In this document: positions 1 to 42,619 of the stretch, in pieces
Layout of the letters: the number at the start of each line of letters is the position of its first letter
How positions within the stretch are numbered: position 1 is the stretch's first letter
Virus record (IMG/VR): IMGVR_UViG_3300022542_001157
Strand: one strand, 5' to 3'
Length of the DNA: 42,619 bases
Origin: a virus
The notes under the pieces: generated by a model
The model's database searches: none
Told to the model about the DNA's origin: nothing
What the model saw: the letters and a program-made list of their open reading frames with translations, nothing else
Program-made: the position numbers and the translations under genes

Positions 1-144
1 AGTTCGCGCCTTCCAAGTACGCGCCTCCCAAGTTCGCGCCTTTCAAGTTCGCGCCTCTCAAGTTCGCGCCTCTCAAGTTCGCGCCTTCCAAGTACGCGCC
101 TTCCAAGTACGCGCCTCTCAAGTTCGCGCCTCTCAAGTTCGCGC
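1..144. repeat. 15-nt periodic tandem repeat (units CTYYCAAGTWCGCGC), the DNA-level image of the pentapeptide repeats; nt 1..38 duplicate nt 42582..42619
   Basis: Direct reading: one partial unit plus nine 15-nt units. The first 38 nt are identical to the last 38 nt of the window. Confidence 0.9.
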
Positions 145-214
145 GTTCACCGCCGCCGCCGTGAACCCATTTTTTGTGCTTTTCTAATATTCCCCCAATT
201 TCTATTTGATTCAT
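1..214 (-). CDS. Pentapeptide-repeat protein, N-terminal segment (gene crosses the window junction; C-terminal segment is 42277..42619)
   Basis: ATG at 214..212 preceded by AAAGGAGATTAGAA. Translation [40 protein letters not shown]... shows A(N/Y)L(R/E/G/K)G pentads. The frame joins 42277..42619 only after removing the 38-nt terminal overlap (214+343-38=519 nt, 172 codons plus stop). Confidence 0.8.
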
Positions 215-216
215 TT

Positions 217-540
217 CTAATCTCCTTTTGGGTTGAAATGTGCTTCATGGTAGGATTTTGAGATTTGGTCCCATTTCAAAATCCTGATATACCCTTTCTT
301 CCAGATGGCCAAATGGAAGGCGTATCCAATCAATACCGGGTCCCCGGAAAGTAACAGGAAGTCCTGGTCAGGGTCGAAATCTTGCATCCACTTCTTAATG
401 TCTTGGACAATTTTTACATTCATCAAGCTGGACTTGATTGGTGAAAAATCCTTGTCCGACATAAAAATGATGTCTCCGAATCTCTCAGCATCGAAAAAAC
501 TGATACGCCGGTTTTCTTGGGTTACATAAACTTTGCTCAT
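217..540 (-). CDS. Hypothetical protein, 107 aa
   Basis: ORF with ACGGAGATCAAATG ribosome-binding context. Its last codons (AAA GGA GAT TAG) form the RBS cassette of the downstream pentapeptide gene. Confidence 0.7.
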
Positions 541-585
541 TTGATCTCCGTTTGAGTTATCTCTTTTTCTCGTTGTCTGTTCTAA

Positions 586-2352
586 TTATAGCATGGTCGC
601 CGCCGCCTTGTCAATCCCGATTTCAGCGATTAACTCTGCAACATAATCTGACATCGATTTTTTGTCTTTTATCGCTTGGCGGATCTGCTCTTCCACCGAA
701 TTCTCGATTAAAAGATCAATATAAAGCACCGAATTCTTCTGCCCGATCCGGTGGTTACGGTCCTCAGATTGGATGCGGTCGGTGAATTTGAAACTGTTCG
801 AAAAATAAATCACCAAGTCTGATTCATTTAAGGTCAAGCCCACTGAACCTGTCTGCAGGGTAGCCACAAAGAACCTGGTCCCATCATGGCGTTTGAACCA
901 TTTCATGTTATCTTGGCGTTGGTCCCCGGTCAAGCCCCCGTGGAATTCTGAAACGGTTTCCGGGCCGAAATTCTCTCGCAAAATGTCCGCTACCATCAGG
1001 TTTTCCCGCCGGTACTTGGTCCAAATGATGACTTTTTTCGAATGATCCAATTCTTCCAAAATCCGCAACATTTCCCGGATTTTGGGGTTTGATTTCGGGG
1101 CCATCAGCATCTCCACGTCCGGCGTTTTTTGTCCTTCAACCTTCGTCATAACAAACCCCGACGCGATCTGCTGTAGAAAATTTAAACTGACCAAAATATT
1201 GTCGGCCACGATTTCTATTGGGCCCCCATCCCGAACTTTGGATTTAATAAACGCTATCCTTTCACGGGCCATGGATTTGTAAATCTTGGACTGTTCCTTG
1301 GACATCGCAATCTTGACCGTTTCATAGACTTTATCAGGCAAATCCAGGACATCTTTTTTGAAGGATTGAAACACGAATTTTCCGACGCTCTCGGCCAACT
1401 CCTCAATGTTTTTATATCCGACTTCTTTCTGGTAACTTCCCGCCGAGGTTCGCATTTCCTCCAGCACGGCGTACTGATTGCGGAAAGCATACCAGGAGCC
1501 TATGCCAATGATGTCAGGATCAAGGAACTGAAACTGCGTATAAAGATCCAGGGGAGATTGCGTCAAAGGCGTCCCTGTCATGATGAGTTTCCTTACGGCA
1601 TAATTTCCCAACCAAACCACGTTTTCGGACCGGTTCGCATTATGGGTCTTGATAAAGTGGGATTCATCCACGACTACCAGCACTTTGCCACCAGACACAA
1701 AATCCTCGGCCATGGCGAATGCTTTCCCTTTCTTGTAGCCCTGACTGACTGACTCCACACCCAGGATGGCCACAGGCAATCGCCCCTTTTTGGATGCAGA
1801 CCTCGTGTCCTCCATGAATTTAGCGAAATCGTTCTGCATTTTCTTCGTGGAAGTCGCAATAATCTGGGTCCTGTATTCCAATGGCCCATGGATTTTGATT
1901 TCGTCCACCCAGTTTCCACGAATGGAATAGGGGCAAATGACCAAAACGCGGTCTATCGTGCTTTCCATGTACAACACCGACGCCCAATCAATCCCAATTT
2001 TGGTTTTGCCTGTCCCCATTTCCATAAAAAGGGCGGCGGCGTCTTTGCCGTAAACAAAATCAAGCCCCTCTTTCTGGTGCATCATGGGTGTAGTTTTTGG
2101 TTTATACCAAATCGGAAATTTCAGATTTGAAACCCTGATTTTCCGTGTGTTGTCAATAGCAATTTGGGCCAATGGCATGATCTTTGCATCTTGAACCGTG
2201 CGCACAATCGCCTCAACATTCTTTCGGTATGGCGGAACCACCCATTTCGAGGTCCTTTTATTGAACCTTTTGTTTGGAATTGCATGGAGCTTGGCATTGT
2301 CCCGAAATGAACACTCCAATTGAAAATTTTTCCCATCAAAGTCTATAATCAT
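586..2352 (-). CDS. SNF2/Rad54-family (superfamily 2) helicase
   Basis: 588 aa. Walker A MGTGKTK, motif II VVDESH, motif VI-type DRNHRIGQ. The start abuts the stop of the upstream gene (TGAATG). Confidence 0.9.
   Translation of the reverse strand: MIIDFDGKNFQLECSFRDNAKLHAIPNKRFNKRTSKWVVPPYRKNVEAIVRTVQDAKIMPLAQIAIDNTRKIRVSNLKFPIWYKPKTTPMMHQKEGLDFVYGKDAAALFMEMGTGKTKIGIDWASVLYMESTIDRVLVICPYSIRGNWVDEIKIHGPLEYRTQIIATSTKKMQNDFAKFMEDTRSASKKGRLPVAILGVESVSQGYKKGKAFAMAEDFVSGGKVLVVVDESHFIKTHNANRSENVVWLGNYAVRKLIMTGTPLTQSPLDLYTQFQFLDPDIIGIGSWYAFRNQYAVLEEMRTSAGSYQKEVGYKNIEELAESVGKFVFQSFKKDVLDLPDKVYETVKIAMSKEQSKIYKSMARERIAFIKSKVRDGGPIEIVADNILVSLNFLQQIASGFVMTKVEGQKTPDVEMLMAPKSNPKIREMLRILEELDHSKKVIIWTKYRRENLMVADILRENFGPETVSEFHGGLTGDQRQDNMKWFKRHDGTRFFVATLQTGSVGLTLNESDLVIYFSNSFKFTDRIQSEDRNHRIGQKNSVLYIDLLIENSVEEQIRQAIKDKKSMSDYVAELIAEIGIDKAAATML
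2173..2188 (+). promoter_or_regulatory. sigma54-type -24/-12 motif, antisense inside the SNF2 gene
   Basis: TGGCATGATCTTTGCA matches TGGCAY-N5-TTGCA exactly. Confidence 0.4.
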
Positions 2353-3138
2353 TCAGGACCCCCACTCTAAAGCGAGTTTGATCTTTTCTTCTCCTAATTT
2401 ATCAAGTATTATCTTTGGGACGCTTACAGACATATTTAATCCATTTTTTGCGACAATCTGTATCTCAATGTATCCAATTCTAATATGGGATTTTTCCAAC
2501 CCATCCAACGCAAAAACAAGCTCCTTCCTTGCGTTCTTTCCTGCGGCTGCTTTTTCTGCCTGTTCTTTTGTTGTGAATGATAAACCTTTCGCTCTTATGT
2601 AATAGACTAGATCAAGATTAGCAGTTGACATTAAGATAGGTTTATAATGATTATTAATATGCATTGTAATAGTCCATTCCCCAGTAGGATCATACCCAAT
2701 AGGACACGTTTTTACAGCCTCTTTTTTATTCATGTCCTCAGCGTGGTGGTCGGCAATGTGTTTCCACTTCCAACTTTGGGGATAAGCCGCCAATATACTT
2801 GGCGTTGGGTTCACCAACCTCTTGGGCTCGTGTTTGTCGGTATAATGATTTTTGACCACAACCCAATGGATTTTGGGGGGTTTTTCAATGTCGGAAGCTT
2901 TAAATGTCGTAGGTTCGTCTACTACATTTAAAGTGGGGAGAACACCATGTGTTCTTGAACCCCCATACAATTGCAAAAACTTTTCTTTTTTAATTACTTT
3001 CTCTTTCAATTTTTTGTTTTCCTGCTCCAAAGCCCAGCGCCCCGCAACCACTTTGGATGCCACTTTAGCCACAATAGCATCTTGGTAACTCTGCAGGTCC
3101 TTTCTAAGCTCGTCTGTGTATTCAAATTCTTCGTCCAT
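2353..3138 (-). CDS. Hypothetical protein, 261 aa
   Basis: Long ORF. ATG preceded by the conserved AAAGGAGATTAGAA cassette. Confidence 0.75.
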   Translation of the reverse strand: MDEEFEYTDELRKDLQSYQDAIVAKVASKVVAGRWALEQENKKLKEKVIKKEKFLQLYGGSRTHGVLPTLNVVDEPTTFKASDIEKPPKIHWVVVKNHYTDKHEPKRLVNPTPSILAAYPQSWKWKHIADHHAEDMNKKEAVKTCPIGYDPTGEWTITMHINNHYKPILMSTANLDLVYYIRAKGLSFTTKEQAEKAAAGKNARKELVFALDGLEKSHIRIGYIEIQIVAKNGLNMSVSVPKIILDKLGEEKIKLALEWGS

Positions 3139-3150
3139 TTCTAATCTCCT

Positions 3151-3345
3151 TTAAAATCCACCCAATAATTCTTGCCGAATATAAACCATTGAATTGATCA
3201 ATACCAAAATCATGGCCGCGCCAACTAACGCTTTGTTATGATACCAACGTCTTTTGTAAATACTGCCTTTTCGGTCTGTGACATTCAACATAATAACAAA
3301 AACACTGCAAAATTGGACATACGCCCAAAACTCCTCTATCACCAT
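3151..3345 (-). CDS. Small membrane protein, 64 aa, two predicted TM helices
   Basis: Hydrophobic stretches WAYVQFCSVFVIMLNV and ALVGAAMILVLINSMVYI. Perfect AAAGGAGATTAGAAATG cassette. Confidence 0.65.
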   Translation of the reverse strand: MVIEEFWAYVQFCSVFVIMLNVTDRKGSIYKRRWYHNKALVGAAMILVLINSMVYIRQELLGGF

Positions 3346-3380
3346 TTCTAATCTCCTTTAAAATTGGCCTATGCAAGTAC

Positions 3381-3446
3381 TTATTGGGCGATCACTCCGT
3401 AAAGGGCCACCAAAGCAAAAACTACTAAAACAATGTCAATTTCCAT
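3381..3446 (-). CDS. Micro-ORF, 21-aa hydrophobic peptide MEIDIVLVVFALVALYGVIAQ (below ORF-track cutoff)
   Basis: ATG at 3446 preceded by AAAGGAGATTAGAG, which is embedded in the last codons of the methyltransferase gene. TAA at 3383..3381. Single TM-like segment. Confidence 0.45.
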   Translation of the reverse strand: MEIDIVLVVFALVALYGVIAQ

Positions 3447-4362
3447 CTCTAATCTCCTTTAATCTGTTAAAGATATGCACGATAACGTCAACAGTCCAGC
3501 CGTTCCCGATCGATTTGTACCGTTGTGTGTTACTTACACCAAAAGTATAATCGTCCGGCAGTGTTTGGAGCCGTTCACACTCCAAAGGCGTGAGTTTTCT
3601 CCATTTGTTTGGTGGCAATGTCATTTTTGGTTCATGATGGCCGCCTGTCCCAGCTCTAACTGTGGGGCATTTCCCAAGTTGGCCATATGTCCTCTTATTT
3701 AAATCATAAGTTTTAATATCGGCCTCGCCCGTTAGTGCGCAACCACTAAACACCAATTGGCGTCTGTGCTTCTCAAAGTAACTTTTCAAGTTCCCACCTT
3801 TGAAGTAATTCGCGTCAAGGCAGAACGTCTTGTCTCTATCTACCGCCCCGTCTTCAATAATATCCTTCAACACCAAACCCTTGTCTTTCGGTTGTTCAAT
3901 TCCTTCAATATTGGTCCAATAAAGCCTGTTTCTATACTGGGCACTCACCAAAGCAGAATTGATTTCAATAGATTCAACCCCCAAAAAATCATCAAGTTCT
4001 TTCCTGATCTCCTTTTTCATCCTGACATTTTCAATCAAGAAATATTTCGGTTTTAGATCATGAATTAATTCAATCGCTTTATAAAACAACTGTGATCTCG
4101 GGTCATCCCAATTCAAACGCTTCCCGGCCATAGAAAACCCCTGGCATGGTGGGCCGCCGATAATCATATCAATCTTTGGTAGATTCCATTCTGGGCAATT
4201 CTCGATATCTCCAAGCCTGACAATTTCAGGGTAGTTCTTTTCTGATGTCTGAATCGCCCATTTGTCGATTTCAGAAGCATAGTAATTATCAACTTTAATT
4301 CCTGCGCGCTTAAGTGCCACCAACCCGCAACTTATTCCATCGAACAAACTCAATACGTTCAT
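3436..4362 (-). CDS. DNA (cytosine-5)-methyltransferase
   Basis: 308 aa. Motif I LSLFDGISCG, motif IV GGPPCQGFS, motif VI FLIENV, motif X-like QRYKSIGNGWTV. Confidence 0.92.
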   Translation of the reverse strand: MNVLSLFDGISCGLVALKRAGIKVDNYYASEIDKWAIQTSEKNYPEIVRLGDIENCPEWNLPKIDMIIGGPPCQGFSMAGKRLNWDDPRSQLFYKAIELIHDLKPKYFLIENVRMKKEIRKELDDFLGVESIEINSALVSAQYRNRLYWTNIEGIEQPKDKGLVLKDIIEDGAVDRDKTFCLDANYFKGGNLKSYFEKHRRQLVFSGCALTGEADIKTYDLNKRTYGQLGKCPTVRAGTGGHHEPKMTLPPNKWRKLTPLECERLQTLPDDYTFGVSNTQRYKSIGNGWTVDVIVHIFNRLKEIRDGN

Positions 4363-4376
4363 ATTTCTAATCTCCT

Positions 4377-5933
4377 TTAATAATCGATTTCAGGGTCCTT
4401 GGGCGCAATACCCAGGTCTTCCCCAAATTGTGACCCCTCGATTGGGACTGTCCAAATTTGGATCACGGTGTTGGAACCAATACGGCACCTTTTGTGTCCG
4501 ATCTTCATTTCCTTCAACGCTAACCAAAGATTGGCCCCTTTCATTTCCTCTGATCGGTTTTTTTTCAGGAAGGTCACAAAATCTGCACCCCGGAAGTAAA
4601 TGAAACGCCCCTCGGATTCCGCTTGAACCGTCGGCATTCCAAGCAATAATTGTTGCCGGTCGTCGGTCTTGTCCCCTTTAGAATTCAAATCTGCTTTTTT
4701 CAGAAACTCCACCAACCTGGCCCGGATGACCCCCGCGATACTGGCCTCCTCGGGTGCCGAAATTTTCTCGGCCTTCAACATCAATGCATTGAGTTGCACT
4801 TGCCAGCGCTCGTTTTTCATGGCCGGGATCAGCATCGTCATTTTCTCGGCTACGGCTTCCCGCACCCGCCTGAAATCCATGACCTCGGCGGTCCCCAAGT
4901 AAATTTTGGAATCGTTGACCAATAGCACCCATTTTACAGGGTCGGTTTCGATTTTCTGCAAGCCTTTGAATTCGGGCATTACACCCAAGTCCAATTCAGA
5001 TTTCTCGTCTGGTGTAATACCGTGTTTCTTGGTGATGCAGAGTGCCGAATTACAGAGGGCCTTACAGGGTTCCTCCTGGCATTTATACTTATAATCGCGG
5101 CGGCCAGCCGAGCTTACCACTTTCTTGGCTTCTACGAAATCCAGGGGCGAATCGAAAATTCTGGCGTTAAGATCATATGCCTTGTCCCTCCAGGTTTCCG
5201 GGTGGACTTTTTTCAAATAAATGGTGATGTTGTACAGGGCCAAATTCCGAAGTCCACCCGGCACCCCATTTGCAATCATTTTACTGATACAAGGGGGGGA
5301 CTCGTCGTGGCTATCATCTATAATCTCAATCAACCGGGGTCCTGCAATCCTTTTAGCCGCTACCAGATCCAAGAAATGGCCCAAAAGACTTATCTTCTTG
5401 CCACCGTCCACCCCATAACGGAGTGGTTCGTCTCCTTGCCAATCGAAAAATGGAAGGTTGATAAAATTCCCATTGGCCATTTTACCTTCGTGATCTTTAG
5501 CCAAAACCGCCTGTTTCGGGAAAATTTCAGCCCTAGGGAAACCCAAAGCCCCGGCCCATTTGGTCAATGCCTTGCGAATCAAACTGGCTTTAACGGGTTC
5601 GATCCCAAAGAAATAAACGTGGGCACCACCCGATTTCGATCGACAGACCATCAAAGGCAGATCCAATTCCCGCACCTTGAAATCCAATTCGAAAAGATCG
5701 ATATCGGGCTCGCCGCCCCCATGGGCGTCAATATCAATCGCCCCAAACCAACAAAAACCATCGTCCATGATAGGAACCGCCGCGACTCCAGCAGTCCCTA
5801 TAAAATGGTTTTCGAAGTCTTTCTTGGTAACGGGTTCTAACACCGTATAAGTGTTGTTTTCAACTTTGTTTGGAATAAAGCGGCCAAAATTCCGGTCGTT
5901 CCCCTTGAATAATGCCATGAACCGCTCTATCAT
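4377..5933 (-). CDS. Archaeo-eukaryotic-primase-superfamily primase-polymerase (PrimPol-like)
   Basis: AIDIDAHGG (DxD) and SKSGGAHVYFF (sGGxH) motifs. Preferred start is ATG 5933 behind GGAGGAAAGCAA. The ORF track extends to a TTG at 5972 with poor RBS spacing. Confidence 0.8.
   Translation of the reverse strand: MIERFMALFKGNDRNFGRFIPNKVENNTYTVLEPVTKKDFENHFIGTAGVAAVPIMDDGFCWFGAIDIDAHGGGEPDIDLFELDFKVRELDLPLMVCRSKSGGAHVYFFGIEPVKASLIRKALTKWAGALGFPRAEIFPKQAVLAKDHEGKMANGNFINLPFFDWQGDEPLRYGVDGGKKISLLGHFLDLVAAKRIAGPRLIEIIDDSHDESPPCISKMIANGVPGGLRNLALYNITIYLKKVHPETWRDKAYDLNARIFDSPLDFVEAKKVVSSAGRRDYKYKCQEEPCKALCNSALCITKKHGITPDEKSELDLGVMPEFKGLQKIETDPVKWVLLVNDSKIYLGTAEVMDFRRVREAVAEKMTMLIPAMKNERWQVQLNALMLKAEKISAPEEASIAGVIRARLVEFLKKADLNSKGDKTDDRQQLLLGMPTVQAESEGRFIYFRGADFVTFLKKNRSEEMKGANLWLALKEMKIGHKRCRIGSNTVIQIWTVPIEGSQFGEDLGIAPKDPEIDY
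5259..5274 (+). promoter_or_regulatory. Weaker sigma54-type motif, antisense inside the primase-polymerase gene
   Basis: CGGCACCCCATTTGCA. GG-N10-GC and TTGCA are kept; the first T is replaced by C. Confidence 0.25.
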
Positions 5934-6006
5934 TTGCTTTCCTCCAACCAACTTTCCAATTTTGGAATCCAATGTCCTTTAATTCGTTTGACACGCATAA
6001 GGGTGA

Positions 6007-6111
6007 TCAATTTGAATTGGCCGTGGCATATTTGATGTGAAGTTGTTTTTCAAGAACATCAGCCGCCACCCGTAATTCTTTTAGTTGTTTCTCGTATTCT
6101 TTAAATTTCAT
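6007..6111 (-). CDS. Possible micro-ORF, 34 aa (MKFKEYEKQLKELRVAADVLEKQLHIKYATANSN)
   Basis: ATG at 6111 lies behind one copy of the 21-nt repeat AAAAACAAAGAGATGAGRAGA. Helix-prone sequence. Only a purine-rich weak RBS. Confidence 0.3.
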   Translation of the reverse strand: MKFKEYEKQLKELRVAADVLEKQLHIKYATANSN

Positions 6112-6138
6112 CGTCTCTTCTCATCTCTTTGTTTTTGG

Positions 6139-6369
6139 TTATAAAGTAGGGTATTTTCCGTGCTCAGCGGCATATTGTGCCCGCCGGACAATATCTTTGT
6201 GTTTTGGCTTCGCGGAGTATTGATATTGCCAGCCTCCAGCGGTTGGAACTTTTGTTCTGGTAAAAAATTTCCTAAAGTTCTCTTCGCGTAAGACGTACGG
6301 AGTAAGGAACCCGTGTCTATTAGCATCCCTGGGATCGGGACGGGAAACCACTGTCGTTTTAGTCTGCAT
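6139..6369 (-). CDS. Hypothetical protein, 76 aa; first gene of the leftward unit
   Basis: ATG behind GAGGAGAAA. Competes with an overlapping 90-aa frame (6108..6380) that has no RBS spacing. Confidence 0.4.
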   Translation of the reverse strand: MQTKTTVVSRPDPRDANRHGFLTPYVLREENFRKFFTRTKVPTAGGWQYQYSAKPKHKDIVRRAQYAAEHGKYPTL

Positions 6370-6397
6370 TTTCTCCTCATCTCTTTGTTTTTAGAAA

Positions 6398-6421
6398 CCC
6401 CCGAATTTTAAGTGACGGGGG
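6398..6421 (-). terminator. GC hairpin followed by UUUCU on the minus strand (terminator/attenuator-like) in the leftward leader
   Basis: CCCCCG (6398..6403) pairs with CGGGGG (6416..6421), 12-nt loop. The minus strand reads CCCCCG-N12-CGGGGGTTTCT, immediately upstream of the 76-aa ORF RBS. Confidence 0.35.
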
Positions 6422-6581
6422 CTCCCACTGTCTGCGCCATAAAAGACACAGGAATTACGAACCTGACATCAACATACTCAACCTATCATTTTACTAATAA
6501 GCAACTGAGTGTTGCGATTCGAAAAGCTTTATCAGATCATGCCTGGGGTCAGTCTGTCAAGCCCGATTTAGTTGGTTATTG

Positions 6582-6597
6582 TGGCACGAGATTTGCA
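6582..6597 (+). promoter_or_regulatory. sigma54-type promoter motif P1 (rightward)
   Basis: TGGCACGAGATTTGCA is an exact match to TGGCACG-N4-TTGCA. Confidence 0.55.
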
Positions 6598-6605
6598 TAC
6601 GGGCA

Positions 6606-6621
6606 AGCAAGAAGCGTGCCA
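6606..6621 (-). promoter_or_regulatory. sigma54-type promoter motif (leftward), face to face with P1
   Basis: The minus strand reads TGGCACGCTTCTTGCT (TTGCW allowed). It is the only minus-strand copy found. Confidence 0.4.
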
Positions 6622-6663
6622 TTAGGTAAAATATTGCTTTGAAACCCCGAGTAAAATTGGTAC

Positions 6664-6693
6664 TTGACAGACTCAAGCCTTCTGTGGTACAAT
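6664..6693 (+). promoter_or_regulatory. sigma70-type promoter (rightward) with extended -10
   Basis: TTGACA, 18-nt spacer, TGgTACAAT. Confidence 0.5.
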
Positions 6694-6773
6694 AAAAAAT
6701 AAGGCCAAAACATGGACCAGCATCCTGGGATGGATGGCTCGGAAAAAGCGTCGTGGGACGGCCTTCCCGGTTT

Positions 6774-6789
6774 TGGCACGAAAATTGCA
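6774..6789 (+). promoter_or_regulatory. sigma54-type promoter motif P2 (rightward)
   Basis: TGGCACGAAAATTGCA, exact consensus. Confidence 0.55.
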
Positions 6790-6829
6790 ACGCGTGGACG
6801 GGGGTTGAAGGGCTGGTAATCTAGAACCG

Positions 6830-6845
6830 TGGCACGATCTTTGCA
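6830..6845 (+). promoter_or_regulatory. sigma54-type promoter motif P3 (rightward), about 235 nt upstream of terS
   Basis: TGGCACGATCTTTGCA, exact consensus. Confidence 0.55.
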
Positions 6846-6970
6846 TGTGGGTTCTCTTTTTTTGTAAGGCTTACGGAGCTGTCAAGCTTGACAATATTAA
6901 GTTAAGAACACTACGAGTATCACACATATTCACAACACAACAAGAACGGGATTCTAGATGTATGAATTCC

Positions 6971-6992
6971 TATCACTACGGTATCACTACGG
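6971..6992 (+). repeat. Tandem direct repeat 2 x TATCACTACGG in the late leader
   Basis: Direct reading. A third partial copy (CACTACG...TATCAC) lies at about 6910..6925. Confidence 0.85.
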
Positions 6993-7079
6993 GTAACACA
7001 GAACAACCTGCGAAGGTCTTACGGGACTTTCCTTCTTAACTGTTCTTTGGGCTTTACAAAAAAAGGAAGGCGGAGTGAA

Positions 7080-7466
7080 ATGGATTTAGGACAATTGATC
7101 GAACCTGAAATTTTGGATTCGGTGCAAGATATGGCCGAATGGGGTGTTGGTGAATTGACCATGGCCGCTAACCTGGGTTATACGGCTTCGCAGTGGGAAG
7201 AGGCCAAGGGAAAATACCCAGATATTTCAGATGCCATAAGGATCGGTTTAAATCGCGGGATTGAAAATGTAACAAGGGCACTTTATGAAGAGGCTATTGA
7301 CCCCAAAGGGAGTGTTGCGGCCAAAAAGGCGTATTTACAAGCAAAAGATCCTGCGAATTGGCGTGAAGTAAAAGCCCTGGAGGTTTCGGGCGAGTTAAAG
7401 GTTGGTGCAATTACTGAGAAAGACGCCGAAGTGGTGAAAGGGGTATTTGATAAATTGACAGGATGA
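7080..7466 (+). CDS. terS: Terminase small subunit (putative)
   Basis: 128 aa from ATG 7080 behind GGAGTGAA. Sits immediately upstream of terL with an ATGA overlap. Small helix-rich protein typical of TerS. Confidence 0.6.
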   Translation: MDLGQLIEPEILDSVQDMAEWGVGELTMAANLGYTASQWEEAKGKYPDISDAIRIGLNRGIENVTRALYEEAIDPKGSVAAKKAYLQAKDPANWREVKALEVSGELKVGAITEKDAEVVKGVFDKLTG

Positions 7467-8212
7467 TTGATCTCGAACAAAAAATCGAGGGTTTTACGCC
7501 AGAACAACTGGCTGTTTTAAAGCATAGGCTAGAAACCAATTTCATGGACCACACCAAATTCTTTTTGGGGCTTCGTGAAAAACAACCATTTATTGAAGGG
7601 CCGCACCACCCATTGTTAGCAAAGACGTTTTTGCGGGTGTTGAACGGAGAAATAAAGCGGCTGATAGTAAACATACCACCAAGTTATACCAAAACAGAAC
7701 TTGGGGTGATTCAATTGGCATCCTTTGCTTTTGTAAGGAATCCGGGGTGCAGGTTTTTACACGTTTCAGGGGGTGATGTTTTACCTTTGGACAATTCTTC
7801 CAAAGTGAAAGAACAGGTCATCCATCCGATTTCCAAATTGCTTTGGGGGCTTTCGGCTAAAGATGATACGAGGGCCAAAGGATTTTGGAAGACGAATGCC
7901 AATGGGGCATTTTATGCAGTTTCCAGTGGCGGACAGATTATAGGTTTTCGGGCTGGAAGGTCACTTCCAGGGTTCCAAGGTGCAATTATCATTGATGACC
8001 CGCAAAAACCAGATGATATGTATTCGGATACCAAGAGGATGTGGTTTCCAAACAGGTACTCCAGTACAATAAAATCTCGGGTGGATAATCGAGAAACGCC
8101 GATCATAGTCATTATGCAGAGGCTCCACGAAGATGATTTTTGCGGTTGGCTTTTGAATGGCGGTTCCGGTGAAAAATGGCACCATCTGAATTTACCGGTT
8201 TTGATAAAGTGA
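7463..8212 (+). CDS. terL: Terminase large subunit, N-terminal ATPase part (frame 2)
   Basis: NIPPSYTKTEL (PPRxGKS-type Walker A variant), IIIDDPQKPDD Walker B, W-x4-LP motif near the end. Terminates at TGA 8210..8212. Confidence 0.85.
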   Translation: MIDLEQKIEGFTPEQLAVLKHRLETNFMDHTKFFLGLREKQPFIEGPHHPLLAKTFLRVLNGEIKRLIVNIPPSYTKTELGVIQLASFAFVRNPGCRFLHVSGGDVLPLDNSSKVKEQVIHPISKLLWGLSAKDDTRAKGFWKTNANGAFYAVSSGGQIIGFRAGRSLPGFQGAIIIDDPQKPDDMYSDTKRMWFPNRYSSTIKSRVDNRETPIIVIMQRLHEDDFCGWLLNGGSGEKWHHLNLPVLIK

Positions 8213-9009
8213 AACATTACCCATATGCGATACCAATTGAGCATGGATTGTTGCCCGGTCCACTTTGGCCGTATAAACACAACCTTGAGGAAATAGAAAC
8301 ACTTAAGAACAACCCGTATGTTTTCGACGGGCAGTACATGCAAGATCCCGCCCCAGTTGGTGGAAAGATTTTTAAGACTGAATGGTGGAGATATTATGAC
8401 ATTTTGCCGCAGGGGTTTTTACGGAAGATCATTACGGCGGACACAGCATCAAAAACCAAGACCGTAAATGATTTCAGTGTTTTTCAATGTTGGGGCCAAA
8501 CCAGGGATGGTATCTTCCTGATTGATCAGAAGAGGGGCAAATGGGAAGCACCAGAACTGATTAGAACGGCCAGGGATTTTTTTACAAAGCACAACCAGCC
8601 AGAACAGCCCGTAAATGGGTTTTACATTGAAGACAAGTCAAGTGGAATAGGCTTGATACAAACTTTGCGGGATGGTTCGGATCAAATGGCGGGTAGGGTT
8701 TACATCCCGGTGATTGCAGTTCCTAGGGATACGGACAAGACTTCCAGGGTGTTTGCCCTGATAAACTATGTGGTTTCAGGGTTGGTTTTCCTGCCGAATA
8801 AGGAAGTGGTGCCCACGGCAGATTTCATGACAGAATATATTTCGGAATTTAGTCGGTTTTCTCCACAAATGACACATAAACACGACGACCAGATAGACCC
8901 GACCTTGGACGCCATACAAATTTTATTGGTCGGTGGCCTTGGCGATGAAGCAGAAATTATTGTAACCTCCCCCGGTATTGGGGCAACGATGGAATCTGAA
9001 TTTTTCTAG
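8176..9009 (+). CDS. terL: Terminase large subunit, C-terminal nuclease part (frame 1; needs a -1 shift between 8173 and 8212)
   Basis: RNase-H-like nuclease motifs ITADTASKTKTVNDFSVF, FYIEDKSSG, HDDQIDPTLDA. Frame 1 is open from 8173. Confidence 0.85.
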   Translation: MAPSEFTGFDKVKHYPYAIPIEHGLLPGPLWPYKHNLEEIETLKNNPYVFDGQYMQDPAPVGGKIFKTEWWRYYDILPQGFLRKIITADTASKTKTVNDFSVFQCWGQTRDGIFLIDQKRGKWEAPELIRTARDFFTKHNQPEQPVNGFYIEDKSSGIGLIQTLRDGSDQMAGRVYIPVIAVPRDTDKTSRVFALINYVVSGLVFLPNKEVVPTADFMTEYISEFSRFSPQMTHKHDDQIDPTLDAIQILLVGGLGDEAEIIVTSPGIGATMESEFF

Positions 9010-9011
9010 AA

Positions 9012-11351
9012 ATGCTTGAATTCTTAAAAAAGAAACGGCCCACAAAATTTCAAGAAGAAAAGAAGGAAGAGACTGTCCCTACTCAGGAAACTGCGTTTTG
9101 GGCCGACTCCCTGATTTTAACCATGGGCGGTTCGTTCGAAAGATACAACCCAGATATGTTAGCCACCCGTAAAGGGTATGATATTTACCGAAAAATGCTA
9201 AGGGACGACCAGGTAAAAGCTGTTTACAACCTGCTTGTAAACATCATTATTTCCCGCCAAATCGTTTTTGCGCCTGCTGATGACTCCGAAGAACAACAAG
9301 AAATAATCGATTTCTTCAAGTATAACATCACTACCGCTATTAAAGGCACGTGGTTAAGTGCCCTTCGGGCGGTTTTGCTCGGTAAGGCCCACGGTTTTTC
9401 TATTTCTGAAAAAAATTGGAAATTGGACACCATAGATGGTAAGGAATATTGGGTAGTGGACTCCATTAAGCCGAAGCCGTATGAAAGTTTCACCTACGAT
9501 ATTGATGATTTCGGGAACATCAAAGCCTTGTACCAAGACACCAACGGTGTCCGTAAAAAGCTCGACCCTGATAAATTTATCATTTATGTGGCCAACCCCG
9601 AGTTAGACCCTATTTGGGGTGAATCCGACCTTCGGGCGGCATACCGACCGTATTGGGAAAAGGACATCATCGGCAAATTCCACAATATTTACTTAGAACG
9701 CTTAGCGGGTGGATTTTTAGCAGTCACACCGGACAAGGACGCCCCTGTTTTGACACCACAAGAAAGGGCCGACCTCAAGAGTGTTATTGGAAATGTCCAG
9801 AAGATGACCGGGGCTTTGTTTCCCAGGGGATACAAGCCGGAAGTGGTGATGTCGGAGTCTACAGCGGAATTTGAAAGTGCTATTGCTGGAAAAAACCGGG
9901 CCATTGCAAAGTCACTATTGGTTCCGAATCTGTTGGGCTTGTCCGAGGATGGGAAATTCGGTTCCAGGGCGCTGGGAGACATCCAATTTGAAACATTCAT
10001 GATGGTGGTTAAAGAGCAGGGTGATTACTTGGCCGAAATCATGAATGAGCAGTTTTTTAGCCAGCTTGCTTTGTGGAATTTTGGTGTGAAAGATTTCCCG
10101 AGATTCCGTTTTGAGGATTTTACTATTGCCCAACGGCGTGAAATTGCAAAAGCTTGGGGTGAAGCGGTGGCGTCCAAAGTTGTTGTAAATACGGAAGAGG
10201 ACGAACAGCATACCCGCGAATTGTTGCTCTATGAACGTCGGGACATGGACGCTGAGGTAGAGGATGATGAAGAGGGTACAGGAAGTACCCCGGAAGACCA
10301 AGAAGAGGAAGAGAATATTGAAGCACCTGAGGAAAGTTCAAAAGGCCAGGAAATACCCACGGGGAGCCAGGAGGACATGTCTATACATGTAAAGAATTTT
10401 GCAGAGGATGGAGCCGATTTCGACAAACGATTAGACTTTGCCGCCCTGGAAACCACATTTGATACTTTGGAAGAAGTCTTTTTTGAAGACCTGTCCAAAT
10501 CAGTGGACAGGATCATGGGCGAGATCACCACAGCCTATGCGGAAGAATTTAAGAAATTGCCGAAGGACAAAGACAAGATCGACTATACCGAGATTCAAGA
10601 AGCAATAATGAAATCAGTTTCTGCCCCAGCCAAAGCGGAACTCAAAAAGAATACGCAAAAAAATTTAAAATCGGCATATGATTCTGGAAGATCCGAGGCC
10701 AAAGGCACACTGAACGACATCGTAAAAACGGCCCCCGCAGATATCAGGCAAAGGGTAAAATTGTCTTCCTCGCTTTCAAAAAGGTTGGCTTGTAAAAAAC
10801 AGAATTGGTCTGTTCTAAATTTCATTGATGGTATAAGTCTGGATAGTGTGGTTTCCTATTTTGAATCGCAAGCGTTTTTTATTACGGGTGAAATCGCCAC
10901 AGACATGTTAGACGCGGCGGCCAGGATTTTTGTGAATGGGGCCCGAGATGACAAATCTGTGGATGAAATGGTGGCTGAGCTTGAAGGGTTACTCCCGACT
11001 TTGGTTGGGACCCCAGAAAGTAAGGAAAGTCGGGCGAGATTAACTACCATAGCCCGTACTAATATCACCACGGCATTTAATCAAGCCCAATTGGCAGTTT
11101 ATGCTGACCCCGAGCTTGGAGATTTTGTGGAAGGAATGAGTTATTCAGCCATCGTGGATTCCAGAACTACAAGTTTTTGCAAAGCATACCATAACAGAAA
11201 ATTTCTGTTATCTGACCCTGTTTGGTCTACGATAACACCGCCTAACCATTTCAATTGCAGATCAGTCATGATACCAATAACGGTATTGGACGAATGGACA
11301 AAATCAAAAGCCATTAAAAGCGTACAGCCTGCGGCAGGATTTGGAGTATAA
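9012..11351 (+). CDS. Portal protein (Mu gp29/DUF935-like) fused to a Mu-F/SPP1-gp7-like minor head domain
   Basis: 779 aa. N-terminal YDIYRKMLRDDQVKA-type portal signature, acidic linker, C-terminal DSRTTSFC...PPNHFNCRS signature. Confidence 0.8.
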   Translation: MLEFLKKKRPTKFQEEKKEETVPTQETAFWADSLILTMGGSFERYNPDMLATRKGYDIYRKMLRDDQVKAVYNLLVNIIISRQIVFAPADDSEEQQEIIDFFKYNITTAIKGTWLSALRAVLLGKAHGFSISEKNWKLDTIDGKEYWVVDSIKPKPYESFTYDIDDFGNIKALYQDTNGVRKKLDPDKFIIYVANPELDPIWGESDLRAAYRPYWEKDIIGKFHNIYLERLAGGFLAVTPDKDAPVLTPQERADLKSVIGNVQKMTGALFPRGYKPEVVMSESTAEFESAIAGKNRAIAKSLLVPNLLGLSEDGKFGSRALGDIQFETFMMVVKEQGDYLAEIMNEQFFSQLALWNFGVKDFPRFRFEDFTIAQRREIAKAWGEAVASKVVVNTEEDEQHTRELLLYERRDMDAEVEDDEEGTGSTPEDQEEEENIEAPEESSKGQEIPTGSQEDMSIHVKNFAEDGADFDKRLDFAALETTFDTLEEVFFEDLSKSVDRIMGEITTAYAEEFKKLPKDKDKIDYTEIQEAIMKSVSAPAKAELKKNTQKNLKSAYDSGRSEAKGTLNDIVKTAPADIRQRVKLSSSLSKRLACKKQNWSVLNFIDGISLDSVVSYFESQAFFITGEIATDMLDAAARIFVNGARDDKSVDEMVAELEGLLPTLVGTPESKESRARLTTIARTNITTAFNQAQLAVYADPELGDFVEGMSYSAIVDSRTTSFCKAYHNRKFLLSDPVWSTITPPNHFNCRSVMIPITVLDEWTKSKAIKSVQPAAGFGV

Positions 11352-11354
11352 AAT

Positions 11355-12170
11355 ATGAGTATCAGACGCGACAAATTTGGAACCGCTATTTTAGATTTGC
11401 CATTCAATATGTCCTTGGGTGAAATTCCTGGGCTGTCTAGGTCATACAAATTTGGAAAAGTTTCGGGACTTGATACTGTTCAACGAACCATTTGGACTGC
11501 GGGGTTTGAGTATAACCCACCGCCGGGGCCAACTGCAATGTCTTTTGCTTCCACTAGTCCGAATGACACCTCTGGCGGTAGTGGCGTAAATTATATAAAA
11601 GTAAACTATGTCGGATCTGGCTTTAATGAATTTACGGAGGTGCACTGCCTTAATGGCCAAACACCAGTTTCTCTGGCACATCCAGTGCACACTATCAACC
11701 GGGCGAAAGTATTGGCGGATGATATCGATGCCAAAAATGCTGGTCCGATATGGGCTGGGGCGGGTAGTTTCTCTGCGGGGGTCCCATCAAGCGCATATAC
11801 CCATATTGAATCCGGGGTCGGACAAACATACCAAGCGTTTTACACACTTCCCAACAATCAGCATATGCTGATTTATGACATGATATTGACCGCCAATGAG
11901 GGGAAAGAGGGTTCCATAGAAATGTTTGCGAGGGAAAACGCGGAGGTATTTTCAGGCTTCCCTAATGCGAGGAATACATTTCAGGCCAAAAATCATTATG
12001 ATATTTTTCAAACAACATTGCCGATTCAACGGAAAATTCCGTTGTGTTTTGGTCCGAAAACTGAGATCATATTTAAGGGGCGTGGCAAAGCGACGTTGAC
12101 TGATTTGTCTGTGGAAGGAACTTTTGTTTTGGTCAACTCAACTTATTTACATGGTTTAACAGGGCTATAA
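11355..12170 (+). CDS. Hypothetical virion-module protein, 271 aa
   Basis: ORF tightly packed between the portal and protease/scaffold genes. Confidence 0.7.
   Translation: MSIRRDKFGTAILDLPFNMSLGEIPGLSRSYKFGKVSGLDTVQRTIWTAGFEYNPPPGPTAMSFASTSPNDTSGGSGVNYIKVNYVGSGFNEFTEVHCLNGQTPVSLAHPVHTINRAKVLADDIDAKNAGPIWAGAGSFSAGVPSSAYTHIESGVGQTYQAFYTLPNNQHMLIYDMILTANEGKEGSIEMFARENAEVFSGFPNARNTFQAKNHYDIFQTTLPIQRKIPLCFGPKTEIIFKGRGKATLTDLSVEGTFVLVNSTYLHGLTGL
11674..11689 (+). promoter_or_regulatory. Near-consensus sigma54-type motif (one mismatch), sense, intragenic
   Basis: TGGCACATCCAGTGCA. GG-N10-GC is kept; first T of the -12 element (TTGCA) is G. Confidence 0.15.
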
Positions 12171-13187
12171 ATGGCAAACATTATCTTAAAAGTAGAAATC
12201 TTTGGGGTTGGGACTTGGAACGGGTTCAAATTCGTACAAGAAGACCTGGATGAAATTGTAAGAAACACAATAGCACTTCAAAAGAAAGGGAACGCCAAGC
12301 CTCGCCTAAAGTTGGGGCATTCGAACAACCAGATTTTAGAAGGACAAGAAGATGGGGACCCTGCTTTGGGTTTCATGTCTAATTTTGCGGTATCGGGTGA
12401 CAAGATAATTTCCGACTTTATCGATCTCCCAGATATCATTTTCAATTTGATTGAGAAAAAACGTTTTGTAAGTGTTTCAGTCGAATTGGACCATATACCA
12501 AATTTTGGTTGGTATATACAAGCCGCCGCTTTATTGGGGGCGGATTTGCCAGCGGTCAAAACGCTGAACGATTTACAAATGTTTTTAAGCGACACAAACA
12601 CGGGCGTAAGTGAAAATGCGCTTTGTTTTTCAGAACCAACAATTAACAAAAAAAAGGAGGTCATAGGAATGACGCCCGAAGAAAAAGCAGAAATGGACAG
12701 ATTAAAGGCCGCCAATACTAAGTTGGAGGGTGACTTAACCAAGTCCAACGCGGATTCCGCGAAATTCAAAGAGGAAAAGCGGGTTGCCCAATTTTCTGAA
12801 AAAAAAGCTGAATTGCTCAAGCCATTTAGCGAGCAGGTAAAAGTGGGGAAGCTGACCCCCGCAAGCTTCACAAAATTGGAGACTTCCCTGGATGCTCAAT
12901 CCAAGCACTTTTCCGAAGGTTCGGAATTGCAAGTGCCGATTAACATTTTGACAGAGTTGATGGCGGATGAATCCAGAATCAATTTTTCAGAAACTGGGGC
13001 CGTTGATGGGGATGGCGGGGATTCTGGTGTGACTCCAGACAAGGCTTTGGATATGGCAATCCAAAAAGTCATGGGAACTTCCCAAAAGACATATTCGGAG
13101 GCTTCCAATATCGTTATGGCCACAGAGCCAAAACTGTTTAAGGCCTACGCGAAGTGGACCGAAGACATCAGCTACGGGAGGGTGTAG
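12171..13187 (+). CDS. Prohead protease/scaffold protein (Mu gpI-like or DUF2213-like)
   Basis: N-terminal VGTWNGFKF...KLGHS region followed by a Lys/Glu-rich coiled-coil half, located just upstream of the capsid gene. Confidence 0.6.
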   Translation: MANIILKVEIFGVGTWNGFKFVQEDLDEIVRNTIALQKKGNAKPRLKLGHSNNQILEGQEDGDPALGFMSNFAVSGDKIISDFIDLPDIIFNLIEKKRFVSVSVELDHIPNFGWYIQAAALLGADLPAVKTLNDLQMFLSDTNTGVSENALCFSEPTINKKKEVIGMTPEEKAEMDRLKAANTKLEGDLTKSNADSAKFKEEKRVAQFSEKKAELLKPFSEQVKVGKLTPASFTKLETSLDAQSKHFSEGSELQVPINILTELMADESRINFSETGAVDGDGGDSGVTPDKALDMAIQKVMGTSQKTYSEASNIVMATEPKLFKAYAKWTEDISYGRV

Positions 13188-13189
13188 GA

Positions 13190-13609
13190 ATGTCAATTCA
13201 AAATAAATATATGTCATGGACGTTTAAAGCGTCCAACGCCCTGGATAATTTGACTGCGGGAACTGGCCATTTGTATAAAGCTGTTAGCAATGGCGCTGGG
13301 GACATCGCCGCGAATGGAAAGGCTTCAGGCATCTTGCAACAAGGTGGGCCGTCCGGGGGGCATATCTCCTTTGGGTATGCCGGAATCATGAAATTTGTCG
13401 CGGGTGCGGCTGTTTCTTCCAAAGATGTCGCGTTGACGGTAACGACTTCTGGGTATTTTGTGGAAGCGACTTCTGGTACTTTTATTGTCGGGAGGTATCT
13501 CGGCGGAACCAACAATGCAATTGCGATCTCCTCTGGAAGCGTCGGGACCGGGATGTTTGATTTTACTAAACCCACATACGTCGGTTGTGATGCCGCCGCT
13601 ATTTTCTAA
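13190..13609 (+). CDS. Head decoration/cement-like protein (DUF2190-like), 139 aa
   Basis: Gly/Ala-rich small protein between scaffold and capsid. ATG 13190 behind GGGAGGGTGTAGGA. Confidence 0.5.
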   Translation: MSIQNKYMSWTFKASNALDNLTAGTGHLYKAVSNGAGDIAANGKASGILQQGGPSGGHISFGYAGIMKFVAGAAVSSKDVALTVTTSGYFVEATSGTFIVGRYLGGTNNAIAISSGSVGTGMFDFTKPTYVGCDAAAIF

Positions 13610-13620
13610 GGAGGAATAAA

Positions 13621-14586
13621 ATGGGTGGATATTTACAAGGGCGTGGAATTCACGTCGACCAGCATTTGACCAATGTTGCTATCAATTATAAACCGCTGGG
13701 GTTTATTGCAGATTTGGTGGCACCGGTTGTTCCAGTCATGCACCAATCTGGGATGTTCAAGACGTATAACCAAGCCGATCTGTTTCGGATCGAGAATGAC
13801 CACAGAAGCCCAGGAACTGAGGCCAATAAAGTGGCCTTCCAGGTAGGCTCTGGTAGTTATTTTGCGAAAAACTTCGCATTGAAAGCTGACGTCACGATTG
13901 AAGATCGTGCAAATGCCGATCCTGCTTTTTTTCGTGATTTGGAGTCTGGGCGTGTTGAATTCCTGAAAGACAAATTGTCTTTGGCAAAGGATCTTCGAGT
14001 TGCGACCTTGATGACTACTGCAACTAATGTGGCAACACAAACGGTGGTGGCTTCCGCATGGAACGATTTGACCAACTCTGATCCATTTGGGGATATCAAT
14101 AGTGTGATCGACCTGCAGGAAGATAAAACCGGGTATCGCCCAAATAAATTGGTTTTCTCGTCTATTGCCTTTCGGAATGTTACTCGGAACGCGTCTATCA
14201 TTGACAAGACGAACAAAACTGGTGTGACTGGGGGCGGGCAAAATGCCACAATCAATCAACTCAAAGAGCTGTTCAACGTTCCTGAAATTCTGGTTGGTGG
14301 GGCTCAGTACAACACTGGGGATGAGGGACAAGGCTTGACCCTTTCTCATATGTGGGCCGAAAATGTTTTTGTTGGGTATGTTGCAGAACGACCCAGCATT
14401 GACCGTCCTTCGTTTATGTACAGTTTCAGGTGGAGAAAGCCCGGACTGGCCAACATGAATGTTGAACGCCATCCATTTGATACCAAGACCAAAACGGACG
14501 AAATCGAACTCGGGTATTACCAAGACGAAAAAATCGTTTCCACCGATTTGGGGTATTTGATTTCTTGGGTCAACTGTTCCCAGTAA
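13621..14586 (+). CDS. Major capsid protein
   Basis: 321 aa. Strongest late RBS (TAAGGAGGAATAAAATG). Position after scaffold/decoration genes. Followed by an intrinsic terminator. Confidence 0.8.
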   Translation: MGGYLQGRGIHVDQHLTNVAINYKPLGFIADLVAPVVPVMHQSGMFKTYNQADLFRIENDHRSPGTEANKVAFQVGSGSYFAKNFALKADVTIEDRANADPAFFRDLESGRVEFLKDKLSLAKDLRVATLMTTATNVATQTVVASAWNDLTNSDPFGDINSVIDLQEDKTGYRPNKLVFSSIAFRNVTRNASIIDKTNKTGVTGGGQNATINQLKELFNVPEILVGGAQYNTGDEGQGLTLSHMWAENVFVGYVAERPSIDRPSFMYSFRWRKPGLANMNVERHPFDTKTKTDEIELGYYQDEKIVSTDLGYLISWVNCSQ

Positions 14587-14594
14587 TCTGAATC

Positions 14595-14616
14595 AGGCGG
14601 GGCAACCCGCCTTTTG
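14595..14616 (+). terminator. Rho-independent terminator/attenuator after the capsid gene
   Basis: AGGCGGG-GCAA-CCCGCCT followed by TTTTG. Confidence 0.75.
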
Positions 14617-14630
14617 AATGGAGTTTTATA

Positions 14631-14939
14631 ATGGCTTTAAAAGGTTTTAAAGTTACACGACCACCAATCCCAAATATCATGTCTCCCTCGGGGAAGCTGA
14701 ATGCGGCAAAATCCGAAATTAAATCGCTGGAGAAAGAATTGTCAAATCTGAAAGAGGGCGGTTTGGGTCTTCCGGATGGAACAGTGGCGATTCAAGGATT
14801 CTTTCCACTTTTTGATTTGACAAAGAAAGAATTGGTCGAAGAAGGGAAAGGTGTTGGGCTCGATGCCCTTGACCCCAAAAGCCCCAAAGACCAATTGTTA
14901 AAAGACATTTTTGAAATCTTGTTCAAAGATCTTCTATGA
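14631..14939 (+). CDS. Hypothetical protein, 102 aa
   Basis: ORF with a TGGAG RBS. ATGA overlap with the next gene. Confidence 0.65.
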   Translation: MALKGFKVTRPPIPNIMSPSGKLNAAKSEIKSLEKELSNLKEGGLGLPDGTVAIQGFFPLFDLTKKELVEEGKGVGLDALDPKSPKDQLLKDIFEILFKDLL

Positions 14940-15886
14940 GTTCTGTAAAGATCTTTACCAATGAGGTTGCTGGAGGTTGGTCCCCCCATGATATTGAAGA
15001 AATGTTGGGCGGTTCTGAGGAGTGCGTAGTGCTTTTGGCAGAACAGATGGCCGCCAGTGGGCATGAAGTCAAAGTGTACCATACGCCGAAGCATGATGAA
15101 ATGGGGGCTTTTCGGAAGGGAGTTGAATACTCCCCAAGAGCGCAGTTTGTGCCGAATCCGGATGACGTCGTAATCACTTTTAAAGATTATACGCCTTGGG
15201 TTCGGGGTGTGAATGCCCGAATTAAGATTCACTGGTCATCGGATGTAGAAGGCGTGTGGGATACTTCGTTGGTAGACCATTTTGTTAATTTGACCGAATA
15301 CCACCAACGCCGCAATTTTTTTGTGCGGACCGACAAGCGGCGGGTCATCCCGCACGGAATAGATGTCGAACCAGGCGAAAAGACCGAGCATGGGACAATG
15401 CTTTATTGCAGTTCCCCCGACAGGGGCCTGATAGAGTTACTGCAGGACTGGAAAACTATCCGAAGTCATTTTCCAGAAATGCAATTAAAAGTGGCTTACG
15501 GATTTGATTTGTTCGACAGGGTTATGGGCACTAATGGTTTTGAATTTAAACGGGCAATTTTGAACTTGGCTAAACAACCCGGCATTTCTTTTCTGGGGAC
15601 TTTGAGCAAGGATGAATTGAACGAGCAGTACCGCAAAGCGGAATATTGGGTATTACCATTGCAACGCCCAGATTCTGAGTTGTTTTGTCTGAATGCGATA
15701 AAATCCAGAGTGTTGGGGTGTATTCCAATCGTCAACAAAGTTGGGGCACTTGAAAATACTGTGGGTGATTTTATCGATTATTCGGAATTTGTAGGGGGGA
15801 ACCCCGTTTTGAAAGAGTCTAATCGGCCAGTTCCGGCCATGGATTGGGCTCAAATCTATGAAAACTTTTGGAAAAAATTACTATGA
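14936..15886 (+). CDS. GT-B-fold glycosyltransferase (GT4-like)
   Basis: N-terminal GG-x-E...LAEQMAASGHEVKVY pattern. C-terminal E-x7-type region EYWVLPLQRPDSELFCLNAIKSRVLGCIPIV. Confidence 0.7.
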   Translation: MSSVKIFTNEVAGGWSPHDIEEMLGGSEECVVLLAEQMAASGHEVKVYHTPKHDEMGAFRKGVEYSPRAQFVPNPDDVVITFKDYTPWVRGVNARIKIHWSSDVEGVWDTSLVDHFVNLTEYHQRRNFFVRTDKRRVIPHGIDVEPGEKTEHGTMLYCSSPDRGLIELLQDWKTIRSHFPEMQLKVAYGFDLFDRVMGTNGFEFKRAILNLAKQPGISFLGTLSKDELNEQYRKAEYWVLPLQRPDSELFCLNAIKSRVLGCIPIVNKVGALENTVGDFIDYSEFVGGNPVLKESNRPVPAMDWAQIYENFWKKLL

Positions 15887-18774
15887 AAATTATCGTATAT
15901 GTCCCAGGCATGGCCTTTGATGGGAACACTTTGAAAGCAGGTAAAAGTCTCGGGGGCTCTGAGACTATGGGACTTATTGTGTCCCAAGAATTGGCAAAGC
16001 GTGGGCATCGTGTAATTTGTTTTTGCAACACAAACGGACCGTCGTTTACTGACAACGTGGAATATTTACCGATCGGCCCAGCAGATAATAACACCCCCTT
16101 TGGGGCCAATTTCGAACGATACGCGGCAGAGATCCCACATGATGTTTTACTGGCCCAAAGAGCGGCGGGGGTTTTCCATAAAAAGTTTAATTCCAAATTG
16201 AATTATTTTTGGACTCATGATCTTGCATTAAAACGCCACGCCGGGGCAATGGCAAGTATGCTTTGGAACACAGATCGAATTTTGGGGGTGTCAGAATGGC
16301 ACAAAAAACAAGTGTCCGAGATCTACGACTTGAACGATGGTTTCATTTCAGTTTTACGAAACGGCATAAATCTTGCAGATTTCAGTCCAGAGGCCGGTCG
16401 CTTGAAATTTAATTCAAAGACTTTGTTGTATACCTCCAGACCGGAACGGGGACTCGAAAATCTCGTGAAGCCCGGCGGAATCATGGAACAGTTGTATAAA
16501 CTGGACCCCGAAATCCAGTTGGTGGTGGCTGGGTACGACAATACCACCGAACAAATGGCCCAATTTTACAATTATCTGTGGGGAAGGTGTGAAGAACTCC
16601 CAAACGTAAAGAATTATGGCCCCCTTGGGAAAAAACAGCTGTACGAATTAATGGGGAAAGCGGCGTTGCATGTGTACCCCACCGAATTTGAGGAAACTAG
16701 TTGTATTACCATGATGGAAGAACAAGCCAGCGGCACCCCAGTGGTCATTACAAATGTTGGGGCACTCCCTGAAACTCTAGCCGGGGGTGGTATGTGGGAT
16801 GCCGATGTCGAGAATTTCGCTGGCGCAATTGAAGGGTTGTTGTCGAATTTCGAAACATGGTACAAAAGACATGAATTGGCCCTGAAAAAAGCCAAAAATT
16901 ATTGTATTGAAGCCGCAGTGGACGACCTTGAAGGGCTTATCCTAGACGATTTTGTAAGACTGTCTAGGAACGTTAACGCGGTGGCGGCTGGGTTGATCCG
17001 AAATTCGGACTTGGTTGCGGCAGAGAAGTTGACTGGGGTTCCTCCAGACGTCGATGCCCCTACCTTTTCTCAATCCACCAAAGAATCCGAGCGTTTTTAT
17101 GAAAACATTGCGGAATACAACATTGACATCGGGAACAAACATTCCCTGGGTAAATACGACAGAATCTTGTCAATGCCGAGGTTACAGCCTGTGATTGACC
17201 AGTTGGCCGACCTTCCAGACGGGGCCAAGGTGTTGGATTACGGTTGTTGTGTGGGGCATGTCACAACCGCCTTAGCTGACAGGTTTCCAAATCTGCAGTT
17301 TGTTGGAGTCGATATTTCGAAATTGCAAATCGACATCGGGAACAAATTTATTGACGCTAACGGATTGACCAACGTCAAATTGATGAACAGTCCAGATGTC
17401 AACCACCCGAAAATTGACAACGATTTTGATGCAGTTGTTGCTCTGGAAATCTTGGAACACATTCATGATTTTGGCGGTTTTCTGGCTGGGCTGTTGAAAC
17501 ACCTAAAATTGGGTGCGCCGGTTATCATATCCACTCCAGCGGGGCCTGTGGAAGCATTCCGGGGTGAAGAGGACCACCCACTCGAACATTTACACCACTT
17601 TGAGGAACAGGATATATTGGACATCATCGGGGACCAAGATGGGTTTAATGTTGTCTATATCAACGATTTTGATTCGAAGACAGGTGATAAACTCGGAAAT
17701 TTTGTGTGGTGGTGGAAACGAAGCCAGAAGAAACTTGGAAAAATTGACTATAACAAAAAACTGATTTTCCAAAACCCGATTCAAACGGTTTCCTGTTGTA
17801 TGGTTGTTTCCGGCAATACCGGGTCACTGAAAAGGACATTGGATTCTGTCTCTTTCGCCTCAGAATTTATTATCGGAGTTGACGGGGCCGAGGATTCCGA
17901 AGCGTTCCGAATTGCTAAACAATACGGGGCAGATGTGTTTTGTTTGACTGGAAGTCCACGAGAAATCGGATTTGATGAAGCCAGGAATGAAACTATTGAA
18001 AAGGCGGGGTGCGATTGGATTTTGTGGATTGATGACGATGAAGTGTTTCAGTGGCCAGAAAGGGTGTTGAAATATTTTAGAAACAACCAGTTTGACTCTT
18101 ACAGTATCGCGCAACACCATTTTAGCGCCGAACCTGCAGGGCTTTTAAAAACTGATTTGCCCGCCAGAATTTTTAGAAATCACAAAGGGATTAAATTTTA
18201 CGGCGTGGTCCATGAACACCCGGAAGTCGGAGTCAATGAGGGGCCGGGTAAAACTTTTGTGATCCCTGCCAATGAAGTGGCTATTTGTCATAATGGGTAT
18301 GATACCGAAATCACACGTCGGGAGCGCTTTCAACGAAATTTCCCCCTGATGGAACGGGAAATCAAAAAGCACCCAGATCGTTTGTTGTCAAAGTTTTTGT
18401 GGATTCGGGATTTGGCCCACTTGAACAAATTTGAATATGAACGGTTTGGAAGAATTACGCCAGAAATTAAGGCCAGGGCACAAGAAGCAATCAAAATTTG
18501 GCGGGGTTTGCTGGAGGATGCGCCAATTCGGATTGTTTCGGACTCCATACCATATGTTTCGGAGGCCGTGGATATCCTCACCGAAGGAGGCGGTTACCTG
18601 TTTAATTTCTGCTTGGATATGTCCTACCGGGGATTTGGGGATTTGGTGGACGGGAAAAGCAACGGAAACATCATCACGGGGAAATTGGAAACCAAAGAGG
18701 ACCTTCTTTTATTGATGAATAAATTCGTTTCAGAAAAAACAAAACCTTTTGAAGAAAACGCAAAGTATTTATAG
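15883..18774 (+). CDS. Three-domain enzyme: GT4-like glycosyltransferase, SAM-dependent methyltransferase, GT2-like glycosyltransferase
   Basis: GGSETMGL...KRGHRV and PTEFEETSCITMMEEQASGTPVV (GT-B). VLDYGCCVGH and VVALEILEHI (class I MTase motifs). CCMVVSGNTGSLKRTLDSV...WILWIDDDEV (GT-A DxD). Start ATG 15883 overlaps the upstream stop (ATGA). Confidence 0.8.
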   Translation: MKIIVYVPGMAFDGNTLKAGKSLGGSETMGLIVSQELAKRGHRVICFCNTNGPSFTDNVEYLPIGPADNNTPFGANFERYAAEIPHDVLLAQRAAGVFHKKFNSKLNYFWTHDLALKRHAGAMASMLWNTDRILGVSEWHKKQVSEIYDLNDGFISVLRNGINLADFSPEAGRLKFNSKTLLYTSRPERGLENLVKPGGIMEQLYKLDPEIQLVVAGYDNTTEQMAQFYNYLWGRCEELPNVKNYGPLGKKQLYELMGKAALHVYPTEFEETSCITMMEEQASGTPVVITNVGALPETLAGGGMWDADVENFAGAIEGLLSNFETWYKRHELALKKAKNYCIEAAVDDLEGLILDDFVRLSRNVNAVAAGLIRNSDLVAAEKLTGVPPDVDAPTFSQSTKESERFYENIAEYNIDIGNKHSLGKYDRILSMPRLQPVIDQLADLPDGAKVLDYGCCVGHVTTALADRFPNLQFVGVDISKLQIDIGNKFIDANGLTNVKLMNSPDVNHPKIDNDFDAVVALEILEHIHDFGGFLAGLLKHLKLGAPVIISTPAGPVEAFRGEEDHPLEHLHHFEEQDILDIIGDQDGFNVVYINDFDSKTGDKLGNFVWWWKRSQKKLGKIDYNKKLIFQNPIQTVSCCMVVSGNTGSLKRTLDSVSFASEFIIGVDGAEDSEAFRIAKQYGADVFCLTGSPREIGFDEARNETIEKAGCDWILWIDDDEVFQWPERVLKYFRNNQFDSYSIAQHHFSAEPAGLLKTDLPARIFRNHKGIKFYGVVHEHPEVGVNEGPGKTFVIPANEVAICHNGYDTEITRRERFQRNFPLMEREIKKHPDRLLSKFLWIRDLAHLNKFEYERFGRITPEIKARAQEAIKIWRGLLEDAPIRIVSDSIPYVSEAVDILTEGGGYLFNFCLDMSYRGFGDLVDGKSNGNIITGKLETKEDLLLLMNKFVSEKTKPFEENAKYL
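16362..16377 (+). promoter_or_regulatory. Weaker sigma54-type motif, sense, inside the glycosyltransferase gene
   Basis: CGGCATAAATCTTGCA. Confidence 0.2.
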
Positions 18775-18781
18775 GGGTATC

Positions 18782-19207
18782 ATGATTTGGAAAATTTTAA
18801 AACATTTAAAAAGGGGGTCGTCATGGGGCGACCCCGAAAGAATGGACCCGTTATTGTTGTTCATTCTTGATCGGATCATTGATGAGTTGCCCACTGGGTG
18901 TGTTGCCAAAATCCATTGTGGATTTAAAACCGTCGGGCATTCTTCGAAGTCGATGCACTACAAGGCGAAAGCGGTGGATTTCCATATTGTCGGTGTTCCT
19001 TTTTTGGTGGCCGAAACCCTTATTTCTGAATTCCTGCACAAAACAGGACTGGTAGATTTGGTTGGGTTTGGGATTTATCCGGAATGGAACAGTCCTGGGT
19101 TCCATTTGGACACCCGCGGGAAACGGGCTTCATGGGGGCGGGTTGGCGGCGAGTATGTCGCATATGCATCAGCCCTTGAATATGCAAAAACAGAAAAGGT
19201 AGTTTAA
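18782..19207 (+). CDS. Peptidase M15-family (zinc D-Ala-D-Ala carboxypeptidase/L-Ala-D-Glu peptidase-like) cell-wall hydrolase
   Basis: H-x6-D (SMHYKAKAVDFH) and PGFHLDT zinc-ligand pattern. ATG at 18782. Confidence 0.75.
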   Translation: MIWKILKHLKRGSSWGDPERMDPLLLFILDRIIDELPTGCVAKIHCGFKTVGHSSKSMHYKAKAVDFHIVGVPFLVAETLISEFLHKTGLVDLVGFGIYPEWNSPGFHLDTRGKRASWGRVGGEYVAYASALEYAKTEKVV

Positions 19208-19663
19208 ATGACTGTCACGTACGCGAGTTTTTTAGAATTTACGGCGGTTTATTCGATTCAGTTTGTGTCGGAAGCCGAGATCAACAGTTCTTTCCTTCCG
19301 TACGGGGCGCTCAGGGTCAATGAATCTTTGGGGAAATGTTATGCAACCCCTTTTTCCAGTGACAATCTGACTGCCAAGGATTTAAGCATCCATTTTGCTT
19401 ACCTGGGGTATTTGCTCAAGACCCGGAATCAAACGGATTCTGAGGAGTTGAGCAAAGATTTACAACTCAGAGTGACAGATATTTGCTGCGGGAATGCCCC
19501 AATGATAACGAATAGTGGCACAAGCCTTTTCCCTGAAAATACAGCGGGGGCTGAGGCGTGGAGCAACACCCAGGACTATAAACCAACTTTCGATATGCGG
19601 GACCCGTTAGATCAAAGGGTTGATCCAGATCTGATCGACAACATTTGGTTAGAGGATGTTTAG
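19208..19663 (+). CDS. Putative head-tail connector/adaptor (DUF1320-like)
   Basis: 151 aa. Position and size; weak motif similarity only. Confidence 0.45.
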   Translation: MTVTYASFLEFTAVYSIQFVSEAEINSSFLPYGALRVNESLGKCYATPFSSDNLTAKDLSIHFAYLGYLLKTRNQTDSEELSKDLQLRVTDICCGNAPMITNSGTSLFPENTAGAEAWSNTQDYKPTFDMRDPLDQRVDPDLIDNIWLEDV

Positions 19664-20119
19664 ATGGCGGCCTCCCTTTTCAACATCCATACCAAAGGGG
19701 CTGATGCCCTAATCAAAAAAACTGGTGTTATCCAGCGGCGAATGCGTAACCGAAGACCGGTTTTCATGGCGGCAGTGATCGAGTACGAAAAATGGATAAA
19801 GAAAAATTTCGAAGCTTCTGGAAGAATGCACGACAACGCAAAATTCCATTGGAAGCCGCTGAAGCCCAAAACAATTGCCGCCCGCAAAAAAGGTGGTGGT
19901 GGTGCTCAGATACTTAGAGACACTAACAATTTGATGCTTCGTTGGGAACGGACAGCTACAAACAACAAGGGCAGGATAAAATCCGGGGTCTTTTATTCCG
20001 GTGTCCACCAAGACGGGGCCGGGCCAGTTCCTCAACGGCGAATTTTCCCGACCAAAAAACAAGGGAAAAAGATTGTTAGACCTGTTTTTGAACATTTTGT
20101 AAAGAAGGCTTTTCGATGA
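19664..20119 (+). CDS. Virion morphogenesis/head-tail joining protein (Mu gpG-like)
   Basis: W-x-PLKP-x-T...ILRDTNNL...YSGVHQDG...RRIFP pattern typical of the family. Confidence 0.55.
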   Translation: MAASLFNIHTKGADALIKKTGVIQRRMRNRRPVFMAAVIEYEKWIKKNFEASGRMHDNAKFHWKPLKPKTIAARKKGGGGAQILRDTNNLMLRWERTATNNKGRIKSGVFYSGVHQDGAGPVPQRRIFPTKKQGKKIVRPVFEHFVKKAFR

Positions 20120-20562
20120 TTTATATAAATTCGATCACAAACGCTTTATTCACTGCTATTACGAGTGACCAGACCGTCGTCAATAGCGGGTTCAAGGCCC
20201 AAAAATATGAAATATACAACACGATCCCGAATTTGTCTCCGTGGATTGGGGTTTATCGGCCAGAAATTGATATTGAACCCAGACGGGCACAGGGGCCGAA
20301 CCCGTGGATGGCAAGACTTGATATCCCGCTCTTTATACAAGTTGCCGGGAACGCAAGCGCTTTAGAAAGAGCGCAGGACGAATTGGAAAGGGTGACAAGC
20401 ATTGTGATGACTGCAGTTGATTGCAACCGTGATCTGAAAAACACCGTGGAAAGTATAATCGGGTACACGGTAACTCCACTTGGGCAAAGTGGAGAGGACG
20501 ACCCGAATCAAGACTATTTTTATGCAAATGAAGTTCATATTTTCGCTGAGGTTTTCGCATGA
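20116..20562 (+). CDS. Hypothetical neck/tail-terminator-position protein, 148 aa
   Basis: ATGA-coupled ORF between the connector and tail tube genes. Confidence 0.6.
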   Translation: MIYINSITNALFTAITSDQTVVNSGFKAQKYEIYNTIPNLSPWIGVYRPEIDIEPRRAQGPNPWMARLDIPLFIQVAGNASALERAQDELERVTSIVMTAVDCNRDLKNTVESIIGYTVTPLGQSGEDDPNQDYFYANEVHIFAEVFA

Positions 20563-20723
20563 TACAAGCAGTTTGGGCCGGTCCAGAAGGTTTGACCCCA
20601 TATGGGTATAAGAAAAAAGGCGATTTACTGCCGCTTTCTGATTCCCAATTTAAAAAGTTGAAGTCGGAAAAATTGGTCGAGCGACAAGCGGAGCCAGAAA
20701 CGAGCAAAAAAAGGAGTAAATAA
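20559..20723 (+). CDS. Small ORF, 54 aa (MIQAVWAGPEGLTPYGYKKKGDLL...), below ORF-track cutoff
   Basis: ATGA overlap with the upstream stop and TAATG overlap with the tail tube start. Fills the gap exactly. Confidence 0.5.
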   Translation: MIQAVWAGPEGLTPYGYKKKGDLLPLSDSQFKKLKSEKLVERQAEPETSKKRSK

Positions 20724-21673
20724 TGGCTGGATATGGTATGAAAAGCCACGCGCTTTTCAATTTTCAAGATAGTTACGGGGCGTCTCAAGTAGACTCCTTT
20801 CAAGCGGTGCCATTTGTCAGTGAGTCATTGACCGACAATATTGAGCAGATTATTGAAGCCAGTATGTACAGTAGATTTGCCCAATCGCCTAGCCACGCTG
20901 GCCTCCGAAGTATAGAAGGTGACATTCAAGCAGAGGCCAACCCCGTAATATTGGGGCACATGCTAAAGTCCACCGTGGGCCTCACGAGTACCACGAGCGA
21001 CACAGGGACACAAACCCATGTATTCCAGCCCAGACAAGCGGATTTTGACGAAAGAGCCGCAACTGACCCCCTGACACTAGAAATTTACCGGGACCAGGGG
21101 AGTGCTTTTTTGTATAGCGATATGTGCGGAAACACCTTGGGTTTGAGCGTCGCGAATGGTGAATTGTTGGCGGTTACTTTGGGTTTGTTGGGTGGAAACG
21201 TAACCAAACAAGCTGGGTCAACTCCGATTTTCCCAGTGGCCAAGCCTTTCAAATGGGACCAAGTGAGCGCGTCCTACAACGGAGTGGCGGTGGTGGATTT
21301 GGTTGATTTGACGATAAATTACAACAACAATTTGTCGAACAAATACACCATGCAGAACACCAACACCCCCAGGAAAACCAAACGCGACAATATGTACTCC
21401 ATTGAAATCGCGGGGACCATGATTTTCCAGGACCACATTTTTTATGATGCTTACACCGAAGGGCAAGAAGCACCTTTTGTAATCAATTGGGCAAGCCAAG
21501 AGGCCCCCAATACTTTGAAGATCGATTTTCCGTTATTGAGGTTTAAGCAAGTGACACCGGTGGCTGGTGGCCCTGGGATGATTGAGGTCCCATTTACCGC
21601 CGATGCTAAATTTTCGGTCACAAGCAATACCGACATGACCATTACCCTGGTTAACACCCAGGAATATTATTAG
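20723..21673 (+). CDS. Major tail (tube) protein
   Basis: 316 aa, immediately upstream of the chaperone-frameshift pair and the tape measure gene. Confidence 0.7.
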   Translation: MAGYGMKSHALFNFQDSYGASQVDSFQAVPFVSESLTDNIEQIIEASMYSRFAQSPSHAGLRSIEGDIQAEANPVILGHMLKSTVGLTSTTSDTGTQTHVFQPRQADFDERAATDPLTLEIYRDQGSAFLYSDMCGNTLGLSVANGELLAVTLGLLGGNVTKQAGSTPIFPVAKPFKWDQVSASYNGVAVVDLVDLTINYNNNLSNKYTMQNTNTPRKTKRDNMYSIEIAGTMIFQDHIFYDAYTEGQEAPFVINWASQEAPNTLKIDFPLLRFKQVTPVAGGPGMIEVPFTADAKFSVTSNTDMTITLVNTQEYY

Positions 21674-21681
21674 GAGAGAAA

Positions 21682-22095
21682 ATGTTTGTAAATCTTGATT
21701 ATCAAGAGTTTGAAGTACAAGAAGGAATCACGATGGAAATAAAATCATTAGACACGCTGTCTTATCAGCGTGTCATGGGGTTTCTTAGTGGTGGCGGGTT
21801 TGATCAAAGTGTTGATGCAAAAATCCGGGCGGAGAAATTGCAGAAATCTTTTTCCTCCCCTGAAATTTATGAATTGTTGAAGGATTTGCTTCCAAAACAT
21901 TGCAGGAACCTTAAAGGATTAAACCTGCGCGTTGATGGGGTGGAGCGCATCGCAACAATTGATGACATTGTGTCCCATGGGGTGTTTTTAACTATGTGCG
22001 TGAATATCATGGTTAAAATCTTTACAAACTCGGCTATTTCCAAAGGCGAGGAAGATGTAATAAAAAAGGCAGTGCCCGCCTTGCCAGAGGCATAA
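21682..22095 (+). CDS. Tail assembly chaperone (gpG analogue)
   Basis: 137 aa. Contains the in-frame slippery A_AAA_AAG near its 3' end. Confidence 0.8.
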   Translation: MFVNLDYQEFEVQEGITMEIKSLDTLSYQRVMGFLSGGGFDQSVDAKIRAEKLQKSFSSPEIYELLKDLLPKHCRNLKGLNLRVDGVERIATIDDIVSHGVFLTMCVNIMVKIFTNSAISKGEEDVIKKAVPALPEA

Positions 22096-22322
22096 CAATC
22101 CAAGGCGGGCCCATGGTCCGTGGGTTTTTGGTAAATACGTGGTTTGACCTGTTCATGGCGTGTCACAACATCGGCACCGGTGGCGTAATTCAGTGGTGTT
22201 GGCCAGACGGGAAAAGCGTTTTCGAACAACCCGCATATATGTCTAAAATTTTCAAATTGATCTTAACCGAAATCAATAAAGCGGCAAAACAAGCAAAGGC
22301 AAATGGCAAGCGGAAAGATTGA
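21682..22322 (+). CDS. Tail assembly chaperone -1 frameshift fusion (gpGT analogue); shift at 22062..22068
   Basis: After a -1 slip the reading ...KKGSARLARGITIQGGPMVRGFLVNTW... runs into the 22113..22322 frame. Confidence 0.75.
22062..22110 (+). promoter_or_regulatory. Programmed -1 ribosomal frameshift signal: heptamer A_AAA_AAG plus 9-bp stem-loop
   Basis: Heptamer at 22062..22068 in the zero frame. GCCCGCCTT (22074..22082) pairs with AAGGCGGGC (22102..22110), 5 nt downstream. Confidence 0.8.
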
Positions 22323-25188
22323 AACTATAATTACCGGAAAAGACACATCGGGGAAAGCTTTTAAAAGCTTTTCTGTGAATTTGACGGAATTGAATCAAGG
22401 AATTGAATTGTTGTCCAAGGCCATGGACGCTTTAGTGGCCCCATTTGCCGCCGTTATTGATGAGGGGTCACAATTCACCGCACAGATGTCTGCAGTTGCG
22501 GCTATTTCTAAAACCACTGCAGACGAATTTTCAAAACTCACCGACGAAGCCAAACGAATTGGGGAAACCACAGCATTTACCGCCATTCAGGCTGGGGAAG
22601 CCATGGAAGAACTCAGGCGTGCTGGCTTGGATACTGCAGACACCTTAACCACCACGGCGCAAGCCATGGATTTGGCCGCCGCCACGGGTTCTGACCTCGC
22701 CACTGCCGCCCGTGTTGTGGCTGTTCAAATGAAAGTGTTTGAGGGAGAATCACTCCAGGCAAAAAAAGCTGTAGACCTCATGGTCCAAACGGTTGGAGCT
22801 TCACCACAAGACTTTTCCGCATTAACTGCCGCCTTGGAAACTTCCGGGGGTGTCGCGTCTGCAATGGGCATCGATTTTAAAGAGCTTACTGGAATTCTGG
22901 GGGCGATGGCCAACGCTGGTGTTCGTGGGGAAAAAGCCGGGACTGCTTTAAATGGTGCAATCGCAAGATTATTGAATCCCGCGAAGGGGGCGGCTGATGT
23001 TCTTACAAAATACGGAATTTCGCTTGACCAAGTAAACCCGACTACTCAAAAATTCGCGGATATCTTGGATACTTTAAAAGATGCTGAAATTGAGCAGAAA
23101 GATTTGCTCACTCTTTTGGGTCAAGAAGCCGGGCCAAAGTTCTTCAAGGTTATTGACCAGGGTGGTGATTCCATCCGGGATTTTACGAAAGCTCAGGAGG
23201 AATCCAACACAGCGGCGGAAGCGGCGAGAATCAGACTGGACAATTTGACTGGGGATGTTACCTTATTTGACTCCGCAATGTCTGGTATCAAAATCCAAAT
23301 TTTTGAAACTTTTGATGACGTCCTTCGAGGAGTAGTACAGCAATCCACCGCCATGGCTGGGGCTTTTACTGCGTTTCTGAAACAAAACCAAGGGCCGATG
23401 ACTGCATTTTTTCAGGGCTTGGGCGATAAAATGGACACTGTTAAAGAGGTCATCGCTTCCATGGTTCGCGGTTTTGGTTTCCTGCTGGAAGGGTTCGGAC
23501 AATTGCTGTCATCGGGACCGGTCCTGGAATTCATTGACCAACTTGAAAAAGCTTTTACCAAAATTTATACCGAGGGAATATTACCTCTAGTCGGGAAGAT
23601 TAGAGAATTTATCGAGGTGATCTTCGAGACTGTTTCCTCGAATGAAGATTTGTCAGTTGTACTGGAAAATGTTTTCAAATTGTTTGGAATTGGAGTGGGG
23701 GTGATTTCTGACCTTTCCGTAATGGCTTATCAATTGATAGCCGCCATAATTGGCGTTGCTTCGGACGCTTTCGGCCCGTTGTTTGATATTTTGGTCAAAG
23801 TGGTCCGGGTGATGACCGAGGATATGCTTTCTGCAATCGATTTCGTAAATGATTCAATTGACGCTGTTGGGGGCGCAGTCAAAACCATAACTGGCGTTTG
23901 GAAAAGTTTCATGGACATGATCGATGACACACTACAAGACATCAACACCACAATAACCAATGTAAAAGAAACTTGGGATTCGTTTGTCCAGGGATTCAAA
24001 GACGCTCTGGAGCCTGTCCGGAAGTTCAAGCAATTCATGGACGGAGTTGATGACACCATCAATCGGAAATTAAAAGCCGGTTTCAAAGTTGGGGCGGACG
24101 CGGTAGTGGATTTCACAAAGAAAATTGTTGGTGCCGATGAAGCCTCCAAAGATCTTAGTTGGACATTGGTAGGGAACACGTTGTCTGTGGATGCTAAAGT
24201 GACAGGTGACGCTTTTATCGCGGCCGGTAGAAGTTTACAACAGTACGGGCTGGACACCGATGAAGCAAACAAAGCGTCTAAGGAATTGAACAAGACTATC
24301 TCGGATACTGGGGATGAATTAGATGATGTAACAGCAAAGGCAAAAGATGCTGGTGCCGCTCTTGCTGAGGCGTCAGCAAGTGGCGATTTTAGTGGGTTGG
24401 GGGACATCGGGATTTCGGCGGCTAAGAAAATCACGGGCGTAAGTGGCGCTATTGAAGGATTCGCACAAGGGGGGGTTGCCGGGGCTATTGCCGGGGCAAT
24501 CATGGAATTGCTTTTCGCAAATGAACAATTTGCTGAGGCATTTGGGGAGTTAAATAAAACCATTGGGGAAGTTATAGCGCCATTATTGGTAGAGTTCATA
24601 CCGATAATTAAAGAATTGACGGTATTGGCTAAAGCAATGGCCCCAATATTTAAAAAATTAGCGCCATTATTGGGTGCTTTTCTCGCGATTTTTACCACTA
24701 TGATTGGCGGGGTTGTCGCTTTAGTTGATTTTTTTGTGGACGTCGCAGAGGATTTGTCGGTTGCGTTCGAGCGTTTCGGAGAAGGACTTGAAGGGGTTGC
24801 TGGTTTCTTAGAGGACCTTATAGATTCCCTGGATTCATTGCTGGAGCCTATTGCGGATTTGATCGATGCTCTTTCAGGTGGAGTTGGTGGGGCGGCGAGT
24901 GAAGCGGGAAATCTTCTCTCCGATATCGGCAGTGTTCTTGGTTTCGCGGGCGGCTCGGATGGTTTGACACAAGACCAACTTTTGAGAATTCCAGGGATGG
25001 AAGTCGGATCGGGACTGATCAAAGCCCATGTTGGGGAAGTAGTGACCCCAGCTGGCGAAGCCAATGGGGTCGGTGGGGCAATCAGTATTACAATGAATGT
25101 GCGGTCTATCAACCCACGGGAGCAGACAAATGAAATCAGACAATTGCTGGAAGAGTTATTTTTATCTGGGAGGCTGCGGGTAGCGTGA
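22303..25188 (+). CDS. Tape measure protein
   Basis: 961 aa, Ala/Gly/Leu-rich and helical, positioned after the chaperone pair. Confidence 0.9.
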   Translation: MASGKIETIITGKDTSGKAFKSFSVNLTELNQGIELLSKAMDALVAPFAAVIDEGSQFTAQMSAVAAISKTTADEFSKLTDEAKRIGETTAFTAIQAGEAMEELRRAGLDTADTLTTTAQAMDLAAATGSDLATAARVVAVQMKVFEGESLQAKKAVDLMVQTVGASPQDFSALTAALETSGGVASAMGIDFKELTGILGAMANAGVRGEKAGTALNGAIARLLNPAKGAADVLTKYGISLDQVNPTTQKFADILDTLKDAEIEQKDLLTLLGQEAGPKFFKVIDQGGDSIRDFTKAQEESNTAAEAARIRLDNLTGDVTLFDSAMSGIKIQIFETFDDVLRGVVQQSTAMAGAFTAFLKQNQGPMTAFFQGLGDKMDTVKEVIASMVRGFGFLLEGFGQLLSSGPVLEFIDQLEKAFTKIYTEGILPLVGKIREFIEVIFETVSSNEDLSVVLENVFKLFGIGVGVISDLSVMAYQLIAAIIGVASDAFGPLFDILVKVVRVMTEDMLSAIDFVNDSIDAVGGAVKTITGVWKSFMDMIDDTLQDINTTITNVKETWDSFVQGFKDALEPVRKFKQFMDGVDDTINRKLKAGFKVGADAVVDFTKKIVGADEASKDLSWTLVGNTLSVDAKVTGDAFIAAGRSLQQYGLDTDEANKASKELNKTISDTGDELDDVTAKAKDAGAALAEASASGDFSGLGDIGISAAKKITGVSGAIEGFAQGGVAGAIAGAIMELLFANEQFAEAFGELNKTIGEVIAPLLVEFIPIIKELTVLAKAMAPIFKKLAPLLGAFLAIFTTMIGGVVALVDFFVDVAEDLSVAFERFGEGLEGVAGFLEDLIDSLDSLLEPIADLIDALSGGVGGAASEAGNLLSDIGSVLGFAGGSDGLTQDQLLRIPGMEVGSGLIKAHVGEVVTPAGEANGVGGAISITMNVRSINPREQTNEIRQLLEELFLSGRLRVA

Positions 25189-27191
25189 GAAATTTAACAT
25201 CAATAGAAAGCTCGAACAACATAATAGCGGACCTCGAATTCCATCTAAAATTTGCGGACCAATCCACTACCGTGATTTTCGGCAAAAATGATATTGTCAG
25301 TCTTGGAAGAGTATCATGGGAGCAATCGTTTGCCGGGGGCTTTGGTAGACCGTCAAATTACCGGATAACTCTGCAATCCTCCGTAGATTTTATAAAACCA
25401 AATCTCAAACAATTGGTCCGAGGCGAAACATTCCTCAAAATCTCGGTAAACTCCGATAATTTTACGCCACACGCGGGCAGGGTCCGCGATATAAAAAGAT
25501 TTGGGAACAATCCAGACCTTATTGAATTGCAGATTTACGACAGACTGTTGGATAACAACCCGAGTTTCCCGGTGGAATCAATCGTGGACAGTTATTCCAC
25601 CCCGCACCCCGAGATTTCGAATACAGATTTTGGTTATCCGGTATATTACGGGAAGCACGCGAGGCCATTTTACATGACGCCGGTGGATTGTGACGTTGCG
25701 ACGCTTCTTGGTCCACGTAATGTTTCAAGTGCCAATCATGTTTCTAGTGTGTGGTATAATTTTGGTGTCATTGAAAACCCATTGGAACAGTTATTGTTTA
25801 ACAAATCTTGGTCCCAACAATCCGGCGGTACCAATGAATGCACTGGCGGCGAACCTTTTGAATTCCGAGACGGGCAAGGGGCAGAAACCAAATTAATTGC
25901 GATCGACGGGTCCCGCACTGGCCCACAGGAATTGTCTTGGTCCGATTTTTCTACAGCGTCTGTTTATGATTCTGTCGTGGGTGGTTATGCGGTGGCTGAG
26001 GTCGGGAAGGGGTACGTTTTATCCCCGGTCCCATTTTGGCCGCCACCAGAAGTAGACCGGGAAGTTAGGGTGTATTTTAGTGCAATTCTCAATTTAGAAG
26101 TACAAGCAGTAACAAAAATGAGTTTCAGTAACGTAACGTTGGTTCGTGCTGGGACTGGGTACGTGTCGCGCTTTGGAGCCACTGCTATCATACCCGACGG
26201 GCCAGACGCCAGCGTTTTTTCTGTCAATTGTGGCACCTTTATCGGAGAGGTGGATGTCAAATCGAGCCATGCTAACGGGATCTTGAACAACCGGGACAAT
26301 TATTTGAGTTTTAGTGTTCGTGAGGCCTTGGCCGTTGGGAGTTTAGCCACACAATCCGATATTCAATTGACTACCAGTATCGACATGAGTTACCGGCTGA
26401 AATCGGAGGCTTTTAAAAATTACTCCGTGTACGCCGCCCAAGTAAACTGTTCCGAAATTGCAATATCCGAAAACCCAGTGGCGATCCTGGGCGACATGTT
26501 CGACCAGTCGTCCATAAATTATGTGACGTCCCAATTCTCGCAGGGGCGAACAGAAACGTCGTCTTATAACCTTCAATGTTTTTTTGGGGAACGGGAGCCC
26601 ATAACCGGCATTGTGGACGAATTTGGGCGTATTTCAGGCTCTTATTTGTGGGTGGGCGACTCTGGTTTTATGAATTACCGGTCTTATCAGGAGAGCGCCA
26701 CAGCTGTGGTTGATGCTACCATTACCAGTTGCGACTATAGTTTAGACAGCTTCGAAATCATGGACAACCCTTTAGGGACTACGACTTTTGAGACTCAGAA
26801 AACCCGCCGGGTGAAGATTGATTATAAATACGACTTTTCTACTGGGAATTTTAATGGGAACATAACGGCTGATCGCAATAACAATGTGTTTTGTAATTCT
26901 GCGGATGCTTCCGGGATTTCCGGGGAAATCAGTTTACAGTCCAAGTATATTTTGGAATCCGATACAGCAAGCCTTTATCTGCAGAATGTGATTAGGCAGA
27001 CCACGCAGGACGAAACGATCGTTCAAATGAATCTCCCGGCCAGGTTTTTCGGGTTGGAGCTTAATGATGTGGTGAAAGTGCAACATCCCGCTTTGCAAAA
27101 CTCGGAATCGTTGTTTCAAATTACCAGAATTGAACCGGATTATTTATCTGGAAACGTTTCTATCAAGGCCAATGAACTGTTAAGTTTATGA
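25185..27191 (+). CDS. Tail tip/baseplate-position structural protein, 668 aa
   Basis: GTG start overlapping the tape measure stop (GTGA). Position only. Confidence 0.65.
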   Translation: MRNLTSIESSNNIIADLEFHLKFADQSTTVIFGKNDIVSLGRVSWEQSFAGGFGRPSNYRITLQSSVDFIKPNLKQLVRGETFLKISVNSDNFTPHAGRVRDIKRFGNNPDLIELQIYDRLLDNNPSFPVESIVDSYSTPHPEISNTDFGYPVYYGKHARPFYMTPVDCDVATLLGPRNVSSANHVSSVWYNFGVIENPLEQLLFNKSWSQQSGGTNECTGGEPFEFRDGQGAETKLIAIDGSRTGPQELSWSDFSTASVYDSVVGGYAVAEVGKGYVLSPVPFWPPPEVDREVRVYFSAILNLEVQAVTKMSFSNVTLVRAGTGYVSRFGATAIIPDGPDASVFSVNCGTFIGEVDVKSSHANGILNNRDNYLSFSVREALAVGSLATQSDIQLTTSIDMSYRLKSEAFKNYSVYAAQVNCSEIAISENPVAILGDMFDQSSINYVTSQFSQGRTETSSYNLQCFFGEREPITGIVDEFGRISGSYLWVGDSGFMNYRSYQESATAVVDATITSCDYSLDSFEIMDNPLGTTTFETQKTRRVKIDYKYDFSTGNFNGNITADRNNNVFCNSADASGISGEISLQSKYILESDTASLYLQNVIRQTTQDETIVQMNLPARFFGLELNDVVKVQHPALQNSESLFQITRIEPDYLSGNVSIKANELLSL

Positions 27192-27613
27192 TCACTCTCA
27201 CGGATTGCATAACATTAGTAGAGTTGGGCACCGCTTGGGGGAGTGCGGGAACAGAAACCAAGATAGCCGACATTGTCCAGACAATAAACAATACCCAATT
27301 TGAATATCAATGGGGGTTTTTGAATGGGTTTTCTGCGATTGTAGAAAACGAAAACATTGAAAATATAAAGCAAATCAATTCTTGGTGGAAGGACAACACC
27401 GAACTTTTCGTATCATATCGAGACTATACGGAAGCGTTTGTGGTGGGTGACCCACATTGGGGTGTTTTGGGACAGCCATACAACCCTTTAGGGTTTGCCT
27501 TGGTGGGGTCCGGAAGTCCAGTCTTTATATCGAATCCAGAACAGCCATTTCAATCTATGAAACGTCCATACAATAACGAGGCAGATGGAACGATCAATCT
27601 GGAATTTATATGA
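27188..27613 (+). CDS. Hypothetical tail protein, 141 aa
   Basis: ATGA-coupled ORF. Confidence 0.65.
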   Translation: MITLTDCITLVELGTAWGSAGTETKIADIVQTINNTQFEYQWGFLNGFSAIVENENIENIKQINSWWKDNTELFVSYRDYTEAFVVGDPHWGVLGQPYNPLGFALVGSGSPVFISNPEQPFQSMKRPYNNEADGTINLEFI

Positions 27614-27981
27614 TAGACACTCTAGACAATTTTGTATTGACGGACTCGATACAATCTTTGGGACTCAACCCAACTTTCAATTATTTGGAACGGGCACTAT
27701 TAAACAGGACAAGAACGCGGGCACAAGCCGGTAAAATGTCAACATATACTGTTTTGACTGATACTGTGGACGCTTTTACACTACCAATCGAATACATTGG
27801 GGTTGCGGAAGCCACCGCCGTAAATAGTTGGTGGGCCGGGGATGCACCCTTGTGGTTCACGATATCGCCCAGGGCAGAAATCCCAGTAAGAATAACAAAT
27901 ATACAGAAACCATTTTTCCAACAAATGAGAAATGATCTTTACGCCTACCGTGGCGTTTTAAACCTAATCACAATAGTCTGA
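27610..27981 (+). CDS. Hypothetical tail protein, 123 aa
   Basis: ATGA-coupled ORF. Confidence 0.65.
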   Translation: MIDTLDNFVLTDSIQSLGLNPTFNYLERALLNRTRTRAQAGKMSTYTVLTDTVDAFTLPIEYIGVAEATAVNSWWAGDAPLWFTISPRAEIPVRITNIQKPFFQQMRNDLYAYRGVLNLITIV

Positions 27982-27982
27982 T

Positions 27983-29152
27983 ATGGGTTCCACAAATTTA
28001 GGGAAATCTGATGGCGAAATACTCACAGCGGAAGAAATAAACGCGCTATTGGCCGTGGTGGCAGGTAAAGTAGGTATTGGAACTGAGTCCCCGGTAGAAG
28101 CATTGGAAGTTGCGGGGAATATAAAAGCGGACAATTTCATTGGTGATGGCTCTGGTTTAACCGGTATCGGGGCTGGGACGGGCGGCATCATAAATACAGG
28201 CTCTACCACCATCGGTGCGGATAGCGACATTGACGGAGTGGGGGTCATCGCTCTGCAAACAAAAGGCGTTACTCGTGTTGAGATAGAGAATGATGGTAGT
28301 GTTGTAATAAATGAATCCGGTGCTGATGTTGACTTTAGGGTAGAAAGTGATACAAATATATATGCGCTGTTTGTACAGGGCAGTGATGGTAATGTTGGAA
28401 TTGGGACAATTCCTCTCTCTGCAAAATTAGCTGTTAATGGCGGAATTATTACTACAGGTGGTATAAATGCCCATCTTACATCATCTGGGGCACTAGAACA
28501 GAATGGTAATAAAACAGCAATACGAGCTTACGGTGCTACAGCGGGACAAGGACATATAGGACTTAATGTTGGGGGTGGTGGTGGGTCTGCTGATTTTGAA
28601 GCAGTACGGATCGACCCAGATGGCAATGTTGGTATAGGCACATCTGCACCAAACGCACTGACCAAACTTGATGTTGCAGGAAAAATTAGAGCGTCTACAG
28701 GCATCCTCTTTGGTACGGATACTGCTGATGCAAGTACCCTAGATGATTATGAAGAAGGTACTTGGACACCTTCATTTAATGGATATAGTACAGGAATCAC
28801 AGGAAAGTACACTAAAATTGGAAATAAATTAACTATAACCATTGATAAAGCCACCTCTATTCTAGCTGGTTCAATTGTTGGACCAGTTATAATTACAGGA
28901 TTGCCTTTTACTGTAAGTGGTTCTGAAAAGTGGTTTGGACCAGTTGGGCATATTCGTGGGGCAACGGCTGGTGCAACAAATAGACCTGTCGCGATGGTAG
29001 GTCTATCTGGTATTGGTCTATTTACAGATGATAGCTTCGGGAGCGTATCATATACTACGTATACCCAAGCTAATTGGGATGGTTCTATAATAACACAAAA
29101 CGGAACCACTACCGTAATTCTGCACTGGTCATTCACTTTCACACTAGACTAA
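27983..29152 (+). CDS. Tail fibre/receptor-binding protein
   Basis: Three copies of the G(K/N)VGIGT-x4-6-L-x-V-x-G-x-I fibre motif. Gly-rich beta-type sequence. Confidence 0.75.
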   Translation: MGSTNLGKSDGEILTAEEINALLAVVAGKVGIGTESPVEALEVAGNIKADNFIGDGSGLTGIGAGTGGIINTGSTTIGADSDIDGVGVIALQTKGVTRVEIENDGSVVINESGADVDFRVESDTNIYALFVQGSDGNVGIGTIPLSAKLAVNGGIITTGGINAHLTSSGALEQNGNKTAIRAYGATAGQGHIGLNVGGGGGSADFEAVRIDPDGNVGIGTSAPNALTKLDVAGKIRASTGILFGTDTADASTLDDYEEGTWTPSFNGYSTGITGKYTKIGNKLTITIDKATSILAGSIVGPVIITGLPFTVSGSEKWFGPVGHIRGATAGATNRPVAMVGLSGIGLFTDDSFGSVSYTTYTQANWDGSIITQNGTTTVILHWSFTFTLD

Positions 29153-29173
29153 AATAATACTAAAGGTAAATAA

Positions 29174-29428
29174 ATGATTGATAAACAAATAATAATAGAT
29201 AAAATTGAAGTCTTAGAAATGGGGCAGATTTGGGTTAGAACAGCAACAAAGATCATCGAAGATGGTATTGAGACTTCAAGATATTTTCATCGGCACGTAA
29301 TCACTCCAGATCATGCAGATTTATCCGATCAAGATTTAAAAGTCCAAGCAATTGCAAATGTTGTCTGGACTGATGATGTTAAACAGAATTGGCAGACCTT
29401 TATAGACACTCAAACAGAGGGAAAATGA
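29174..29428 (+). CDS. Hypothetical protein, 84 aa
   Basis: ORF with an AAAGG RBS following the fibre gene. Confidence 0.55.
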   Translation: MIDKQIIIDKIEVLEMGQIWVRTATKIIEDGIETSRYFHRHVITPDHADLSDQDLKVQAIANVVWTDDVKQNWQTFIDTQTEGK

Positions 29429-29613
29429 AGACTTTTGAAATCACAGAAAAACAGGTAAATACGTTGCTGTCTTACTTGGTCACTCGCCCGTATCAGGAAG
29501 TCGCAGTGGGCGTGGCTACCCTTTCCAAACTTCCGGAAGTTCAGTCAAAACTATCGCTTGTTGAAAGCAACGAACGATCGGAAATAGTACCAACCAACCC
29601 TAAGGAGGAATAG
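29425..29613 (+). CDS. Hypothetical protein, 62 aa
   Basis: ATG 29425 overlaps the upstream stop (ATGA). Confidence 0.5.
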   Translation: MKTFEITEKQVNTLLSYLVTRPYQEVAVGVATLSKLPEVQSKLSLVESNERSEIVPTNPKEE

Positions 29614-29615
29614 AC

Positions 29616-29930
29616 ATGCCAGATTGGATGGCACAAATGATGGGACCGGGTGGTGCCCTGGTAGTTTTGGTCGTGTTTGGGAGGGCCGGTTTTAGTTTCC
29701 TTACGGACATGATCAAAAAACAGGATGAGAAGTACGACCGGCAGGTGAAACGCCTGGACGAAATCCACACTTCAACCCTGGAGCACATCCATGCTCAAAC
29801 CGTGATTTCTGGACAACAAACCGAAGCACTAAAGGTTTTAACTGACAACATTAAAAGTTGTCCAAACTCCGATGCCCAAAGTCGCGGGCGGGGTGGTATT
29901 TTAGCGGCTGTAAAACCCGTGGGGAGATAA
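29616..29930 (+). CDS. Membrane protein with N-terminal TM helix and coiled-coil tail (holin or i-spanin-like)
   Basis: AAGGAGGAATAGACATG RBS. TM segment GALVVLVVFGRAGFSFL followed by a charged helical region. Confidence 0.55.
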   Translation: MPDWMAQMMGPGGALVVLVVFGRAGFSFLTDMIKKQDEKYDRQVKRLDEIHTSTLEHIHAQTVISGQQTEALKVLTDNIKSCPNSDAQSRGRGGILAAVKPVGR

Positions 29931-29931
29931 A

Positions 29932-30186
29932 ATGGAACAATTGGATATCATTTTGGCGATTTTGGGTCTATTTTCGGCTGGCGGAACGACTGCCGCCGCA
30001 ATTTTCATCAAAAAAGCGATTTTCTTGGCTAAGGCTGCCAAACAGGCGGTCGATATTTTCGAAGATTTTGAGAAAGCAAATCGTGAAATTTATATGGGGG
30101 TAGTGCAGGACCCGAGCAAAAAAGAATTGGCCAAGGTCCTGGAAGGCGGAGTGAACAAAATTAAGGGGCTAACCGGTCTAAAATAG
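29932..30186 (+). CDS. Small single-TM protein (holin-like), last gene of the late operon
   Basis: TM segment IILAILGLFSAGGTTAAAIFI followed by a Lys-rich amphipathic tail. Confidence 0.5.
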   Translation: MEQLDIILAILGLFSAGGTTAAAIFIKKAIFLAKAAKQAVDIFEDFEKANREIYMGVVQDPSKKELAKVLEGGVNKIKGLTGLK

Positions 30187-30403
30187 CCGGTGGGAGTTTC
30201 TTTTTGCATATAACCGATTTTAGATTCGGGAAAATGCTGATTTTGTCTGGGCATTGTCGGCAAGCCATCGAACCCACCACAGTGGTGGGTTTATGTGGGC
30301 ACCAAACTTTTTGACCCCGCCCATACCGCATTTTAGTTACTTGAAACCGGCGACCACTCAGTGTTTTAATTTGCGACATTGCTCCCATTGTTAAAGATCT
30401 CAT
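30161..30403 (-). CDS. Possible 80-aa Cys-containing protein
   Basis: GGAGGAGATATG start context. However, it overlaps the 3' end of the convergent gene and contains the terminator hairpin. Confidence 0.35.
   Translation of the reverse strand: MRSLTMGAMSQIKTLSGRRFQVTKMRYGRGQKVWCPHKPTTVVGSMACRQCPDKISIFPNLKSVICKKKLPPAILDRLAP
30271..30293. terminator. Hairpin at the convergence of late (plus) and early (minus) transcription
   Basis: AACCCACCA-CAG-TGGTGGGTT (9 bp including the flanking A-T pairs), followed by TATG on the plus strand (run TTTATG counting the stem T's). Confidence 0.5.
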
Positions 30404-30418
30404 ATCTCCTCCCCCAGG

Positions 30419-30628
30419 TTAATCACACAAATAAACAGACCCGTCTCTTTCGAGGTGCGGAGTTAAGTGGTAACCATAACCTACAAAAGTTATTATATAC
30501 TCGACTCCATCAATGCAAGTTATTTCATATGGGATGACTTTTACTTCTGGTTCCCCCGTGGCTTCGGGTGGCGAACAAGAAACAACAAAAACAATAGCAA
30601 AAACCAACAAACTTATGTAATATTTCAT
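30419..30628 (-). CDS. Small lipoprotein, 69 aa
   Basis: MKYYISLLVFAIVFVVSC signal peptide with lipobox VVSC. TAGGAGACAAGATG RBS. The longer ORF-track start only translates an upstream hairpin. Confidence 0.7.
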   Translation of the reverse strand: MKYYISLLVFAIVFVVSCSPPEATGEPEVKVIPYEITCIDGVEYIITFVGYGYHLTPHLERDGSVYLCD

Positions 30629-30679
30629 CTTGTCTCCTAATCTCGGGTAGGGCCGCCCTGGGGCGGCCAATTATCTCGG

Positions 30680-31546
30680 CTATGTGTCTTTCATGCATTC
30701 AGCCAACAGAGTGTCAGCATCCATTTCTGATTGCTTGATCGCGCCCCTCATCAAATTCCCCAAATTCATCCTGACCATTCCGTTATTCAAATGGCCATAC
30801 CGGTTGGTCAGTGTGCTGGGGGTGATATTATCCAATTTCTTGGCACCTTTGCCAATCTCGGTTACGCCGGTCTTGCCCAGAATACATGCCGCGATATCAA
30901 ATAAATCCAACAAAGATCCGTTGTCCTCGTCCTTGTGGATCGGGAAATCCCGCATGAATTCGGCCACGGGGTCGGCGTTGTCCAATATCTTGGTCCGTGC
31001 GCCGGTTGCATGCTCATATAGATCTCGCTTGCGGAATACCAAGTGTGTGTCCCCGTGGGTATCCTCTCCGTCTTCCGACTCGATATCGGTATTCTCGGGT
31101 TCTGGCTGGCTGACAACCTCCTCGATGATGTCTCCGACTGTCTCTTGTGGGGGCTCAACCACGCCCTTGAATTTAAATAAATCAGCCTTGGCAACGACAA
31201 CCCGGTCGCCGCTGTCGGTCTTGACTGTGATCTTGCCCTTAACATTTGCGACCAGTACACCAGACACCCAAGCCCCACCTTTGTCATCATAGAATTGGAT
31301 TCTCATTCCCTTGGCGGCGCGTTTAACCGGTTCCAATTCGGCTGTCTTCTCCTCCGTAATTCCAAATTCGGAGGCGTTGAATTCGATGGTGTCCACGGCT
31401 TTCTCCTCAGAATAACCACAACGGGCCACTAAAAATGCCATGGCTTGTTGTGCGTCGATTCGCTCCTGGTTCCCGTCATTCTCTTTAGTGAAACCATTCT
31501 CATCTACGCTCAATGTACAGCCTTTTCCAGATTCGATAACTTTCAT
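30680..31546 (-). CDS. Hypothetical immediate-early protein, 288 aa, with an acidic central linker
   Basis: First ORF behind early promoter copy 1. RBS AAGGAGATAAAATG. Confidence 0.75.
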   Translation of the reverse strand: MKVIESGKGCTLSVDENGFTKENDGNQERIDAQQAMAFLVARCGYSEEKAVDTIEFNASEFGITEEKTAELEPVKRAAKGMRIQFYDDKGGAWVSGVLVANVKGKITVKTDSGDRVVVAKADLFKFKGVVEPPQETVGDIIEEVVSQPEPENTDIESEDGEDTHGDTHLVFRKRDLYEHATGARTKILDNADPVAEFMRDFPIHKDEDNGSLLDLFDIAACILGKTGVTEIGKGAKKLDNITPSTLTNRYGHLNNGMVRMNLGNLMRGAIKQSEMDADTLLAECMKDT

Positions 31547-31590
31547 TTTATCTCCTTATCTCTATGTTACAACTAACGGGACCGGTTGTC

Positions 31591-31681
31591 CCGTTTTCTG
31601 ATTTCAGTTTACCACATCCTGTCAATTCTGTCAATATATCGAATTCACGAAATTTATTCAGAATTGACAAAGATCAATTTC
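31591..31681 (-). repeat. Early promoter/operator cassette, copy 1 (about 92 percent identical to 32282..32372)
   Basis: Direct alignment of the two 91-nt segments (about 7 mismatches). Confidence 0.9.
31606..31634 (-). promoter_or_regulatory. Consensus sigma70 early promoter PE1 (leftward)
   Basis: The minus strand reads TTGACA, 17 nt, TGgTAAACT. Flanked by three ATTGACA heptamers (two direct, one inverted at 31659..31669). Confidence 0.75.
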
Positions 31682-31878
31682 TTGCCCGCCCTTCTAGCTT
31701 TCTTTTTCCAAATTCTCCTTCGGCGGGCTTTTACTGCTGGTTTACGGAAACTGTTTTTCCGCTCCCCATTCTTCCCCGGAAGTTTATTCCAATACGATTT
31801 CAAACCAAAGTTGTGAATATCAGCCAAATCGGGCCAGCCATCTAATTCCGGTGCCCGTGGCACCCCATACGGTTTCAT
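31654..31878 (-). CDS. Hypothetical basic protein, 74 aa
   Basis: AGGGGATGAAATG start 23 nt after the upstream stop. Arg/Lys-rich C-terminus. The 3' end runs into promoter cassette copy 1. Confidence 0.45.
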   Translation of the reverse strand: MKPYGVPRAPELDGWPDLADIHNFGLKSYWNKLPGKNGERKNSFRKPAVKARRRRIWKKKARRAGKKLIFVNSE

Positions 31879-31901
31879 TTCATCCCCTATCTTTCGGTTT
31901 A

Positions 31902-32237
31902 TTAGAATCCACTCTTGCTTGATCCGCCAGTAAATTTAGTCATATATTCAGGGTCGTTGAACCAAGACCGGCAAACGCGTTTCGCCGCTTCATCATCGGT
32001 AGAGCAGAAAAAGAGATCCGCCCGCCATCCGCCATCCGCCATCATTAAAACGAAAACCTCCTCGCCGGATTCTTTGTCTGTCCGCAAGCAATGATCGATG
32101 TCGTATCCATTCCTATCCGGGTCCATTTGGAACACTTCATCGTGTTCCACCATGATTGCGTTGATCGTGGCCCCCTGATCGACTTCGAATGGCTCCGCTA
32201 ATTCCAACAATGCTGAATCGTAGCTATAGACTTTCAT
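31902..32237 (-). CDS. Hypothetical acidic immediate-early protein, 111 aa
   Basis: First ORF behind early promoter copy 2. RBS AAGGAGATAAAAAATG. Confidence 0.75.
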   Translation of the reverse strand: MKVYSYDSALLELAEPFEVDQGATINAIMVEHDEVFQMDPDRNGYDIDHCLRTDKESGEEVFVLMMADGGWRADLFFCSTDDEAAKRVCRSWFNDPEYMTKFTGGSSKSGF

Positions 32238-32281
32238 TTTTTATCTCCTTATCTCTGGTTTGTTTCATTTGGGGCTTCTCC

Positions 32282-32372
32282 CCGTTTTCTGATCCCAATT
32301 TACCACACCCTGTCAATTCTGTCAATATATCGAATCAACGAAATTTATTCAGAATTGACAAAGATCAATTTC
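32282..32372 (-). repeat. Early promoter/operator cassette, copy 2
   Basis: See copy 1. Confidence 0.9.
32297..32325 (-). promoter_or_regulatory. Consensus sigma70 early promoter PE2 (leftward)
   Basis: The minus strand reads TTGACA, 17 nt, TGgTAAATT. Confidence 0.75.
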
Positions 32373-32390
32373 CGTTAACGGAAACCCTTG

Positions 32391-32406
32391 TGGCACGAAA
32401 TTTGCA
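32391..32406 (+). promoter_or_regulatory. sigma54-type motif pointing rightward (antisense) into the 3' end of the replication/Z operon
   Basis: TGGCACGAAATTTGCA, exact consensus. Ends 1 nt before the stop codon of the 32407..32883 gene. Preceded by the palindrome TTCCGTTAACGGAA (32370..32383). Confidence 0.5.
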
Positions 32407-32883
32407 TTAGAATCCAGACAGAGCATTGAAAAATTCCCTATTGTTTTTCCGGAAATGGTCCATTGACGCGTACCGCAATCTGCACAACCTAAACCACTCC
32501 TCTTTGGGCGATTTTCCCAATGCAAACATTTTCATTACAGCCGGACTAATCAACAGAATGTCCTCATCAATTTGCACCAAAAACCACGATTGCCCTTGGA
32601 ATTTTTGTACACCTAACGCGAAACGGACTTGTCCCCCAACCCGCTCGGGGTGCGGGACTTTTACCGGGGACTCTGGATTCTTGGGCCATTTCGGAAGTGC
32701 TTTAACCTCGATCCAACCTGAAATGCCGCCCGGCATCCCCGTAGAATCTTGGGGGCCGACCGTATACGCCCAATCCGAAACAAAATTTTCCGTTCTGGTT
32801 TCGATCTCGGTTAATTTCCAAAGCCCGCGCAAGGCAATTTTGATATTGTTTTTGAAGGTTTGCTCCCTTGTTATTCGGCTCAT
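32407..32883 (-). CDS. Putative PD-(D/E)xK-type nuclease (VRR-NUC/resolvase-like)
   Basis: 158 aa with a GWIEVK-type E-x-K motif. ATGA-coupled to datZ. Confidence 0.45.
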   Translation of the reverse strand: MSRITREQTFKNNIKIALRGLWKLTEIETRTENFVSDWAYTVGPQDSTGMPGGISGWIEVKALPKWPKNPESPVKVPHPERVGGQVRFALGVQKFQGQSWFLVQIDEDILLISPAVMKMFALGKSPKEEWFRLCRLRYASMDHFRKNNREFFNALSGF

Positions 32884-33491
32884 ACAAAGTTTTGGTCGCT
32901 AAAACTCATGTTCCCAGTCATTGAACCCACAGTGGTTTTAAAAATCTCGCCTTGGTAGGAGTATTCCGGGAAATACTCCATAAACGCGGCCACGGCAATC
33001 TTTAGATCATCATGGATTTCTTTTAAAATAATACTGGAGTGCTTTTTGTCGTTATTGTGGCGAGTTAAAAAGGAAATGGCCTCCATCATGTCTGCAATTT
33101 TTACTATGTCCCGCACTTTATACCTGACTTCCGGCGGGATCTGCAGGAACTTGTCATGGACAGTCTCAGATTCAAAATTTTTCATAAAATTGTTGGATCT
33201 GGCGTGTTTGGCCATTTTCTTTTTTATTGGAGTCGGGATGTCCCCAATAAAAAGTTCTGAAAGGTCGTGAAAGATGGCCCACTCCACCGCGTGGTGTTTT
33301 ATTACCGAAAACCCGTCAAATGTCAAACCTTTGGAACCAAAACCTATTTTAAGGCGATCCAACATATTGATCACGATATAGGCAACATTAAATGAATGCT
33401 CCGCAACACTTTGTCTTTCCGTACGGACGATTTGCCACCTTGCCACATTTGAGAGACGATGAATATCTTGTATTTCAATTTTTGGTAACAT
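32880..33491 (-). CDS. datZ: HD-domain phosphohydrolase, DatZ-like dATP triphosphohydrolase (by context)
   Basis: H (AEHSFNV)...HD (IFHDLSE)...D (FIGDIP) HD-superfamily pattern. Coupled downstream of mazZ/purZ. Confidence 0.65.
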   Translation of the reverse strand: MLPKIEIQDIHRLSNVARWQIVRTERQSVAEHSFNVAYIVINMLDRLKIGFGSKGLTFDGFSVIKHHAVEWAIFHDLSELFIGDIPTPIKKKMAKHARSNNFMKNFESETVHDKFLQIPPEVRYKVRDIVKIADMMEAISFLTRHNNDKKHSSIILKEIHDDLKIAVAAFMEYFPEYSYQGEIFKTTVGSMTGNMSFSDQNFV

Positions 33492-34005
33492 GGTGGATCA
33501 ATCCTGTGTTAGGGTCCCTTTCCCAGGACCGTTTTTTGTTGATGGCATGTTTTTTGGCCATGGCTTCAAAAATGTCAATTCCTTTCAAGTGGCAATAATC
33601 GAAGAACAAAATCCCAATGTCCGCCGCCTCTAGCGGCAAATCAATAGGTTCTGCGTGTAAAAGCTCTGGGATTTCTTCCATCACCATTTTGGTCAGAGCA
33701 TTTTCAGCGGTCCTATCTTTCCCGATCGCGTCGTCGGCCCATGAAATGATGTCATTGACCAACTCCCGAAAATCCGGGGGTTTTTCCGAAATCGGAGTAT
33801 ACGCGTTACATTCAGTCGGATCATGAAACGGTTCGCAATTAAGTTGGTATTCATCATTCCACGACGGACACTCACGATATCCGCAATTCTTAAACGGGCT
33901 CCAATCCATACAATCTTGTAAACAATGAAAAGTCCCACAGTTGTTTGGGACTTTCGAATTATAGGCCCCACACCCTTTTTTGTGACATTTTTGCGCGTTC
34001 ATCAA
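33475..34005 (-). CDS. mazZ: MazG-like nucleotide pyrophosphohydrolase, MazZ-like (by context), with a Cys/His-rich N-terminal extension
   Basis: C-terminal about 100 aa carry MVMEEIPELL and EAADIGILFFD (EExxE/ExxD MazG motifs). The N-terminal about 70 aa hold about 9 Cys and 3 His. ATGA overlap with purZ. Confidence 0.65.
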   Translation of the reverse strand: MMNAQKCHKKGCGAYNSKVPNNCGTFHCLQDCMDWSPFKNCGYRECPSWNDEYQLNCEPFHDPTECNAYTPISEKPPDFRELVNDIISWADDAIGKDRTAENALTKMVMEEIPELLHAEPIDLPLEAADIGILFFDYCHLKGIDIFEAMAKKHAINKKRSWERDPNTGLIHHVTKN

Positions 34006-35045
34006 ATCTCCACCACGGCGGTTTGGTTTGGCCCCAAACCAAGGAAAGCCAATTTTCCACCTTGTTCATCCGCAATTCTGCTCACAGTTTCAATCATAGC
34101 GGTCCGCTCATTGATGTTAGGCAAATAGTTTACGAAATTTAGGAACACCTCGTCCACACCAGACATTTGGATGGCCTCGGTAATTTGTTGCTCGGAGAAA
34201 GTAAAAATCCGACGGGGCAATTTGGTTACGGTGGTCAATTCCGGTTTGATCCCGATTTGTGCCCACTCAATTTCGTGTTGGTCTTCATAACATGGTCCAG
34301 AATATCCAATTTGCGTTCCGTTTTCGTCATGCCGATTCGCCACCCGGATTGGGAAAGTTCGCGCTGAACCCACCACTTTGGCCAACATTTTGATAGGGAC
34401 CACGGTGTCCGACAGAATTTGTGCTGTTGTGCATTCACGAGAAGTCACATAAGGATAAAGGCCACTGTTGATCCCCAATGAATAACCCTGTGCGCCTTCG
34501 ATTTGAATTTTCTCGGCCTGGTTTAACATGTCCATGTATTGGGCGTGTGTCACCACCGAAAAATAACCAGAGGCCCCACCTTTTGGTAACCAATCGCGAA
34601 TAATCGTTTTTTTGTCCGGGTTGCGGCGGATTTTGTCAATCAAAGCCGCTCCGCAACCTTTTTTAGTGGAACCAATTTTAGTCATTGGACCGGCTTCAAT
34701 GTCAATATGCTCCTGTTGGATCACACAGGCGTTTTCGTGAACAAACACGGGAGGCACTTTTCCTAAAATGTCGCGGTTCTGGTCGATTTCTCGCATTAAA
34801 TTATCGACATTCAGTTGACTTCCCGGCCCGATTAAAGCCACTTCGAAATTAGGGCTTACAATGCCATTGGCCAGCATGGTGTGGATAAATTTTCTTCCAG
34901 TTTCATCAATATAGGTGTGTCCGGCGTTGGCCGACCAAGCCGTAACCAATGTATCAGGTTTATCGCGCTTGGCTAAATACCCCGCAATCAAACCCTTTCC
35001 AGTGCTTCCAAACTGCAAATCGCAGATCAAAGTAGCTTTCTCCAT
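34002..35045 (-). CDS. purZ: PurZ-like short adenylosuccinate-synthetase homologue (N6-succino-2-amino-2'-deoxyadenylate synthase)
   Basis: 347 aa versus about 430 for PurA. DLQFGSTGKG aligns with the PurA GDEGKGK P-loop with Asp to Ser. NAGHT, IGSTKKGCG, EGAQGYSLGINSGLYPYVTS are conserved. Adjacent to MazG and HD genes. Confidence 0.8.
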   Translation of the reverse strand: MEKATLICDLQFGSTGKGLIAGYLAKRDKPDTLVTAWSANAGHTYIDETGRKFIHTMLANGIVSPNFEVALIGPGSQLNVDNLMREIDQNRDILGKVPPVFVHENACVIQQEHIDIEAGPMTKIGSTKKGCGAALIDKIRRNPDKKTIIRDWLPKGGASGYFSVVTHAQYMDMLNQAEKIQIEGAQGYSLGINSGLYPYVTSRECTTAQILSDTVVPIKMLAKVVGSARTFPIRVANRHDENGTQIGYSGPCYEDQHEIEWAQIGIKPELTTVTKLPRRIFTFSEQQITEAIQMSGVDEVFLNFVNYLPNINERTAMIETVSRIADEQGGKLAFLGLGPNQTAVVEI

Positions 35046-35062
35046 TTCATTCCTTTTGAAAG

Positions 35063-35078
35063 CCGCCCGAAGGCGGCA
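35063..35078 (-). terminator. GC hairpin between the DUF2303-like gene and purZ (attenuator or processing site)
   Basis: GCCGCC-TTCG-GGCGGC followed by TTTCAAAAGG on the minus strand. Only three U residues follow. Confidence 0.4.
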
Positions 35079-35085
35079 GGTTTAA

Positions 35086-35961
35086 TTACAAATCGCCCTT
35101 AAGAACCTCAATACCGACCCCTTCGAACACTTTTTCGGGATCTTTTTCGGAACCAACATTTCCACCGTTGATTCTTCTGCAGATCATGTCAAACGCTTTT
35201 TCCTTCAAAACTTCAGCTTGATCAATAATGAAGAAAAATTTAGCCTGGCCATTTCCGAGTCTGTGGAGCATCCGAATCGTAATTTGGAAAATATCCCCAC
35301 CCTTGTAAATTGGGATGGCGAGAATGAATTGGCGGGGGATTGAAAGGGTGCCTTTCCCGACTTCGTCGTTTTCGTAGTGCAGAACCCGACGACCCGACAC
35401 CCGGTCCACCTTGGAGGTAAATTTTTCCTGGAAGGTGGCTTCCAAATTTTCGATAATCGAAGAAAGTTCCAGGGCAGAAATGTTTTCAATTTCTTTTCCA
35501 TCCCCGTCTGGGATGTTGCCCACCATGAAATCTGTCCGGTTGTTTTCCAAGAATTCCGCAAACCCGGACTGGTCCATGCGATTTCCCTCGGCACTAGACC
35601 AAATTCGCCATTGTTTAGAGAACCCAATATCCAGGTGGGTTGTGAAATCTCCCCATCCAGGCTCCTCGCCGTGGGCGTTAAAAATGGCCTTTGCCTTAGC
35701 CGTTTTTTCATCGGCGACCACTAAAGTTGCTGGGGTTTTGTGTAGATTCACATAATGGCAGAAACTCTTGGTTTCGGTAAAATTTCGGTCCCCAGACTTT
35801 CTGTTGGGGCAGGCGGCGTTGTTGCGGATCTCCACCACCTTTTGCCCCTGGGGGATAGCAAAATGGGTTAGTTCCCCGTCGTCATACAACTCCTGGAACT
35901 CGGCACTTTCTTTCCCGAGTTCGACCGCCGATTCGATAATATTCTGTTCTGATTGGCTCAA
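35086..35961 (-). CDS. DUF2303 (YfdQ-like) family protein
   Basis: Pattern KSF-x-HYVN-x-H...GWGDF...SKQW-x-W...MDQSGFAEFLENN-x-DF recalls YfdQ-type prophage proteins. Confidence 0.55.
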   Translation of the reverse strand: MSQSEQNIIESAVELGKESAEFQELYDDGELTHFAIPQGQKVVEIRNNAACPNRKSGDRNFTETKSFCHYVNLHKTPATLVVADEKTAKAKAIFNAHGEEPGWGDFTTHLDIGFSKQWRIWSSAEGNRMDQSGFAEFLENNRTDFMVGNIPDGDGKEIENISALELSSIIENLEATFQEKFTSKVDRVSGRRVLHYENDEVGKGTLSIPRQFILAIPIYKGGDIFQITIRMLHRLGNGQAKFFFIIDQAEVLKEKAFDMICRRINGGNVGSEKDPEKVFEGVGIEVLKGDL

Positions 35962-35995
35962 TTTTTATCCTTTTCGATTAAAAGTTAAAGAAAAT

Positions 35996-36337
35996 TTAAA
36001 CTCGGTTCACAACTTTTTTGTGATCTTCAATCCGGGTCACATTCCCCGGGTCCACTTTTTCTATCGTGGGGTCTTCATCATGCAACCGATTCTGATCATC
36101 GGTAAACATTTGGACAGTTTCCAAAGCTTCCCGTGGGACCTGTGGTCGGACTTGCGACCCCACTTGGATTTTGTTCTGCCCAGTCCGTTTGTACTGTAAT
36201 TCAATGACCAGTTTTCCTTGTCTCCCGGTCCTCATCACAGCCTCAATGACTTTTTCCTGCTCGACTGTCATTTCATCCAAAAGATTTCCAACCCCATAAC
36301 TTTTGAGGTTGCTTAAAAATTCATTTTCTCCACTCAT
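35996..36337 (-). CDS. Hypothetical protein, 113 aa
   Basis: ORF in an operon context. Confidence 0.65.
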   Translation of the reverse strand: MSGENEFLSNLKSYGVGNLLDEMTVEQEKVIEAVMRTGRQGKLVIELQYKRTGQNKIQVGSQVRPQVPREALETVQMFTDDQNRLHDEDPTIEKVDPGNVTRIEDHKKVVNRV

Positions 36338-36349
36338 TCCATTTCTCCT

Positions 36350-36595
36350 TTAAAATGGGATATCATCAAGTTCGTCGTCCCCAACGGGGGCGGACGCGGG
36401 TTTCGGTTGGGGTGGCACGTCCTTTGCAGTTAGGGCAATCGACATGAACTTTCCCGTCCTCCCGTCCTTCAACCACGCTGACATCCAATATTCGACCCCT
36501 TCAACATTTAGAGTCCCAGTATACAGCGGGTGTGTTTCTTTCGTTTTCCGATCGTTTTTGAATAATGCCCCGGAATTTGTGTTATCGTACGCCAT
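36350..36595 (-). CDS. Small SSB-like protein, 81 aa, with a bacterial-SSB-type acidic tail (DDELDDIPF)
   Basis: ATG 36595 behind AAGGAGAGAGAATAAA. C-terminal DDIPF tip. The ORF-track 5' extension to 36820 would overlap the polymerase gene by 56 nt. Confidence 0.55.
   Translation of the reverse strand: MAYDNTNSGALFKNDRKTKETHPLYTGTLNVEGVEYWMSAWLKDGRTGKFMSIALTAKDVPPQPKPASAPVGDDELDDIPF
36413..36428 (+). promoter_or_regulatory. sigma54-type motif, antisense inside the SSB-like gene
   Basis: TGGCACGTCCTTTGCA, exact consensus. Confidence 0.4.
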
Positions 36596-36764
36596 TTTAT
36601 TCTCTCTCCTTTTGGGGTTGGTTTTCCTTGTACCGTTTTGCGCATTCTTTATGTAAAATTCGTGGAAGATCGTCTCCAGACCATTTGGGTATGGGAAGAA
36701 TTGTGTGTTGGTTTCCCCATAACAAACCACCGCAGGACCAACAAAAAATTTACTCGTGGTTTTT

Positions 36765-38609
36765 TCATGTTGCTTTCTCCGCTTTGGTGGCTTCCCACCA
36801 ATTTTTAGACGGTTTCCCAAAATCGATCCGTATTGGAACCTTGAGTAAATCTTTCTTGTCTTCTATCAGTCGCCTGATTTCTTTCAAGTGCTTGATGGAC
36901 TCCGCGTTATCCGGGAGCGATAAACTATATTCATCGTGGATATTTAAAAGAAGTCGGGCGGCGGGATATTCGGAAGCTAAATATTCACAAGTGAGCGCGA
37001 TATTGAGTTTGTTCAGATCCGCCGATGAACCTTGGTAAATCAGGCCAGACGCCTTTCTCGCCCCATACCCTTTGGGGAACCTGATATGGCGGCCCAAAAT
37101 GGTTCTGATATACCCCCGGCGCTCGGCCACATTTTGGGCCTTGCGGGCCATTTCTCGGATTCCTGGAACCATTTTGTGGTAGCTCTCCACCATAGCTAAG
37201 GCCTCAGGACCAGCCTTTTTGAAAACAATCGTTTCTCCAAATTTAGTGGTAAATTTGTCTTCTGTCCATGGGAGTCCCACCGCGTCTGCCATAGCCCCAG
37301 ACCCCATATTGAAAACCATTCCAAGATTCAGTTGCTTGGCGTTTGGCCCACCATTAGCCGGTTTATTCCTTGGAAGCCCGGTCAAATCAGCAACCTTGGT
37401 GTGGAAGTCCAAATTGGGGTTGCTGCGGTATTCTTCAATGATCTTAGGGTTGTTGACATAGTGTGCAAACACCCTATACTCATGTTGATCCAAATCCCCG
37501 TATGCCCAAGCTTGCCCTTCATCTGGGATAAAAATCGGGCGGACCAAAGCGGCGATTTCTTTGTCGCGGGCAGGGATTTGTTGGAGTGCCGGTTCTACAT
37601 AGGACAATCGCCCGGTGCCGGTACCACCCTCATCACCTTTGGTCTGGTTGATCGTGGGAAAAACTTTTCCTTGATATTCGTGCCCCAGGATATGTCCCTT
37701 AATAAAGGTGTCTCGGGTTTTCATGTATTTCCGTACTTTCAAGATCACGGCGGCGGCTGGGTGTTTCATTTTCTCCAGACTTTCTTTGGCCAGGGACGGT
37801 GCCCCTTTCTTGGTCGTCCCAATGACCGTGCCATCGATAGTTTCCCACAACCCGTCTTTCCTCTTCTTGGGCTCGAACAATTTTTTAATGCTTCCGGACG
37901 GATTCGGATTGACCGGGAATCCAGCGATATCATCCAAATATTTCCGAAGCAAATCAACCTCTTTGGTCAGGGCTTCTATTTGAATTTCAGCGGCGGCGGG
38001 GTCCACACGAATTCCTCGCCTTTCCATTTCCACGATGTGTGGAAACAGTCGCCGTTCAAAATTGTATATTTGCCCCAACCCCTGTTTGGTTATTTCTTTC
38101 TCTTGCCATTTCCATAGCTCCATGGCCACATTGGTGTCCTGTTTGGCATACCGGGCCATCAATTCAACTGGTGCTTTGTGAAAATTTTTCACTTGCGCGT
38201 TTCGAGTGGCCATGCCACCAAAAATTTTGGCCAACTCCACGTAAATGTCTGAATCTTTCCGGATGCCCAAATATTTTTTGGCCAGGGCATCAAGATTGTA
38301 TTCGTGCAAATGCTCATTGATCAACGCCCCCCGAATCATGGTACAATCGCAAATTGCGGGGTCCAAGGCCACCCCTGCTCCACGAAGCATATGGATGTCA
38401 AATTTGATATTGTGGTTCACCACACGATTGATATTGGTTTTAAGCTGGTCCCGCAACCAATCCAGGGATTTTGGGGTTTCGCGAATATCATAATAAGCTG
38501 ATCCTTGGGAATCCGAAACCGAGAAACCAAACAATTTATCCCGGTTCCAATCCACGCCGGTGGATTCGATATCAATGGCACAAAATTTGTTGATGTTTCT
38601 AAATTCCAT
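36765..38609 (-). CDS. dpoZ: Family A DNA polymerase with 3'-5' exonuclease domain (DpoZ-type by genomic context)
   Basis: Exo I AIDIESTG, Exo II NHNIKFDIHML, Exo III YAKQDT. Pol motif A DLDQHEYRV, motif B K-x3-NLGMVFNMG, motif C NIHDEY. ATG 38609 (or TTG 38612). Confidence 0.9.
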   Translation of the reverse strand: MEFRNINKFCAIDIESTGVDWNRDKLFGFSVSDSQGSAYYDIRETPKSLDWLRDQLKTNINRVVNHNIKFDIHMLRGAGVALDPAICDCTMIRGALINEHLHEYNLDALAKKYLGIRKDSDIYVELAKIFGGMATRNAQVKNFHKAPVELMARYAKQDTNVAMELWKWQEKEITKQGLGQIYNFERRLFPHIVEMERRGIRVDPAAAEIQIEALTKEVDLLRKYLDDIAGFPVNPNPSGSIKKLFEPKKRKDGLWETIDGTVIGTTKKGAPSLAKESLEKMKHPAAAVILKVRKYMKTRDTFIKGHILGHEYQGKVFPTINQTKGDEGGTGTGRLSYVEPALQQIPARDKEIAALVRPIFIPDEGQAWAYGDLDQHEYRVFAHYVNNPKIIEEYRSNPNLDFHTKVADLTGLPRNKPANGGPNAKQLNLGMVFNMGSGAMADAVGLPWTEDKFTTKFGETIVFKKAGPEALAMVESYHKMVPGIREMARKAQNVAERRGYIRTILGRHIRFPKGYGARKASGLIYQGSSADLNKLNIALTCEYLASEYPAARLLLNIHDEYSLSLPDNAESIKHLKEIRRLIEDKKDLLKVPIRIDFGKPSKNWWEATKAEKAT

Positions 38610-40065
38610 CAAAAACCCCCACCAATACTGGGTTGTCCACTGTCACAATATCCAGTTGGTGTTTGGCTCGGGTCACACCAACATAAAACACCCGGTATTC
38701 AGAATCGGGGTCCTTGTGGAAATTTTCACTAGTTTTCTGCCCCATGCCATCCAAAAGGATTATTCGGTCATCTTCATCACCCTTAAAGCCATGGATCGTG
38801 GAAAGTTGGATTGTAGGAATGCCACGAATGCTCCCATACTTGGCCTCAATTCTGGACAAATAATTTAAAATTCTGGTGCTTCCAGTAAACGCTTTCCCCC
38901 AATGGTCATATATGTCAAAATCCCCATTCTTAAGCGCCCGGAAAGCACCGGGGTGCATGAACCTTTTCATTTTATTGATTTCCGGATCGGTTAATCTAAA
39001 ATTTCCGAACATTTTGAAATCATCAAAGGCTGTGACCCAATTTTTAATCGCTTGGGCCATGGGAGATTCATTGACTCCAGGTTTCCCGTTCAGAACCCGG
39101 TACGGGACCGCTAGCGCAATCAAATGGTCTTCGATGTCCCCACGCAATGAATGGTTGCGATACAGGATTGAACATTTTTCGCCATGTTCAATTTCTAGTT
39201 GCCCAATGTCCCCAAACATGCGGACGGTGCCTTCCTCGGGCCGGGGCTTGTACTCCTTGTCAATCCGTACTTTCACCCTTCGAATAACAGACTCAGCGGC
39301 TTTGTGTACCTTCGCGGGTACACGGTAGCTCTGCCCGAGGATTTCCTGTTCTGCTTGGTGTAATTCTTTCCATTTGGAAATTCCTTGTGGGTCAGCCCCA
39401 CCCCAAGAGAAAATTGCTTGGTCATCGTCACCACTGACGATGACAGTACGGATTTCAGTGGCCCAATAGTTGATCAGTTTCCACTGAAGAGGGGAAAGGT
39501 CCTGGGCTTCGTCCACAAAAAGGATATCCAAATCTGGAACCCCAGCCCCTACAGCCATTTCCAACATGTCATTGAAGTCAATGACTCCATAACCTTTTTT
39601 GAAGCTCTCCAGGCTGTCAATAAAATACTTGAAGACGGAATAACTTCCCGGCCTATGGGATTCCATATAAACCATTTTGGCATCTTCGGCCAGTATAGCT
39701 TTGGAATACTGGTAAATCGCTAACAATTCATCGCCCAATTCAATCTGGTCATTGTCCTCAACGTTCCTGTTGGTGATTTCAATTCCGGTTTTTTTGGACA
39801 AATCGCGGTAAAATTCGTAATCCGCGACCTGAGACCGGTTGATCCCAGCTTGTTTAAAGGCTATCGAATGGATGGTGCCGACAAATTCCGACCCAATACC
39901 GGCTCTTTTAGCCAGAACCTTGGCGGCCACTTTGGTGAATGTGACCAACCCAATTCTCTTGGGGTCGGTCCCCGATGATACATACTCTTGCACCAAAGAG
40001 ATAATTTTCGTGGTCTTTCCGGTTCCAGGAGGGCCTACAATAGTCCTTCTAAAAGGATTGGTCAC
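38599..40065 (-). CDS. UvrD/PcrA-like superfamily 1 helicase
   Basis: GPPGTGKTT, LFVDEAQDL, SGDDDQAIFSWGGA, TIHGFKGDEDD, YVGVTRAK. GTG start behind AGAGGGGG. Confidence 0.9.
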   Translation of the reverse strand: MTNPFRRTIVGPPGTGKTTKIISLVQEYVSSGTDPKRIGLVTFTKVAAKVLAKRAGIGSEFVGTIHSIAFKQAGINRSQVADYEFYRDLSKKTGIEITNRNVEDNDQIELGDELLAIYQYSKAILAEDAKMVYMESHRPGSYSVFKYFIDSLESFKKGYGVIDFNDMLEMAVGAGVPDLDILFVDEAQDLSPLQWKLINYWATEIRTVIVSGDDDQAIFSWGGADPQGISKWKELHQAEQEILGQSYRVPAKVHKAAESVIRRVKVRIDKEYKPRPEEGTVRMFGDIGQLEIEHGEKCSILYRNHSLRGDIEDHLIALAVPYRVLNGKPGVNESPMAQAIKNWVTAFDDFKMFGNFRLTDPEINKMKRFMHPGAFRALKNGDFDIYDHWGKAFTGSTRILNYLSRIEAKYGSIRGIPTIQLSTIHGFKGDEDDRIILLDGMGQKTSENFHKDPDSEYRVFYVGVTRAKHQLDIVTVDNPVLVGVFDGI

Positions 40066-40363
40066 TTAGGGCCCCCTCTTCATACTCAGAAACGAGAATT
40101 TCGTTCAAAAGCGATATTATTTCGTCAATAACATCGAAATATTCCCCTCTGGTGATGGTTTTTAGTACCCCATCCACTAATTCGAAATCAGCGCTCAAAC
40201 TGGTGGATTTTCCTTCCTTCCATACAGCGAATCTTGGGTTTGAATAATGGGACAGTAGAGCTATGATATAACCTGAACCGTTACTATTAAAAAGGGTGTG
40301 CCTCAAGTCCCCGTATTCCTTGTCTTTCTGGGTAAACCATTTCAATTTGTCAATCACTTTCAT
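40049..40363 (-). CDS. Hypothetical protein, 104 aa
   Basis: ATG 40363 behind AAACAGGAGATTAGAA (cassette variant). Confidence 0.65.
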   Translation of the reverse strand: MKVIDKLKWFTQKDKEYGDLRHTLFNSNGSGYIIALLSHYSNPRFAVWKEGKSTSLSADFELVDGVLKTITRGEYFDVIDEIISLLNEILVSEYEEGALSDQSF

Positions 40364-40409
40364 TTCTAATCTCCTGTTTCCTTTAAAACTTAGGGCCATG
40401 CTGTTAAAT

Positions 40410-40425
40410 TGGCATGGCCCTTGCA
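40410..40425 (+). promoter_or_regulatory. sigma54-type motif, intergenic, antisense orientation
   Basis: TGGCATGGCCCTTGCA. Confidence 0.4.
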
Positions 40426-40428
40426 TTT

Positions 40429-40713
40429 CTACTGCTCAGTTGCTTTTTGAAATCGGCGGCTGTCGTAATGAAATTCAATAAAATCGCCGTCGGGGTCAGT
40501 AACCCCCAATTTGATGTCCAATAACTCCATGAAGTATGGGGAACCGGCGTCTCTGTTTGTGTCGGTGATTGGCGCATCAAGAACCTCTGTGACAATCATA
40601 GGACTTTCCGACCGGCGATTCTTCATTCCGGGTTTCCATTCCACAATATCACCTTCCGAAAAGGTTTGCTTGTCGTTCAAAGATTTAAAGCGGGCTTTCA
40701 GTATTTCGTACAT
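40429..40713 (-). CDS. Hypothetical protein, 94 aa
   Basis: TAGGAGAAACAATG start. Confidence 0.65.
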   Translation of the reverse strand: MYEILKARFKSLNDKQTFSEGDIVEWKPGMKNRRSESPMIVTEVLDAPITDTNRDAGSPYFMELLDIKLGVTDPDGDFIEFHYDSRRFQKATEQ

Positions 40714-40743
40714 TGTTTCTCCTACATAGTATTATTCAAAAAG

Positions 40744-40819
40744 AGGGGCGGGTTGGACTCGAACCAACATACACGCCCCAGACGCCGCATTCCCAAAACT
40801 ACTTAGCGCACTTCGCCCC
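40744..40819 (-). ncRNA. tRNA-like element: acceptor stem and canonical T-arm, but no convincing D or anticodon arms
   Basis: The minus strand reads GGGGCGA...GTTGG-TTCGAGT-CCAAC-CCGCCCC-T, 76 nt. An internal second GGGGCG could pair alternatively with the 3' CGCCCC. Confidence 0.35.
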
Positions 40820-40828
40820 TTTCAAAAA

Positions 40829-41596
40829 TTAAAACGGCTCGTCGCCTTCTGTTTCCTCGGGGGCAGTGGAAGCGCTTTCTTCATCACGATTAATCGTGAC
40901 CGCCCCAGCTTTGATTTGCTCGTACAGCTTTTCCGCTTCCATATACGCTTTTTCGGAAACAAAACCCTTGGCAGAAACTTTCAGGTTCTGGAAATCTTGC
41001 CCTTGCTGGTTCTTGTCCCCTACACCTTCGATTTTGTACAACCTGGAGAAACTATCACCCCCGTTCATCCGAATCAGGGAATTCCAACGGCGGGCCACCT
41101 TGTTTTTAGACTTGGCCATTGAAACCACCATTTGTTCGATGGTTTCATTCACGGTATTGGGGTTGGTGATCAGCAAGCAATAAAACTGGCTGGTCGGTAC
41201 GGATTCCCAATCATCAGGTCTTTCCTGCTCGGTCAGAGCTTGTTGCGCTTCGGCATCTGTAGGAAATGCCCCCCCAAACCCGCCACCCTGCTTCATGTCC
41301 TTCCAGACAATATATTCCTTTTGGAACATGACTGGGATTGCGTAAATTTCGGCCCCATAAACTTTCCGGGTGACGTTGTTATATAAATCGCCCTCCTCGC
41401 AATCTTCAATATAATCAGGCTCGTTTTTCTTTTTGCAACTGGATAAGGCTTGTACCAACATCAATCTGGGGATTTCAACATCATCAATCCCGGTATTCTC
41501 GGCCCCCCGTTGGGAGTCCTGTTTAATATACGCCGGAACCGCCGCGTCTTGGGCCACTTCGACATCTGTTCTGGTTGTTTTGTCTTTCTTTGCCAT
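40829..41596 (-). CDS. Putative ssDNA-binding/annealing protein, 255 aa, with an acidic C-terminal tail ending DEPF
   Basis: EIPRLMLVQALS-type N-terminal motif. C-terminus EETEGDEPF resembles SSB/gp2.5-type interaction tails. Confidence 0.5.
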   Translation of the reverse strand: MAKKDKTTRTDVEVAQDAAVPAYIKQDSQRGAENTGIDDVEIPRLMLVQALSSCKKKNEPDYIEDCEEGDLYNNVTRKVYGAEIYAIPVMFQKEYIVWKDMKQGGGFGGAFPTDAEAQQALTEQERPDDWESVPTSQFYCLLITNPNTVNETIEQMVVSMAKSKNKVARRWNSLIRMNGGDSFSRLYKIEGVGDKNQQGQDFQNLKVSAKGFVSEKAYMEAEKLYEQIKAGAVTINRDEESASTAPEETEGDEPF

Positions 41597-41644
41597 TTCA
41601 ACTACTCCATTTAAAATTTGATAATTTTAACATTAAATTAGCGC

Positions 41645-41723
41645 TGGTGGCGAGTGCTCTAACCAGCTGAGCTACCTCGCGTAAAAACCCAAGGGTGGTG
41701 ATCGAATGTCCACGTCTCTCGCC
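41645..41723 (-). ncRNA. tRNA-like element: canonical D-arm sequence enclosed by an acceptor-like stem and ending ACCA
   Basis: The minus strand reads GGCGAGA...GCGAGG-TA-GCTC-AGCTGGTTA-GAGC-A-CTCGCC-ACCA. No anticodon arm or standard T-arm. Confidence 0.3.
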
Positions 41724-41772
41724 ATCAACTTTCCCATTTATGTGCACTCTGGTCTGGGACGGACCATTAAAA

Positions 41773-42258
41773 TCAGCTTCTTTTTATTGCCGCTCGGGTA
41801 AAAGGATTCACTTTGAAAATATCATCTGGCACTACTTCACCTTTTTTGATCATCGCTTTTATCTGGGCTTTTAGTGTACTGGCGTTCAGAGTTTCCGAAA
41901 TTAAGGAACCCAAGCCCGCTTCACGAAAAAACTCGTAAGCATCTTCTTTCTTGCCCTTGATGATAGACGCCAACAAATCATCGGTTAAATACATGGTACC
42001 AATCCCTGCAATCGAAATTTTTTCGATCGAATCTTCATCCATTCTATCCGGAATGACCGACAATCTGAGGTTGTCAATTGACTTGTTCAAGGTTGTTGTG
42101 AATTCCTTGGCAATATCTTTGATCGCATTTAAGGAACTGAACAACTCAGCCAAGCTTTTAACATCCGATCTAGCCAACTTATCGGGGTCCATCGACGTTT
42201 CTTTGAATTCCTCGAACGCAACTCTTACATCATCTATCATTCCAGCCAATGCTGTCAT
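41773..42258 (-). CDS. Hypothetical protein, 161 aa
   Basis: ATG behind AAAAGGGGATTAGAA cassette variant. Confidence 0.7.
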   Translation of the reverse strand: MTALAGMIDDVRVAFEEFKETSMDPDKLARSDVKSLAELFSSLNAIKDIAKEFTTTLNKSIDNLRLSVIPDRMDEDSIEKISIAGIGTMYLTDDLLASIIKGKKEDAYEFFREAGLGSLISETLNASTLKAQIKAMIKKGEVVPDDIFKVNPFTRAAIKRS

Positions 42259-42276
42259 TTCTAATCCCCTTTTAAT

Positions 42277-42619
42277 TTATTTAAGTAAATTATTTGAAAT
42301 TGCCATGACAATTTCTTTTTCTTTTTTCCAAAATCTTAAAGCCCTTTTCCCGTCCATGGCAAGAATTTCTTTGTTTGTAAAATCCTGCCACTCTTTTGCG
42401 TGATGGACCTCACAACCGATTTTAATAAAACTATCAAAAATAATGCAATGGTAGTCACACCCGGTATACTGTGCTATTTTATTAGACCTGATTTTAAAAC
42501 CTTCCAAGTACGCGCCTTCCAAGTACGCGCCTCCCAAGTTCGCGCCTCTCAAGTTCGCGCCTTCCAAGTTCGCGCCTCCCAAGTTCGCGCCTTCCAAGTA
42601 CGCGCCTCCCAAGTTCGCG
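42277..42619 (-). CDS. Pentapeptide-repeat protein, C-terminal segment (continues from 214..1 across the junction)
   Basis: ...[31 protein letters not shown] followed by a 70-aa non-repeat Cys/His-containing domain. TAA at 42279..42277. Confidence 0.8.
42501..42619. repeat. 15-nt periodic coding repeat, right-end part of the same array as 1..144
   Basis: Eight units CTYYCAAGTWCGCGC. The last 38 nt equal the first 38 nt of the window. Confidence 0.9.

Follow-up and report, generated by a model that had tools for sequence, protein, structure and literature searches.

The question raised by this viral DNA (IMG/VR record IMGVR_UViG_3300022542_001157, 42,619 nucleotides, the whole of which is referred to as the window) is why strong boxes of the sigma-54 promoter type are directed against its replication genes, where they have no gene of their own to express. 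The phage has a Z genome, in which adenine is replaced by 2-aminoadenine, and is a chimera in which a replication arm like that of SH-Ab 15497 and an unrelated late arm meet head to head.

The original prediction counted seven exact copies of TGGCAY-N5-TTGCA on the plus strand. A pattern scan of both whole strands bore this out: all the motif coordinates listed were right, the exact copies lying at 2173, 6582, 6774, 6830, 32391, 36413 and 40410 of the plus strand, and the minus strand of the window contained none. The expected number was 0.06 and none of 100 dinucleotide shuffles reached seven; equal counts on the two strands were not seen. The consensus TGGCAC-N5-TTGCW, with exactly 10 nt between its GG and GC doublets, is present in the seven plus-strand boxes and in one minus-strand box, 6621..6606. 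The latter had been predicted as a single minus-strand copy; it does exist and agrees with the TTGCW consensus, but it ends in TTGCT and falls outside the TTGCA pattern. The boxes are a real sigma-54-type motif, far beyond chance. The control region at 6.58-6.85 kb contains three boxes on the plus strand and one on the minus strand:

6582, 6774 and 6830 (6582..6845), plus strand: late promoter cluster, 19.8, 21.1 and 20.1 bits
6606..6621, minus strand: sole minus-strand box TGGCACGCTTCTTGCT, 19.6 bits, TTGCT end

The late cluster is upstream of the gene for the small terminase subunit (7047) and served as the reference set for the scattered copies. The minus-strand box faces box 6582, their GC elements being 12 nt apart, and from its position could drive the minus-strand arm, which starts at 6380.

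The scores were obtained with a matrix independent of the phage, built from 42 E. coli sigma-54 promoters mapped by ChIP-seq (PMC4591121). The eight boxes score 17.7-21.1 bits with this E. coli matrix. The E. coli promoters themselves, scored by leave-one-out with the same matrix, gave a median of 15.0 bits and an upper quartile of 16.9, and all eight phage boxes are above these values. Outside the control region, four boxes are secure:

2173..2188, plus strand: sigma-54 box TGGCATGATCTTTGCA, 18.8 bits, antisense in the SNF2 gene at codons 55-60 (AKIMP); predicted start at about 2199, with the SNF2 start codon (2352) about 150 nt away
32391..32406, plus strand: sigma-54 box TGGCACGAAATTTGCA, 20.5 bits, adjoining the stop codon of the minus-strand ORF 32407..32883
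36413..36428, plus strand: sigma-54 box TGGCACGTCCTTTGCA, 17.7 bits, antisense in the SSB-like gene (36353..36598) at the linker peptide AKDVP; predicted start at about 36439, with the SSB start codon about 158 nt away
40410..40425, plus strand: sigma-54 box TGGCATGGCCCTTGCA, 17.8 bits, intergenic, 3 nt past the stop codon of the minus-strand gene 40429..40713

The ORF 32407..32883 is the final gene of the Z-nucleotide/replication operon, and box 32391 is directed back into this operon. In a 9-bp hairpin (GGGCCATGC / GCATGGCCC, 40391-40419), the 3' arm is provided by the -24 half of box 40410. At 17 bits or more, the replication arm has four sites on the plus strand and none on the minus strand, with 0.02 expected per strand (less than 0.05 per arm). 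Taken alone, the orientation of the four secure boxes, 4/4 on the plus strand, corresponds to 1/16 and is modest evidence of strand bias; when sites of 12-15 bits are included, the arm holds six on the plus strand and none on the minus strand. The spacings are 4022, 3997, 4382 and 4409 nt, a regularity of 4.0-4.4 kb with a post hoc P of about 0.002 to 0.0002.

The gene contexts of the six scattered copies in the original prediction (SNF2, the stop codon of 32407..32883, the SSB-like gene, intergenic, PrimPol, and sense in the glycosyltransferase gene) were as claimed. The four exact copies among them are secure, but the two CGGCAY variants, at 5259 and 16362, cannot be told from chance, since they score about 12 bits, a level at which about three hits per genome are expected. 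The weak and borderline matches, the first of which was not part of the prediction, are as follows:

38576..38591, plus strand: possible weak box ATGGCACAAAATTTGTT, 14.8 bits, borderline chance range
5259..5274, plus strand: weak CGGCAY variant CGGCACCCCATTTGCA, 12.3 bits, in PrimPol, compatible with chance
11674..11689, plus strand: weak variant TGGCACATCCAGTGCA, 14.0 bits, sense in the late gene 11355..12170, borderline
16362..16377, plus strand: weak CGGCAY variant CGGCATAAATCTTGCA, 12.8 bits, sense in the glycosyltransferase gene, compatible with chance

The box at 38576 has GT in its -12 element, as do E. coli pspA and pspG, and runs antisense across the beginning of the coding sequence for the DpoZ polymerase (its first codons), at roughly equal distances from 36413 and 40410. 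The 5259 variant overlies the conserved PrimPol peptide IANGVP. Resampling of synonymous codons predicted 0.9 intragenic plus-strand matches with one mismatch; for intragenic exact copies, 0.07 were expected given the encoded proteins, and two are present. An extension of the 4-kb periodicity into the late arm was considered and rejected, the sites concerned (11674, 16362, 22623 and 28711) all having scores in the chance range.

Copies on one strand at regular spacing could also be an orientation-dependent DNA signal read by a factor other than sigma-54, such as a nick site of the T5/phiKMV kind, a packaging or replication signal, or a phage operator; for the last, the face-to-face pair 6582/6621 and similar near-palindromic pairs in other viral contigs could be bound by a dimeric protein. 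What the copies have in common is the sigma-54 core only, including a G after TGGCAY and a T before TTGCA, and nothing was found in common in their flanks. The full bipartite consensus is matched also at positions beyond the predicted pattern, with scores in the top E. coli range, and one cluster is located exactly where late promoters are expected. Moreover, although the GC skew flips at about 6.5 and 30 kb, the boxes do not change strand from one arm to the other, unlike motifs of the Chi or KOPS type. A Chi/KOPS-like polar motif, with just four to six copies and no switch of strand with the skew, was rejected on the logic of orientation, as was transcription-driven genome entry. The original prediction had offered a signal unrelated to transcription among its three options; we regard it as highly improbable.

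The comparison with related phages showed that the replication arm is homologous and collinear with that of the Z-genome siphoviruses of the SH-Ab 15497 / PMBT28 group (identities 37-61%), the genes in common being PrimPol, SNF2, Pam3 gp32-34-like genes, UvrD, DpoZ, SSB, PurZ, MazZ and DatZ. The phages of that group carry all their genes on a single strand and lack sigma-54 boxes, whereas in the present phage the arm is inverted relative to the late arm and the boxes are present. No box of at least 16 bits was found in eight loci related to the replication arm and five related to the late arm (13 loci, 12 of them distinct, L134 being a repeat of L133), and the first 50 kb of phage YuA likewise contained none. 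In the homologous SNF2 and SSB genes of seven relatives the box is missing at the matching position, so that the conservation of position seen for enterobacterial intragenic sigma-54 sites does not extend to the phage boxes. Identity to the nearest DpoZ is 62%, and to the nearest portal protein on a long contig 55%; a second contig (L004) is 100% identical, and IMG/VR scans together with a metagenome pattern scan disclosed no close kin. In other viral contigs, dense arrays of 6-12 such boxes occur, which suggests that uncultivated phages commonly carry sigma-54-type boxes in clusters.

The secure scattered boxes are situated in variable protein segments or right behind stop codons, the segments under boxes 2173 and 36413 varying among SNF2 and SSB homologues, respectively. 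Their gain in one lineage at tolerant positions argues for selection on the DNA motif. The opposite view, that they are non-adaptive by-products, copied by gene conversion or recombination or brought in with acquired genes and harmless for want of a nearby enhancer, draws on the spacers, which differ by one base between 2173 and 6830 and between 32391 and 6774, and on both intergenic boxes adjoining genes unique to this phage. However, the likeness ends at the 16-nt core, with no flanking homology, the intragenic boxes required specific amino-acid and codon changes within homologous genes, and the four boxes are co-oriented and evenly spaced. Such an origin is very improbable.

The minus-strand genes opposite the boxes have homologues, Pfam hits and codon statistics of the coding type. 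In the plus-strand ORFs downstream of the boxes the codon statistics are antisense-like, and none has a Pfam hit; hidden plus-strand genes were rejected on these grounds. The four putative promoters are opposite real genes and have no gene of their own downstream. Known RNAs and tRNAs were not found in the window, Rfam giving no match, and the folding z-scores did not indicate any conserved RNA structure or hairpin associated with the boxes.

Our preferred reading of the four secure boxes, which are present, very high-scoring, lineage-specific, in tolerant positions and geneless downstream, is that they are sigma-54 sites kept by selection, from which late antisense transcripts that lower the expression of early genes are started. 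We give it a probability of about 0.45, the binding of sigma-54, the firing, its timing and the silencing effect being inferred from the sequence. The host RNA polymerase with sigma-54 would bind at 2173, 32391, 36413 and 40410, and each box would start a non-coding plus-strand transcript against the minus-strand genes of replication and Z-nucleotide synthesis. These transcripts, or the act of transcribing, would then lower the expression of those genes late in infection by head-on transcriptional interference together with pairing to mRNA. Because the consensus is common to the three late promoters, the same signal should activate both sets simultaneously. The predicted RNAs are untranslated and contain more C than G (C/G 1.1-1.5), hence Rho should end them early, which would account for the arm requiring several start sites, spaced at about 4 kb, for its coverage.

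Late antisense or convergent transcription is also the option of the original prediction that fits best. Its statement that the boxes fire against early genes is right in that the four secure boxes oppose the minus-strand replication genes, but "early" is imprecise, because the sigma-70-like early promoters (31.6 and 32.3 kb) fall outside the stretch that antisense transcription would cover and because the replication arm may itself be transcribed from a sigma-54 box, the minus-strand one at 6621..6606. If it is, sense and antisense transcription would hang on one sigma factor. The early promoters are carried by a direct repeat, listed here together with a candidate plus-strand terminator:

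31590-31681 and 32281-32372, minus strand: two copies of a 92-nt direct repeat, 93% identical
36784..36806, plus strand: terminator-like hairpin with a T5 run, about 365 nt downstream of box 36413

Each copy of the repeat bears TTGACA-17-TAAACT or TAAATT with TG in front, and hairpins at 31575-31595 and 32270-32284 adjoin the copies and would end plus-strand transcripts just before box 32391. A discrete RNA antisense to the 5' end of SSB could be delimited by the hairpin 36784..36806.

These putative terminators bear on the suggestion that the boxes are feeder promoters, reading through into the late operon on circular or concatemeric DNA with antisense transcription as an incidental effect. 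Round the circle every box is directed toward the late operon, and the plus-strand terminators at 31.6 and 32.3 kb would halt read-through of late transcripts immediately ahead of box 32391, which would then restart it; in addition, plus-strand sites with a hairpin and a T run are no commoner in the arm than in shuffled sequence. Candidate stops of this kind do occur, e.g. at 36784-36806 and 33513-33530. Furthermore, the transcripts would be up to 17 kb in length, untranslated and C-rich, and long RNAs of this type are prime targets of Rho, while the late genes already have three strong promoters directly upstream. This function is improbable.

The composition of the predicted RNAs also weighs on the priming of replication, another option of the original prediction. 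Transcripts from the boxes might prime or activate replication via R-loops or transcriptional activation of an origin; the boxes are in the replication arm, PrimPol and the DpoZ polymerase are encoded, and promoter-dependent origins are known in other phages. Nevertheless, C-rich, G-poor RNA is poor for stable R-loops, the boxes have no accompanying repeats or AT-rich unwinding element, and an even array of four to five origins would be unusual. We consider this role a very remote one.

Promoters of the sigma-54 class start transcription about 12 nt past the GC element and need an AAA+ enhancer-binding activator, whose sites are usually 80-150 nt upstream. No such activator (bEBP) is encoded by the phage, as judged from its genes by GAFTGA, AAA+, Pfam and PHROG; it encodes neither an RpoN-box protein nor a sigma-54 of its own, and its only AAA+ proteins are helicases. 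A search for k-mers with mismatches against random-position controls revealed no common enhancer-like sequence within 260 nt upstream of the seven boxes, and sites of the NtrC and LuxO types and the palindrome GCAAC-N5-GTTGC were matched at chance level only. The activator may come from the host, or act from solution. Searches for the host via the tail fibre among bacterial genomes and via the capsid protein among isolate phages found none. Relatives of the phage infect Gammaproteobacteria, which as a group carry rpoN, and it is solely on this basis that the host is inferred to have the gene.

The lack of an activator gene and of an upstream enhancer-like motif is what would be expected if the boxes bind the sigma-54 holoenzyme but seldom or never fire, acting, in the form of stable closed complexes, as a sink for scarce host sigma-54, a roadblock to minus-strand transcription or an architectural mark. 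The holoenzyme sits inactive on promoters, and firing may never occur at many of the E. coli sites (PMC4591121); the arrays of 6-12 boxes in other viral contigs resemble capture sites more than single promoters. On the other hand, neither a sink nor a roadblock needs uniform orientation and even 4-kb spacing, intragenic binding in E. coli had no detectable effect on the overlapping gene, and the boxes equal in strength the late promoters, which must fire. Silent binding is judged unlikely.

It is tempting to speculate further that sigma-54 serves as a strand switch for the whole genome, in which one late signal, without local enhancers, fires seven co-oriented promoters and silences the arm. 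Transcription in the late direction would then extend over the entire circle or concatemer, the inverted arm being silenced by four promoters, one per 4.0-4.4 kb. Either a non-canonical activator of the phage or a host activator released by stress might provide the signal, and the ATP-driven opening of sigma-54 promoters may permit strong late initiation on Z:T DNA, which is hard to melt. This extension is improbable.

The antisense silencing that we prefer has precedents in part. Intragenic and antisense sigma-54 sites of E. coli and Salmonella have canonical -24/-12 boxes, as here, lie in genes or face away from their neighbours, and have no evident dedicated enhancer; antisense or long-leader transcription has been proposed as their role (Bonocora et al. 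2015, PMC4591121; Samuels et al. 2013, PMC3844500). In E. coli, however, the intragenic sites, of which 68% are in the sense direction, are weaker than the intergenic ones, whereas the secure scattered boxes of the phage are all antisense, have the scores of the best promoters, are evenly spaced and are missing in relatives; antisense sites do exist in E. coli, but sigma-54 binding inside genes left their expression measurably unchanged, which counts against our reading (PMC4591121). Pseudomonas phage YuA (NC_010116), also a siphovirus, has promoters of the host sigma-54 type in its structural gene region, but its three annotated -24/-12 promoters are all sense, its genes run in one direction and it has no Z genome (PMC10914365). 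A further likeness is to promoter P001 of LUZ19 and the antisense RNAs of PAK_P3, in which a promoter of a later class opposes earlier genes; such promoters were proposed to stop early expression on circularised DNA, P001 in particular to block early transcription (PMC10914365).

The phage in question has no close relatives and has a full set of eight very strong boxes, half of them without a gene to express. Further phage antisense promoters are paQ/oop of lambda and sar of P22. All these cases are single sites that depend on a phage RNA polymerase or are of the sigma-70 type, whereas here four to six sigma-54-type sites extend over 17 kb. To our knowledge, sigma-54 promoters are rarely considered in phage biology, and antisense control by sigma-54 has only been hinted at, in bacteria. 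If the boxes fire, they would provide a clean example from nature of antisense shut-off by promoters of a tightly gated class, and would raise the question of how DNA with 2-aminoadenine in place of every A is recognised and opened by the sigma-54 holoenzyme.

The original prediction had reported seven exact TGGCAY-N5-TTGCA copies, and all seven were recovered on the plus strand at exactly the coordinates given, with 0.06 expected. The minus-strand copy also claimed, 6621..6606, fits the usual TTGCW consensus; it ends in TTGCT and so lies outside the pattern as originally written. Because a pattern derived from the window should not judge the window's own sites, scoring was carried out with a matrix built from 42 intergenic sense sigma-54 sites of E. 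coli ChIP-seq (PMC4591121, Table 1). With this E. coli matrix, eight sites reached 17.7-21.1 bits, all exceeding the upper quartile of the E. coli sites scored leave-one-out (16.9 bits), and a distinct gap separated them from a second tier of 12-15 bits.

Sigma-54-type boxes scored with the E. coli matrix
2173, plus strand: 17.7-21.1 bits, early arm
6582, 6774 and 6830, plus strand: 17.7-21.1 bits, late cluster
6621, minus strand: 17.7-21.1 bits, control region
32391, 36413 and 40410, plus strand: 17.7-21.1 bits, early arm
38576, 28711, 11674, 16362, 5259 and 22623, plus strand: 12-15 bits
two further sites, minus strand: 12-15 bits

About 3 matches per genome are expected by chance at >= 12 bits. 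The CGGCAY variants 5259 and 16362, originally counted with the motif, both fall in this chance-expected tier and are therefore not secure; the former sits on the conserved PrimPol peptide IANGVP. Resampling of synonymous codons, with all proteins kept, predicted 0.9 one-mismatch intragenic matches on the plus strand and 0.07 exact intragenic copies, against 2 seen (2173 and 36413). For the minus-strand replication arm (early arm), the expected number of sites of >= 17 bits per strand was 0.02 under a second-order Markov model that keeps the strand composition of this arm, against 4 found on the plus strand and 0 on the minus; base composition therefore accounts for neither the enrichment nor the asymmetry. 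The strand bias by itself (4/4) amounts to 1/16, and inclusion of the arm's two mid-tier sites gives 6 against 0. Alignment of the copies on the motif showed only the sigma-54 core to be common to all, including the G after TGGCAY and the T before TTGCA, both known sigma-54 preferences, and no conservation was detected in the 60 nt on either side. The boxes are almost certainly sigma-54 sites that have been under selection; two rival explanations are a signal unrelated to sigma-54 and a neutral spread of the motif.

Taken whole, the 42.6-kb window behaves like a complete phage genome closed into a circle. A 15-nt unit, tandemly repeated about 17 times, crosses its junction (42500-42619 joined to 1-144), spanning both ends. 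This repeat encodes a pentapeptide-repeat protein (Pfam PF00805; ORF 42277-42612, minus strand), possibly a DNA mimic. The late genes occupy the plus strand from 7047 to 30186 (small terminase subunit, split large terminase, portal, protease, capsid, two glycosyltransferases, tape measure); all others lie on the minus strand, the two arms diverging from a 670-nt control region, 6380-7047. PrimPol, a SNF2 ATPase, a UvrD-type helicase and a C5 cytosine methylase are encoded together with a 2-aminoadenine (Z) DNA set.

Genes of the Z-DNA set
34002-35045, minus strand: PurZ-like adenylosuccinate synthetase
33475-34005, minus strand: MazZ-like pyrophosphohydrolase
32880-33491, minus strand: DatZ-like HD hydrolase
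36765-38612, minus strand: family A polymerase (DpoZ)

The C5 cytosine DNA methylase (3436-4362, minus strand), here in a Z-genome phage, is missing from related replication arms. Seven near-identical copies of ATTTCTAATCTCCTTTAA occur at 213-230, 3137-3154, 3344-3361, 3445-3462, 4363-4380, 40362-40379 and 42257-42274; read on the minus strand, each gives TTAAAGGAGATTAGAAAT and then a start codon, a predicted common ribosome-binding cassette ahead of seven replication-arm genes.

The replication arm is homologous to and collinear with those of Acinetobacter phage SH-Ab 15497, Salmonella phage PMBT28 and six metagenomic loci (DpoZ 57-62% identical, other proteins 37-56%), all of which have one-way gene orientation. 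The late arm has no similarity to the late arms of SH-Ab 15497-type relatives, and its own closest relatives (portal identity 55-56%) likewise have all genes in one direction. The phage is therefore a chimera in which two lineages meet head to head, and only its minus-strand replication/Z arm is SH-Ab 15497-like. The late arm comes from a different, uncultivated lineage, with a capsid protein <= 29% identical to any isolate. Its large terminase consists of two overlapping ORFs, 7463-8212 (N-terminal half) and 8176-9009 (C-terminal half). Among its relatives, the gene is seemingly split too in L006, where the two halves align to stretches separated by about 380 nt, and appears so in L133-L136, where a separate C-terminal Terminase_6C ORF follows small ORFs; an upstream ORF of 243-271 aa in those loci is a candidate N-terminal half. 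No box of >= 16 bits was found in 12 related phages (13 loci, L133 and L134 being near-identical contigs with the same portal protein) or in the first 50 kb of Pseudomonas phage YuA; all eight boxes are gains specific to this phage. A contig from a second sample matches the window at 100% identity, and no diverged strain is available.

The Z-nucleotide/replication operon ends with a gene whose stop codon directly adjoins box 32391. A palindromic hairpin lies 4 nt from this box, which is also about 100 nt past a plus-strand terminator-like hairpin (32270-32284). The latter adjoins one copy of a 92-nt direct repeat, whose start at 32281 overlaps the last 4 nt of the hairpin and its T-run, and both copies carry a sigma-70-like early promoter on the minus strand. 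Box 40410 lies 3 nt behind a stop codon and overlaps a 9-bp hairpin. Boxes 2173 (SNF2 gene) and 36413 (SSB-like gene) are each 150-160 nt from the start codon, in segments (AKIMP and AKDVP, respectively) variable among homologues. By direct reading, the register xxT-GCA-AAx-xxx-xTG-CCx is common to all three intragenic copies, and either other register would need a cysteine codon. Downstream of the boxes, the codon statistics of plus-strand ORFs are of the antisense type and none of these ORFs has a Pfam match, the minus-strand ORFs scoring as coding; the transcripts predicted from the scattered boxes are therefore non-coding. In these predicted RNAs C exceeds G (C/G 1.1-1.5). Priming of replication by such transcripts is one of the rival explanations.

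The scattered boxes have no gene to express, and their consensus is that of the late cluster, which sits at the expected place for a late promoter. On the most economical reading, they would fire with the late promoters and yield antisense RNA against the replication arm. Objections are that the minus-strand box 6621 may drive the same arm with the same sigma factor, and that no activator was found, the phage encoding neither a GAFTGA or AAA+ activator nor an RpoN-box protein. NtrC- and LuxO-type enhancer consensus sequences are absent, and no shared upstream element beyond random-position level was detected within 260 nt of the boxes. Moreover, intragenic sigma-54 binding in E. coli left the expression of the overlapping gene unchanged (PMC4591121), which counts against antisense action. 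Silent holoenzyme binding is another rival explanation.

Gaps of 4022, 3997, 4382 and 4409 nt separate the four secure scattered boxes from one another and from the first late promoter. In post hoc tests this evenness gave P ~0.0002 for four random points in the arm, ~0.002 from the three internal gaps only and ~0.025 with 5259 included, the omission of 5259 resting on the independent E. coli matrix. As a rationalisation, even spacing could represent re-initiation offsetting Rho termination of untranslated RNA. A further rival explanation of the boxes regards them as feeder promoters of the late operon.

In the control region, plus-strand box 6582 faces 6621, the only minus-strand box, with GC elements 12 nt apart and each predicted start inside the other's promoter; the pair may act as a toggle that sends transcription either leftward into the replication arm or rightward into the late genes. 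Three copies of CTGTCAAG (6551-6561, 6663-6673 and 6879-6886) are confined to this region, two within a perfect 11-nt inverted repeat flanking the facing boxes, one of the two overlapping the -35 element of a strong sigma-70-like plus-strand promoter (6664-6693). An 11-nt tandem repeat, TATCACTACGG twice (6971-6992), closely precedes the small terminase gene. These repeats are candidate operator and terminase-binding sites.

A scan of IMG/VR for two TGGCAC-N5-TTGCA boxes within 30-60 nt matched > 119 viral contigs, with few exceptions unrelated to the window. In many of them, 6-12 sigma-54-like boxes are packed into dense arrays with a period of about 21-34 nt, some wholly on one strand and others of face-to-face near-palindromic pairs, which the 6582/6621 pair resembles; we know of no description of such arrays.

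Sigma-54-like box arrays in IMG/VR contigs
L089: 1830-2068
L012: 5936-6146
L040: 3792-3955
L017, L075 and L113: also with arrays

In a 141-kb viral contig (L028), three tandem clusters on the minus strand (736-860, 2592-2657 and 4495-4617), with GAGTTACGTAAAG before each box, occupy successive gaps, about 1.9 kb apart, between predicted plus-strand ORFs. No PHROG match was found for the flanking ORFs; with this putative coding strand, the clusters may be a further case of boxes opposing neighbour genes.

Late-class antisense promoters are already known in several phages. In LUZ19, an antisense phage-specific promoter was suggested to prevent early transcription when the DNA is circular (PMC10914365), and the boxes of the window, in the antisense reading, likewise point against early genes. 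This reading has a further parallel in antisense sites for sigma-54 that have been discussed in E. coli (PMC4591121); however, the known enterobacterial intragenic and antisense sites are mostly sense and weak, whereas the scattered boxes are antisense and very strong. In phage YuA the three sigma-54-type promoters are all sense, in contrast to the four secure scattered boxes, all antisense. What is new is the combination: very strong, gene-less sigma-54 boxes, all antisense and at even intervals, carried by a chimeric Z-genome phage and present in none of its relatives.

Follow-up and report, generated by a model that had tools for sequence, protein, structure and literature searches.

Why does the control region of a phage carry several perfect copies of the bacterial sigma-54 (RpoN) promoter element, and what would read them? 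Sigma-54 is the sole bacterial sigma factor unrelated to sigma-70 and strictly needs an ATP-driven activator: its holoenzyme forms a closed promoter complex that can initiate only after remodeling by an ATP-dependent enhancer-binding protein. The window, by which we mean the whole 42,619-nt stretch of DNA analyzed, is a circularly closed phage genome of ~42.6 kb whose genes include a 2-aminoadenine (Z-genome) set. The one divergent control region of this genome, positions 6370-7079, lies between a leftward replication operon, which wraps past the ends of the sequence and reaches ~30419, and a rightward packaging/virion operon spanning 7080 to ~30186. The answer that we consider fairly probable from the sequence is that four elements in this region are genuine sites for the host sigma-54 polymerase, with P3 as the proximal late promoter and a separate antisense set of sites helping to shut off early genes.

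Both strands of the phage DNA were searched for TGGCACGNNNNTTGCW, i.e., TGGCACG-N4-TTGCW. Six elements match at all 12 of 12 positions (6582, 6621(-), 6774, 6830, 32391 and 36413), and two + strand sites that carry the common TGGCAT variant match at 11/12 (2173 and 40410). A sequence of this length should hold only ~0.01 perfect copies by chance (85,238 positions x 4^-11 x 1/2, uniform base composition) and none of 100 dinucleotide-preserving shuffles contained one, so that a chance origin of the elements was rejected. The initial annotation had listed the four copies of the control region as canonical sigma-54 -24/-12 sites. Those four are exact matches and the reading is upheld by their number far above chance; the list itself was incomplete, having missed the other two perfect elements and both 11/12 sites. 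Within each perfect element the GG and GC dinucleotides lie exactly 10 bp apart. The copies are alike at the consensus positions only, with a different N4 spacer in every one, as would be predicted for sigma-54 sites. The elements of the control region and the genes that flank them are given below, with start sites predicted by setting the C of the GC element at -12.

6139..6369, - strand: first gene of the leftward replication operon, 76 aa, no assigned function (ORF list)
6582..6597, + strand: P1, TGGCACGAGATTTGCA, perfect element (exact match), rightward, predicted start ~6608
6606..6621, - strand: P(-), TGGCACGCTTCTTGCT, perfect element (exact match), leftward, predicted start ~6595
6774..6789, + strand: P2, TGGCACGAAAATTGCA, perfect element (exact match), predicted start ~6800
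6830..6845, + strand: P3, TGGCACGATCTTTGCA, perfect element (exact match), predicted start ~6856
7080..7466, + strand: terS, first gene of the packaging/virion operon (phrog_309 terminase small subunit, E=7e-11)

P1-P3 are upstream of and co-directional with terS, which is followed by genes for TerL, a portal-MuF fusion, a protease, the major head protein, the tail tube, and the tape-measure protein. P(-) stands in the same relation to the gene that starts at 6369, with a predicted start 226 nt ahead of it, and the leftward leader that would result folds with z=-2.6. The initial placement of the elements, in a divergent control region that precedes the virion operon, is upheld. P1 and P(-) are face to face with an 8-nt gap between them; that this pair forms a hairpin or terminator was rejected, since the N4 spacers of its two arms are not complementary.

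Further features of the region bear on how these sites could be used.

6531..6560, - strand: putative leftward sigma-70-type promoter, TTGACA (6560..6555), 18-nt spacer, TG-n-TCTGAT (6536..6531)
6664..6693, + strand: rightward sigma-70-type promoter, TTGACA-18-TACAAT with extended -10 TG (consensus scan, 11/12)
6712..6819, + strand: possible 35-codon ORF after the 6664 promoter (translation)
6855..7065, + strand: structured late leader (folding, MFE -62.7 kcal/mol, z=-4.6)

The rightward promoter, including its TG, had already been recognized as an extended -10 sigma-70 promoter and proves to be real. Its putative leftward counterpart was spotted in the sequence itself and did not come up in the consensus scan; the -35 of this candidate is part of a perfect inverted repeat of 11 nt, AGTCTGTCAAG/CTTGACAGACT (6551-6561 / 6663-6673). 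None of 200 shuffles folds as well as the late leader. The leader is closed by a 19-bp stem between 6855-6873 and the sequence directly upstream of the terS ribosome-binding site, and the predicted P3 start (6856) falls in the first bases of this stem. Inside the leader are repeats of the TATCACTACGG type (6909-7000) and a palindrome, TGTCAAGCTTGACA (6880-6893). No Rfam family matched the leader, and a search for known RNA families and tRNAs found none. No strong terminator separates P3 from the sigma-70 promoter: the only hairpin found there, ahead of P3, is a weak one (-8.9 kcal/mol, z=0.2). Since a consensus sigma-70 promoter aims at the late operon across this weak terminator, sigma-54 is perhaps not the sole route to late expression.

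We propose that the four elements form the core of the control region and would be bound by the host RpoN holoenzyme, with P1-P3 aimed into the packaging/virion operon. Transcripts from P3, the predicted proximal late promoter, would start at ~6856 and carry a structured leader of ~225 nt ahead of terS. P(-), which overlaps P1 face to face, would be aimed at the replication operon, and two polymerases could not occupy this pair together. The pair is flanked by the two back-to-back sigma-70-type promoters, which together with sigma-70 promoters of the early region might drive early expression. As the phage carries no recognizable activator gene, a host activator or an unrecognized phage factor must provide the trigger, and hence the timing, of any sigma-54-dependent transcription.

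The notion of a late promoter is not the whole story, because the remaining four of the eight strong sites are antisense to early genes.

2173..2188, + strand: 11/12 element TGGCATGATCTTTGCA, antisense, in the SNF2 helicase gene
32391..32406, + strand: perfect element, intergenic, antisense to early genes, directly 3' of the gene 32883..32407
36413..36428, + strand: perfect element, antisense, within the SSB gene (codons TAKDVP)
40410..40425, + strand: 11/12 element TGGCATGGCCCTTGCA, antisense, at a gene junction

None of these four is both upstream of and co-directional with a gene, and an ordinary promoter role does not explain this half of the strong sites. They sit in non-coding DNA or in coding sequence under weak constraint: two are intergenic, one falls between the profile-matching region of SSB (residues 7-64) and its acidic tail, and one lies in the pre-domain N-terminus of the helicase (~residues 55-60, with the SNF2 domain from residue 92). 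Five successive + strand sites are spaced 4.0-4.4 kb apart. The element at 32391 and its flanks are identical to P1 at 19/20 nt (family D9). In the proposed scheme, the antisense sites would give rise to rightward transcripts that aid the shut-off of early genes late in infection.

These same sites invite a different reading, to which we give a minor but real share of the probability. The elements could bind sigma-54 or its holoenzyme and mainly not fire, acting as a sponge for the small sigma-54 pool or, through stable closed complexes, as roadblocks or insulators that separate transcription units; as a sponge, the multiplying phage copies would soak up sigma-54 and blunt sigma-54-dependent stress responses of the host. 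The location of 32391 directly past a stop codon, beside a terminator-like hairpin of the opposite strand, would suit such a role, as would the geometry of the face-to-face pair, which cannot hold two polymerases at once. The frequent occurrence of E. coli sigma-54 sites inside genes (PMC4591121) and the lack of both an activator gene and a detectable upstream activator site point the same way. Neither a sponge nor a roadblock needs a strand bias, yet 7/8 strong sites are co-oriented on the + strand, and the coincidence of the P3 start with the beginning of the leader closing stem would also be left aside. In other phages, moreover, comparable sites are found ahead of terminase genes and mostly point toward them, and fragments of Pseudomonas phage YuA drive reporter expression according to the annotation of its own record. 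The reading of the elements as host sigma-54 promoters is the more probable one.

The strand bias and the regular spacing of the + strand sites might instead reflect a polar DNA signal that has nothing to do with transcription, such as replication-origin iterons or a packaging or Chi-like sequence. The cluster does lie at the strand-switch and GC-skew minimum of the genome, adjoining the primase gene and terS. We regard this as very improbable: it would leave the exact match to the sigma-54 consensus as a coincidence without explanation, relatives that have the primase do without the motif in the equivalent intergenic region, and the TATCACTACGG direct repeats of the leader are better candidates for a terminase binding site.

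If the elements are host sigma-54 promoters, what would open them? No GAFTGA-like motif is present in any of the six reading frames of the phage genome, and Pfam and PHROGs profiles detected no Sigma54_activat or RpoN domain in any ORF scanned, in agreement with the initial annotation, which had seen no AAA+ enhancer-binding protein among the phage ORFs. A six-frame Walker A search for an activator was also negative; as its pattern, which ends in K[ST], does not cover the GxxGxGKE variant of enhancer-binding proteins, the activator test rests on the GAFTGA and domain scans. A PDB sequence search with the two largest early proteins without a function returned nothing activator-like, and single-sequence AlphaFold models of early proteins (pLDDT 36 and 49) were too poor to use. 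The search for upstream activator sites that had been suggested for this locus found no IHF, NtrC- or NifA-type consensus in 6370-7080, and the upstream flanks of the sigma-54 sites have no 9-mer in common. A host activator with another kind of site may nevertheless act here.

It had also been suggested that a phage factor recognizes a sigma-54-like element. In its full form, this alternative holds that a phage-encoded DNA-binding protein or sigma-like factor reads the motif, the likeness to sigma-54 being mimicry or coincidence. There is room for such a factor among the ~ten early ORFs without an assigned function; the palindromic operator-like sequences indicate that phage regulators act in the control region, and the motif is absent from relatives, which would fit a lineage-specific factor. 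However, six copies keep all 12/12 consensus positions while N4 varies freely, there is no RpoN-like ORF, and a survey of other viruses makes the idea improbable.

In IMG/VR, face-to-face pairs were found at 49 loci and tandem pairs at >119. Comparable clusters occur on uncultivated phage contigs of at least 77 unrelated sequence groups with a GC content of 35-64%, and no phage protein of unknown function is common to our phage and those loci. At 394 distinct viral sites, the flanking positions left free by the motif reproduce mrNrY...r, reportedly the extended sigma-54 consensus of Barrios and colleagues (1999). Recurrence with the same flanks in so many unrelated groups points to a universal host factor and weighs against a reader encoded by each phage. 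The genes most often annotated downstream of the tandem clusters are those for TerL, portal, and terS. At the 14 face-to-face and tandem loci that have a TerL homologue, all sites were upstream of TerL (14/14), and in 10/14 they were co-directional with it. Across viral loci, where gene strands come from crude ORF calls, 136 sites are co-directional with the next gene and 109 opposite to it, which gives no clear bias. Some contigs carry dense arrays (~10 co-directional sites at 25-45 nt spacing in L114, four palindromic pairs in tandem in L014) that resemble binding-site arrays more than promoters and to that extent favor the non-firing alternative. Among 44 distinct viral face-to-face pairs, spacer positions agree in only 21%, on which ground a hairpin reading of the viral pairs was rejected. 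The 1.4 Mb of flanking sequence around the survey loci contained no GAFTGA activator and no RpoN box. Bacterial genomes hardly ever contain overlapping pairs of the face-to-face kind: there are 6 loci in 596 Gb, two of which are perfect hairpins (Flexilinea MAG) and two in actinomycetes. A cultured Astrithrvirus was considered as a model for the 11-kb site-bearing contigs and rejected, as Salmonella phage astrithr has no such sites.

Conservation in related phages, which had been put forward as a test of the sites, was not borne out: no available relative has the motif. Sigma-54 sites are lacking in all of the related loci inspected (L175, L176, L177, L178, L001, and L167-L174). The relatives with a primase homologue of 40-56% identity, among them SH-Ab 15497 and Kokobel2, which are cultured phages, and two metagenomic relatives (L177 and L178), are all unidirectional and have no sites. 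TerL-N relatives at 68-76% identity were without sites, and TerL-N homologues over the wider range of 57-82% lie on short or differently organized contigs, again with no sites. A primase search of viral contigs found a single relative, which is not syntenic and has no sites, a portal search gave one short contig, and an exact-protein look-up with the phage's own portal and TerL-N matched no contig. Because these relatives are remote (primase <=56%, TerL-N <=82% identity) and their readable contexts are organized differently, the test is weak rather than fatal.

Cultured phages for comparison are the Z-genome siphoviruses of the SH-Ab 15497 type, known from Acinetobacter, Salmonella (PMBT28), Klebsiella, Providencia (Kokobel2), and Pseudomonas (PSA28). 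With these, our phage has in common a syntenic replication and 2-aminoadenine module of primase (52-55% identity), SNF2 helicase, Pam3 gp32-34-like proteins, UvrD helicase, PolA, SSB, a PurZ-like protein, and an HD phosphohydrolase. Unlike our phage, they have every gene on one strand and no sigma-54-type sites, and the elements are thus not a conserved regulatory feature of the SH-Ab 15497-like clade. The module is inverted in our phage relative to theirs, which creates the divergent control region, and the virion modules are unrelated. The cultured phages with this replication module infect Gammaproteobacteria, bacteria that possess rpoN.

Taken more broadly, it is possible, though on balance doubtful, that many unrelated phage lineages hijack host sigma-54 by means of clusters or arrays of perfect elements without an AAA+ activator of their own, that the face-to-face pair is an essentially virus-specific device, and that the antisense set silences the early operon in our phage. 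If true, infected cells would open sigma-54 promoters by a mode not described so far, perhaps through a non-AAA+ phage factor, through a host activator triggered by infection, or through supercoiling from the flanking divergent sigma-70 promoters. Virion genes under sigma-54 control would constitute a late switch out of the reach of anti-sigma-70 factors, but with an activator problem to solve. How phages fire sigma-54 promoters becomes, through the survey, a testable and apparently general question. The sites might also serve as compact, orthogonal promoter parts, and with its 2-aminoadenine gene set the phage offers a natural case for the action of sigma-54 and sigma-70 holoenzymes on Z-substituted promoter DNA.

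Among known systems, the bacterial sigma-54 promoters glnAp2, pspA, and nifH have a core consensus and spacing identical to those of the phage sites and likewise lie a leader-length distance upstream of an operon. They differ in having cognate AAA+ activator sites ~80-150 bp upstream, often with IHF; neither a cognate activator nor such sites were found in our phage. Intragenic and antisense sigma-54 sites are known from E. coli and Salmonella, their occurrence inside genes having been described (PMC4591121; PMC3844500), and many of those in E. coli have no known role (PMC4591121). In contrast to these, the antisense sites of our phage are perfect or nearly so, have one orientation, and are spaced 4.0-4.4 kb apart along one operon. 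Late transcription in phage T4, by gp55/gp33 and the gp45 sliding clamp, is likewise a switch to late genes by an activator that acts on the polymerase-promoter complex, and it is by analogy that sigma-54 is brought up in that field. A T4 review mentions it once (PMC2988020). T4, however, has its own sigma factor (gp55), its own activator, and late promoters with a simple TATAAATA box, and nothing comparable is encoded here.

The nearest parallel is the virulent siphovirus YuA (with M6, family Mesyanzhinovviridae). Its sigma-54 dependence was reportedly confirmed with an rpoN mutant by Ceyssens and colleagues in 2008. The GenBank record of YuA annotates three '-24/-12 consensus' promoters with high activity inside the virion/lysis region, and a dependence of YuA on sigma-54 is stated in PMC10914365. 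A phage precedent for RpoN-dependent late genes does exist, where the initial annotation was aware of no established paradigm; the literature examined yielded no phage example beyond this statement. Sigma-54-type promoters within or ahead of virion/lysis genes, accompanying sigma-70-type promoters, and the lack of an annotated phage enhancer-binding protein (PMC10914365; GenBank record) are common to both phages, so that P1-P3 fit the YuA type of arrangement. Distant SNF2 helicase, PolA, and Pam3-gp34-like genes (28-30% identity) are also held in common. The YuA fragments hold no more than weak consensus matches of <=8/12, with no site of <=2 mismatches on the gene strand, against six 12/12 sites here, and the YuA sites are dispersed in a unidirectional late region rather than clustered in a divergent control region. 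As the virion modules are unrelated and no homologous promoters stand at equivalent positions, the likeness is one of analogous arrangement and not demonstrably of homology. A face-to-face pair is absent from YuA, for which no antisense set has been described either. To our knowledge, the strategy has so far been documented in YuA only, with weak matches to the consensus; what our phage adds is perfect, clustered sites, an antisense set, and a face-to-face pair.

The two ends of the window form one 15-nt tandem array (unit TTCCAAGTWCGCGCC, about 20 copies at 1-200 and 42440-42619) that codes for a pentapeptide-repeat protein (PF00805), and the end junction is crossed by a pentapeptide-repeat gene and a gene series resembling Pam3 gp32/gp33/gp34. 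Evidently the assembly was cut within the array, which makes the genome circular or circularly permuted, and judged from its sequence the window is a single circular phage genome with the following layout.

6369 down to 1, then 42619 down to about 30419, minus strand: leftward (early) replication module
32880-33491, within this module: HD phosphohydrolase
33475-34005, within this module: dATP/dGTP pyrophosphohydrolase-like protein
34002-35045, within this module: PurZ-like protein
7080 to about 30186, plus strand: rightward (late) genes

Given these orientations, 6370-7079 is the sole divergent control region of the genome, and the initial annotation was right to place it ahead of the late operon. 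The leftward module encodes nucleic-acid enzymes (AEP primase, C5 methylase, SNF2 helicase, UvrD helicase, PolA, SSB), DUF2303, a PurZ-like short adenylosuccinate-synthetase homologue, the pyrophosphohydrolase-like protein and the HD phosphohydrolase. Phages with a 2-aminoadenine 'Z-genome' carry this set of genes, and the module shares synteny with that of Acinetobacter phage SH-Ab 15497 and its relatives from Salmonella, Klebsiella, Providencia and Pseudomonas (primase identity 52-55%). The Z-genome set, which spans 32880-35045 and 36765-38612, also has a family A polymerase; if it acts, every promoter of the phage would have Z replacing A. The leftward block closes with a gene (30419-30670) whose 83-aa product has a lipoprotein-type signal sequence (…FVVSC) and is a candidate lipoprotein for superinfection exclusion or a role in lysis.

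The rightward genes begin with terS, a split TerL, a portal-MuF fusion, a protease and the major head protein, followed by glycosyl- and methyltransferases, tail tube, tape-measure and tail proteins. Two ORFs make up TerL (7463-8212 and 8176-9009), one for the ATPase (about 249 aa) and one for the nuclease. The length of about 249 aa recurs in more than 30 homologues of the N-part at 57-82% identity, a 243-position PHROGs profile covers this part alone, and in several relatives (L167-L171) 1-5 genes interrupt the two halves. Two glycosyltransferase-type genes within the virion operon (14936-18774), encoding a 316-aa product and a 968-aa fusion of glycosyltransferase, SAM-methyltransferase and glycosyltransferase, suggest that the virion or a host surface polymer is modified.

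Four perfect sigma-54 elements (12/12 matches to TGGCACG-N4-TTGCW) had been reported in the control region, and a pattern search of the window for TGGCACGNNNNTTGCW recovered all of them, at 6582 (+; P1), 6621..6606 (-; P(-)), 6774 (+; P2) and 6830 (+; P3), together with two extra perfect copies at 32391 (+) and 36413 (+). When mismatches were permitted, 2173 and 40410 on the plus strand matched at 11/12 positions with the common TGGCAT variant. The chance expectation for a perfect match, calculated for uniform base composition, is ~0.01, and the elements withstood a shuffled control (0 matches in 100 dinucleotide-preserving shuffles). The 12 consensus positions are all that the six perfect copies have in common. 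We regard these elements as very probable binding sites of the sigma-54 holoenzyme. The sigma-70-type promoter described at 6664-6693 was likewise found (TTGACA-18-TACAAT with an upstream TG).

P1 and P(-) stand face to face with a gap of 8 nt; their N4 spacers are unrelated, and the pair is therefore not a hairpin. With the C of the GC element set at -12, transcription is predicted to start at ~6608 rightward from P1 and at ~6595 leftward from P(-), each inside the opposite element, a geometry that would admit one holoenzyme at a time. An 11-nt perfect inverted repeat (AGTCTGTCAAG / CTTGACAGACT) flanks the pair on both sides and carries TTGACA in each arm. The right arm supplies the -35 of the 6664 sigma-70 promoter, and the left arm, followed after 18 nt by TG-n-TCTGAT, forms a putative weaker leftward sigma-70 promoter. 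Downstream of P1 come P2, after 192 nt, and P3, 56 nt beyond P2. Directly 3' of the consensus sigma-70 promoter is a candidate 35-codon ORF (MDQHPGMDGSEKASWDGLPGFGTKIATRGRGLKGW, 6712-6819) that includes P2 and stops ahead of P3.

The predicted start of P3 is 6856. RNA from 6855-7085 adopts a closed fold (z=-4.6; 0/200 shuffles fold as well), whose 19-bp outer stem runs from the first nucleotide (6855) to just before the terS ribosome-binding site. Within the window, this modelled fold, beginning at the predicted start, gives the strongest evidence for P3 as a real start point. A hairpin with a T-run immediately upstream of P3 constitutes a weak terminator, so that sigma-70 read-through into the late genes could still occur. 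The leftward leader of P(-) is similar in length (226 nt) and moderately structured (z=-2.6). The late leader also contains direct repeats at 6909-7000 (TATCACTACGG twice in tandem, plus CACTACGAGTATCACA and CACTACGGGTAACACA) and a perfect 14-bp palindrome (TGTCAAGCTTGACA, 6880-6893), which could be terminase (pac/cos) or regulator binding sites.

The remaining sites all lie on the plus strand, within the minus-strand early region.

32391, plus strand: intergenic, directly following the stop codon of a gene
36413, plus strand: in the SSB gene, just ahead of the acidic tail
40410, plus strand: at a gene junction
2173, plus strand: in the SNF2 helicase N-terminus, before the domain

At none of the four positions does the protein seem to be under strong constraint, which fits selection on the DNA motif itself. 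Round the circle from 32391 through 36413, 40410 and 2173 to 6582, the plus-strand intervals are 4022, 3997, 4382 and 4409 nt; since there are so few sites, strand bias and spacing are suggestive, not significant. Such sites could launch rightward transcripts against the early genes, and repeated starts would be needed if untranslated antisense RNA terminates within a few kilobases. The early genes own sigma-70-type promoters, for example at 614..585 (12/12) and at 32325 and 31634. The latter two fall in a duplicated 92-nt block (31590-31681 and 32281-32372, 93% identity), each copy of which carries on the minus strand a TTGACA-17-TAAAYT promoter with an extended -10, then a 5' hairpin, and precedes an early gene without assigned function. 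Nine early genes share a stereotyped translation-start block.

210-229, 3134-3153, 3341-3360, 3442-3461, 4360-4379, 40359-40378, 42254-42273 and others, minus strand: AAAGGAGATTAGAAATG block

Several results, among them the restriction of shared bases in the six copies to the consensus, point to a host factor, rather than a phage-specific protein, as the reader of the motif. Face-to-face pairs occur in 49 IMG/VR loci and tandem pairs 30-60 nt apart in more than 119, the chance expectation being far below one for either arrangement, and the fetched viral loci make up 77 sequence groups whose GC contents range from 35 to 64%. Across 394 distinct viral sites, the positions left unfixed by the search give mrNrY before TGGCACG and r after it; these flanks reproduce the extended sigma-54 consensus reportedly described by Barrios et al. 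in 1999. Viral face-to-face pairs have gaps of 2-6 nt in 51/55 cases, and the spacers of their two arms are independent. The same pattern (gap 2-10 nt) was found at six loci in 596 Gb of bacterial and archaeal genomes, two being perfect hairpins in one MAG and two lying in actinomycetes, which are not known to carry rpoN. The pair is thus at least about 50x denser in viral than in cellular DNA, assuming a viral collection of 2.9 million contigs with a mean of <=30 kb.

Dense arrays in some viral contigs keep in play a role of sigma-54 sites as a sponge or roadblock: L114 has about ten co-directional perfect elements spaced 25-45 nt apart (1960-2250), and L014 four palindromic face-to-face pairs in tandem (418-596). 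Evidence for a late-promoter role comes from motif-bearing loci with a homologue of the window's TerL (14 loci, about five lineages), in which sites lie 0.8-3.7 kb upstream of the TerL match in 14/14 and are co-directional with it in 10. L048 repeats the window's design, with a 1.1-kb divergent region and a face-to-face pair ahead of TerL. In 40 representative loci, the 76 ORFs that follow tandem clusters gave terminase, portal, terS and head-tail adaptor families as their commonest annotated hits; replication genes and methylases also occur. By crude ORF calls, 48% of viral sites fall in non-ORF DNA, an enrichment over its share of about 19% of the sequence, and the sites show no clear bias to the strand of the next gene. 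On balance, we favor use of the window elements as late promoters, with antisense shut-off of early genes as a secondary role.

Elsewhere in the survey, roughly 11-kb contigs (L085, L061, L087, L088, L094 and about 28 more; metagenome 3300045988) have tandem sigma-54 elements about 60 nt from an end, and many carry them at both ends, inverted so that they point inward. Their relatives are phi29-like phages of the Astrithrvirus type, from Gram-negative hosts; such sites are absent from the cultured Salmonella phage astrithr. As a second such combination besides the window, the unrelated viral contig L057 carries a PurZ homologue (32% identity) and a tandem perfect pair (7127-8185 and 12539-12621).

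The collections searched yielded no close relative of the phage: TerL-N reaches at most 82% identity, to a homologue on a 1.1-kb contig, and the primase at most 56%. Conservation, which the initial annotation had made a touchstone, failed, the motif being absent from every relative examined. This counts against the sigma-54 reading, yet is not decisive, as the relatives are too distant and too different in organisation. Because they lack the motif, and primase relatives carry all genes on a single strand, the sites appear to be a recent acquisition tied to the inversion that made the divergent control region.

As noted initially, the phage seems to bring no activator: no reading frame of the window contains a GAFTGA-like motif, and domain scans of it found no Sigma54_activat or RpoN domain. 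The two largest early proteins of unassigned function yielded no relatives of solved structure, and their single-sequence models were unusable. A GAFTGA or RpoN box was found in 0/162 viral loci (1.4 Mb), and the suggested upstream activator sites did not materialize, the control region containing no IHF, NtrC or NifA-type sites. The trigger would therefore be a host activator or something not recognised. Speculatively, an anti-sigma-70 takeover might leave sigma-54 holoenzyme as the sole active form, or the two divergent sigma-70 promoters might load negative supercoils onto the pair between them.

The initial annotation knew of no phage paradigm for RpoN, for which Pseudomonas phage YuA provides a precedent, the only phage sigma-54 case found in our literature searches. 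Ceyssens et al. are said to have confirmed its sigma-54 dependence in an rpoN mutant in 2008. The YuA GenBank record lists three promoters of 'high activity (2000 MU), -24/-12 consensus sequence' inside the virion/lysis region. A 2024 study describes YuA as dependent on sigma-70 and sigma-54 and recovered a sigma-54-like promoter by 5'-end sequencing (PMC10914365). Phage late promoters read by sigma-54 are thus already known from YuA, whose fragments match the consensus weakly (at most 8/12), whereas the window has six perfect sites. Three features are new here: perfect sites grouped in a cluster whose face-to-face pair sits between divergent sigma-70 promoters, antisense sites that share one orientation, and the wide occurrence of comparable clusters among uncultivated phages.

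Follow-up and report, generated by a model that had tools for sequence, protein, structure and literature searches.

A capsid-linked GT4–methyltransferase–GT2 fusion enzyme is a core gene of an uncultured phage clade and a candidate for virion glycosylation

Analysis of a 42,619-nucleotide stretch of viral DNA (IMG/VR record IMGVR_UViG_3300022542_001157, hereafter the window) established that a 963-aa fusion protein, which combines two glycosyltransferase (GT) domains with a methyltransferase domain and is encoded downstream of the major capsid gene, belongs to the ancestral core gene set of a large clade of uncultured phages, with two accessory neighbours in the window. The explanation that we favor, with a rough probability of 0.6, is that this enzyme glycosylates and methyl-caps the major capsid protein in the cytoplasm. 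A sequence-only reading of the same DNA had proposed that the virion is decorated with a methylated glycan, on the capsid or on a Gly/Ser-rich decoration protein. Virion decoration is still the best explanation and has been strengthened by the capsid–fusion linkage, by the relatedness of the GT2 domain to protein glycosyltransferases and by a clade-specific capsid tail, but nothing points to the Gly/Ser-rich protein. The features of the locus are the following.

13190-13609: small beta-rich, Gly/Ser/Ala-rich protein; gene just 5' of the capsid gene
13621..14586, + strand: major capsid protein, 321 aa (phrog_1005, PDB 3bjq); proposed glycan acceptor
14572..14583, + strand: capsid C-terminal tail N318-C319-S320-Q321; candidate O/S-glycosylation site, putative acceptor
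14595..14616, + strand: GC-rich hairpin with U-run, terminator-like, 3' of the capsid gene
14631..14939, + strand: ORF for a small protein, 102 aa
14936..15886, + strand: stand-alone GT-B, 316 aa; GT4-type glycosyltransferase
ATG 15883 to 18774, + strand: fusion protein, 963 aa; GT4–methyltransferase–GT2
15883..16962, + strand: fusion domain 1, aa 1-360; retaining GT4-type GT-B (Pfam, Foldseek, PDB)
17173..17727, + strand: fusion domain 2, aa ~431-615; class I SAM-dependent methyltransferase (Pfam)
17770..18300, + strand: fusion domain 3, aa ~630-806; GT2 (GT-A, DxD) of SunS/ThuS/GmaR type (PDB profiles)
18301..18774, + strand: fusion C-terminal helical domain, aa ~807-963 (AF2 model)
18782..19207, + strand: predicted M15/LAS-type zinc peptidase, 141 aa; accessory gene
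19208..19663, + strand: first conserved head-tail connector gene; downstream edge of a variable slot
19664-20119: Neck1/tail-completion gene, next to 19208-19663
20723-21673: tail tube gene; downstream structural gene

All four ORFs that the sequence-only reading had placed between the capsid and connector genes are present at these coordinates, and the order that it gave (capsid, four ORFs, connector genes) is correct. The upstream gene is firmly assigned as the major capsid gene by matches of its product to phrog_1005 (4e-68) and to PDB 3bjq, an HK97-like phage protein (2.8e-31). The longest ORF of the fusion opens at TTG 15868, and fusion homologues begin at the position matching ATG 15883, which overlaps the GT-B stop codon as ATGA; the GT-B start overlaps the stop of the preceding 102-aa ORF in the same manner (ATGA), and such overlaps between the fusion and GT-B genes and their neighbours favour expression together with the late structural genes. 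The terminator reported behind the capsid gene is in part sustained: a 7-bp GC-rich hairpin followed by UUUU is present at 14595-14616 and folds directly with a dG of -16.5 kcal/mol (z = -2.1), but it is missing from the list produced by a consensus terminator scan, and it is probably a leaky, terminator-like element. A blastn search of positions 13000-20000 against GenBank phages gave no match. The phage also encodes a PurZ/MazZ/DatZ kit for 2-aminoadenine (a Z-genome).

The description of the locus as an inserted island has to be abandoned. Both GC and GC3 of these genes equal those of the neighbouring structural genes, and the fusion occurs in universal synteny across the clade, and on these two grounds a recent horizontally acquired island was rejected. 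Relatives of the fusion are encoded on 317 IMG/VR contigs, retrieved with an alignment query (a single-protein scan of IMG/VR matched nothing), and full-length relatives form >120 clusters at 90% identity in uncultured phages; members of the clade are also found as prophage-like sequences in Desulfobacterota, SAR324 and Gammaproteobacteria metagenome-assembled genomes (MAGs). The linkage to the capsid gene is obligate: 72 of 73 fusion-anchored loci carry that gene immediately 5' of the fusion (median gap ~320 bp), and the fusion lies downstream in 47/47 capsid-anchored loci. At the other edge, a homologue of 19208-19663 follows the fusion in 28 of the 29 loci having >8 kb of downstream sequence, at a fusion-to-connector distance ranging from 0 to 6.8 kb. 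Since the structural modules of phages tend to keep their gene order, the position of the fusion beside the capsid gene is suggestive rather than specific. The GT–methyltransferase–GT architecture, which had been called unusual, is so among cultured phages but common in the uncultured phages represented by these contigs; a tblastn search of 50,697 phage records with the fusion as query returned 20 matches at E <= 1e-5, and none of the GenBank phage records spans 80% or more of the protein.

Among the enzymes of the four-gene set, only the stand-alone GT-B (16/89 loci) and the M15 peptidase (7/89 loci) are accessory. The stand-alone GT-B falls just below the Pfam cut-off (26.3 vs 28.5 bits), and its AF2 model is that of a GT4-type GT-B (pLDDT 94.1), with Foldseek matches to glycogen synthase, sucrose-phosphate synthase, PimA, MshA and ManT (1e-9 to 5e-11); by its 24% identity to fusion residues 23-300 (E 1e-14), it is classed as an accessory paralogue of the N-terminal domain of the fusion. 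Inteins or insertions were considered for the long tblastn matches in three relatives (L086, L088 and L099) and rejected, because the extra length corresponds to an upstream paralogous GT-B gene. Homologues of the 102-aa ORF detected by jackhmmer lie right behind the capsid gene in 12 loci and yield sub-threshold Rho_N matches (2.5e-4 to 1.3e-2) and one SAP match; profile searches assign the protein encoded in the window to no family. By these homologues, it appears to carry a C-terminal helix-extension-helix motif of HeH/SAP/Rho_N-like type, and it probably stands outside the glycosylation chemistry.

The M15 peptidase, which the sequence-only reading had listed together with the glycosylation island, is most simply explained as the endolysin of the phage, lying in the variable slot and standing outside the glycosylation function. 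Its mechanical start is TTG 18749, and alignment of homologues places the real start at ATG 18782 (MIWKIL..., 141 aa). The protein matches Peptidase_M15_2 at 1.6e-5 (25.1 bits vs a cut-off of 27), as do five of eight homologues, and phrog_894 (endolysin) at 2.9e-6; the SxH...AxD...H zinc-ligand pattern is conserved, with H56, S68, H70, D77 and H119 invariant, and a profile search against PDB gave only non-significant matches to Hedgehog (LAS fold). Judged by these similarities, it is most likely an accessory phage endolysin; candidate holins are located at 29616-30186. A Pfam scan of ten recurrent genes of the slot between fusion and connector found no sugar-related functions, its sole significant match being one radical-SAM/SPASM protein with the rest weak and below cut-off, and the slot content thus lends no extra support to glycosylation.

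Domain searching and structure prediction had been set beforehand as a test of the domain calls. The GT-B and GT4–methyltransferase–GT2 calls are borne out by profile searches and confident AlphaFold models, and the M15-like call agrees with the sub-cut-off profile matches given above. All three enzymatic domains of the fusion match their families above Pfam cut-offs: (i) Glyco_transf_4, Glycos_transf_1 and Glyco_trans_1_4 over residues 24-322; (ii) Methyltransf_23/25/31/11/12 over residues 434-581 (1e-11 to 1e-13); and (iii) Glycos_transf_2 over residues 648-759. The AF2 model is single and compact (pLDDT 92.7, pTM 0.90), and catalytic motifs are invariant over 39 homologues at 39-82% identity. 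These include E270 and E279 in the EX7E region of domain 1, whose Foldseek and PDB matches are MshA, PimA, BshA and ManT; C455 and G458 in motif I of the methyltransferase, where D452 and Y453 are at least 90% conserved; and D717, D719, E720 and H777-E-H-P-E781 in the GT2 domain. PDB matches of the methyltransferase domain are spread about equally over O-, N-, C- and protein-lysine methyltransferases.

A new result concerns the GT2 domain, whose nearest characterised relatives, as judged from profile comparison, are protein/peptide glycosyltransferases: GmaR (2.6e-23) and the glycocin S/O-glycosyltransferases SunS (7.8e-21) and ThuS (3e-16). The motifs held in common comprise F-x-x-A-R-N, W-I-x-x-I-D-x-D, F-x-G-x-V-H-E-x-P, H-x-G-Y and R-N. 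The best NCBIfam match is TIGR04195, the SunS family, at 58 bits vs an equivalog cut-off of 350, so the domain is a relative of that family and not an equivalog. The alignment to SunS/ThuS runs on into the C-terminal region of the fusion, where Pfam calls no TPR family and the AF2 model has four long helices over residues 809-900 and one over 938-958; on this structural basis, we propose that the helical domain may serve as a substrate-recognition module.

The same domains have to be weighed against an action on the host envelope, in which LPS, capsule or another polysaccharide or glycolipid would receive a methylated glycan, blocking superinfection or preventing re-adsorption of progeny to debris. 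The GT4 domains do resemble PimA, WaaG, MshA and the methylmannose-polysaccharide mannosyltransferase, JGI annotates the protein as 'glycosyltransferase involved in cell wall biosynthesis', bacterial O-antigen chains are terminated by combinations of GT and methyltransferase, and some clade members are prophage-like within bacterial MAG contigs. The specific relatives of the GT2 domain, however, are protein/peptide glycosyltransferases and not polysaccharide synthases, and the gene is a universal core gene of a late operon between capsid and connector rather than a moron near lysogeny genes; no integrase was found among the subset of window ORFs that was scanned. Transmembrane-like segments are absent from the proteins of the fusion region, and neither flippase nor Gtr-type partners were found among the window ORFs scanned. 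The fusion is thus presumably a soluble, cytoplasmic enzyme, although peripheral-membrane GT4 enzymes acting on lipids or polysaccharides (PimA, WaaG) likewise lack transmembrane segments. Overall, we regard an envelope target as quite unlikely.

Capsid glycosylation, the reading that we prefer, gains a candidate site from a second new result: clade capsids carry a short, Ser/Thr-rich C-terminal tail of 3-4 residues (…N-S-S-T/Q; N-C-S-Q in the window). The C-terminus fits the pattern [NTGDS][STC][STCA][STQVNL] in 54 of the 71 distinct capsids of the clade, and a Ser/Thr/Cys tail is present in 69/71 clade capsids vs 0/13 homologous capsids of enzyme-free phages (raw counts for one clade against 13 outgroups, uncorrected for kinship); none of these 13 outgroup phages has a glycosyltransferase behind its capsid gene. 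The window capsid and that of L092 have Cys at a tail position occupied by Ser/Thr in 92% of the capsids of the clade, and the capsids of L126 and L112 end in S-C-A. Further clade-specific Ser/Thr positions of the capsid protein are T135, S145 and S259. In two close relatives, L099/L088 and L084, all catalytic residues of the fusion are kept and the capsid tail is absent, which implies that the tail is not the sole acceptor.

These tailless capsids beside an intact fusion (L099 and L084) also speak for the possibility that another virion protein is modified instead of the major capsid protein, e.g., the 13190-13609 protein, the tail tube or a connector protein. Such a target would fit equally well with late expression and with a GT2 domain directed at proteins, the tail tube of mycobacteriophages is glycosylated as well (PMC12619734), and the 13190-13609 protein is likewise a conserved neighbour. 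A clade-wide Ser/Thr-rich terminus is nevertheless confined to the capsid protein: no conserved Ser/Thr C-termini were found in the tail tube (which ends in a conserved ...NTQxxY), the connectors or the 13190-13609 protein, the latter two having variable C-termini. Moreover, the fusion is fixed beside the capsid gene, in contrast to the distance to connector and tail genes, which varies by up to 6.8 kb. An alternative virion target is therefore unlikely, and nothing favours the Gly/Ser-rich product of 13190-13609, suggested earlier, over the capsid protein.

Hypermodification of phage DNA with methylated sugars on its bases, as an anti-restriction measure, is the least probable alternative and in our view highly improbable. 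Phage GTs that glycosylate DNA, GT-B enzymes included, are well known (PMC12619734, citing Pyle et al. 2024), and this phage already has the PurZ/MazZ/DatZ kit together with a C5 methylase. Against this, the window ORFs scanned include neither a hydroxymethylase nor any other gene that could supply a base acceptor, the fusion gene sits in the head module whereas DNA-modification genes sit in the replication module, and the GT2 domain is nearest to protein glycosyltransferases.

Returning to capsid glycosylation, we envisage a three-activity enzyme, made from the late structural operon, that would act on the virion protein encoded immediately upstream. In this scheme: (i) the C-terminal helical domain would dock onto the capsid subunit; (ii) the SunS/ThuS/GmaR-like GT2 domain would prime a Ser/Thr/Cys side chain with a sugar from a host UDP-sugar, the best candidate site being the clade-specific C-terminal tail; (iii) the GT4 domain would lengthen the glycan, to which the stand-alone GT-B of this phage may add one further sugar; and (iv) the methyltransferase domain would O-methylate the glycan as a cap. 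The post-capsid hairpin may hold the level of the enzyme well below that of the capsid protein. Here we infer the acceptor protein and site, the identity of the sugar, the order of steps and the placement of the methyl group on sugar rather than on protein. A more specific version, which is possible but which we advance only tentatively, is that glycosylation at the very C-terminus of the HK97-type capsid protein is obligatory throughout the clade, a widespread group of uncultured tailed phages associated with Gram-negative or sediment/aquatic bacteria, and is carried out by one three-activity enzyme of glycocin/flagellin lineage, the window phage attaching a methyl-capped glycan through an S-glycosidic link; this rare bond is suggested for the window because Cys replaces the usual Ser in its tail. 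Capsid glycosylation would then be a core step of capsid maturation and not an optional accessory trait.

To our knowledge, phage particles have been shown to be covalently glycosylated in only a few actinobacteriophages, and there the modification weakens recognition by antibodies. Should the proposed function be correct, glycosylation of the capsid would be a widespread trait of environmental phages (hundreds of contigs) and a fixed core function in this clade, carried out by a compact and portable system of one 963-aa enzyme and a 3-4-residue tag. It would also provide a new kind of substrate for the glycocin S/O-glycosyltransferase family, and the system might be used to glyco-engineer proteins, phage capsids among them, in the cytoplasm of bacteria.

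A close functional precedent is provided by the virion glycosylation operons of mycobacteriophages of the Che8, Corndog and Myrna type, in which phage-encoded glycosyltransferases, joined in cluster O by an O-methyltransferase, attach glycans to the C-terminal ends of the capsid and tail-tube subunits (Freeman et al. 2023, Cell Host Microbe 31:1216, as presented in PMC11600133 and PMC12619734). As in those operons, the GT genes of the window (GT-B and fusion) sit among structural genes, between capsid and connector, and the Ser/Thr/Cys tail of the window capsid parallels the C-terminal glycan sites. The differences are substantial: the window system unites three activities within a single polypeptide that has a GT2 domain of SunS/GmaR type, its capsid tail has only 3-4 residues, its gene is universal in the clade whereas the mycobacteriophage set is sporadic, and its relatives occur in Desulfobacterota, SAR324 and Gammaproteobacteria MAGs, not in Actinobacteria. 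No Mycobacterium phage appeared among the fusion tblastn matches at E <= 1e-5 (50,697 phage records). Mycobacteriophage glycosylation is demonstrated, whereas the window system is known from its genes.

With SunS, ThuS and GmaR, the GT2 domain of the window shares a GT-A fold, a DxD and common motifs. Behind their GT2 domains these enzymes have helical or TPR domains (PMC9638930 for GmaR), to which the helices predicted at the C-terminus of the fusion may correspond. These enzymes transfer sugars directly onto a folded protein or peptide in the cytoplasm (PMC9638930; PMC12457901), an activity predicted for the window; GmaR GlcNAcylates flagellin (O-GlcNAc), its TPR domain being proposed to bind flagellin (PMC9638930), and ThuS-type enzymes carry out both O- and S-glycosylation (PMC12457901). 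In contrast to them, the window domain, at only 20-33% identity, is embedded behind GT4 and methyltransferase domains and has no glycocin precursor, transporter or flagellar context.

A viral analogue of the complete domain set is A064R of chlorovirus PBCV-1, a 638-aa protein composed of two rhamnosyltransferases and a 2-O-methyltransferase that builds the end of the capsid N-glycan (PMC9614988). Both proteins are virus-encoded, soluble single polypeptides with two GT domains and one SAM methyltransferase domain, and A064R acts on the major capsid glycan of its own virus, with methylation capping the terminal sugar, in parallel to what is proposed here. The domain order differs (GT-MT-GT vs GT-GT-MT in A064R), as do GT folds and families, and A064R is absent from the best 50 BFVD fold matches listed for the fusion, which makes it a functional analogue and not a homologue; it belongs to a eukaryotic giant virus and extends an N-linked glycan without priming it.

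Finally, the uncultured and unrelated phage MW202524.1 encodes several GTs and two methyltransferases immediately 3' of its major capsid gene, and over 321 residues the N-terminal GT4 region shows 28.5% identity with the fusion. Its genes, unlike those of the window, are separate and differently arranged in a podovirus-annotated genome, and they are likewise uncharacterised; this unfused cluster represents an independent recurrence of GT and methyltransferase genes behind a capsid gene.

The window represents a siphovirus-type phage genome (~42.6 kb), and a protein identical to the fusion (the 963-aa GT4-methyltransferase-GT2 protein) is on record, encoded by a 42,693-bp contig. A blastn search of 13000-20000 against GenBank phages found no DNA-level similarity to any cultured phage, and the closest GenBank phage capsid proteins share 24-29% identity with the window capsid. 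The late genes are arranged as follows:

7047-7466, +, small terminase
7463-8212, +, large terminase, ATPase ORF (249 aa)
8176-9009, +, large terminase, nuclease ORF (277 aa)
9012-11351, +, portal with C-terminal MuF/head-morphogenesis domain in a single 779-aa ORF
12171-13187, +, protease/scaffold
~13190-13609, +, small beta-rich protein
13621-14586, +, major capsid protein (phrog_1005, 4e-68)
14631-14939, +, 102-aa ORF
14936-15886, +, stand-alone GT-B glycosyltransferase (316 aa)
15883-18774, +, fusion
18782-19207, +, M15 peptidase (141 aa)
19208-19663, +, first conserved head-tail connector
19664-20119, +, Neck1/tail-completion protein
20723-21673, +, tail tube
22303-25188, +, tape measure

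The two large terminase ORFs, which lie in different frames, share 37 nt; the gene is also split in the related loci L001 (with small ORFs between the parts) and L085 (with the ORFs adjacent), and on these sequences the split looks like a lineage trait (two-piece enzyme or programmed frameshift), not a sequencing error. Portal and MuF are fused in L001 too; in the prophage-like element L003 they are separate. Elsewhere, 586-5972 (-) encodes an SNF2-family helicase, a C5 cytosine DNA methyltransferase (3436-4362) and an AEP-type primase (4377-5972), and Pam3 gp33/gp34-like proteins lie at 40829-42258. The phage also encodes a complete 2-aminoadenine (Z-genome) kit (32880-35045, -), with which a UvrD helicase was counted, and, judging from gene content, its genome probably has Z in place of A:

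34002-35045, -, PurZ, 347 aa (best PDB matches S-2L PurZ, 7odx, 6.6e-81, and PhiVC8 PurZ, 4.6e-80; PurA ~1e-22)
33475-34005, -, MazZ-like dATP/dGTP pyrophosphohydrolase
32880-33491, -, DatZ-like HD-domain protein (6zpa, 2.8e-6)
36765-38612, -, family A DNA polymerase (PolA), close to the kit

The four ORFs between the capsid and connector genes lie where the sequence-only reading had placed them, and its glycosyltransferase and methyltransferase calls are borne out. All three fusion domains exceed Pfam cut-offs (GT4-type GT-B, 24-322; class I methyltransferase, 434-581; GT2, 648-759), and the stand-alone protein, although slightly below the cut-offs, gives a GT4-type GT-B AlphaFold model (pLDDT 94.1) and is a paralogue of fusion domain 1 (24% identity over 291 residues, E 1e-14). 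The capsid stop codon is followed by a GC-rich hairpin and then UUUU, and gene coupling is tight (ATGA overlaps at 14936 and 15883, TAAATG at 19205-19210). The view of these genes as an inserted island had to be abandoned: they have the same GC and GC3 as the genes for capsid, portal and tape measure, and the fusion is a core gene, fixed beside the capsid gene across the clade.

Full-length homologues of the fusion form >120 clusters in a global protein collection (38-82% identity), many of them carried by contigs of 40-50 kb, and 317 IMG/VR contigs encode a relative. Among related loci with >2.5 kb upstream of the fusion, a capsid homologue lies directly upstream in 72/73 (median gap ~320 bp), and a homologue of the 19208 connector gene lies downstream in 28 of the 29 loci with >8 kb on that side. 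The reciprocal test, anchored on 202 IMG/VR capsid relatives, found the fusion in every locus that offered 2.5 kb or more on the downstream side (47/47). The stand-alone GT-B occurs in 16/89 loci and the M15 peptidase in 7/89. Fusion and connector are separated by a slot that varies in length from 0 to 6.8 kb and holds chiefly accessory genes without assigned function (e.g., L114, 12576-17575; L086, 15557-16234); approximately 20 loci have in common three slot families (~170 aa, 180-1070 aa and ~90 aa), for which no functions were found across related loci, and a radical-SAM/SPASM protein occupies the slot of L086, L099 and L162. No glycosyltransferase follows the capsid gene in 13 cultured phages with homologous capsids, and no GenBank phage record covers >=80% of the fusion architecture, which is widespread in uncultured sequences; the earlier description of this architecture as unusual therefore stands for cultured phages only. 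The fusion was also observed within a compact phage-like element of ~20 kb (L003/L004, ~2800-22800) on a 982-kb contig (JAOUEW010000001.1) of a Deltaproteobacteria MAG, along with M15_3 peptidase, terminase, portal, protease, capsid, GT, connector, tube and tail genes and an unannotated candidate short tape measure (269 aa), flanked by Mrr and FKBP genes. This element, possibly what is left of a prophage or else a GTA-like particle locus, provides a host clue (Desulfobacterota).

The AlphaFold2 model of the fusion is single, compact and confident (pLDDT 92.7, pTM 0.90), 39 homologues show no change at the catalytic residues of any of the three domains, and no membrane-spanning segment was found in any of the enzymes. 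Domain 1 resembles retaining GT4 enzymes (MshA, PimA, BshA and methylmannose-polysaccharide mannosyltransferase), and domain 2, a generic class I methyltransferase, is matched about equally by O-, N-, C- and protein-lysine methyltransferases. The informative domain is GT2, whose best solved relatives by sequence, profile and fold are GmaR (2.6e-23), SunS (7.8e-21) and ThuS (3e-16), with the common motifs FxxARN, WIxxIDxD, FxGxVHExP, HxGY and RN; its top NCBIfam match is the SunS family, at a score far under the equivalog cut-off. GmaR GlcNAcylates flagellin, which its own TPR domain is proposed to bind (PMC9638930), and the substrates of SunS and ThuS are glycocin peptides, which receive the sugar on Cys and/or Ser (PMC12457901). 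All three place a sugar directly onto proteins or peptides in the cytoplasm. The modelled fusion has a helical domain following its GT2 core. Glycosylation of some virion protein is, in our assessment, likely. Host envelope glycans, the other target proposed from sequence, would suit a GT4 domain of this kinship; with a GT2 domain related to protein-modifying enzymes, we regard them as a quite unlikely target. DNA hypermodification is highly improbable beside the same GT2 relatives.

When 71 distinct clade capsids were aligned, their very last residues proved to be conserved, reading ...V-(N/T/G)-S-S-(T/Q) or ...V-T-S-V, and 54/71 match a strict form of the pattern. A Ser/Thr/Cys-bearing tail, reaching 2-4 residues past the end of homologous capsids, is present in 69/71 and in 0/13 outgroup capsids (from enzyme-less phages), a comparison of one clade with 13 outgroups in which the counts ignore kinship. 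The window capsid ends N-C-S-Q, its Cys occupying a position that is Ser/Thr in 92% of relatives; Cys recurs there in the related locus L092, and two other capsids end S-C-A. Glycocins offer a documented case of Ser and Cys replacing one another at a glycosylation site, with ThuS favouring Cys (PMC12457901); according to Freeman et al. 2023 (quoted by PMC12619734 and PMC11600133), mycobacteriophage glycans are located at the C-terminal ends of both capsid and tail-tube subunits. This residue pattern makes the tail a candidate glycan acceptor. Another virion protein as the target would accommodate the close relatives L099/L088 and L084, which have no tail and keep every catalytic residue; no comparable terminus was found in the tail tube, connectors or small pre-capsid protein, and we consider such a target unlikely. 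Capsid residues T135, S145 and S259 (conserved 85-100% in the clade, mostly Gly or Ala in outgroups) are alternative candidate sites, or just clade-specific structural residues. The alignment with the only solved capsid homologue, 3bjq, stops short of the C-terminus.

Overall, sequences and models establish the domain identities, their conservation, the capsid linkage and the tail, and we estimate a probability of roughly 60% that the fusion glycosylates the capsid protein. In the mechanism that we infer, from acceptor and sugar to step order and methyl target, the enzyme would be made late and, because the hairpin would be leaky, in small amounts compared with capsid protein. Its helical C-terminal domain would recognise a capsid subunit, the GT2 domain would prime Ser, Thr or Cys, the GT4 domain (in the window phage, also the extra GT-B) would extend the glycan, and an O-methyl group would cap it.

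Homologues of the 102-aa ORF directly follow the capsid gene in at least 12 loci, and a small ORF of some kind does so in most others. The conserved C-terminal motif of this family resembles HeH/SAP/Rho_N helix-extension-helix (the homologues' Rho_N matches are sub-threshold), and this small protein probably binds nucleic acid or is associated with the head, with no role in glycosylation. The M15-like gene starts at ATG 18782 (by homologue alignment, the mechanical TTG 18749 is not the real start); its product retains the S-x-H...A-x-D...H zinc-ligand pattern and matches Peptidase_M15_2 slightly below cut-off, as 5/8 homologues match too. It would most simply be an endolysin, and no further lysin candidate was found among the window ORFs scanned. 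After the tail genes, far from this peptidase, lie two small ORFs whose N-termini each contain a single strongly hydrophobic segment and whose products could be holins or lysis-accessory proteins:

29616-29930, +, candidate membrane protein
29932-30186, +, candidate membrane protein

Among known systems, the mycobacteriophage virion-glycosylation operons are similar in working to the mechanism proposed here but have no homology to the fusion (tblastn, GenBank phage records). The same holds for PBCV-1 A064R, a GT-GT-MT protein made as one polypeptide, whose substrate is the capsid glycan (PMC9614988); A064R has no homology to the fusion and is absent among the best 50 BFVD fold matches. The SunS/ThuS/GmaR lineage, on the other hand, is related to the proposed priming domain, which is not an equivalog. 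An unrelated uncultured phage, MW202524.1 (L165), carries an unfused glycosyltransferase/methyltransferase cluster directly after its capsid gene (1656-11978), so the theme recurs, and capsid-adjacent glycosylation gene sets seem to have more than one origin; this cluster contains several glycosyltransferases, annotated beta4glucosyltransferase, gtA, yqgM-like and 'has synthase', as well as two methyltransferases. The concept is already known, and the new elements are the enzyme architecture, the phage lineage and the core-gene status.

What the first reader, a model, noticed from the sequence alone, without database searches (positions are those of the whole stretch)
32880..38612. Complete 2-aminoadenine (Z-base) genome module: purZ-mazZ-datZ operon plus a family A polymerase
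Seen in sequence:
- A 347-aa truncated adenylosuccinate-synthetase homologue at 34002..35045. Its P-loop reads DLQFGSTGKG where PurA has GDEGKGK. NAGHT and EGAQG...YPYVTS are retained.
- It is ATGA-coupled to a MazG-type pyrophosphohydrolase (33475..34005), then to an HD phosphohydrolase (32880..33491).
- An exo-proficient PolA (36765..38609), a PrimPol and helicases lie in the same transcription direction.

Established knowledge: in cyanophage S-2L, Vibrio phage PhiVC8 and Acinetobacter phage SH-Ab 15497 this gene set substitutes adenine with 2-aminoadenine. MazZ makes dGMP, PurZ plus host PurB and kinases make dZTP, DatZ destroys dATP, and DpoZ polymerises.

Inference: this phage packages ZTGC DNA, so every a in this sequence may be Z in the virion. 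That would blunt restriction and many DNA-targeting defences.
Basis: partly seen in the sequence, partly recalled or inferred. Interest (0 to 1): 0.9.

Follow-up and report, generated by a model that had tools for sequence, protein, structure and literature searches.

The report
Z-base (2-aminoadenine) genome module, uncultured phage
This uncultured tailed phage carries the full, intact gene set (purZ, mazZ, datZ and a DpoZ polymerase) that known phages use to replace adenine with 2-aminoadenine in their DNA, so it is a new example of an already well-described system, not a new kind of system.

Summary

**Gene identities, all on the minus strand**
- 34002..35045 encodes a true PurZ. Its best solved-structure matches are S-2L and PhiVC8 PurZ (E about 1e-80). 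It sits in the PurZ clade in 200/200 bootstraps. It has the Ser14 P-loop, the full dGMP pocket and the ATP-type FLNFxNY motif.
- 33475..34002 encodes a MazZ-1/DUF550 pyrophosphohydrolase with all metal and guanine ligands.
- 32880..33491 encodes a DatZ-family HD hydrolase.
- 36765..38609 encodes a PhiVC8-like DpoZ (E 4.5e-159 to PDB 7pbk). It keeps the signature residues L/F/G, insertions 1-3 and an intact exonuclease site.

**Context**
- The whole replication module is collinear with Acinetobacter phage SH-Ab 15497, an experimentally proven Z-phage, at 27-57% amino-acid identity.
- The structural module is unrelated to that of SH-Ab 15497.
- There is no nucleotide-level match to any isolate. 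The nearest PurZ anywhere is 63% identical.

**Caveats**
- Virion Z content is inferred, not shown.
- The published DatZ "specificity" residues are also present in E. coli YfbR, so dATPase activity rests on profile, synteny and homology.

**Side observations**
- MazZ has an orphan Cys-rich N-terminal extension.
- The phage also carries a C5-methyltransferase and strongly avoids GC-only palindromes.

Verdict: new member of a known kind, modest interest.

The parts
34002..35045 (-). purZ: N6-succino-2-amino-2'-deoxyadenylate synthase (347 aa)
   Evidence: - PHROG 1211, E 1.5e-87.
- PDB: 7odx E 6.6e-81 and 6fko E 4.6e-80, against PurZ0 7vf6 at 2e-22 and PurA at about 1e-16.
- dGMP pocket conserved: F12 G13 S14 N40 A41 G125 S126 T127 R141 Q186 Y199 T201 R234 V235 T271 R278. 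ATP pocket conserved: F304 Y307.
- Falls in the PurZ clade in 200/200 bootstraps.
33475..34002 (-). mazZ (MazZ-1/DUF550 type (d)GTP pyrophosphohydrolase, 175 aa). The catalytic domain is aa 75-173.
   Evidence: - Pfam PF04447, E 2.7e-5, above its cut-off.
- PHROG 801, E 8.8e-9.
- PDB 7ody, E 3.6e-12.
- S-2L residues E35, E38, E50, D53, I56, D60 and R83 correspond to E110, E113, E125, D128, I131, D135 and R158, all conserved.
33781..34002 (-). Orphan Cys-rich N-terminal extension of MazZ (aa 1-74, 9 Cys, three CX4C pairs)
   Evidence: - No Pfam hit.
- No homologue outside this phage in the 5.8-billion-protein search.
- Relatives carry different N-terminal fusions.
- No in-frame ATG between residue 1 and the first MazZ helix (residue 78 onward), so the extension probably has to be translated; alternative GTG/TTG starts were not formally excluded.
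- The AlphaFold model is uninformative, pLDDT about 30.
32880..33491 (-). datZ-family HD phosphohydrolase (203 aa), a putative dATP triphosphohydrolase
   Evidence: - PHROG 7076 'dATP triphosphohydrolase', E 5.6e-28, against 1.5e-10 for the dNMP phosphatase family.
- Pfam YfbR-like, E 6.4e-16.
- PDB 6zpa DatZ, E 2.8e-6, nearly tied with YfbR at 5.3e-6.
- R18 W19 I21 Q27 A30 H32 H75 D76 G83 P88 K90 K131 D134 are all conserved, but only Q27 and A30 distinguish it from YfbR.
32407..32883 (-). 158-aa gene ATGA-coupled to datZ, last gene of the operon, function unknown
   Evidence: - PHROG 2165, E 7.9e-16.
- A gene of similar size follows datZ in SH-Ab 15497 (gp42) and, one short ORF further on, in Vibrio phage J2 (gp23). 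Direct blastp similarity to them is marginal.
- Followed by a terminator-like hairpin at 32386..32367.
35062..35077 (.). GC-rich hairpin (GCCGCC-CGAA-GGCGGC) between the DUF2303 gene and purZ
   Evidence: Read directly and flagged by the terminator scan. On the coding (minus) strand the T-tail is weak, so it may act as an attenuator or an RNA-stability element. This is inference.
35086..35961 (-). DUF2303 / YfdQ-like gene, inserted between SSB and purZ relative to SH-Ab 15497
   Evidence: - Pfam PF10065, E 9.1e-38.
- blastp to E. coli YfdQ, E 1e-4.
- Absent from the SH-Ab 15497 module.
35996..36337 (-). 113-aa gene, YfdP-like according to a precomputed Pfam hit
   Evidence: PF27127:YfdP is listed for the identical product on contig L004. 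PHROG 204, E 3.5e-10. My own Pfam scan and blastp to YfdP found nothing.
36350..36595 (-). Small SSB-like protein (81 aa as called on the public contig)
   Evidence: PHROG 18154/7364 single-strand DNA binding protein, E 4e-18. 44% identical to the SH-Ab 15497 SSB region.
36765..38609 (-). dpoZ: PhiVC8-like family A DNA polymerase with 3'-5' exonuclease (614 aa)
   Evidence: - PDB 7pbk, E 4.5e-159, against Klenow at 1e-39.
- About 57-59% identical to SH-Ab 15497 DpoZ and 43-44% to the PhiVC8-like J2 enzyme.
- Exonuclease D14/E16/D72, R137, TGR motif and motif C HD all present.
- Signature residues L430/F434/G523 and insertions 1-3 present.
38599..40065 (-). UvrD/PcrA-like SF1 helicase
   Evidence: Pfam UvrD-helicase, E 2.2e-23. 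42.5% identical to SH-Ab 15497 gp36 and collinear with it.
4377..5972 (-).
   Evidence: PHROG 21866 primase, E 3.7e-154. Pfam AEP-TOTE, E 3.6e-12. 54% identical to the SH-Ab 15497 homologue.
586..2352 (-). SNF2-family helicase of the same replication module
   Evidence: Pfam SNF2-rel_dom, E 3.8e-30, plus Helicase_C. 38% identical to SH-Ab 15497 gp29.
3436..4362 (-). C5-cytosine DNA methyltransferase, a possible complement to Z at GC-only sites
   Evidence: Pfam PF00145, E 4.4e-50. PDB hits include M.HaeIII, M.HhaI and DNMT3. No tblastn match in SH-Ab 15497. Its target sequence could not be determined.

Best explanation
The region is a functional Z-cluster (purZ-mazZ-datZ) plus a Z-selective replicase (dpoZ). 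It is embedded in a PhiVC8/SH-Ab 15497-type replication module of an uncultured siphovirus-like phage.

**Proposed mechanism**
1. MazZ hydrolyses dGTP to dGMP. It may also hydrolyse dATP, as the SH-Ab 15497 DUF550 enzyme does.
2. PurZ condenses dGMP with aspartate, using ATP or dATP, to give N6-succino-2-amino-dAMP.
3. Host PurB removes fumarate to give dZMP. Host kinases then make dZTP. No phage gene for these steps is present.
4. The HD protein DatZ removes dATP from the pool.
5. DpoZ preferentially polymerises dZTP opposite T.

The packaged genome would then be ZTGC DNA, partly shielded from restriction enzymes.

**Shown here:** gene identities, family membership at the residue level, operon structure and synteny.

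**Inferred:** all enzyme activities, the dependence on host PurB and kinases, and the actual base composition of virion DNA.
For: - Best PDB matches are PurZ, MazZ, DatZ and DpoZ.
- PHROG families 1211, 801 and 7076 match.
- The PurZ pocket is intact, including Ser14 in place of PurA Asp13 and Val235 (S-2L V241, the 2'-OH steric block).
- The PurZ clade is recovered in 200/200 bootstraps, separate from PurZ0 and PurA. The nucleotide-donor motif is the ATP-type FLNFVNY, not the PurA TKLD type.
- MazZ-1 metal and guanine ligands are conserved.
- DpoZ signature residues and insertions are conserved.
- The genes overlap tightly in one operon.
- The module is collinear with SH-Ab 15497 over 11 genes at 27-57% identity. 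That phage is reported as adenine-free, with a Z-selective DpoZ and a dATPase DatZ.
- The same gene order is seen on an independent assembly and in metagenomic relatives.
- The three-gene cluster is reported to be sufficient for Z incorporation in E. coli.
Against: - There are no chemical data on the DNA.
- The DatZ match to PDB is weak (2.8e-6) and nearly tied with the dNMP nucleotidase YfbR. The published specificity residues W20, I22, P79, K81 and K116 are also present in YfbR.
- My NJ tree did not separate prophage YfdR from the phage HD proteins.
- MazZ carries an uncharacterised Cys-rich N-terminal domain with an unknown effect on activity.
- DpoZ lacks the PhiVC8 exonuclease insertion 117-127, although SH-Ab 15497 DpoZ lacks it too.
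- The palindrome-usage footprint is compatible with Z-DNA but not diagnostic of it.
Confidence: 0.85

Rival explanations
1. The cluster is present, but adenine exclusion works differently. The HD protein would be a YfbR/YfdR-type 5'-deoxynucleotidase acting on dAMP, not a dATP triphosphohydrolase. dATP would then be removed by MazZ/DUF550 (a dATP and dGTP pyrophosphohydrolase, as in SH-Ab 15497), followed by the HD nucleotidase, with DpoZ selectivity doing the rest. The end result would still be Z-DNA.
For: - PDB scores for DatZ and YfbR are nearly tied.
- All base-contacting and phosphate-contacting DatZ residues also occur in YfbR.
- The gene sits after yfdP-like and yfdQ-like genes, as yfdR does in prophage CPS-53.
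- SH-Ab 15497 DUF550 is reported to hydrolyse both dATP and dGTP.
Against: - The PHROG DatZ family scores 18 orders of magnitude better than the dNMP phosphatase families.
- The DatZ-specific residues Q29 and A32 are present.
- blastp bit scores to the three Z-phage DatZ proteins (48-74) exceed the score to YfdR (30).
- The SH-Ab 15497 homologue is reported to be a dATPase.
Confidence: 0.1
2. The module is only partly functional, or adenine is only partly replaced. This could happen because the unusual MazZ fusion or the divergent DatZ is inactive, so the virion would carry mixed A/Z DNA.
For: - DatZ is only 26-31% identical to characterised DatZ proteins.
- The MazZ N-terminal domain is an orphan.
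- Heterologous four-gene systems give partial substitution in E. coli.
Against: - All catalytic residues are intact in all four enzymes.
- No frameshifts or stop codons are present.
- Tight translational coupling is preserved.
- Identical proteins were recovered on two independent assemblies.
- Natural phages with this gene set are reported as adenine-free.
Confidence: 0.05
3. The 347-aa protein is an ordinary auxiliary adenylosuccinate synthetase (PurA or PurZ0-like) that boosts (d)AMP supply, and the genome is normal ATGC DNA.
For: Pfam only reports the generic Adenylsucc_synt family.
Against: - It lacks the PurA catalytic Asp13 (Ser14 in its place) and the GTP-type TKLD motif.
- It clusters with PurZ in 200/200 bootstraps.
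- It scores 275 bits to PurZ structures against 48-83 bits to PurA and PurZ0.
- It is flanked by MazZ, DatZ and DpoZ.
Confidence: 0.01

Closest known systems
Acinetobacter phage SH-Ab 15497 and relatives (Barton, DMU1 and others): Z-genome siphoviruses
   Same: - The replication and Z module is collinear: AEP primase, SNF2 helicase, gp33/gp34-like genes, UvrD helicase, DpoZ, SSB, PurZ, MazZ/DUF550, DatZ and a small downstream gene.
- Amino-acid identities: PurZ 55-57%, DpoZ 57-59%, primase 54%, MazZ domain 54%, DatZ 27-29%.
   Different: - No nucleotide-level similarity.
- The structural module is essentially unrelated. The major capsid protein is under 29% identical to that of any isolate.
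- The window inserts YfdP-like plus DUF2303 genes before purZ, a C5-methyltransferase plus a 261-aa gene, and a pentapeptide-repeat gene.
- MazZ has a Cys-rich N-terminus instead of the DUF5664 fusion and long C-terminal tail of SH-Ab gp40.
Vibrio phage PhiVC8 group (represented here by phage J2; PDB 6fko PurZ, 7pbk DpoZ)
   Same: PurZ is 44-46% identical and DpoZ 43-44% identical, with the same signature residues and insertions 1-3. DatZ is 31% identical.
   Different: - The PhiVC8 group is listed in the literature among podovirus-family Z-phages and uses the MazZ-2 variant. The window has MazZ-1/DUF550 and a tape-measure protein, so it is siphovirus-like.
- The window DpoZ lacks the exonuclease insertion 117-127.
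Cyanophage S-2L Z-cluster (PDB 7odx, 7ody, 6zpa)
   Same: Same purZ-mazZ-datZ order with overlapping genes and a MazZ-1 type enzyme. All published pocket residues are conserved.
   Different: S-2L has no DpoZ and relies on a non-selective PrimPol plus DatZ, whereas the window has DpoZ. Only the three Z-cluster genes are shared.
PurZ0 / Wayne-like actinophage Z systems (PDB 7vf6)
   Same: Same overall strategy: a PurA-derived enzyme plus a Z-selective family A polymerase.
   Different: - The window protein is not PurZ0. Its P-loop is GSTGKG, not GSEAKG, and its donor motif is FLNFxNY, not LTMLD.
- It falls in a separate clade (199-200/200 bootstraps), and scores E 2e-22 to 7vf6 against 1e-80 to PurZ.
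- There is no dUTPase-like DutZ or NDT-like DmtZ gene in the window.
E. coli cryptic prophage CPS-53 yfdP-yfdQ-yfdR cassette
   Same: Gene order is YfdP-like, DUF2303/YfdQ-like, then a YfbR/YfdR-type HD hydrolase.
   Different: CPS-53 has no purZ or mazZ. In the window these two genes sit between the DUF2303 gene and the HD gene. The similarities are weak (E about 1e-4), and YfdP similarity was not reproduced in my own scans.

Membership tests
PurZ (2-aminoadenylosuccinate synthetase) | Ser replaces the catalytic Asp13 of PurA in the P-loop (G-S-T-G-K-G). Mutating this Ser back to Asp is reported to abolish substrate selectivity. | tested here: met
   Ser14 lies in DLQFGSTGKG. E. coli PurA has GDEGKG and PurZ0 has GSEAKG.
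PurZ (2-aminoadenylosuccinate synthetase) | dGMP pocket residues, including the Val that clashes with a ribose 2'-OH (S-2L numbering: Y21 G22 S23 N49 A50 G130 S131 T132 R146 Q190 Y203 T205 R240 V241 T273 R280) | tested here: met
   All are conserved or conservatively replaced (Y21 to F12, as in PhiVC8). C204 is V200, as in SH-Ab 15497.
PurZ (2-aminoadenylosuccinate synthetase) | ATP/dATP donor pocket (PhiVC8 F295, Y298) instead of the GTP-specific motif kept by PurA and PurZ0 | tested here: met
   F304 and Y307 lie in FLNFVNY. PurA has CLTKLDV and PurZ0 has LTMLDQ.
PurZ (2-aminoadenylosuccinate synthetase) | Phylogenetic placement inside the PurZ clade, outside PurZ0 and PurA | tested here: met
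   NJ tree of 18 sequences and 331 columns. PurZ including the window is monophyletic in 200/200 bootstraps, and PurZ0 in 199/200. PDB bit scores are 275 (PurZ), 83 (PurZ0) and 64 or less (bacterial PurA).
PurZ (2-aminoadenylosuccinate synthetase) | Catalyses dGMP + Asp + ATP to dSMP | not testable with these tools
   Needs an enzyme assay.
MazZ-1 / DUF550 (d)GTP pyrophosphohydrolase | Metal ligands E35, E38, E50, D53; transition-state R83; guanine 2-amino contacts I56 and D60 (S-2L numbering) | tested here: met
   E110, E113, E125, D128, R158, I131 and D135 are present. Pfam PF04447 scores above its cut-off. PDB 7ody, E 3.6e-12.
MazZ-1 / DUF550 (d)GTP pyrophosphohydrolase | Located between purZ and datZ | tested here: met
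   It overlaps the purZ stop codon by 1 nt and the datZ start by 17 nt.
DatZ (dATP triphosphohydrolase, HD superfamily) | HD metal ligands plus R19, W20, I22, P79, K81, K116 (S-2L numbering) | tested here: inconclusive
   All are present (R18 W19 I21 P88 K90 K131; H32 H75 D76 D134). The same residues, with L for I, are present in E. coli YfbR, a dNMP nucleotidase, so they do not discriminate.
DatZ (dATP triphosphohydrolase, HD superfamily) | [quoted passage not shown] | tested here: met
   Q27, A30 and G83 are present, where YfbR has E and S at the first two positions. PHROG 7076 scores E 5.6e-28 against 1.5e-10 for the dNMP phosphatase PHROG. My NJ tree could not exclude YfdR from the group.
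DatZ (dATP triphosphohydrolase, HD superfamily) | Hydrolyses dATP, and no other dNTP, to dA plus triphosphate | not testable with these tools
   Needs an enzyme assay.
DpoZ, PhiVC8-like subfamily | Signature substitutions L455, F459 (helix O) and G548, and insertions 1-3 in the palm and fingers | tested here: met
   L430, F434 and G523 are present. Insertion 1 (GDEGG), insertion 2 (KPANGGP) and insertion 3 (PWTEDKFTTKFGETIVFKK) are present.
DpoZ, PhiVC8-like subfamily | Active 3'-5' exonuclease site (D26, E28, D85), extended E1/E2 helices with R161 and M165 (which varies to I or A), and the HD dyad of motif C | tested here: met
   D14, E16, D72 and R137 are present. V141 stands at the M165 position, a conservative change not among the listed variants. 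The HD dyad is at 559-560.
DpoZ, PhiVC8-like subfamily | 10- to 100-fold kinetic preference for dZTP over dATP | not testable with these tools
   Reported for the PhiVC8 and SH-Ab 15497 enzymes. The window enzyme is 57-59% identical to the latter.
ZTGC-DNA phage | Virion DNA contains 2-aminoadenine in place of adenine | not testable with these tools
   Only indirect evidence is available. A/T-containing palindromes are not avoided (O/E 0.91) while GC-only ones are (0.16). Host-matched non-Z phages also show about 0.9 for A/T-containing palindromes, and lambda shows a similar ratio, so this is not diagnostic.

The most novel reading that the evidence does not exclude
This phage may represent an undescribed lineage in which the PhiVC8/SH-Ab-type Z replication module has been joined to an unrelated siphovirus structural module, and in which Z is one layer of a three-layer anti-restriction strategy.
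- Z would shield A/T-containing sites.
- A phage C5-cytosine methyltransferase and extreme avoidance of GC-only palindromes (9 observed against 55 expected) would cover the GC-only sites that Z cannot protect.
- The orphan Cys-rich domain fused to MazZ might add a new regulatory or metal-binding input to dGMP supply.
Probability: 0.3. Interest if true: 0.4.

Novelty: new member of a known kind. Interest (0 to 1): 0.3.

Why it matters
If the inference holds, every A in this 42.6-kb sequence is 2-aminoadenine in the virion.
- This matters for anyone trying to clone, digest, amplify or nanopore-sequence this phage.
- It adds a divergent set of PurZ, MazZ, DatZ and DpoZ enzymes (27-63% identical to known ones) to the toolbox for making Z-DNA.
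- It does not change the understanding of the pathway, which has been established since 2021 and is known to be widespread.
- The practical caution from this work is that the published DatZ 'specificity residues' do not separate DatZ from YfbR-type nucleotidases, so residue-based annotation of DatZ in metagenomes should rely on other positions, such as Q29 and A32.

Tried and rejected
1. **Megablast of 8 kb against 50,697 phage records.** No match, so the phage is not a known isolate.
2. **Palindrome footprint as intrinsic evidence for Z-DNA.** It looked striking at first: GC-only 6-mers had O/E 0.16 against 0.91 for A/T-containing ones. Two known Z-phages showed the same pattern while T7 and HK97 avoided both classes. 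After adding lambda, a non-Z Acinetobacter phage and a non-Z Vibrio phage, it was no longer discriminating. A/T-containing O/E was about 0.9 in both host-matched controls, and the lambda ratio was 0.28. I keep it only as 'compatible'.
3. **NJ tree of HD proteins to separate DatZ from YfbR and YfdR.** YfdR fell inside the phage group on a long branch, and phage monophyly was found in 2/200 bootstraps. Inconclusive.
4. **The Cys-rich MazZ N-terminus.**
   - Pfam at E up to 10: nothing meaningful.
   - Homologue search: only the protein itself, plus one hit covering the MazZ domain.
   - AlphaFold single sequence: mean pLDDT 39.9, uninformative. I did not run a fold search on it.
5. **blastp of the 113-aa protein against E. 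coli YfdP.** No hit, although a precomputed Pfam YfdP hit exists.
6. **Target site of the C5-methyltransferase.** PDB matches cover only the conserved catalytic half, so specificity cannot be inferred.
7. **Search for phage-encoded PurB, nucleotide kinases, NDT/DmtZ, dUTPase or ThyX in the window.** None found.
8. **tRNA scan.** None found.
9. **PurA or PurZ0 identity for the 347-aa protein.** Rejected.

Full report
**Observation**

The window's minus strand between 32.4 and 40.1 kb carries a tight gene series, listed here in order of transcription:
- UvrD-like helicase (38599..40065)
- family A polymerase (36765..38609)
- small SSB-like gene (36350..36595)
- 113-aa gene (35996..36337)
- DUF2303 gene (35086..35961)
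- 347-aa adenylosuccinate-synthetase homologue (34002..35045)
- MazG/DUF550-type gene (33475..34002)
- HD hydrolase (32880..33491)
- 158-aa gene (32407..32883)

Reading the junctions corrects a detail:
- purZ and mazZ share one base (TGATG).
- mazZ and datZ overlap by 17 nt.
- The only ATGA overlap is between datZ and the 158-aa gene.

The 'PrimPol' is an AEP primase at 4377..5972. A second (SNF2) helicase lies at 586..2352. Both belong to the same module because the genome is circularly permuted in the window. A pentapeptide-repeat gene with 15-nt periodicity runs to both window ends. Gene order also continues across the ends in register with SH-Ab 15497.

**Identity of the four key proteins**

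Against all PDB sequences, each protein's best match is the corresponding Z-genome enzyme.

| Protein | Best match | Comparison |
|---|---|---|
| PurZ | 7odx (S-2L) 6.6e-81; 6fko (PhiVC8) 4.6e-80 | PurZ0 2.2e-22; bacterial PurA about 1e-16 |
| MazZ | 7ody, 3.6e-12, residues 75-173 only | |
| DatZ | 6zpa, 2.8e-6 | barely ahead of YfbR at 5.3e-6 |
| DpoZ | 7pbk, 4.5e-159 | Klenow 1e-39 |

PHROGs gives the PurZ family at 1.5e-87, the dATP/dGTP pyrophosphohydrolase family at 8.8e-9 and the dATP triphosphohydrolase family at 5.6e-28.

**Residue-level membership**

I took defining residues from the primary papers and mapped them through alignments with S-2L, the PhiVC8-like phage J2 and SH-Ab 15497.

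- **PurZ.** It keeps the whole dGMP pocket, including Ser14 (Asp13 in PurA), Thr271 and Val235 (the residue that blocks a 2'-OH). It also keeps the adenine-stacking residues F304 and Y307.
- **PurZ phylogeny.** A tree with four PurZ0 proteins, E. coli PurA and seven metagenomic homologues places it in PurZ in 200/200 bootstraps. The alignment shows three clean diagnostic motifs:

| Motif | PurZ | PurZ0 | PurA |
|---|---|---|---|
| P-loop | GSTGKG | GSEAKG | GDEGKG |
| Donor-base motif | FLNFxNY | LTMLDQ | LTKLDV |

- **MazZ.** It keeps E110, E113, E125, D128, I131, D135 and R158. These correspond to the S-2L residues stated to be conserved across MazZ-1.
- **DpoZ.** It keeps the exonuclease triad, R161, the TGR pre-motif A, the motif C HD dyad, the signature residues L455/F459/G548 and insertions 1-3. 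Like SH-Ab 15497 DpoZ, it lacks the exonuclease insertion 117-127.

**A caveat on DatZ**

All published DatZ residues are present in the window protein. When I added E. coli YfbR and YfdR to the alignment, YfbR turned out to have R, W, L, P, K, K and all metal ligands at the same positions. Only Q29 and A32 differ, and the window protein has the DatZ state at both. A small NJ tree did not separate YfdR from the phage proteins.

The DatZ call therefore rests on four things:
- the profile score;
- the Q/A positions;
- higher blastp scores to the three Z-phage DatZ proteins than to YfdR;
- synteny, and the reported dATPase activity of the SH-Ab 15497 homologue.

A YfbR-like dAMP nucleotidase role remains a live minor alternative. 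It would not change the end result.

**Context and relatives**

- There is no nucleotide-level match in 50,697 phage records.
- By tblastn, 206 phage records carry a PurZ or PurZ0 homologue. The best are SH-Ab 15497-like Acinetobacter phages at about 55% identity.
- In the 5.8-billion-protein collection, the exact protein occurs on a 42,693-bp JGI/Logan contig and on a 10-kb Logan contig with identical gene order. The nearest other protein is 63% identical. 3,909 proteins scored E ≤1e-5 (this set includes PurA-type enzymes as well), and the 119 best-scoring ones after the query itself are 53-63% identical, mostly from metagenomes.
- Eleven replication genes are collinear with SH-Ab 15497 at 27-57% identity. 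The structural genes are essentially unrelated. The capsid protein is under 29% identical to that of any isolate.
- Tape measure, major head, portal and terminase genes indicate a siphovirus-like virion.
- Metagenomic relatives L018 and L019 show the same core order with variable accessories: an intein-like insertion in the helicase, a ThyX gene, and separate or fused DUF5664.

**Mechanism**

The pathway follows the literature:
1. MazZ supplies dGMP from dGTP.
2. PurZ makes dSMP using ATP or dATP.
3. Host PurB and kinases complete dZTP. No phage PurB, kinase, NDT or dUTPase was found.
4. DatZ removes dATP.
5. DpoZ prefers dZTP.

All enzymatic steps are inferred for this phage.

**Attempt at intrinsic evidence for Z**

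- GC-only 6-bp palindromes are strongly depleted: 9 observed against 55.3 expected, Poisson P = 1.6e-14.
- GC-only non-palindromes are at 1.03 and A/T-containing palindromes at 0.91.
- Z does not protect CCGG from HpaII, so this is what selection on a Z-genome would produce. SH-Ab 15497 and J2 show the same pattern.
- However, host-matched non-Z Acinetobacter and Vibrio phages also have A/T-palindrome O/E of about 0.9, and lambda has a similar ratio.
- The signal shows real restriction pressure at GC-only sites, but it is not diagnostic of Z.
- A C5-cytosine methyltransferase at 3436..4362, with no tblastn match in SH-Ab 15497, fits a complementary-protection idea. That idea is untested.

**Unusual details**

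- MazZ has a 74-residue N-terminal extension with nine cysteines and no detectable homologue. The literature notes that MazZ-1 often acquires N-terminal fusions, usually DUF5664, so this is a new variant of a known tendency.
- The genes before purZ resemble yfdP and yfdQ of E. coli prophage CPS-53, where the next gene is the HD nucleotidase yfdR. This hints that purZ-mazZ may have been inserted upstream of a pre-existing HD gene.

**Verdict**

- The system is a new, divergent, uncultured member of the well-described PurZ/DpoZ class of Z-genome phages.
- It is not a new variant of the mechanism, and the interest is modest.

Noticed in passing
window 33781..34002 (-): The first 74 residues of MazZ form a Cys-rich extension (9 Cys, three CX4C pairs) with no Pfam match and no homologue outside this phage. 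Close relatives carry unrelated N-terminal extensions or DUF5664 domains instead.
   Followed up: partly
window 32880..36337 (-) compared with L012 3605..5521 (E. coli CPS-53): The gene order YfdP-like, DUF2303/YfdQ-like, [purZ, mazZ], HD hydrolase mirrors yfdP-yfdQ-yfdR of prophage CPS-53. This suggests purZ-mazZ may have been inserted upstream of a pre-existing YfdR-type HD gene. The similarities are weak (E about 1e-4).
   Followed up: partly
whole window; C5-methyltransferase at 3436..4362 (-): All eight GC-only 6-bp palindromes are depleted (9 observed, 55 expected), while GC-only non-palindromes and A/T-containing palindromes are near expectation. GGCGCC and GCCGGC are absent, as is GGATCC. 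The phage also encodes a C5-cytosine methyltransferase with no tblastn match in SH-Ab 15497. The pattern is compatible with Z leaving only GC-only sites exposed, but controls show it is not diagnostic.
   Followed up: yes
window 31590..31681 and 32281..32372: A 92-nt direct repeat, 93% identical, sits in two intergenic regions just downstream of the Z operon. Each copy carries a minus-strand sigma-70-like promoter (TTGACA, 17 nt, TAAAC/TT with an extended-10 TG). It looks like a duplicated promoter region for the following small genes.
   Followed up: partly
window 14936..18774 (+): Between the major capsid gene and the tail genes lie a GT4/GT1 glycosyltransferase (316 aa) and a 968-aa protein with GT4, SAM-methyltransferase and GT2 domains. 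This is an unusual cargo for a structural module and might glycosylate virion proteins.
   Followed up: no
window 7463..9009 (+): The large terminase appears split into two overlapping ORFs. The first is the ATPase part (7463..8212, PHROG TerL) and the second is the nuclease part (8176..9009, Pfam Terminase_6C). This could be a frameshift, an assembly error or a genuinely split gene.
   Followed up: no
window 9..203 and 42440..42619; gene 42277..42612 (-): Repeats with 15-nt periodicity at both ends of the window belong to a pentapeptide-repeat gene that seems to run across the window ends. Together with gene order continuing across the ends, this indicates a circularly permuted and probably complete genome (the public contig is 42,693 bp).
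   Followed up: partly
window 3120..3157, 3327..3364, 3428..3465, 36319..36356: A conserved translation-initiation context (reverse complement ATTTTAAAGGAGATTAGAAATG) recurs at four sites, two of which coincide with the starts of annotated minus-strand genes (3138 and 36337).
   Followed up: no
window 32407..32883 (-): The 158-aa gene ATGA-coupled to datZ belongs to PHROG 2165 (labelled 'DNA helicase', which is probably a misnomer). Small genes occupy comparable positions downstream of datZ in SH-Ab 15497 (immediately) and in Vibrio phage J2 (after one short intervening ORF). The sequence GWIEVK looks like a PD-(D/E)xK nuclease motif, but that is my reading only and was not tested.
   Followed up: partly
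L018 3325..5272: In the closest long metagenomic relative, the UvrD-like helicase is called as two genes, with a faint intein-splicing Pfam hit. This suggests an intein or a split helicase.
   Followed up: no
alignment of DatZ proteins with E. coli YfbR: The residues published as conferring DatZ specificity (W20, I/L22, P79, K81, K116) are also present in the dNMP nucleotidase YfbR. Only Q29 and A32 differ in this sample, so residue-based DatZ annotation in metagenomes may be less specific than assumed.
   Followed up: partly
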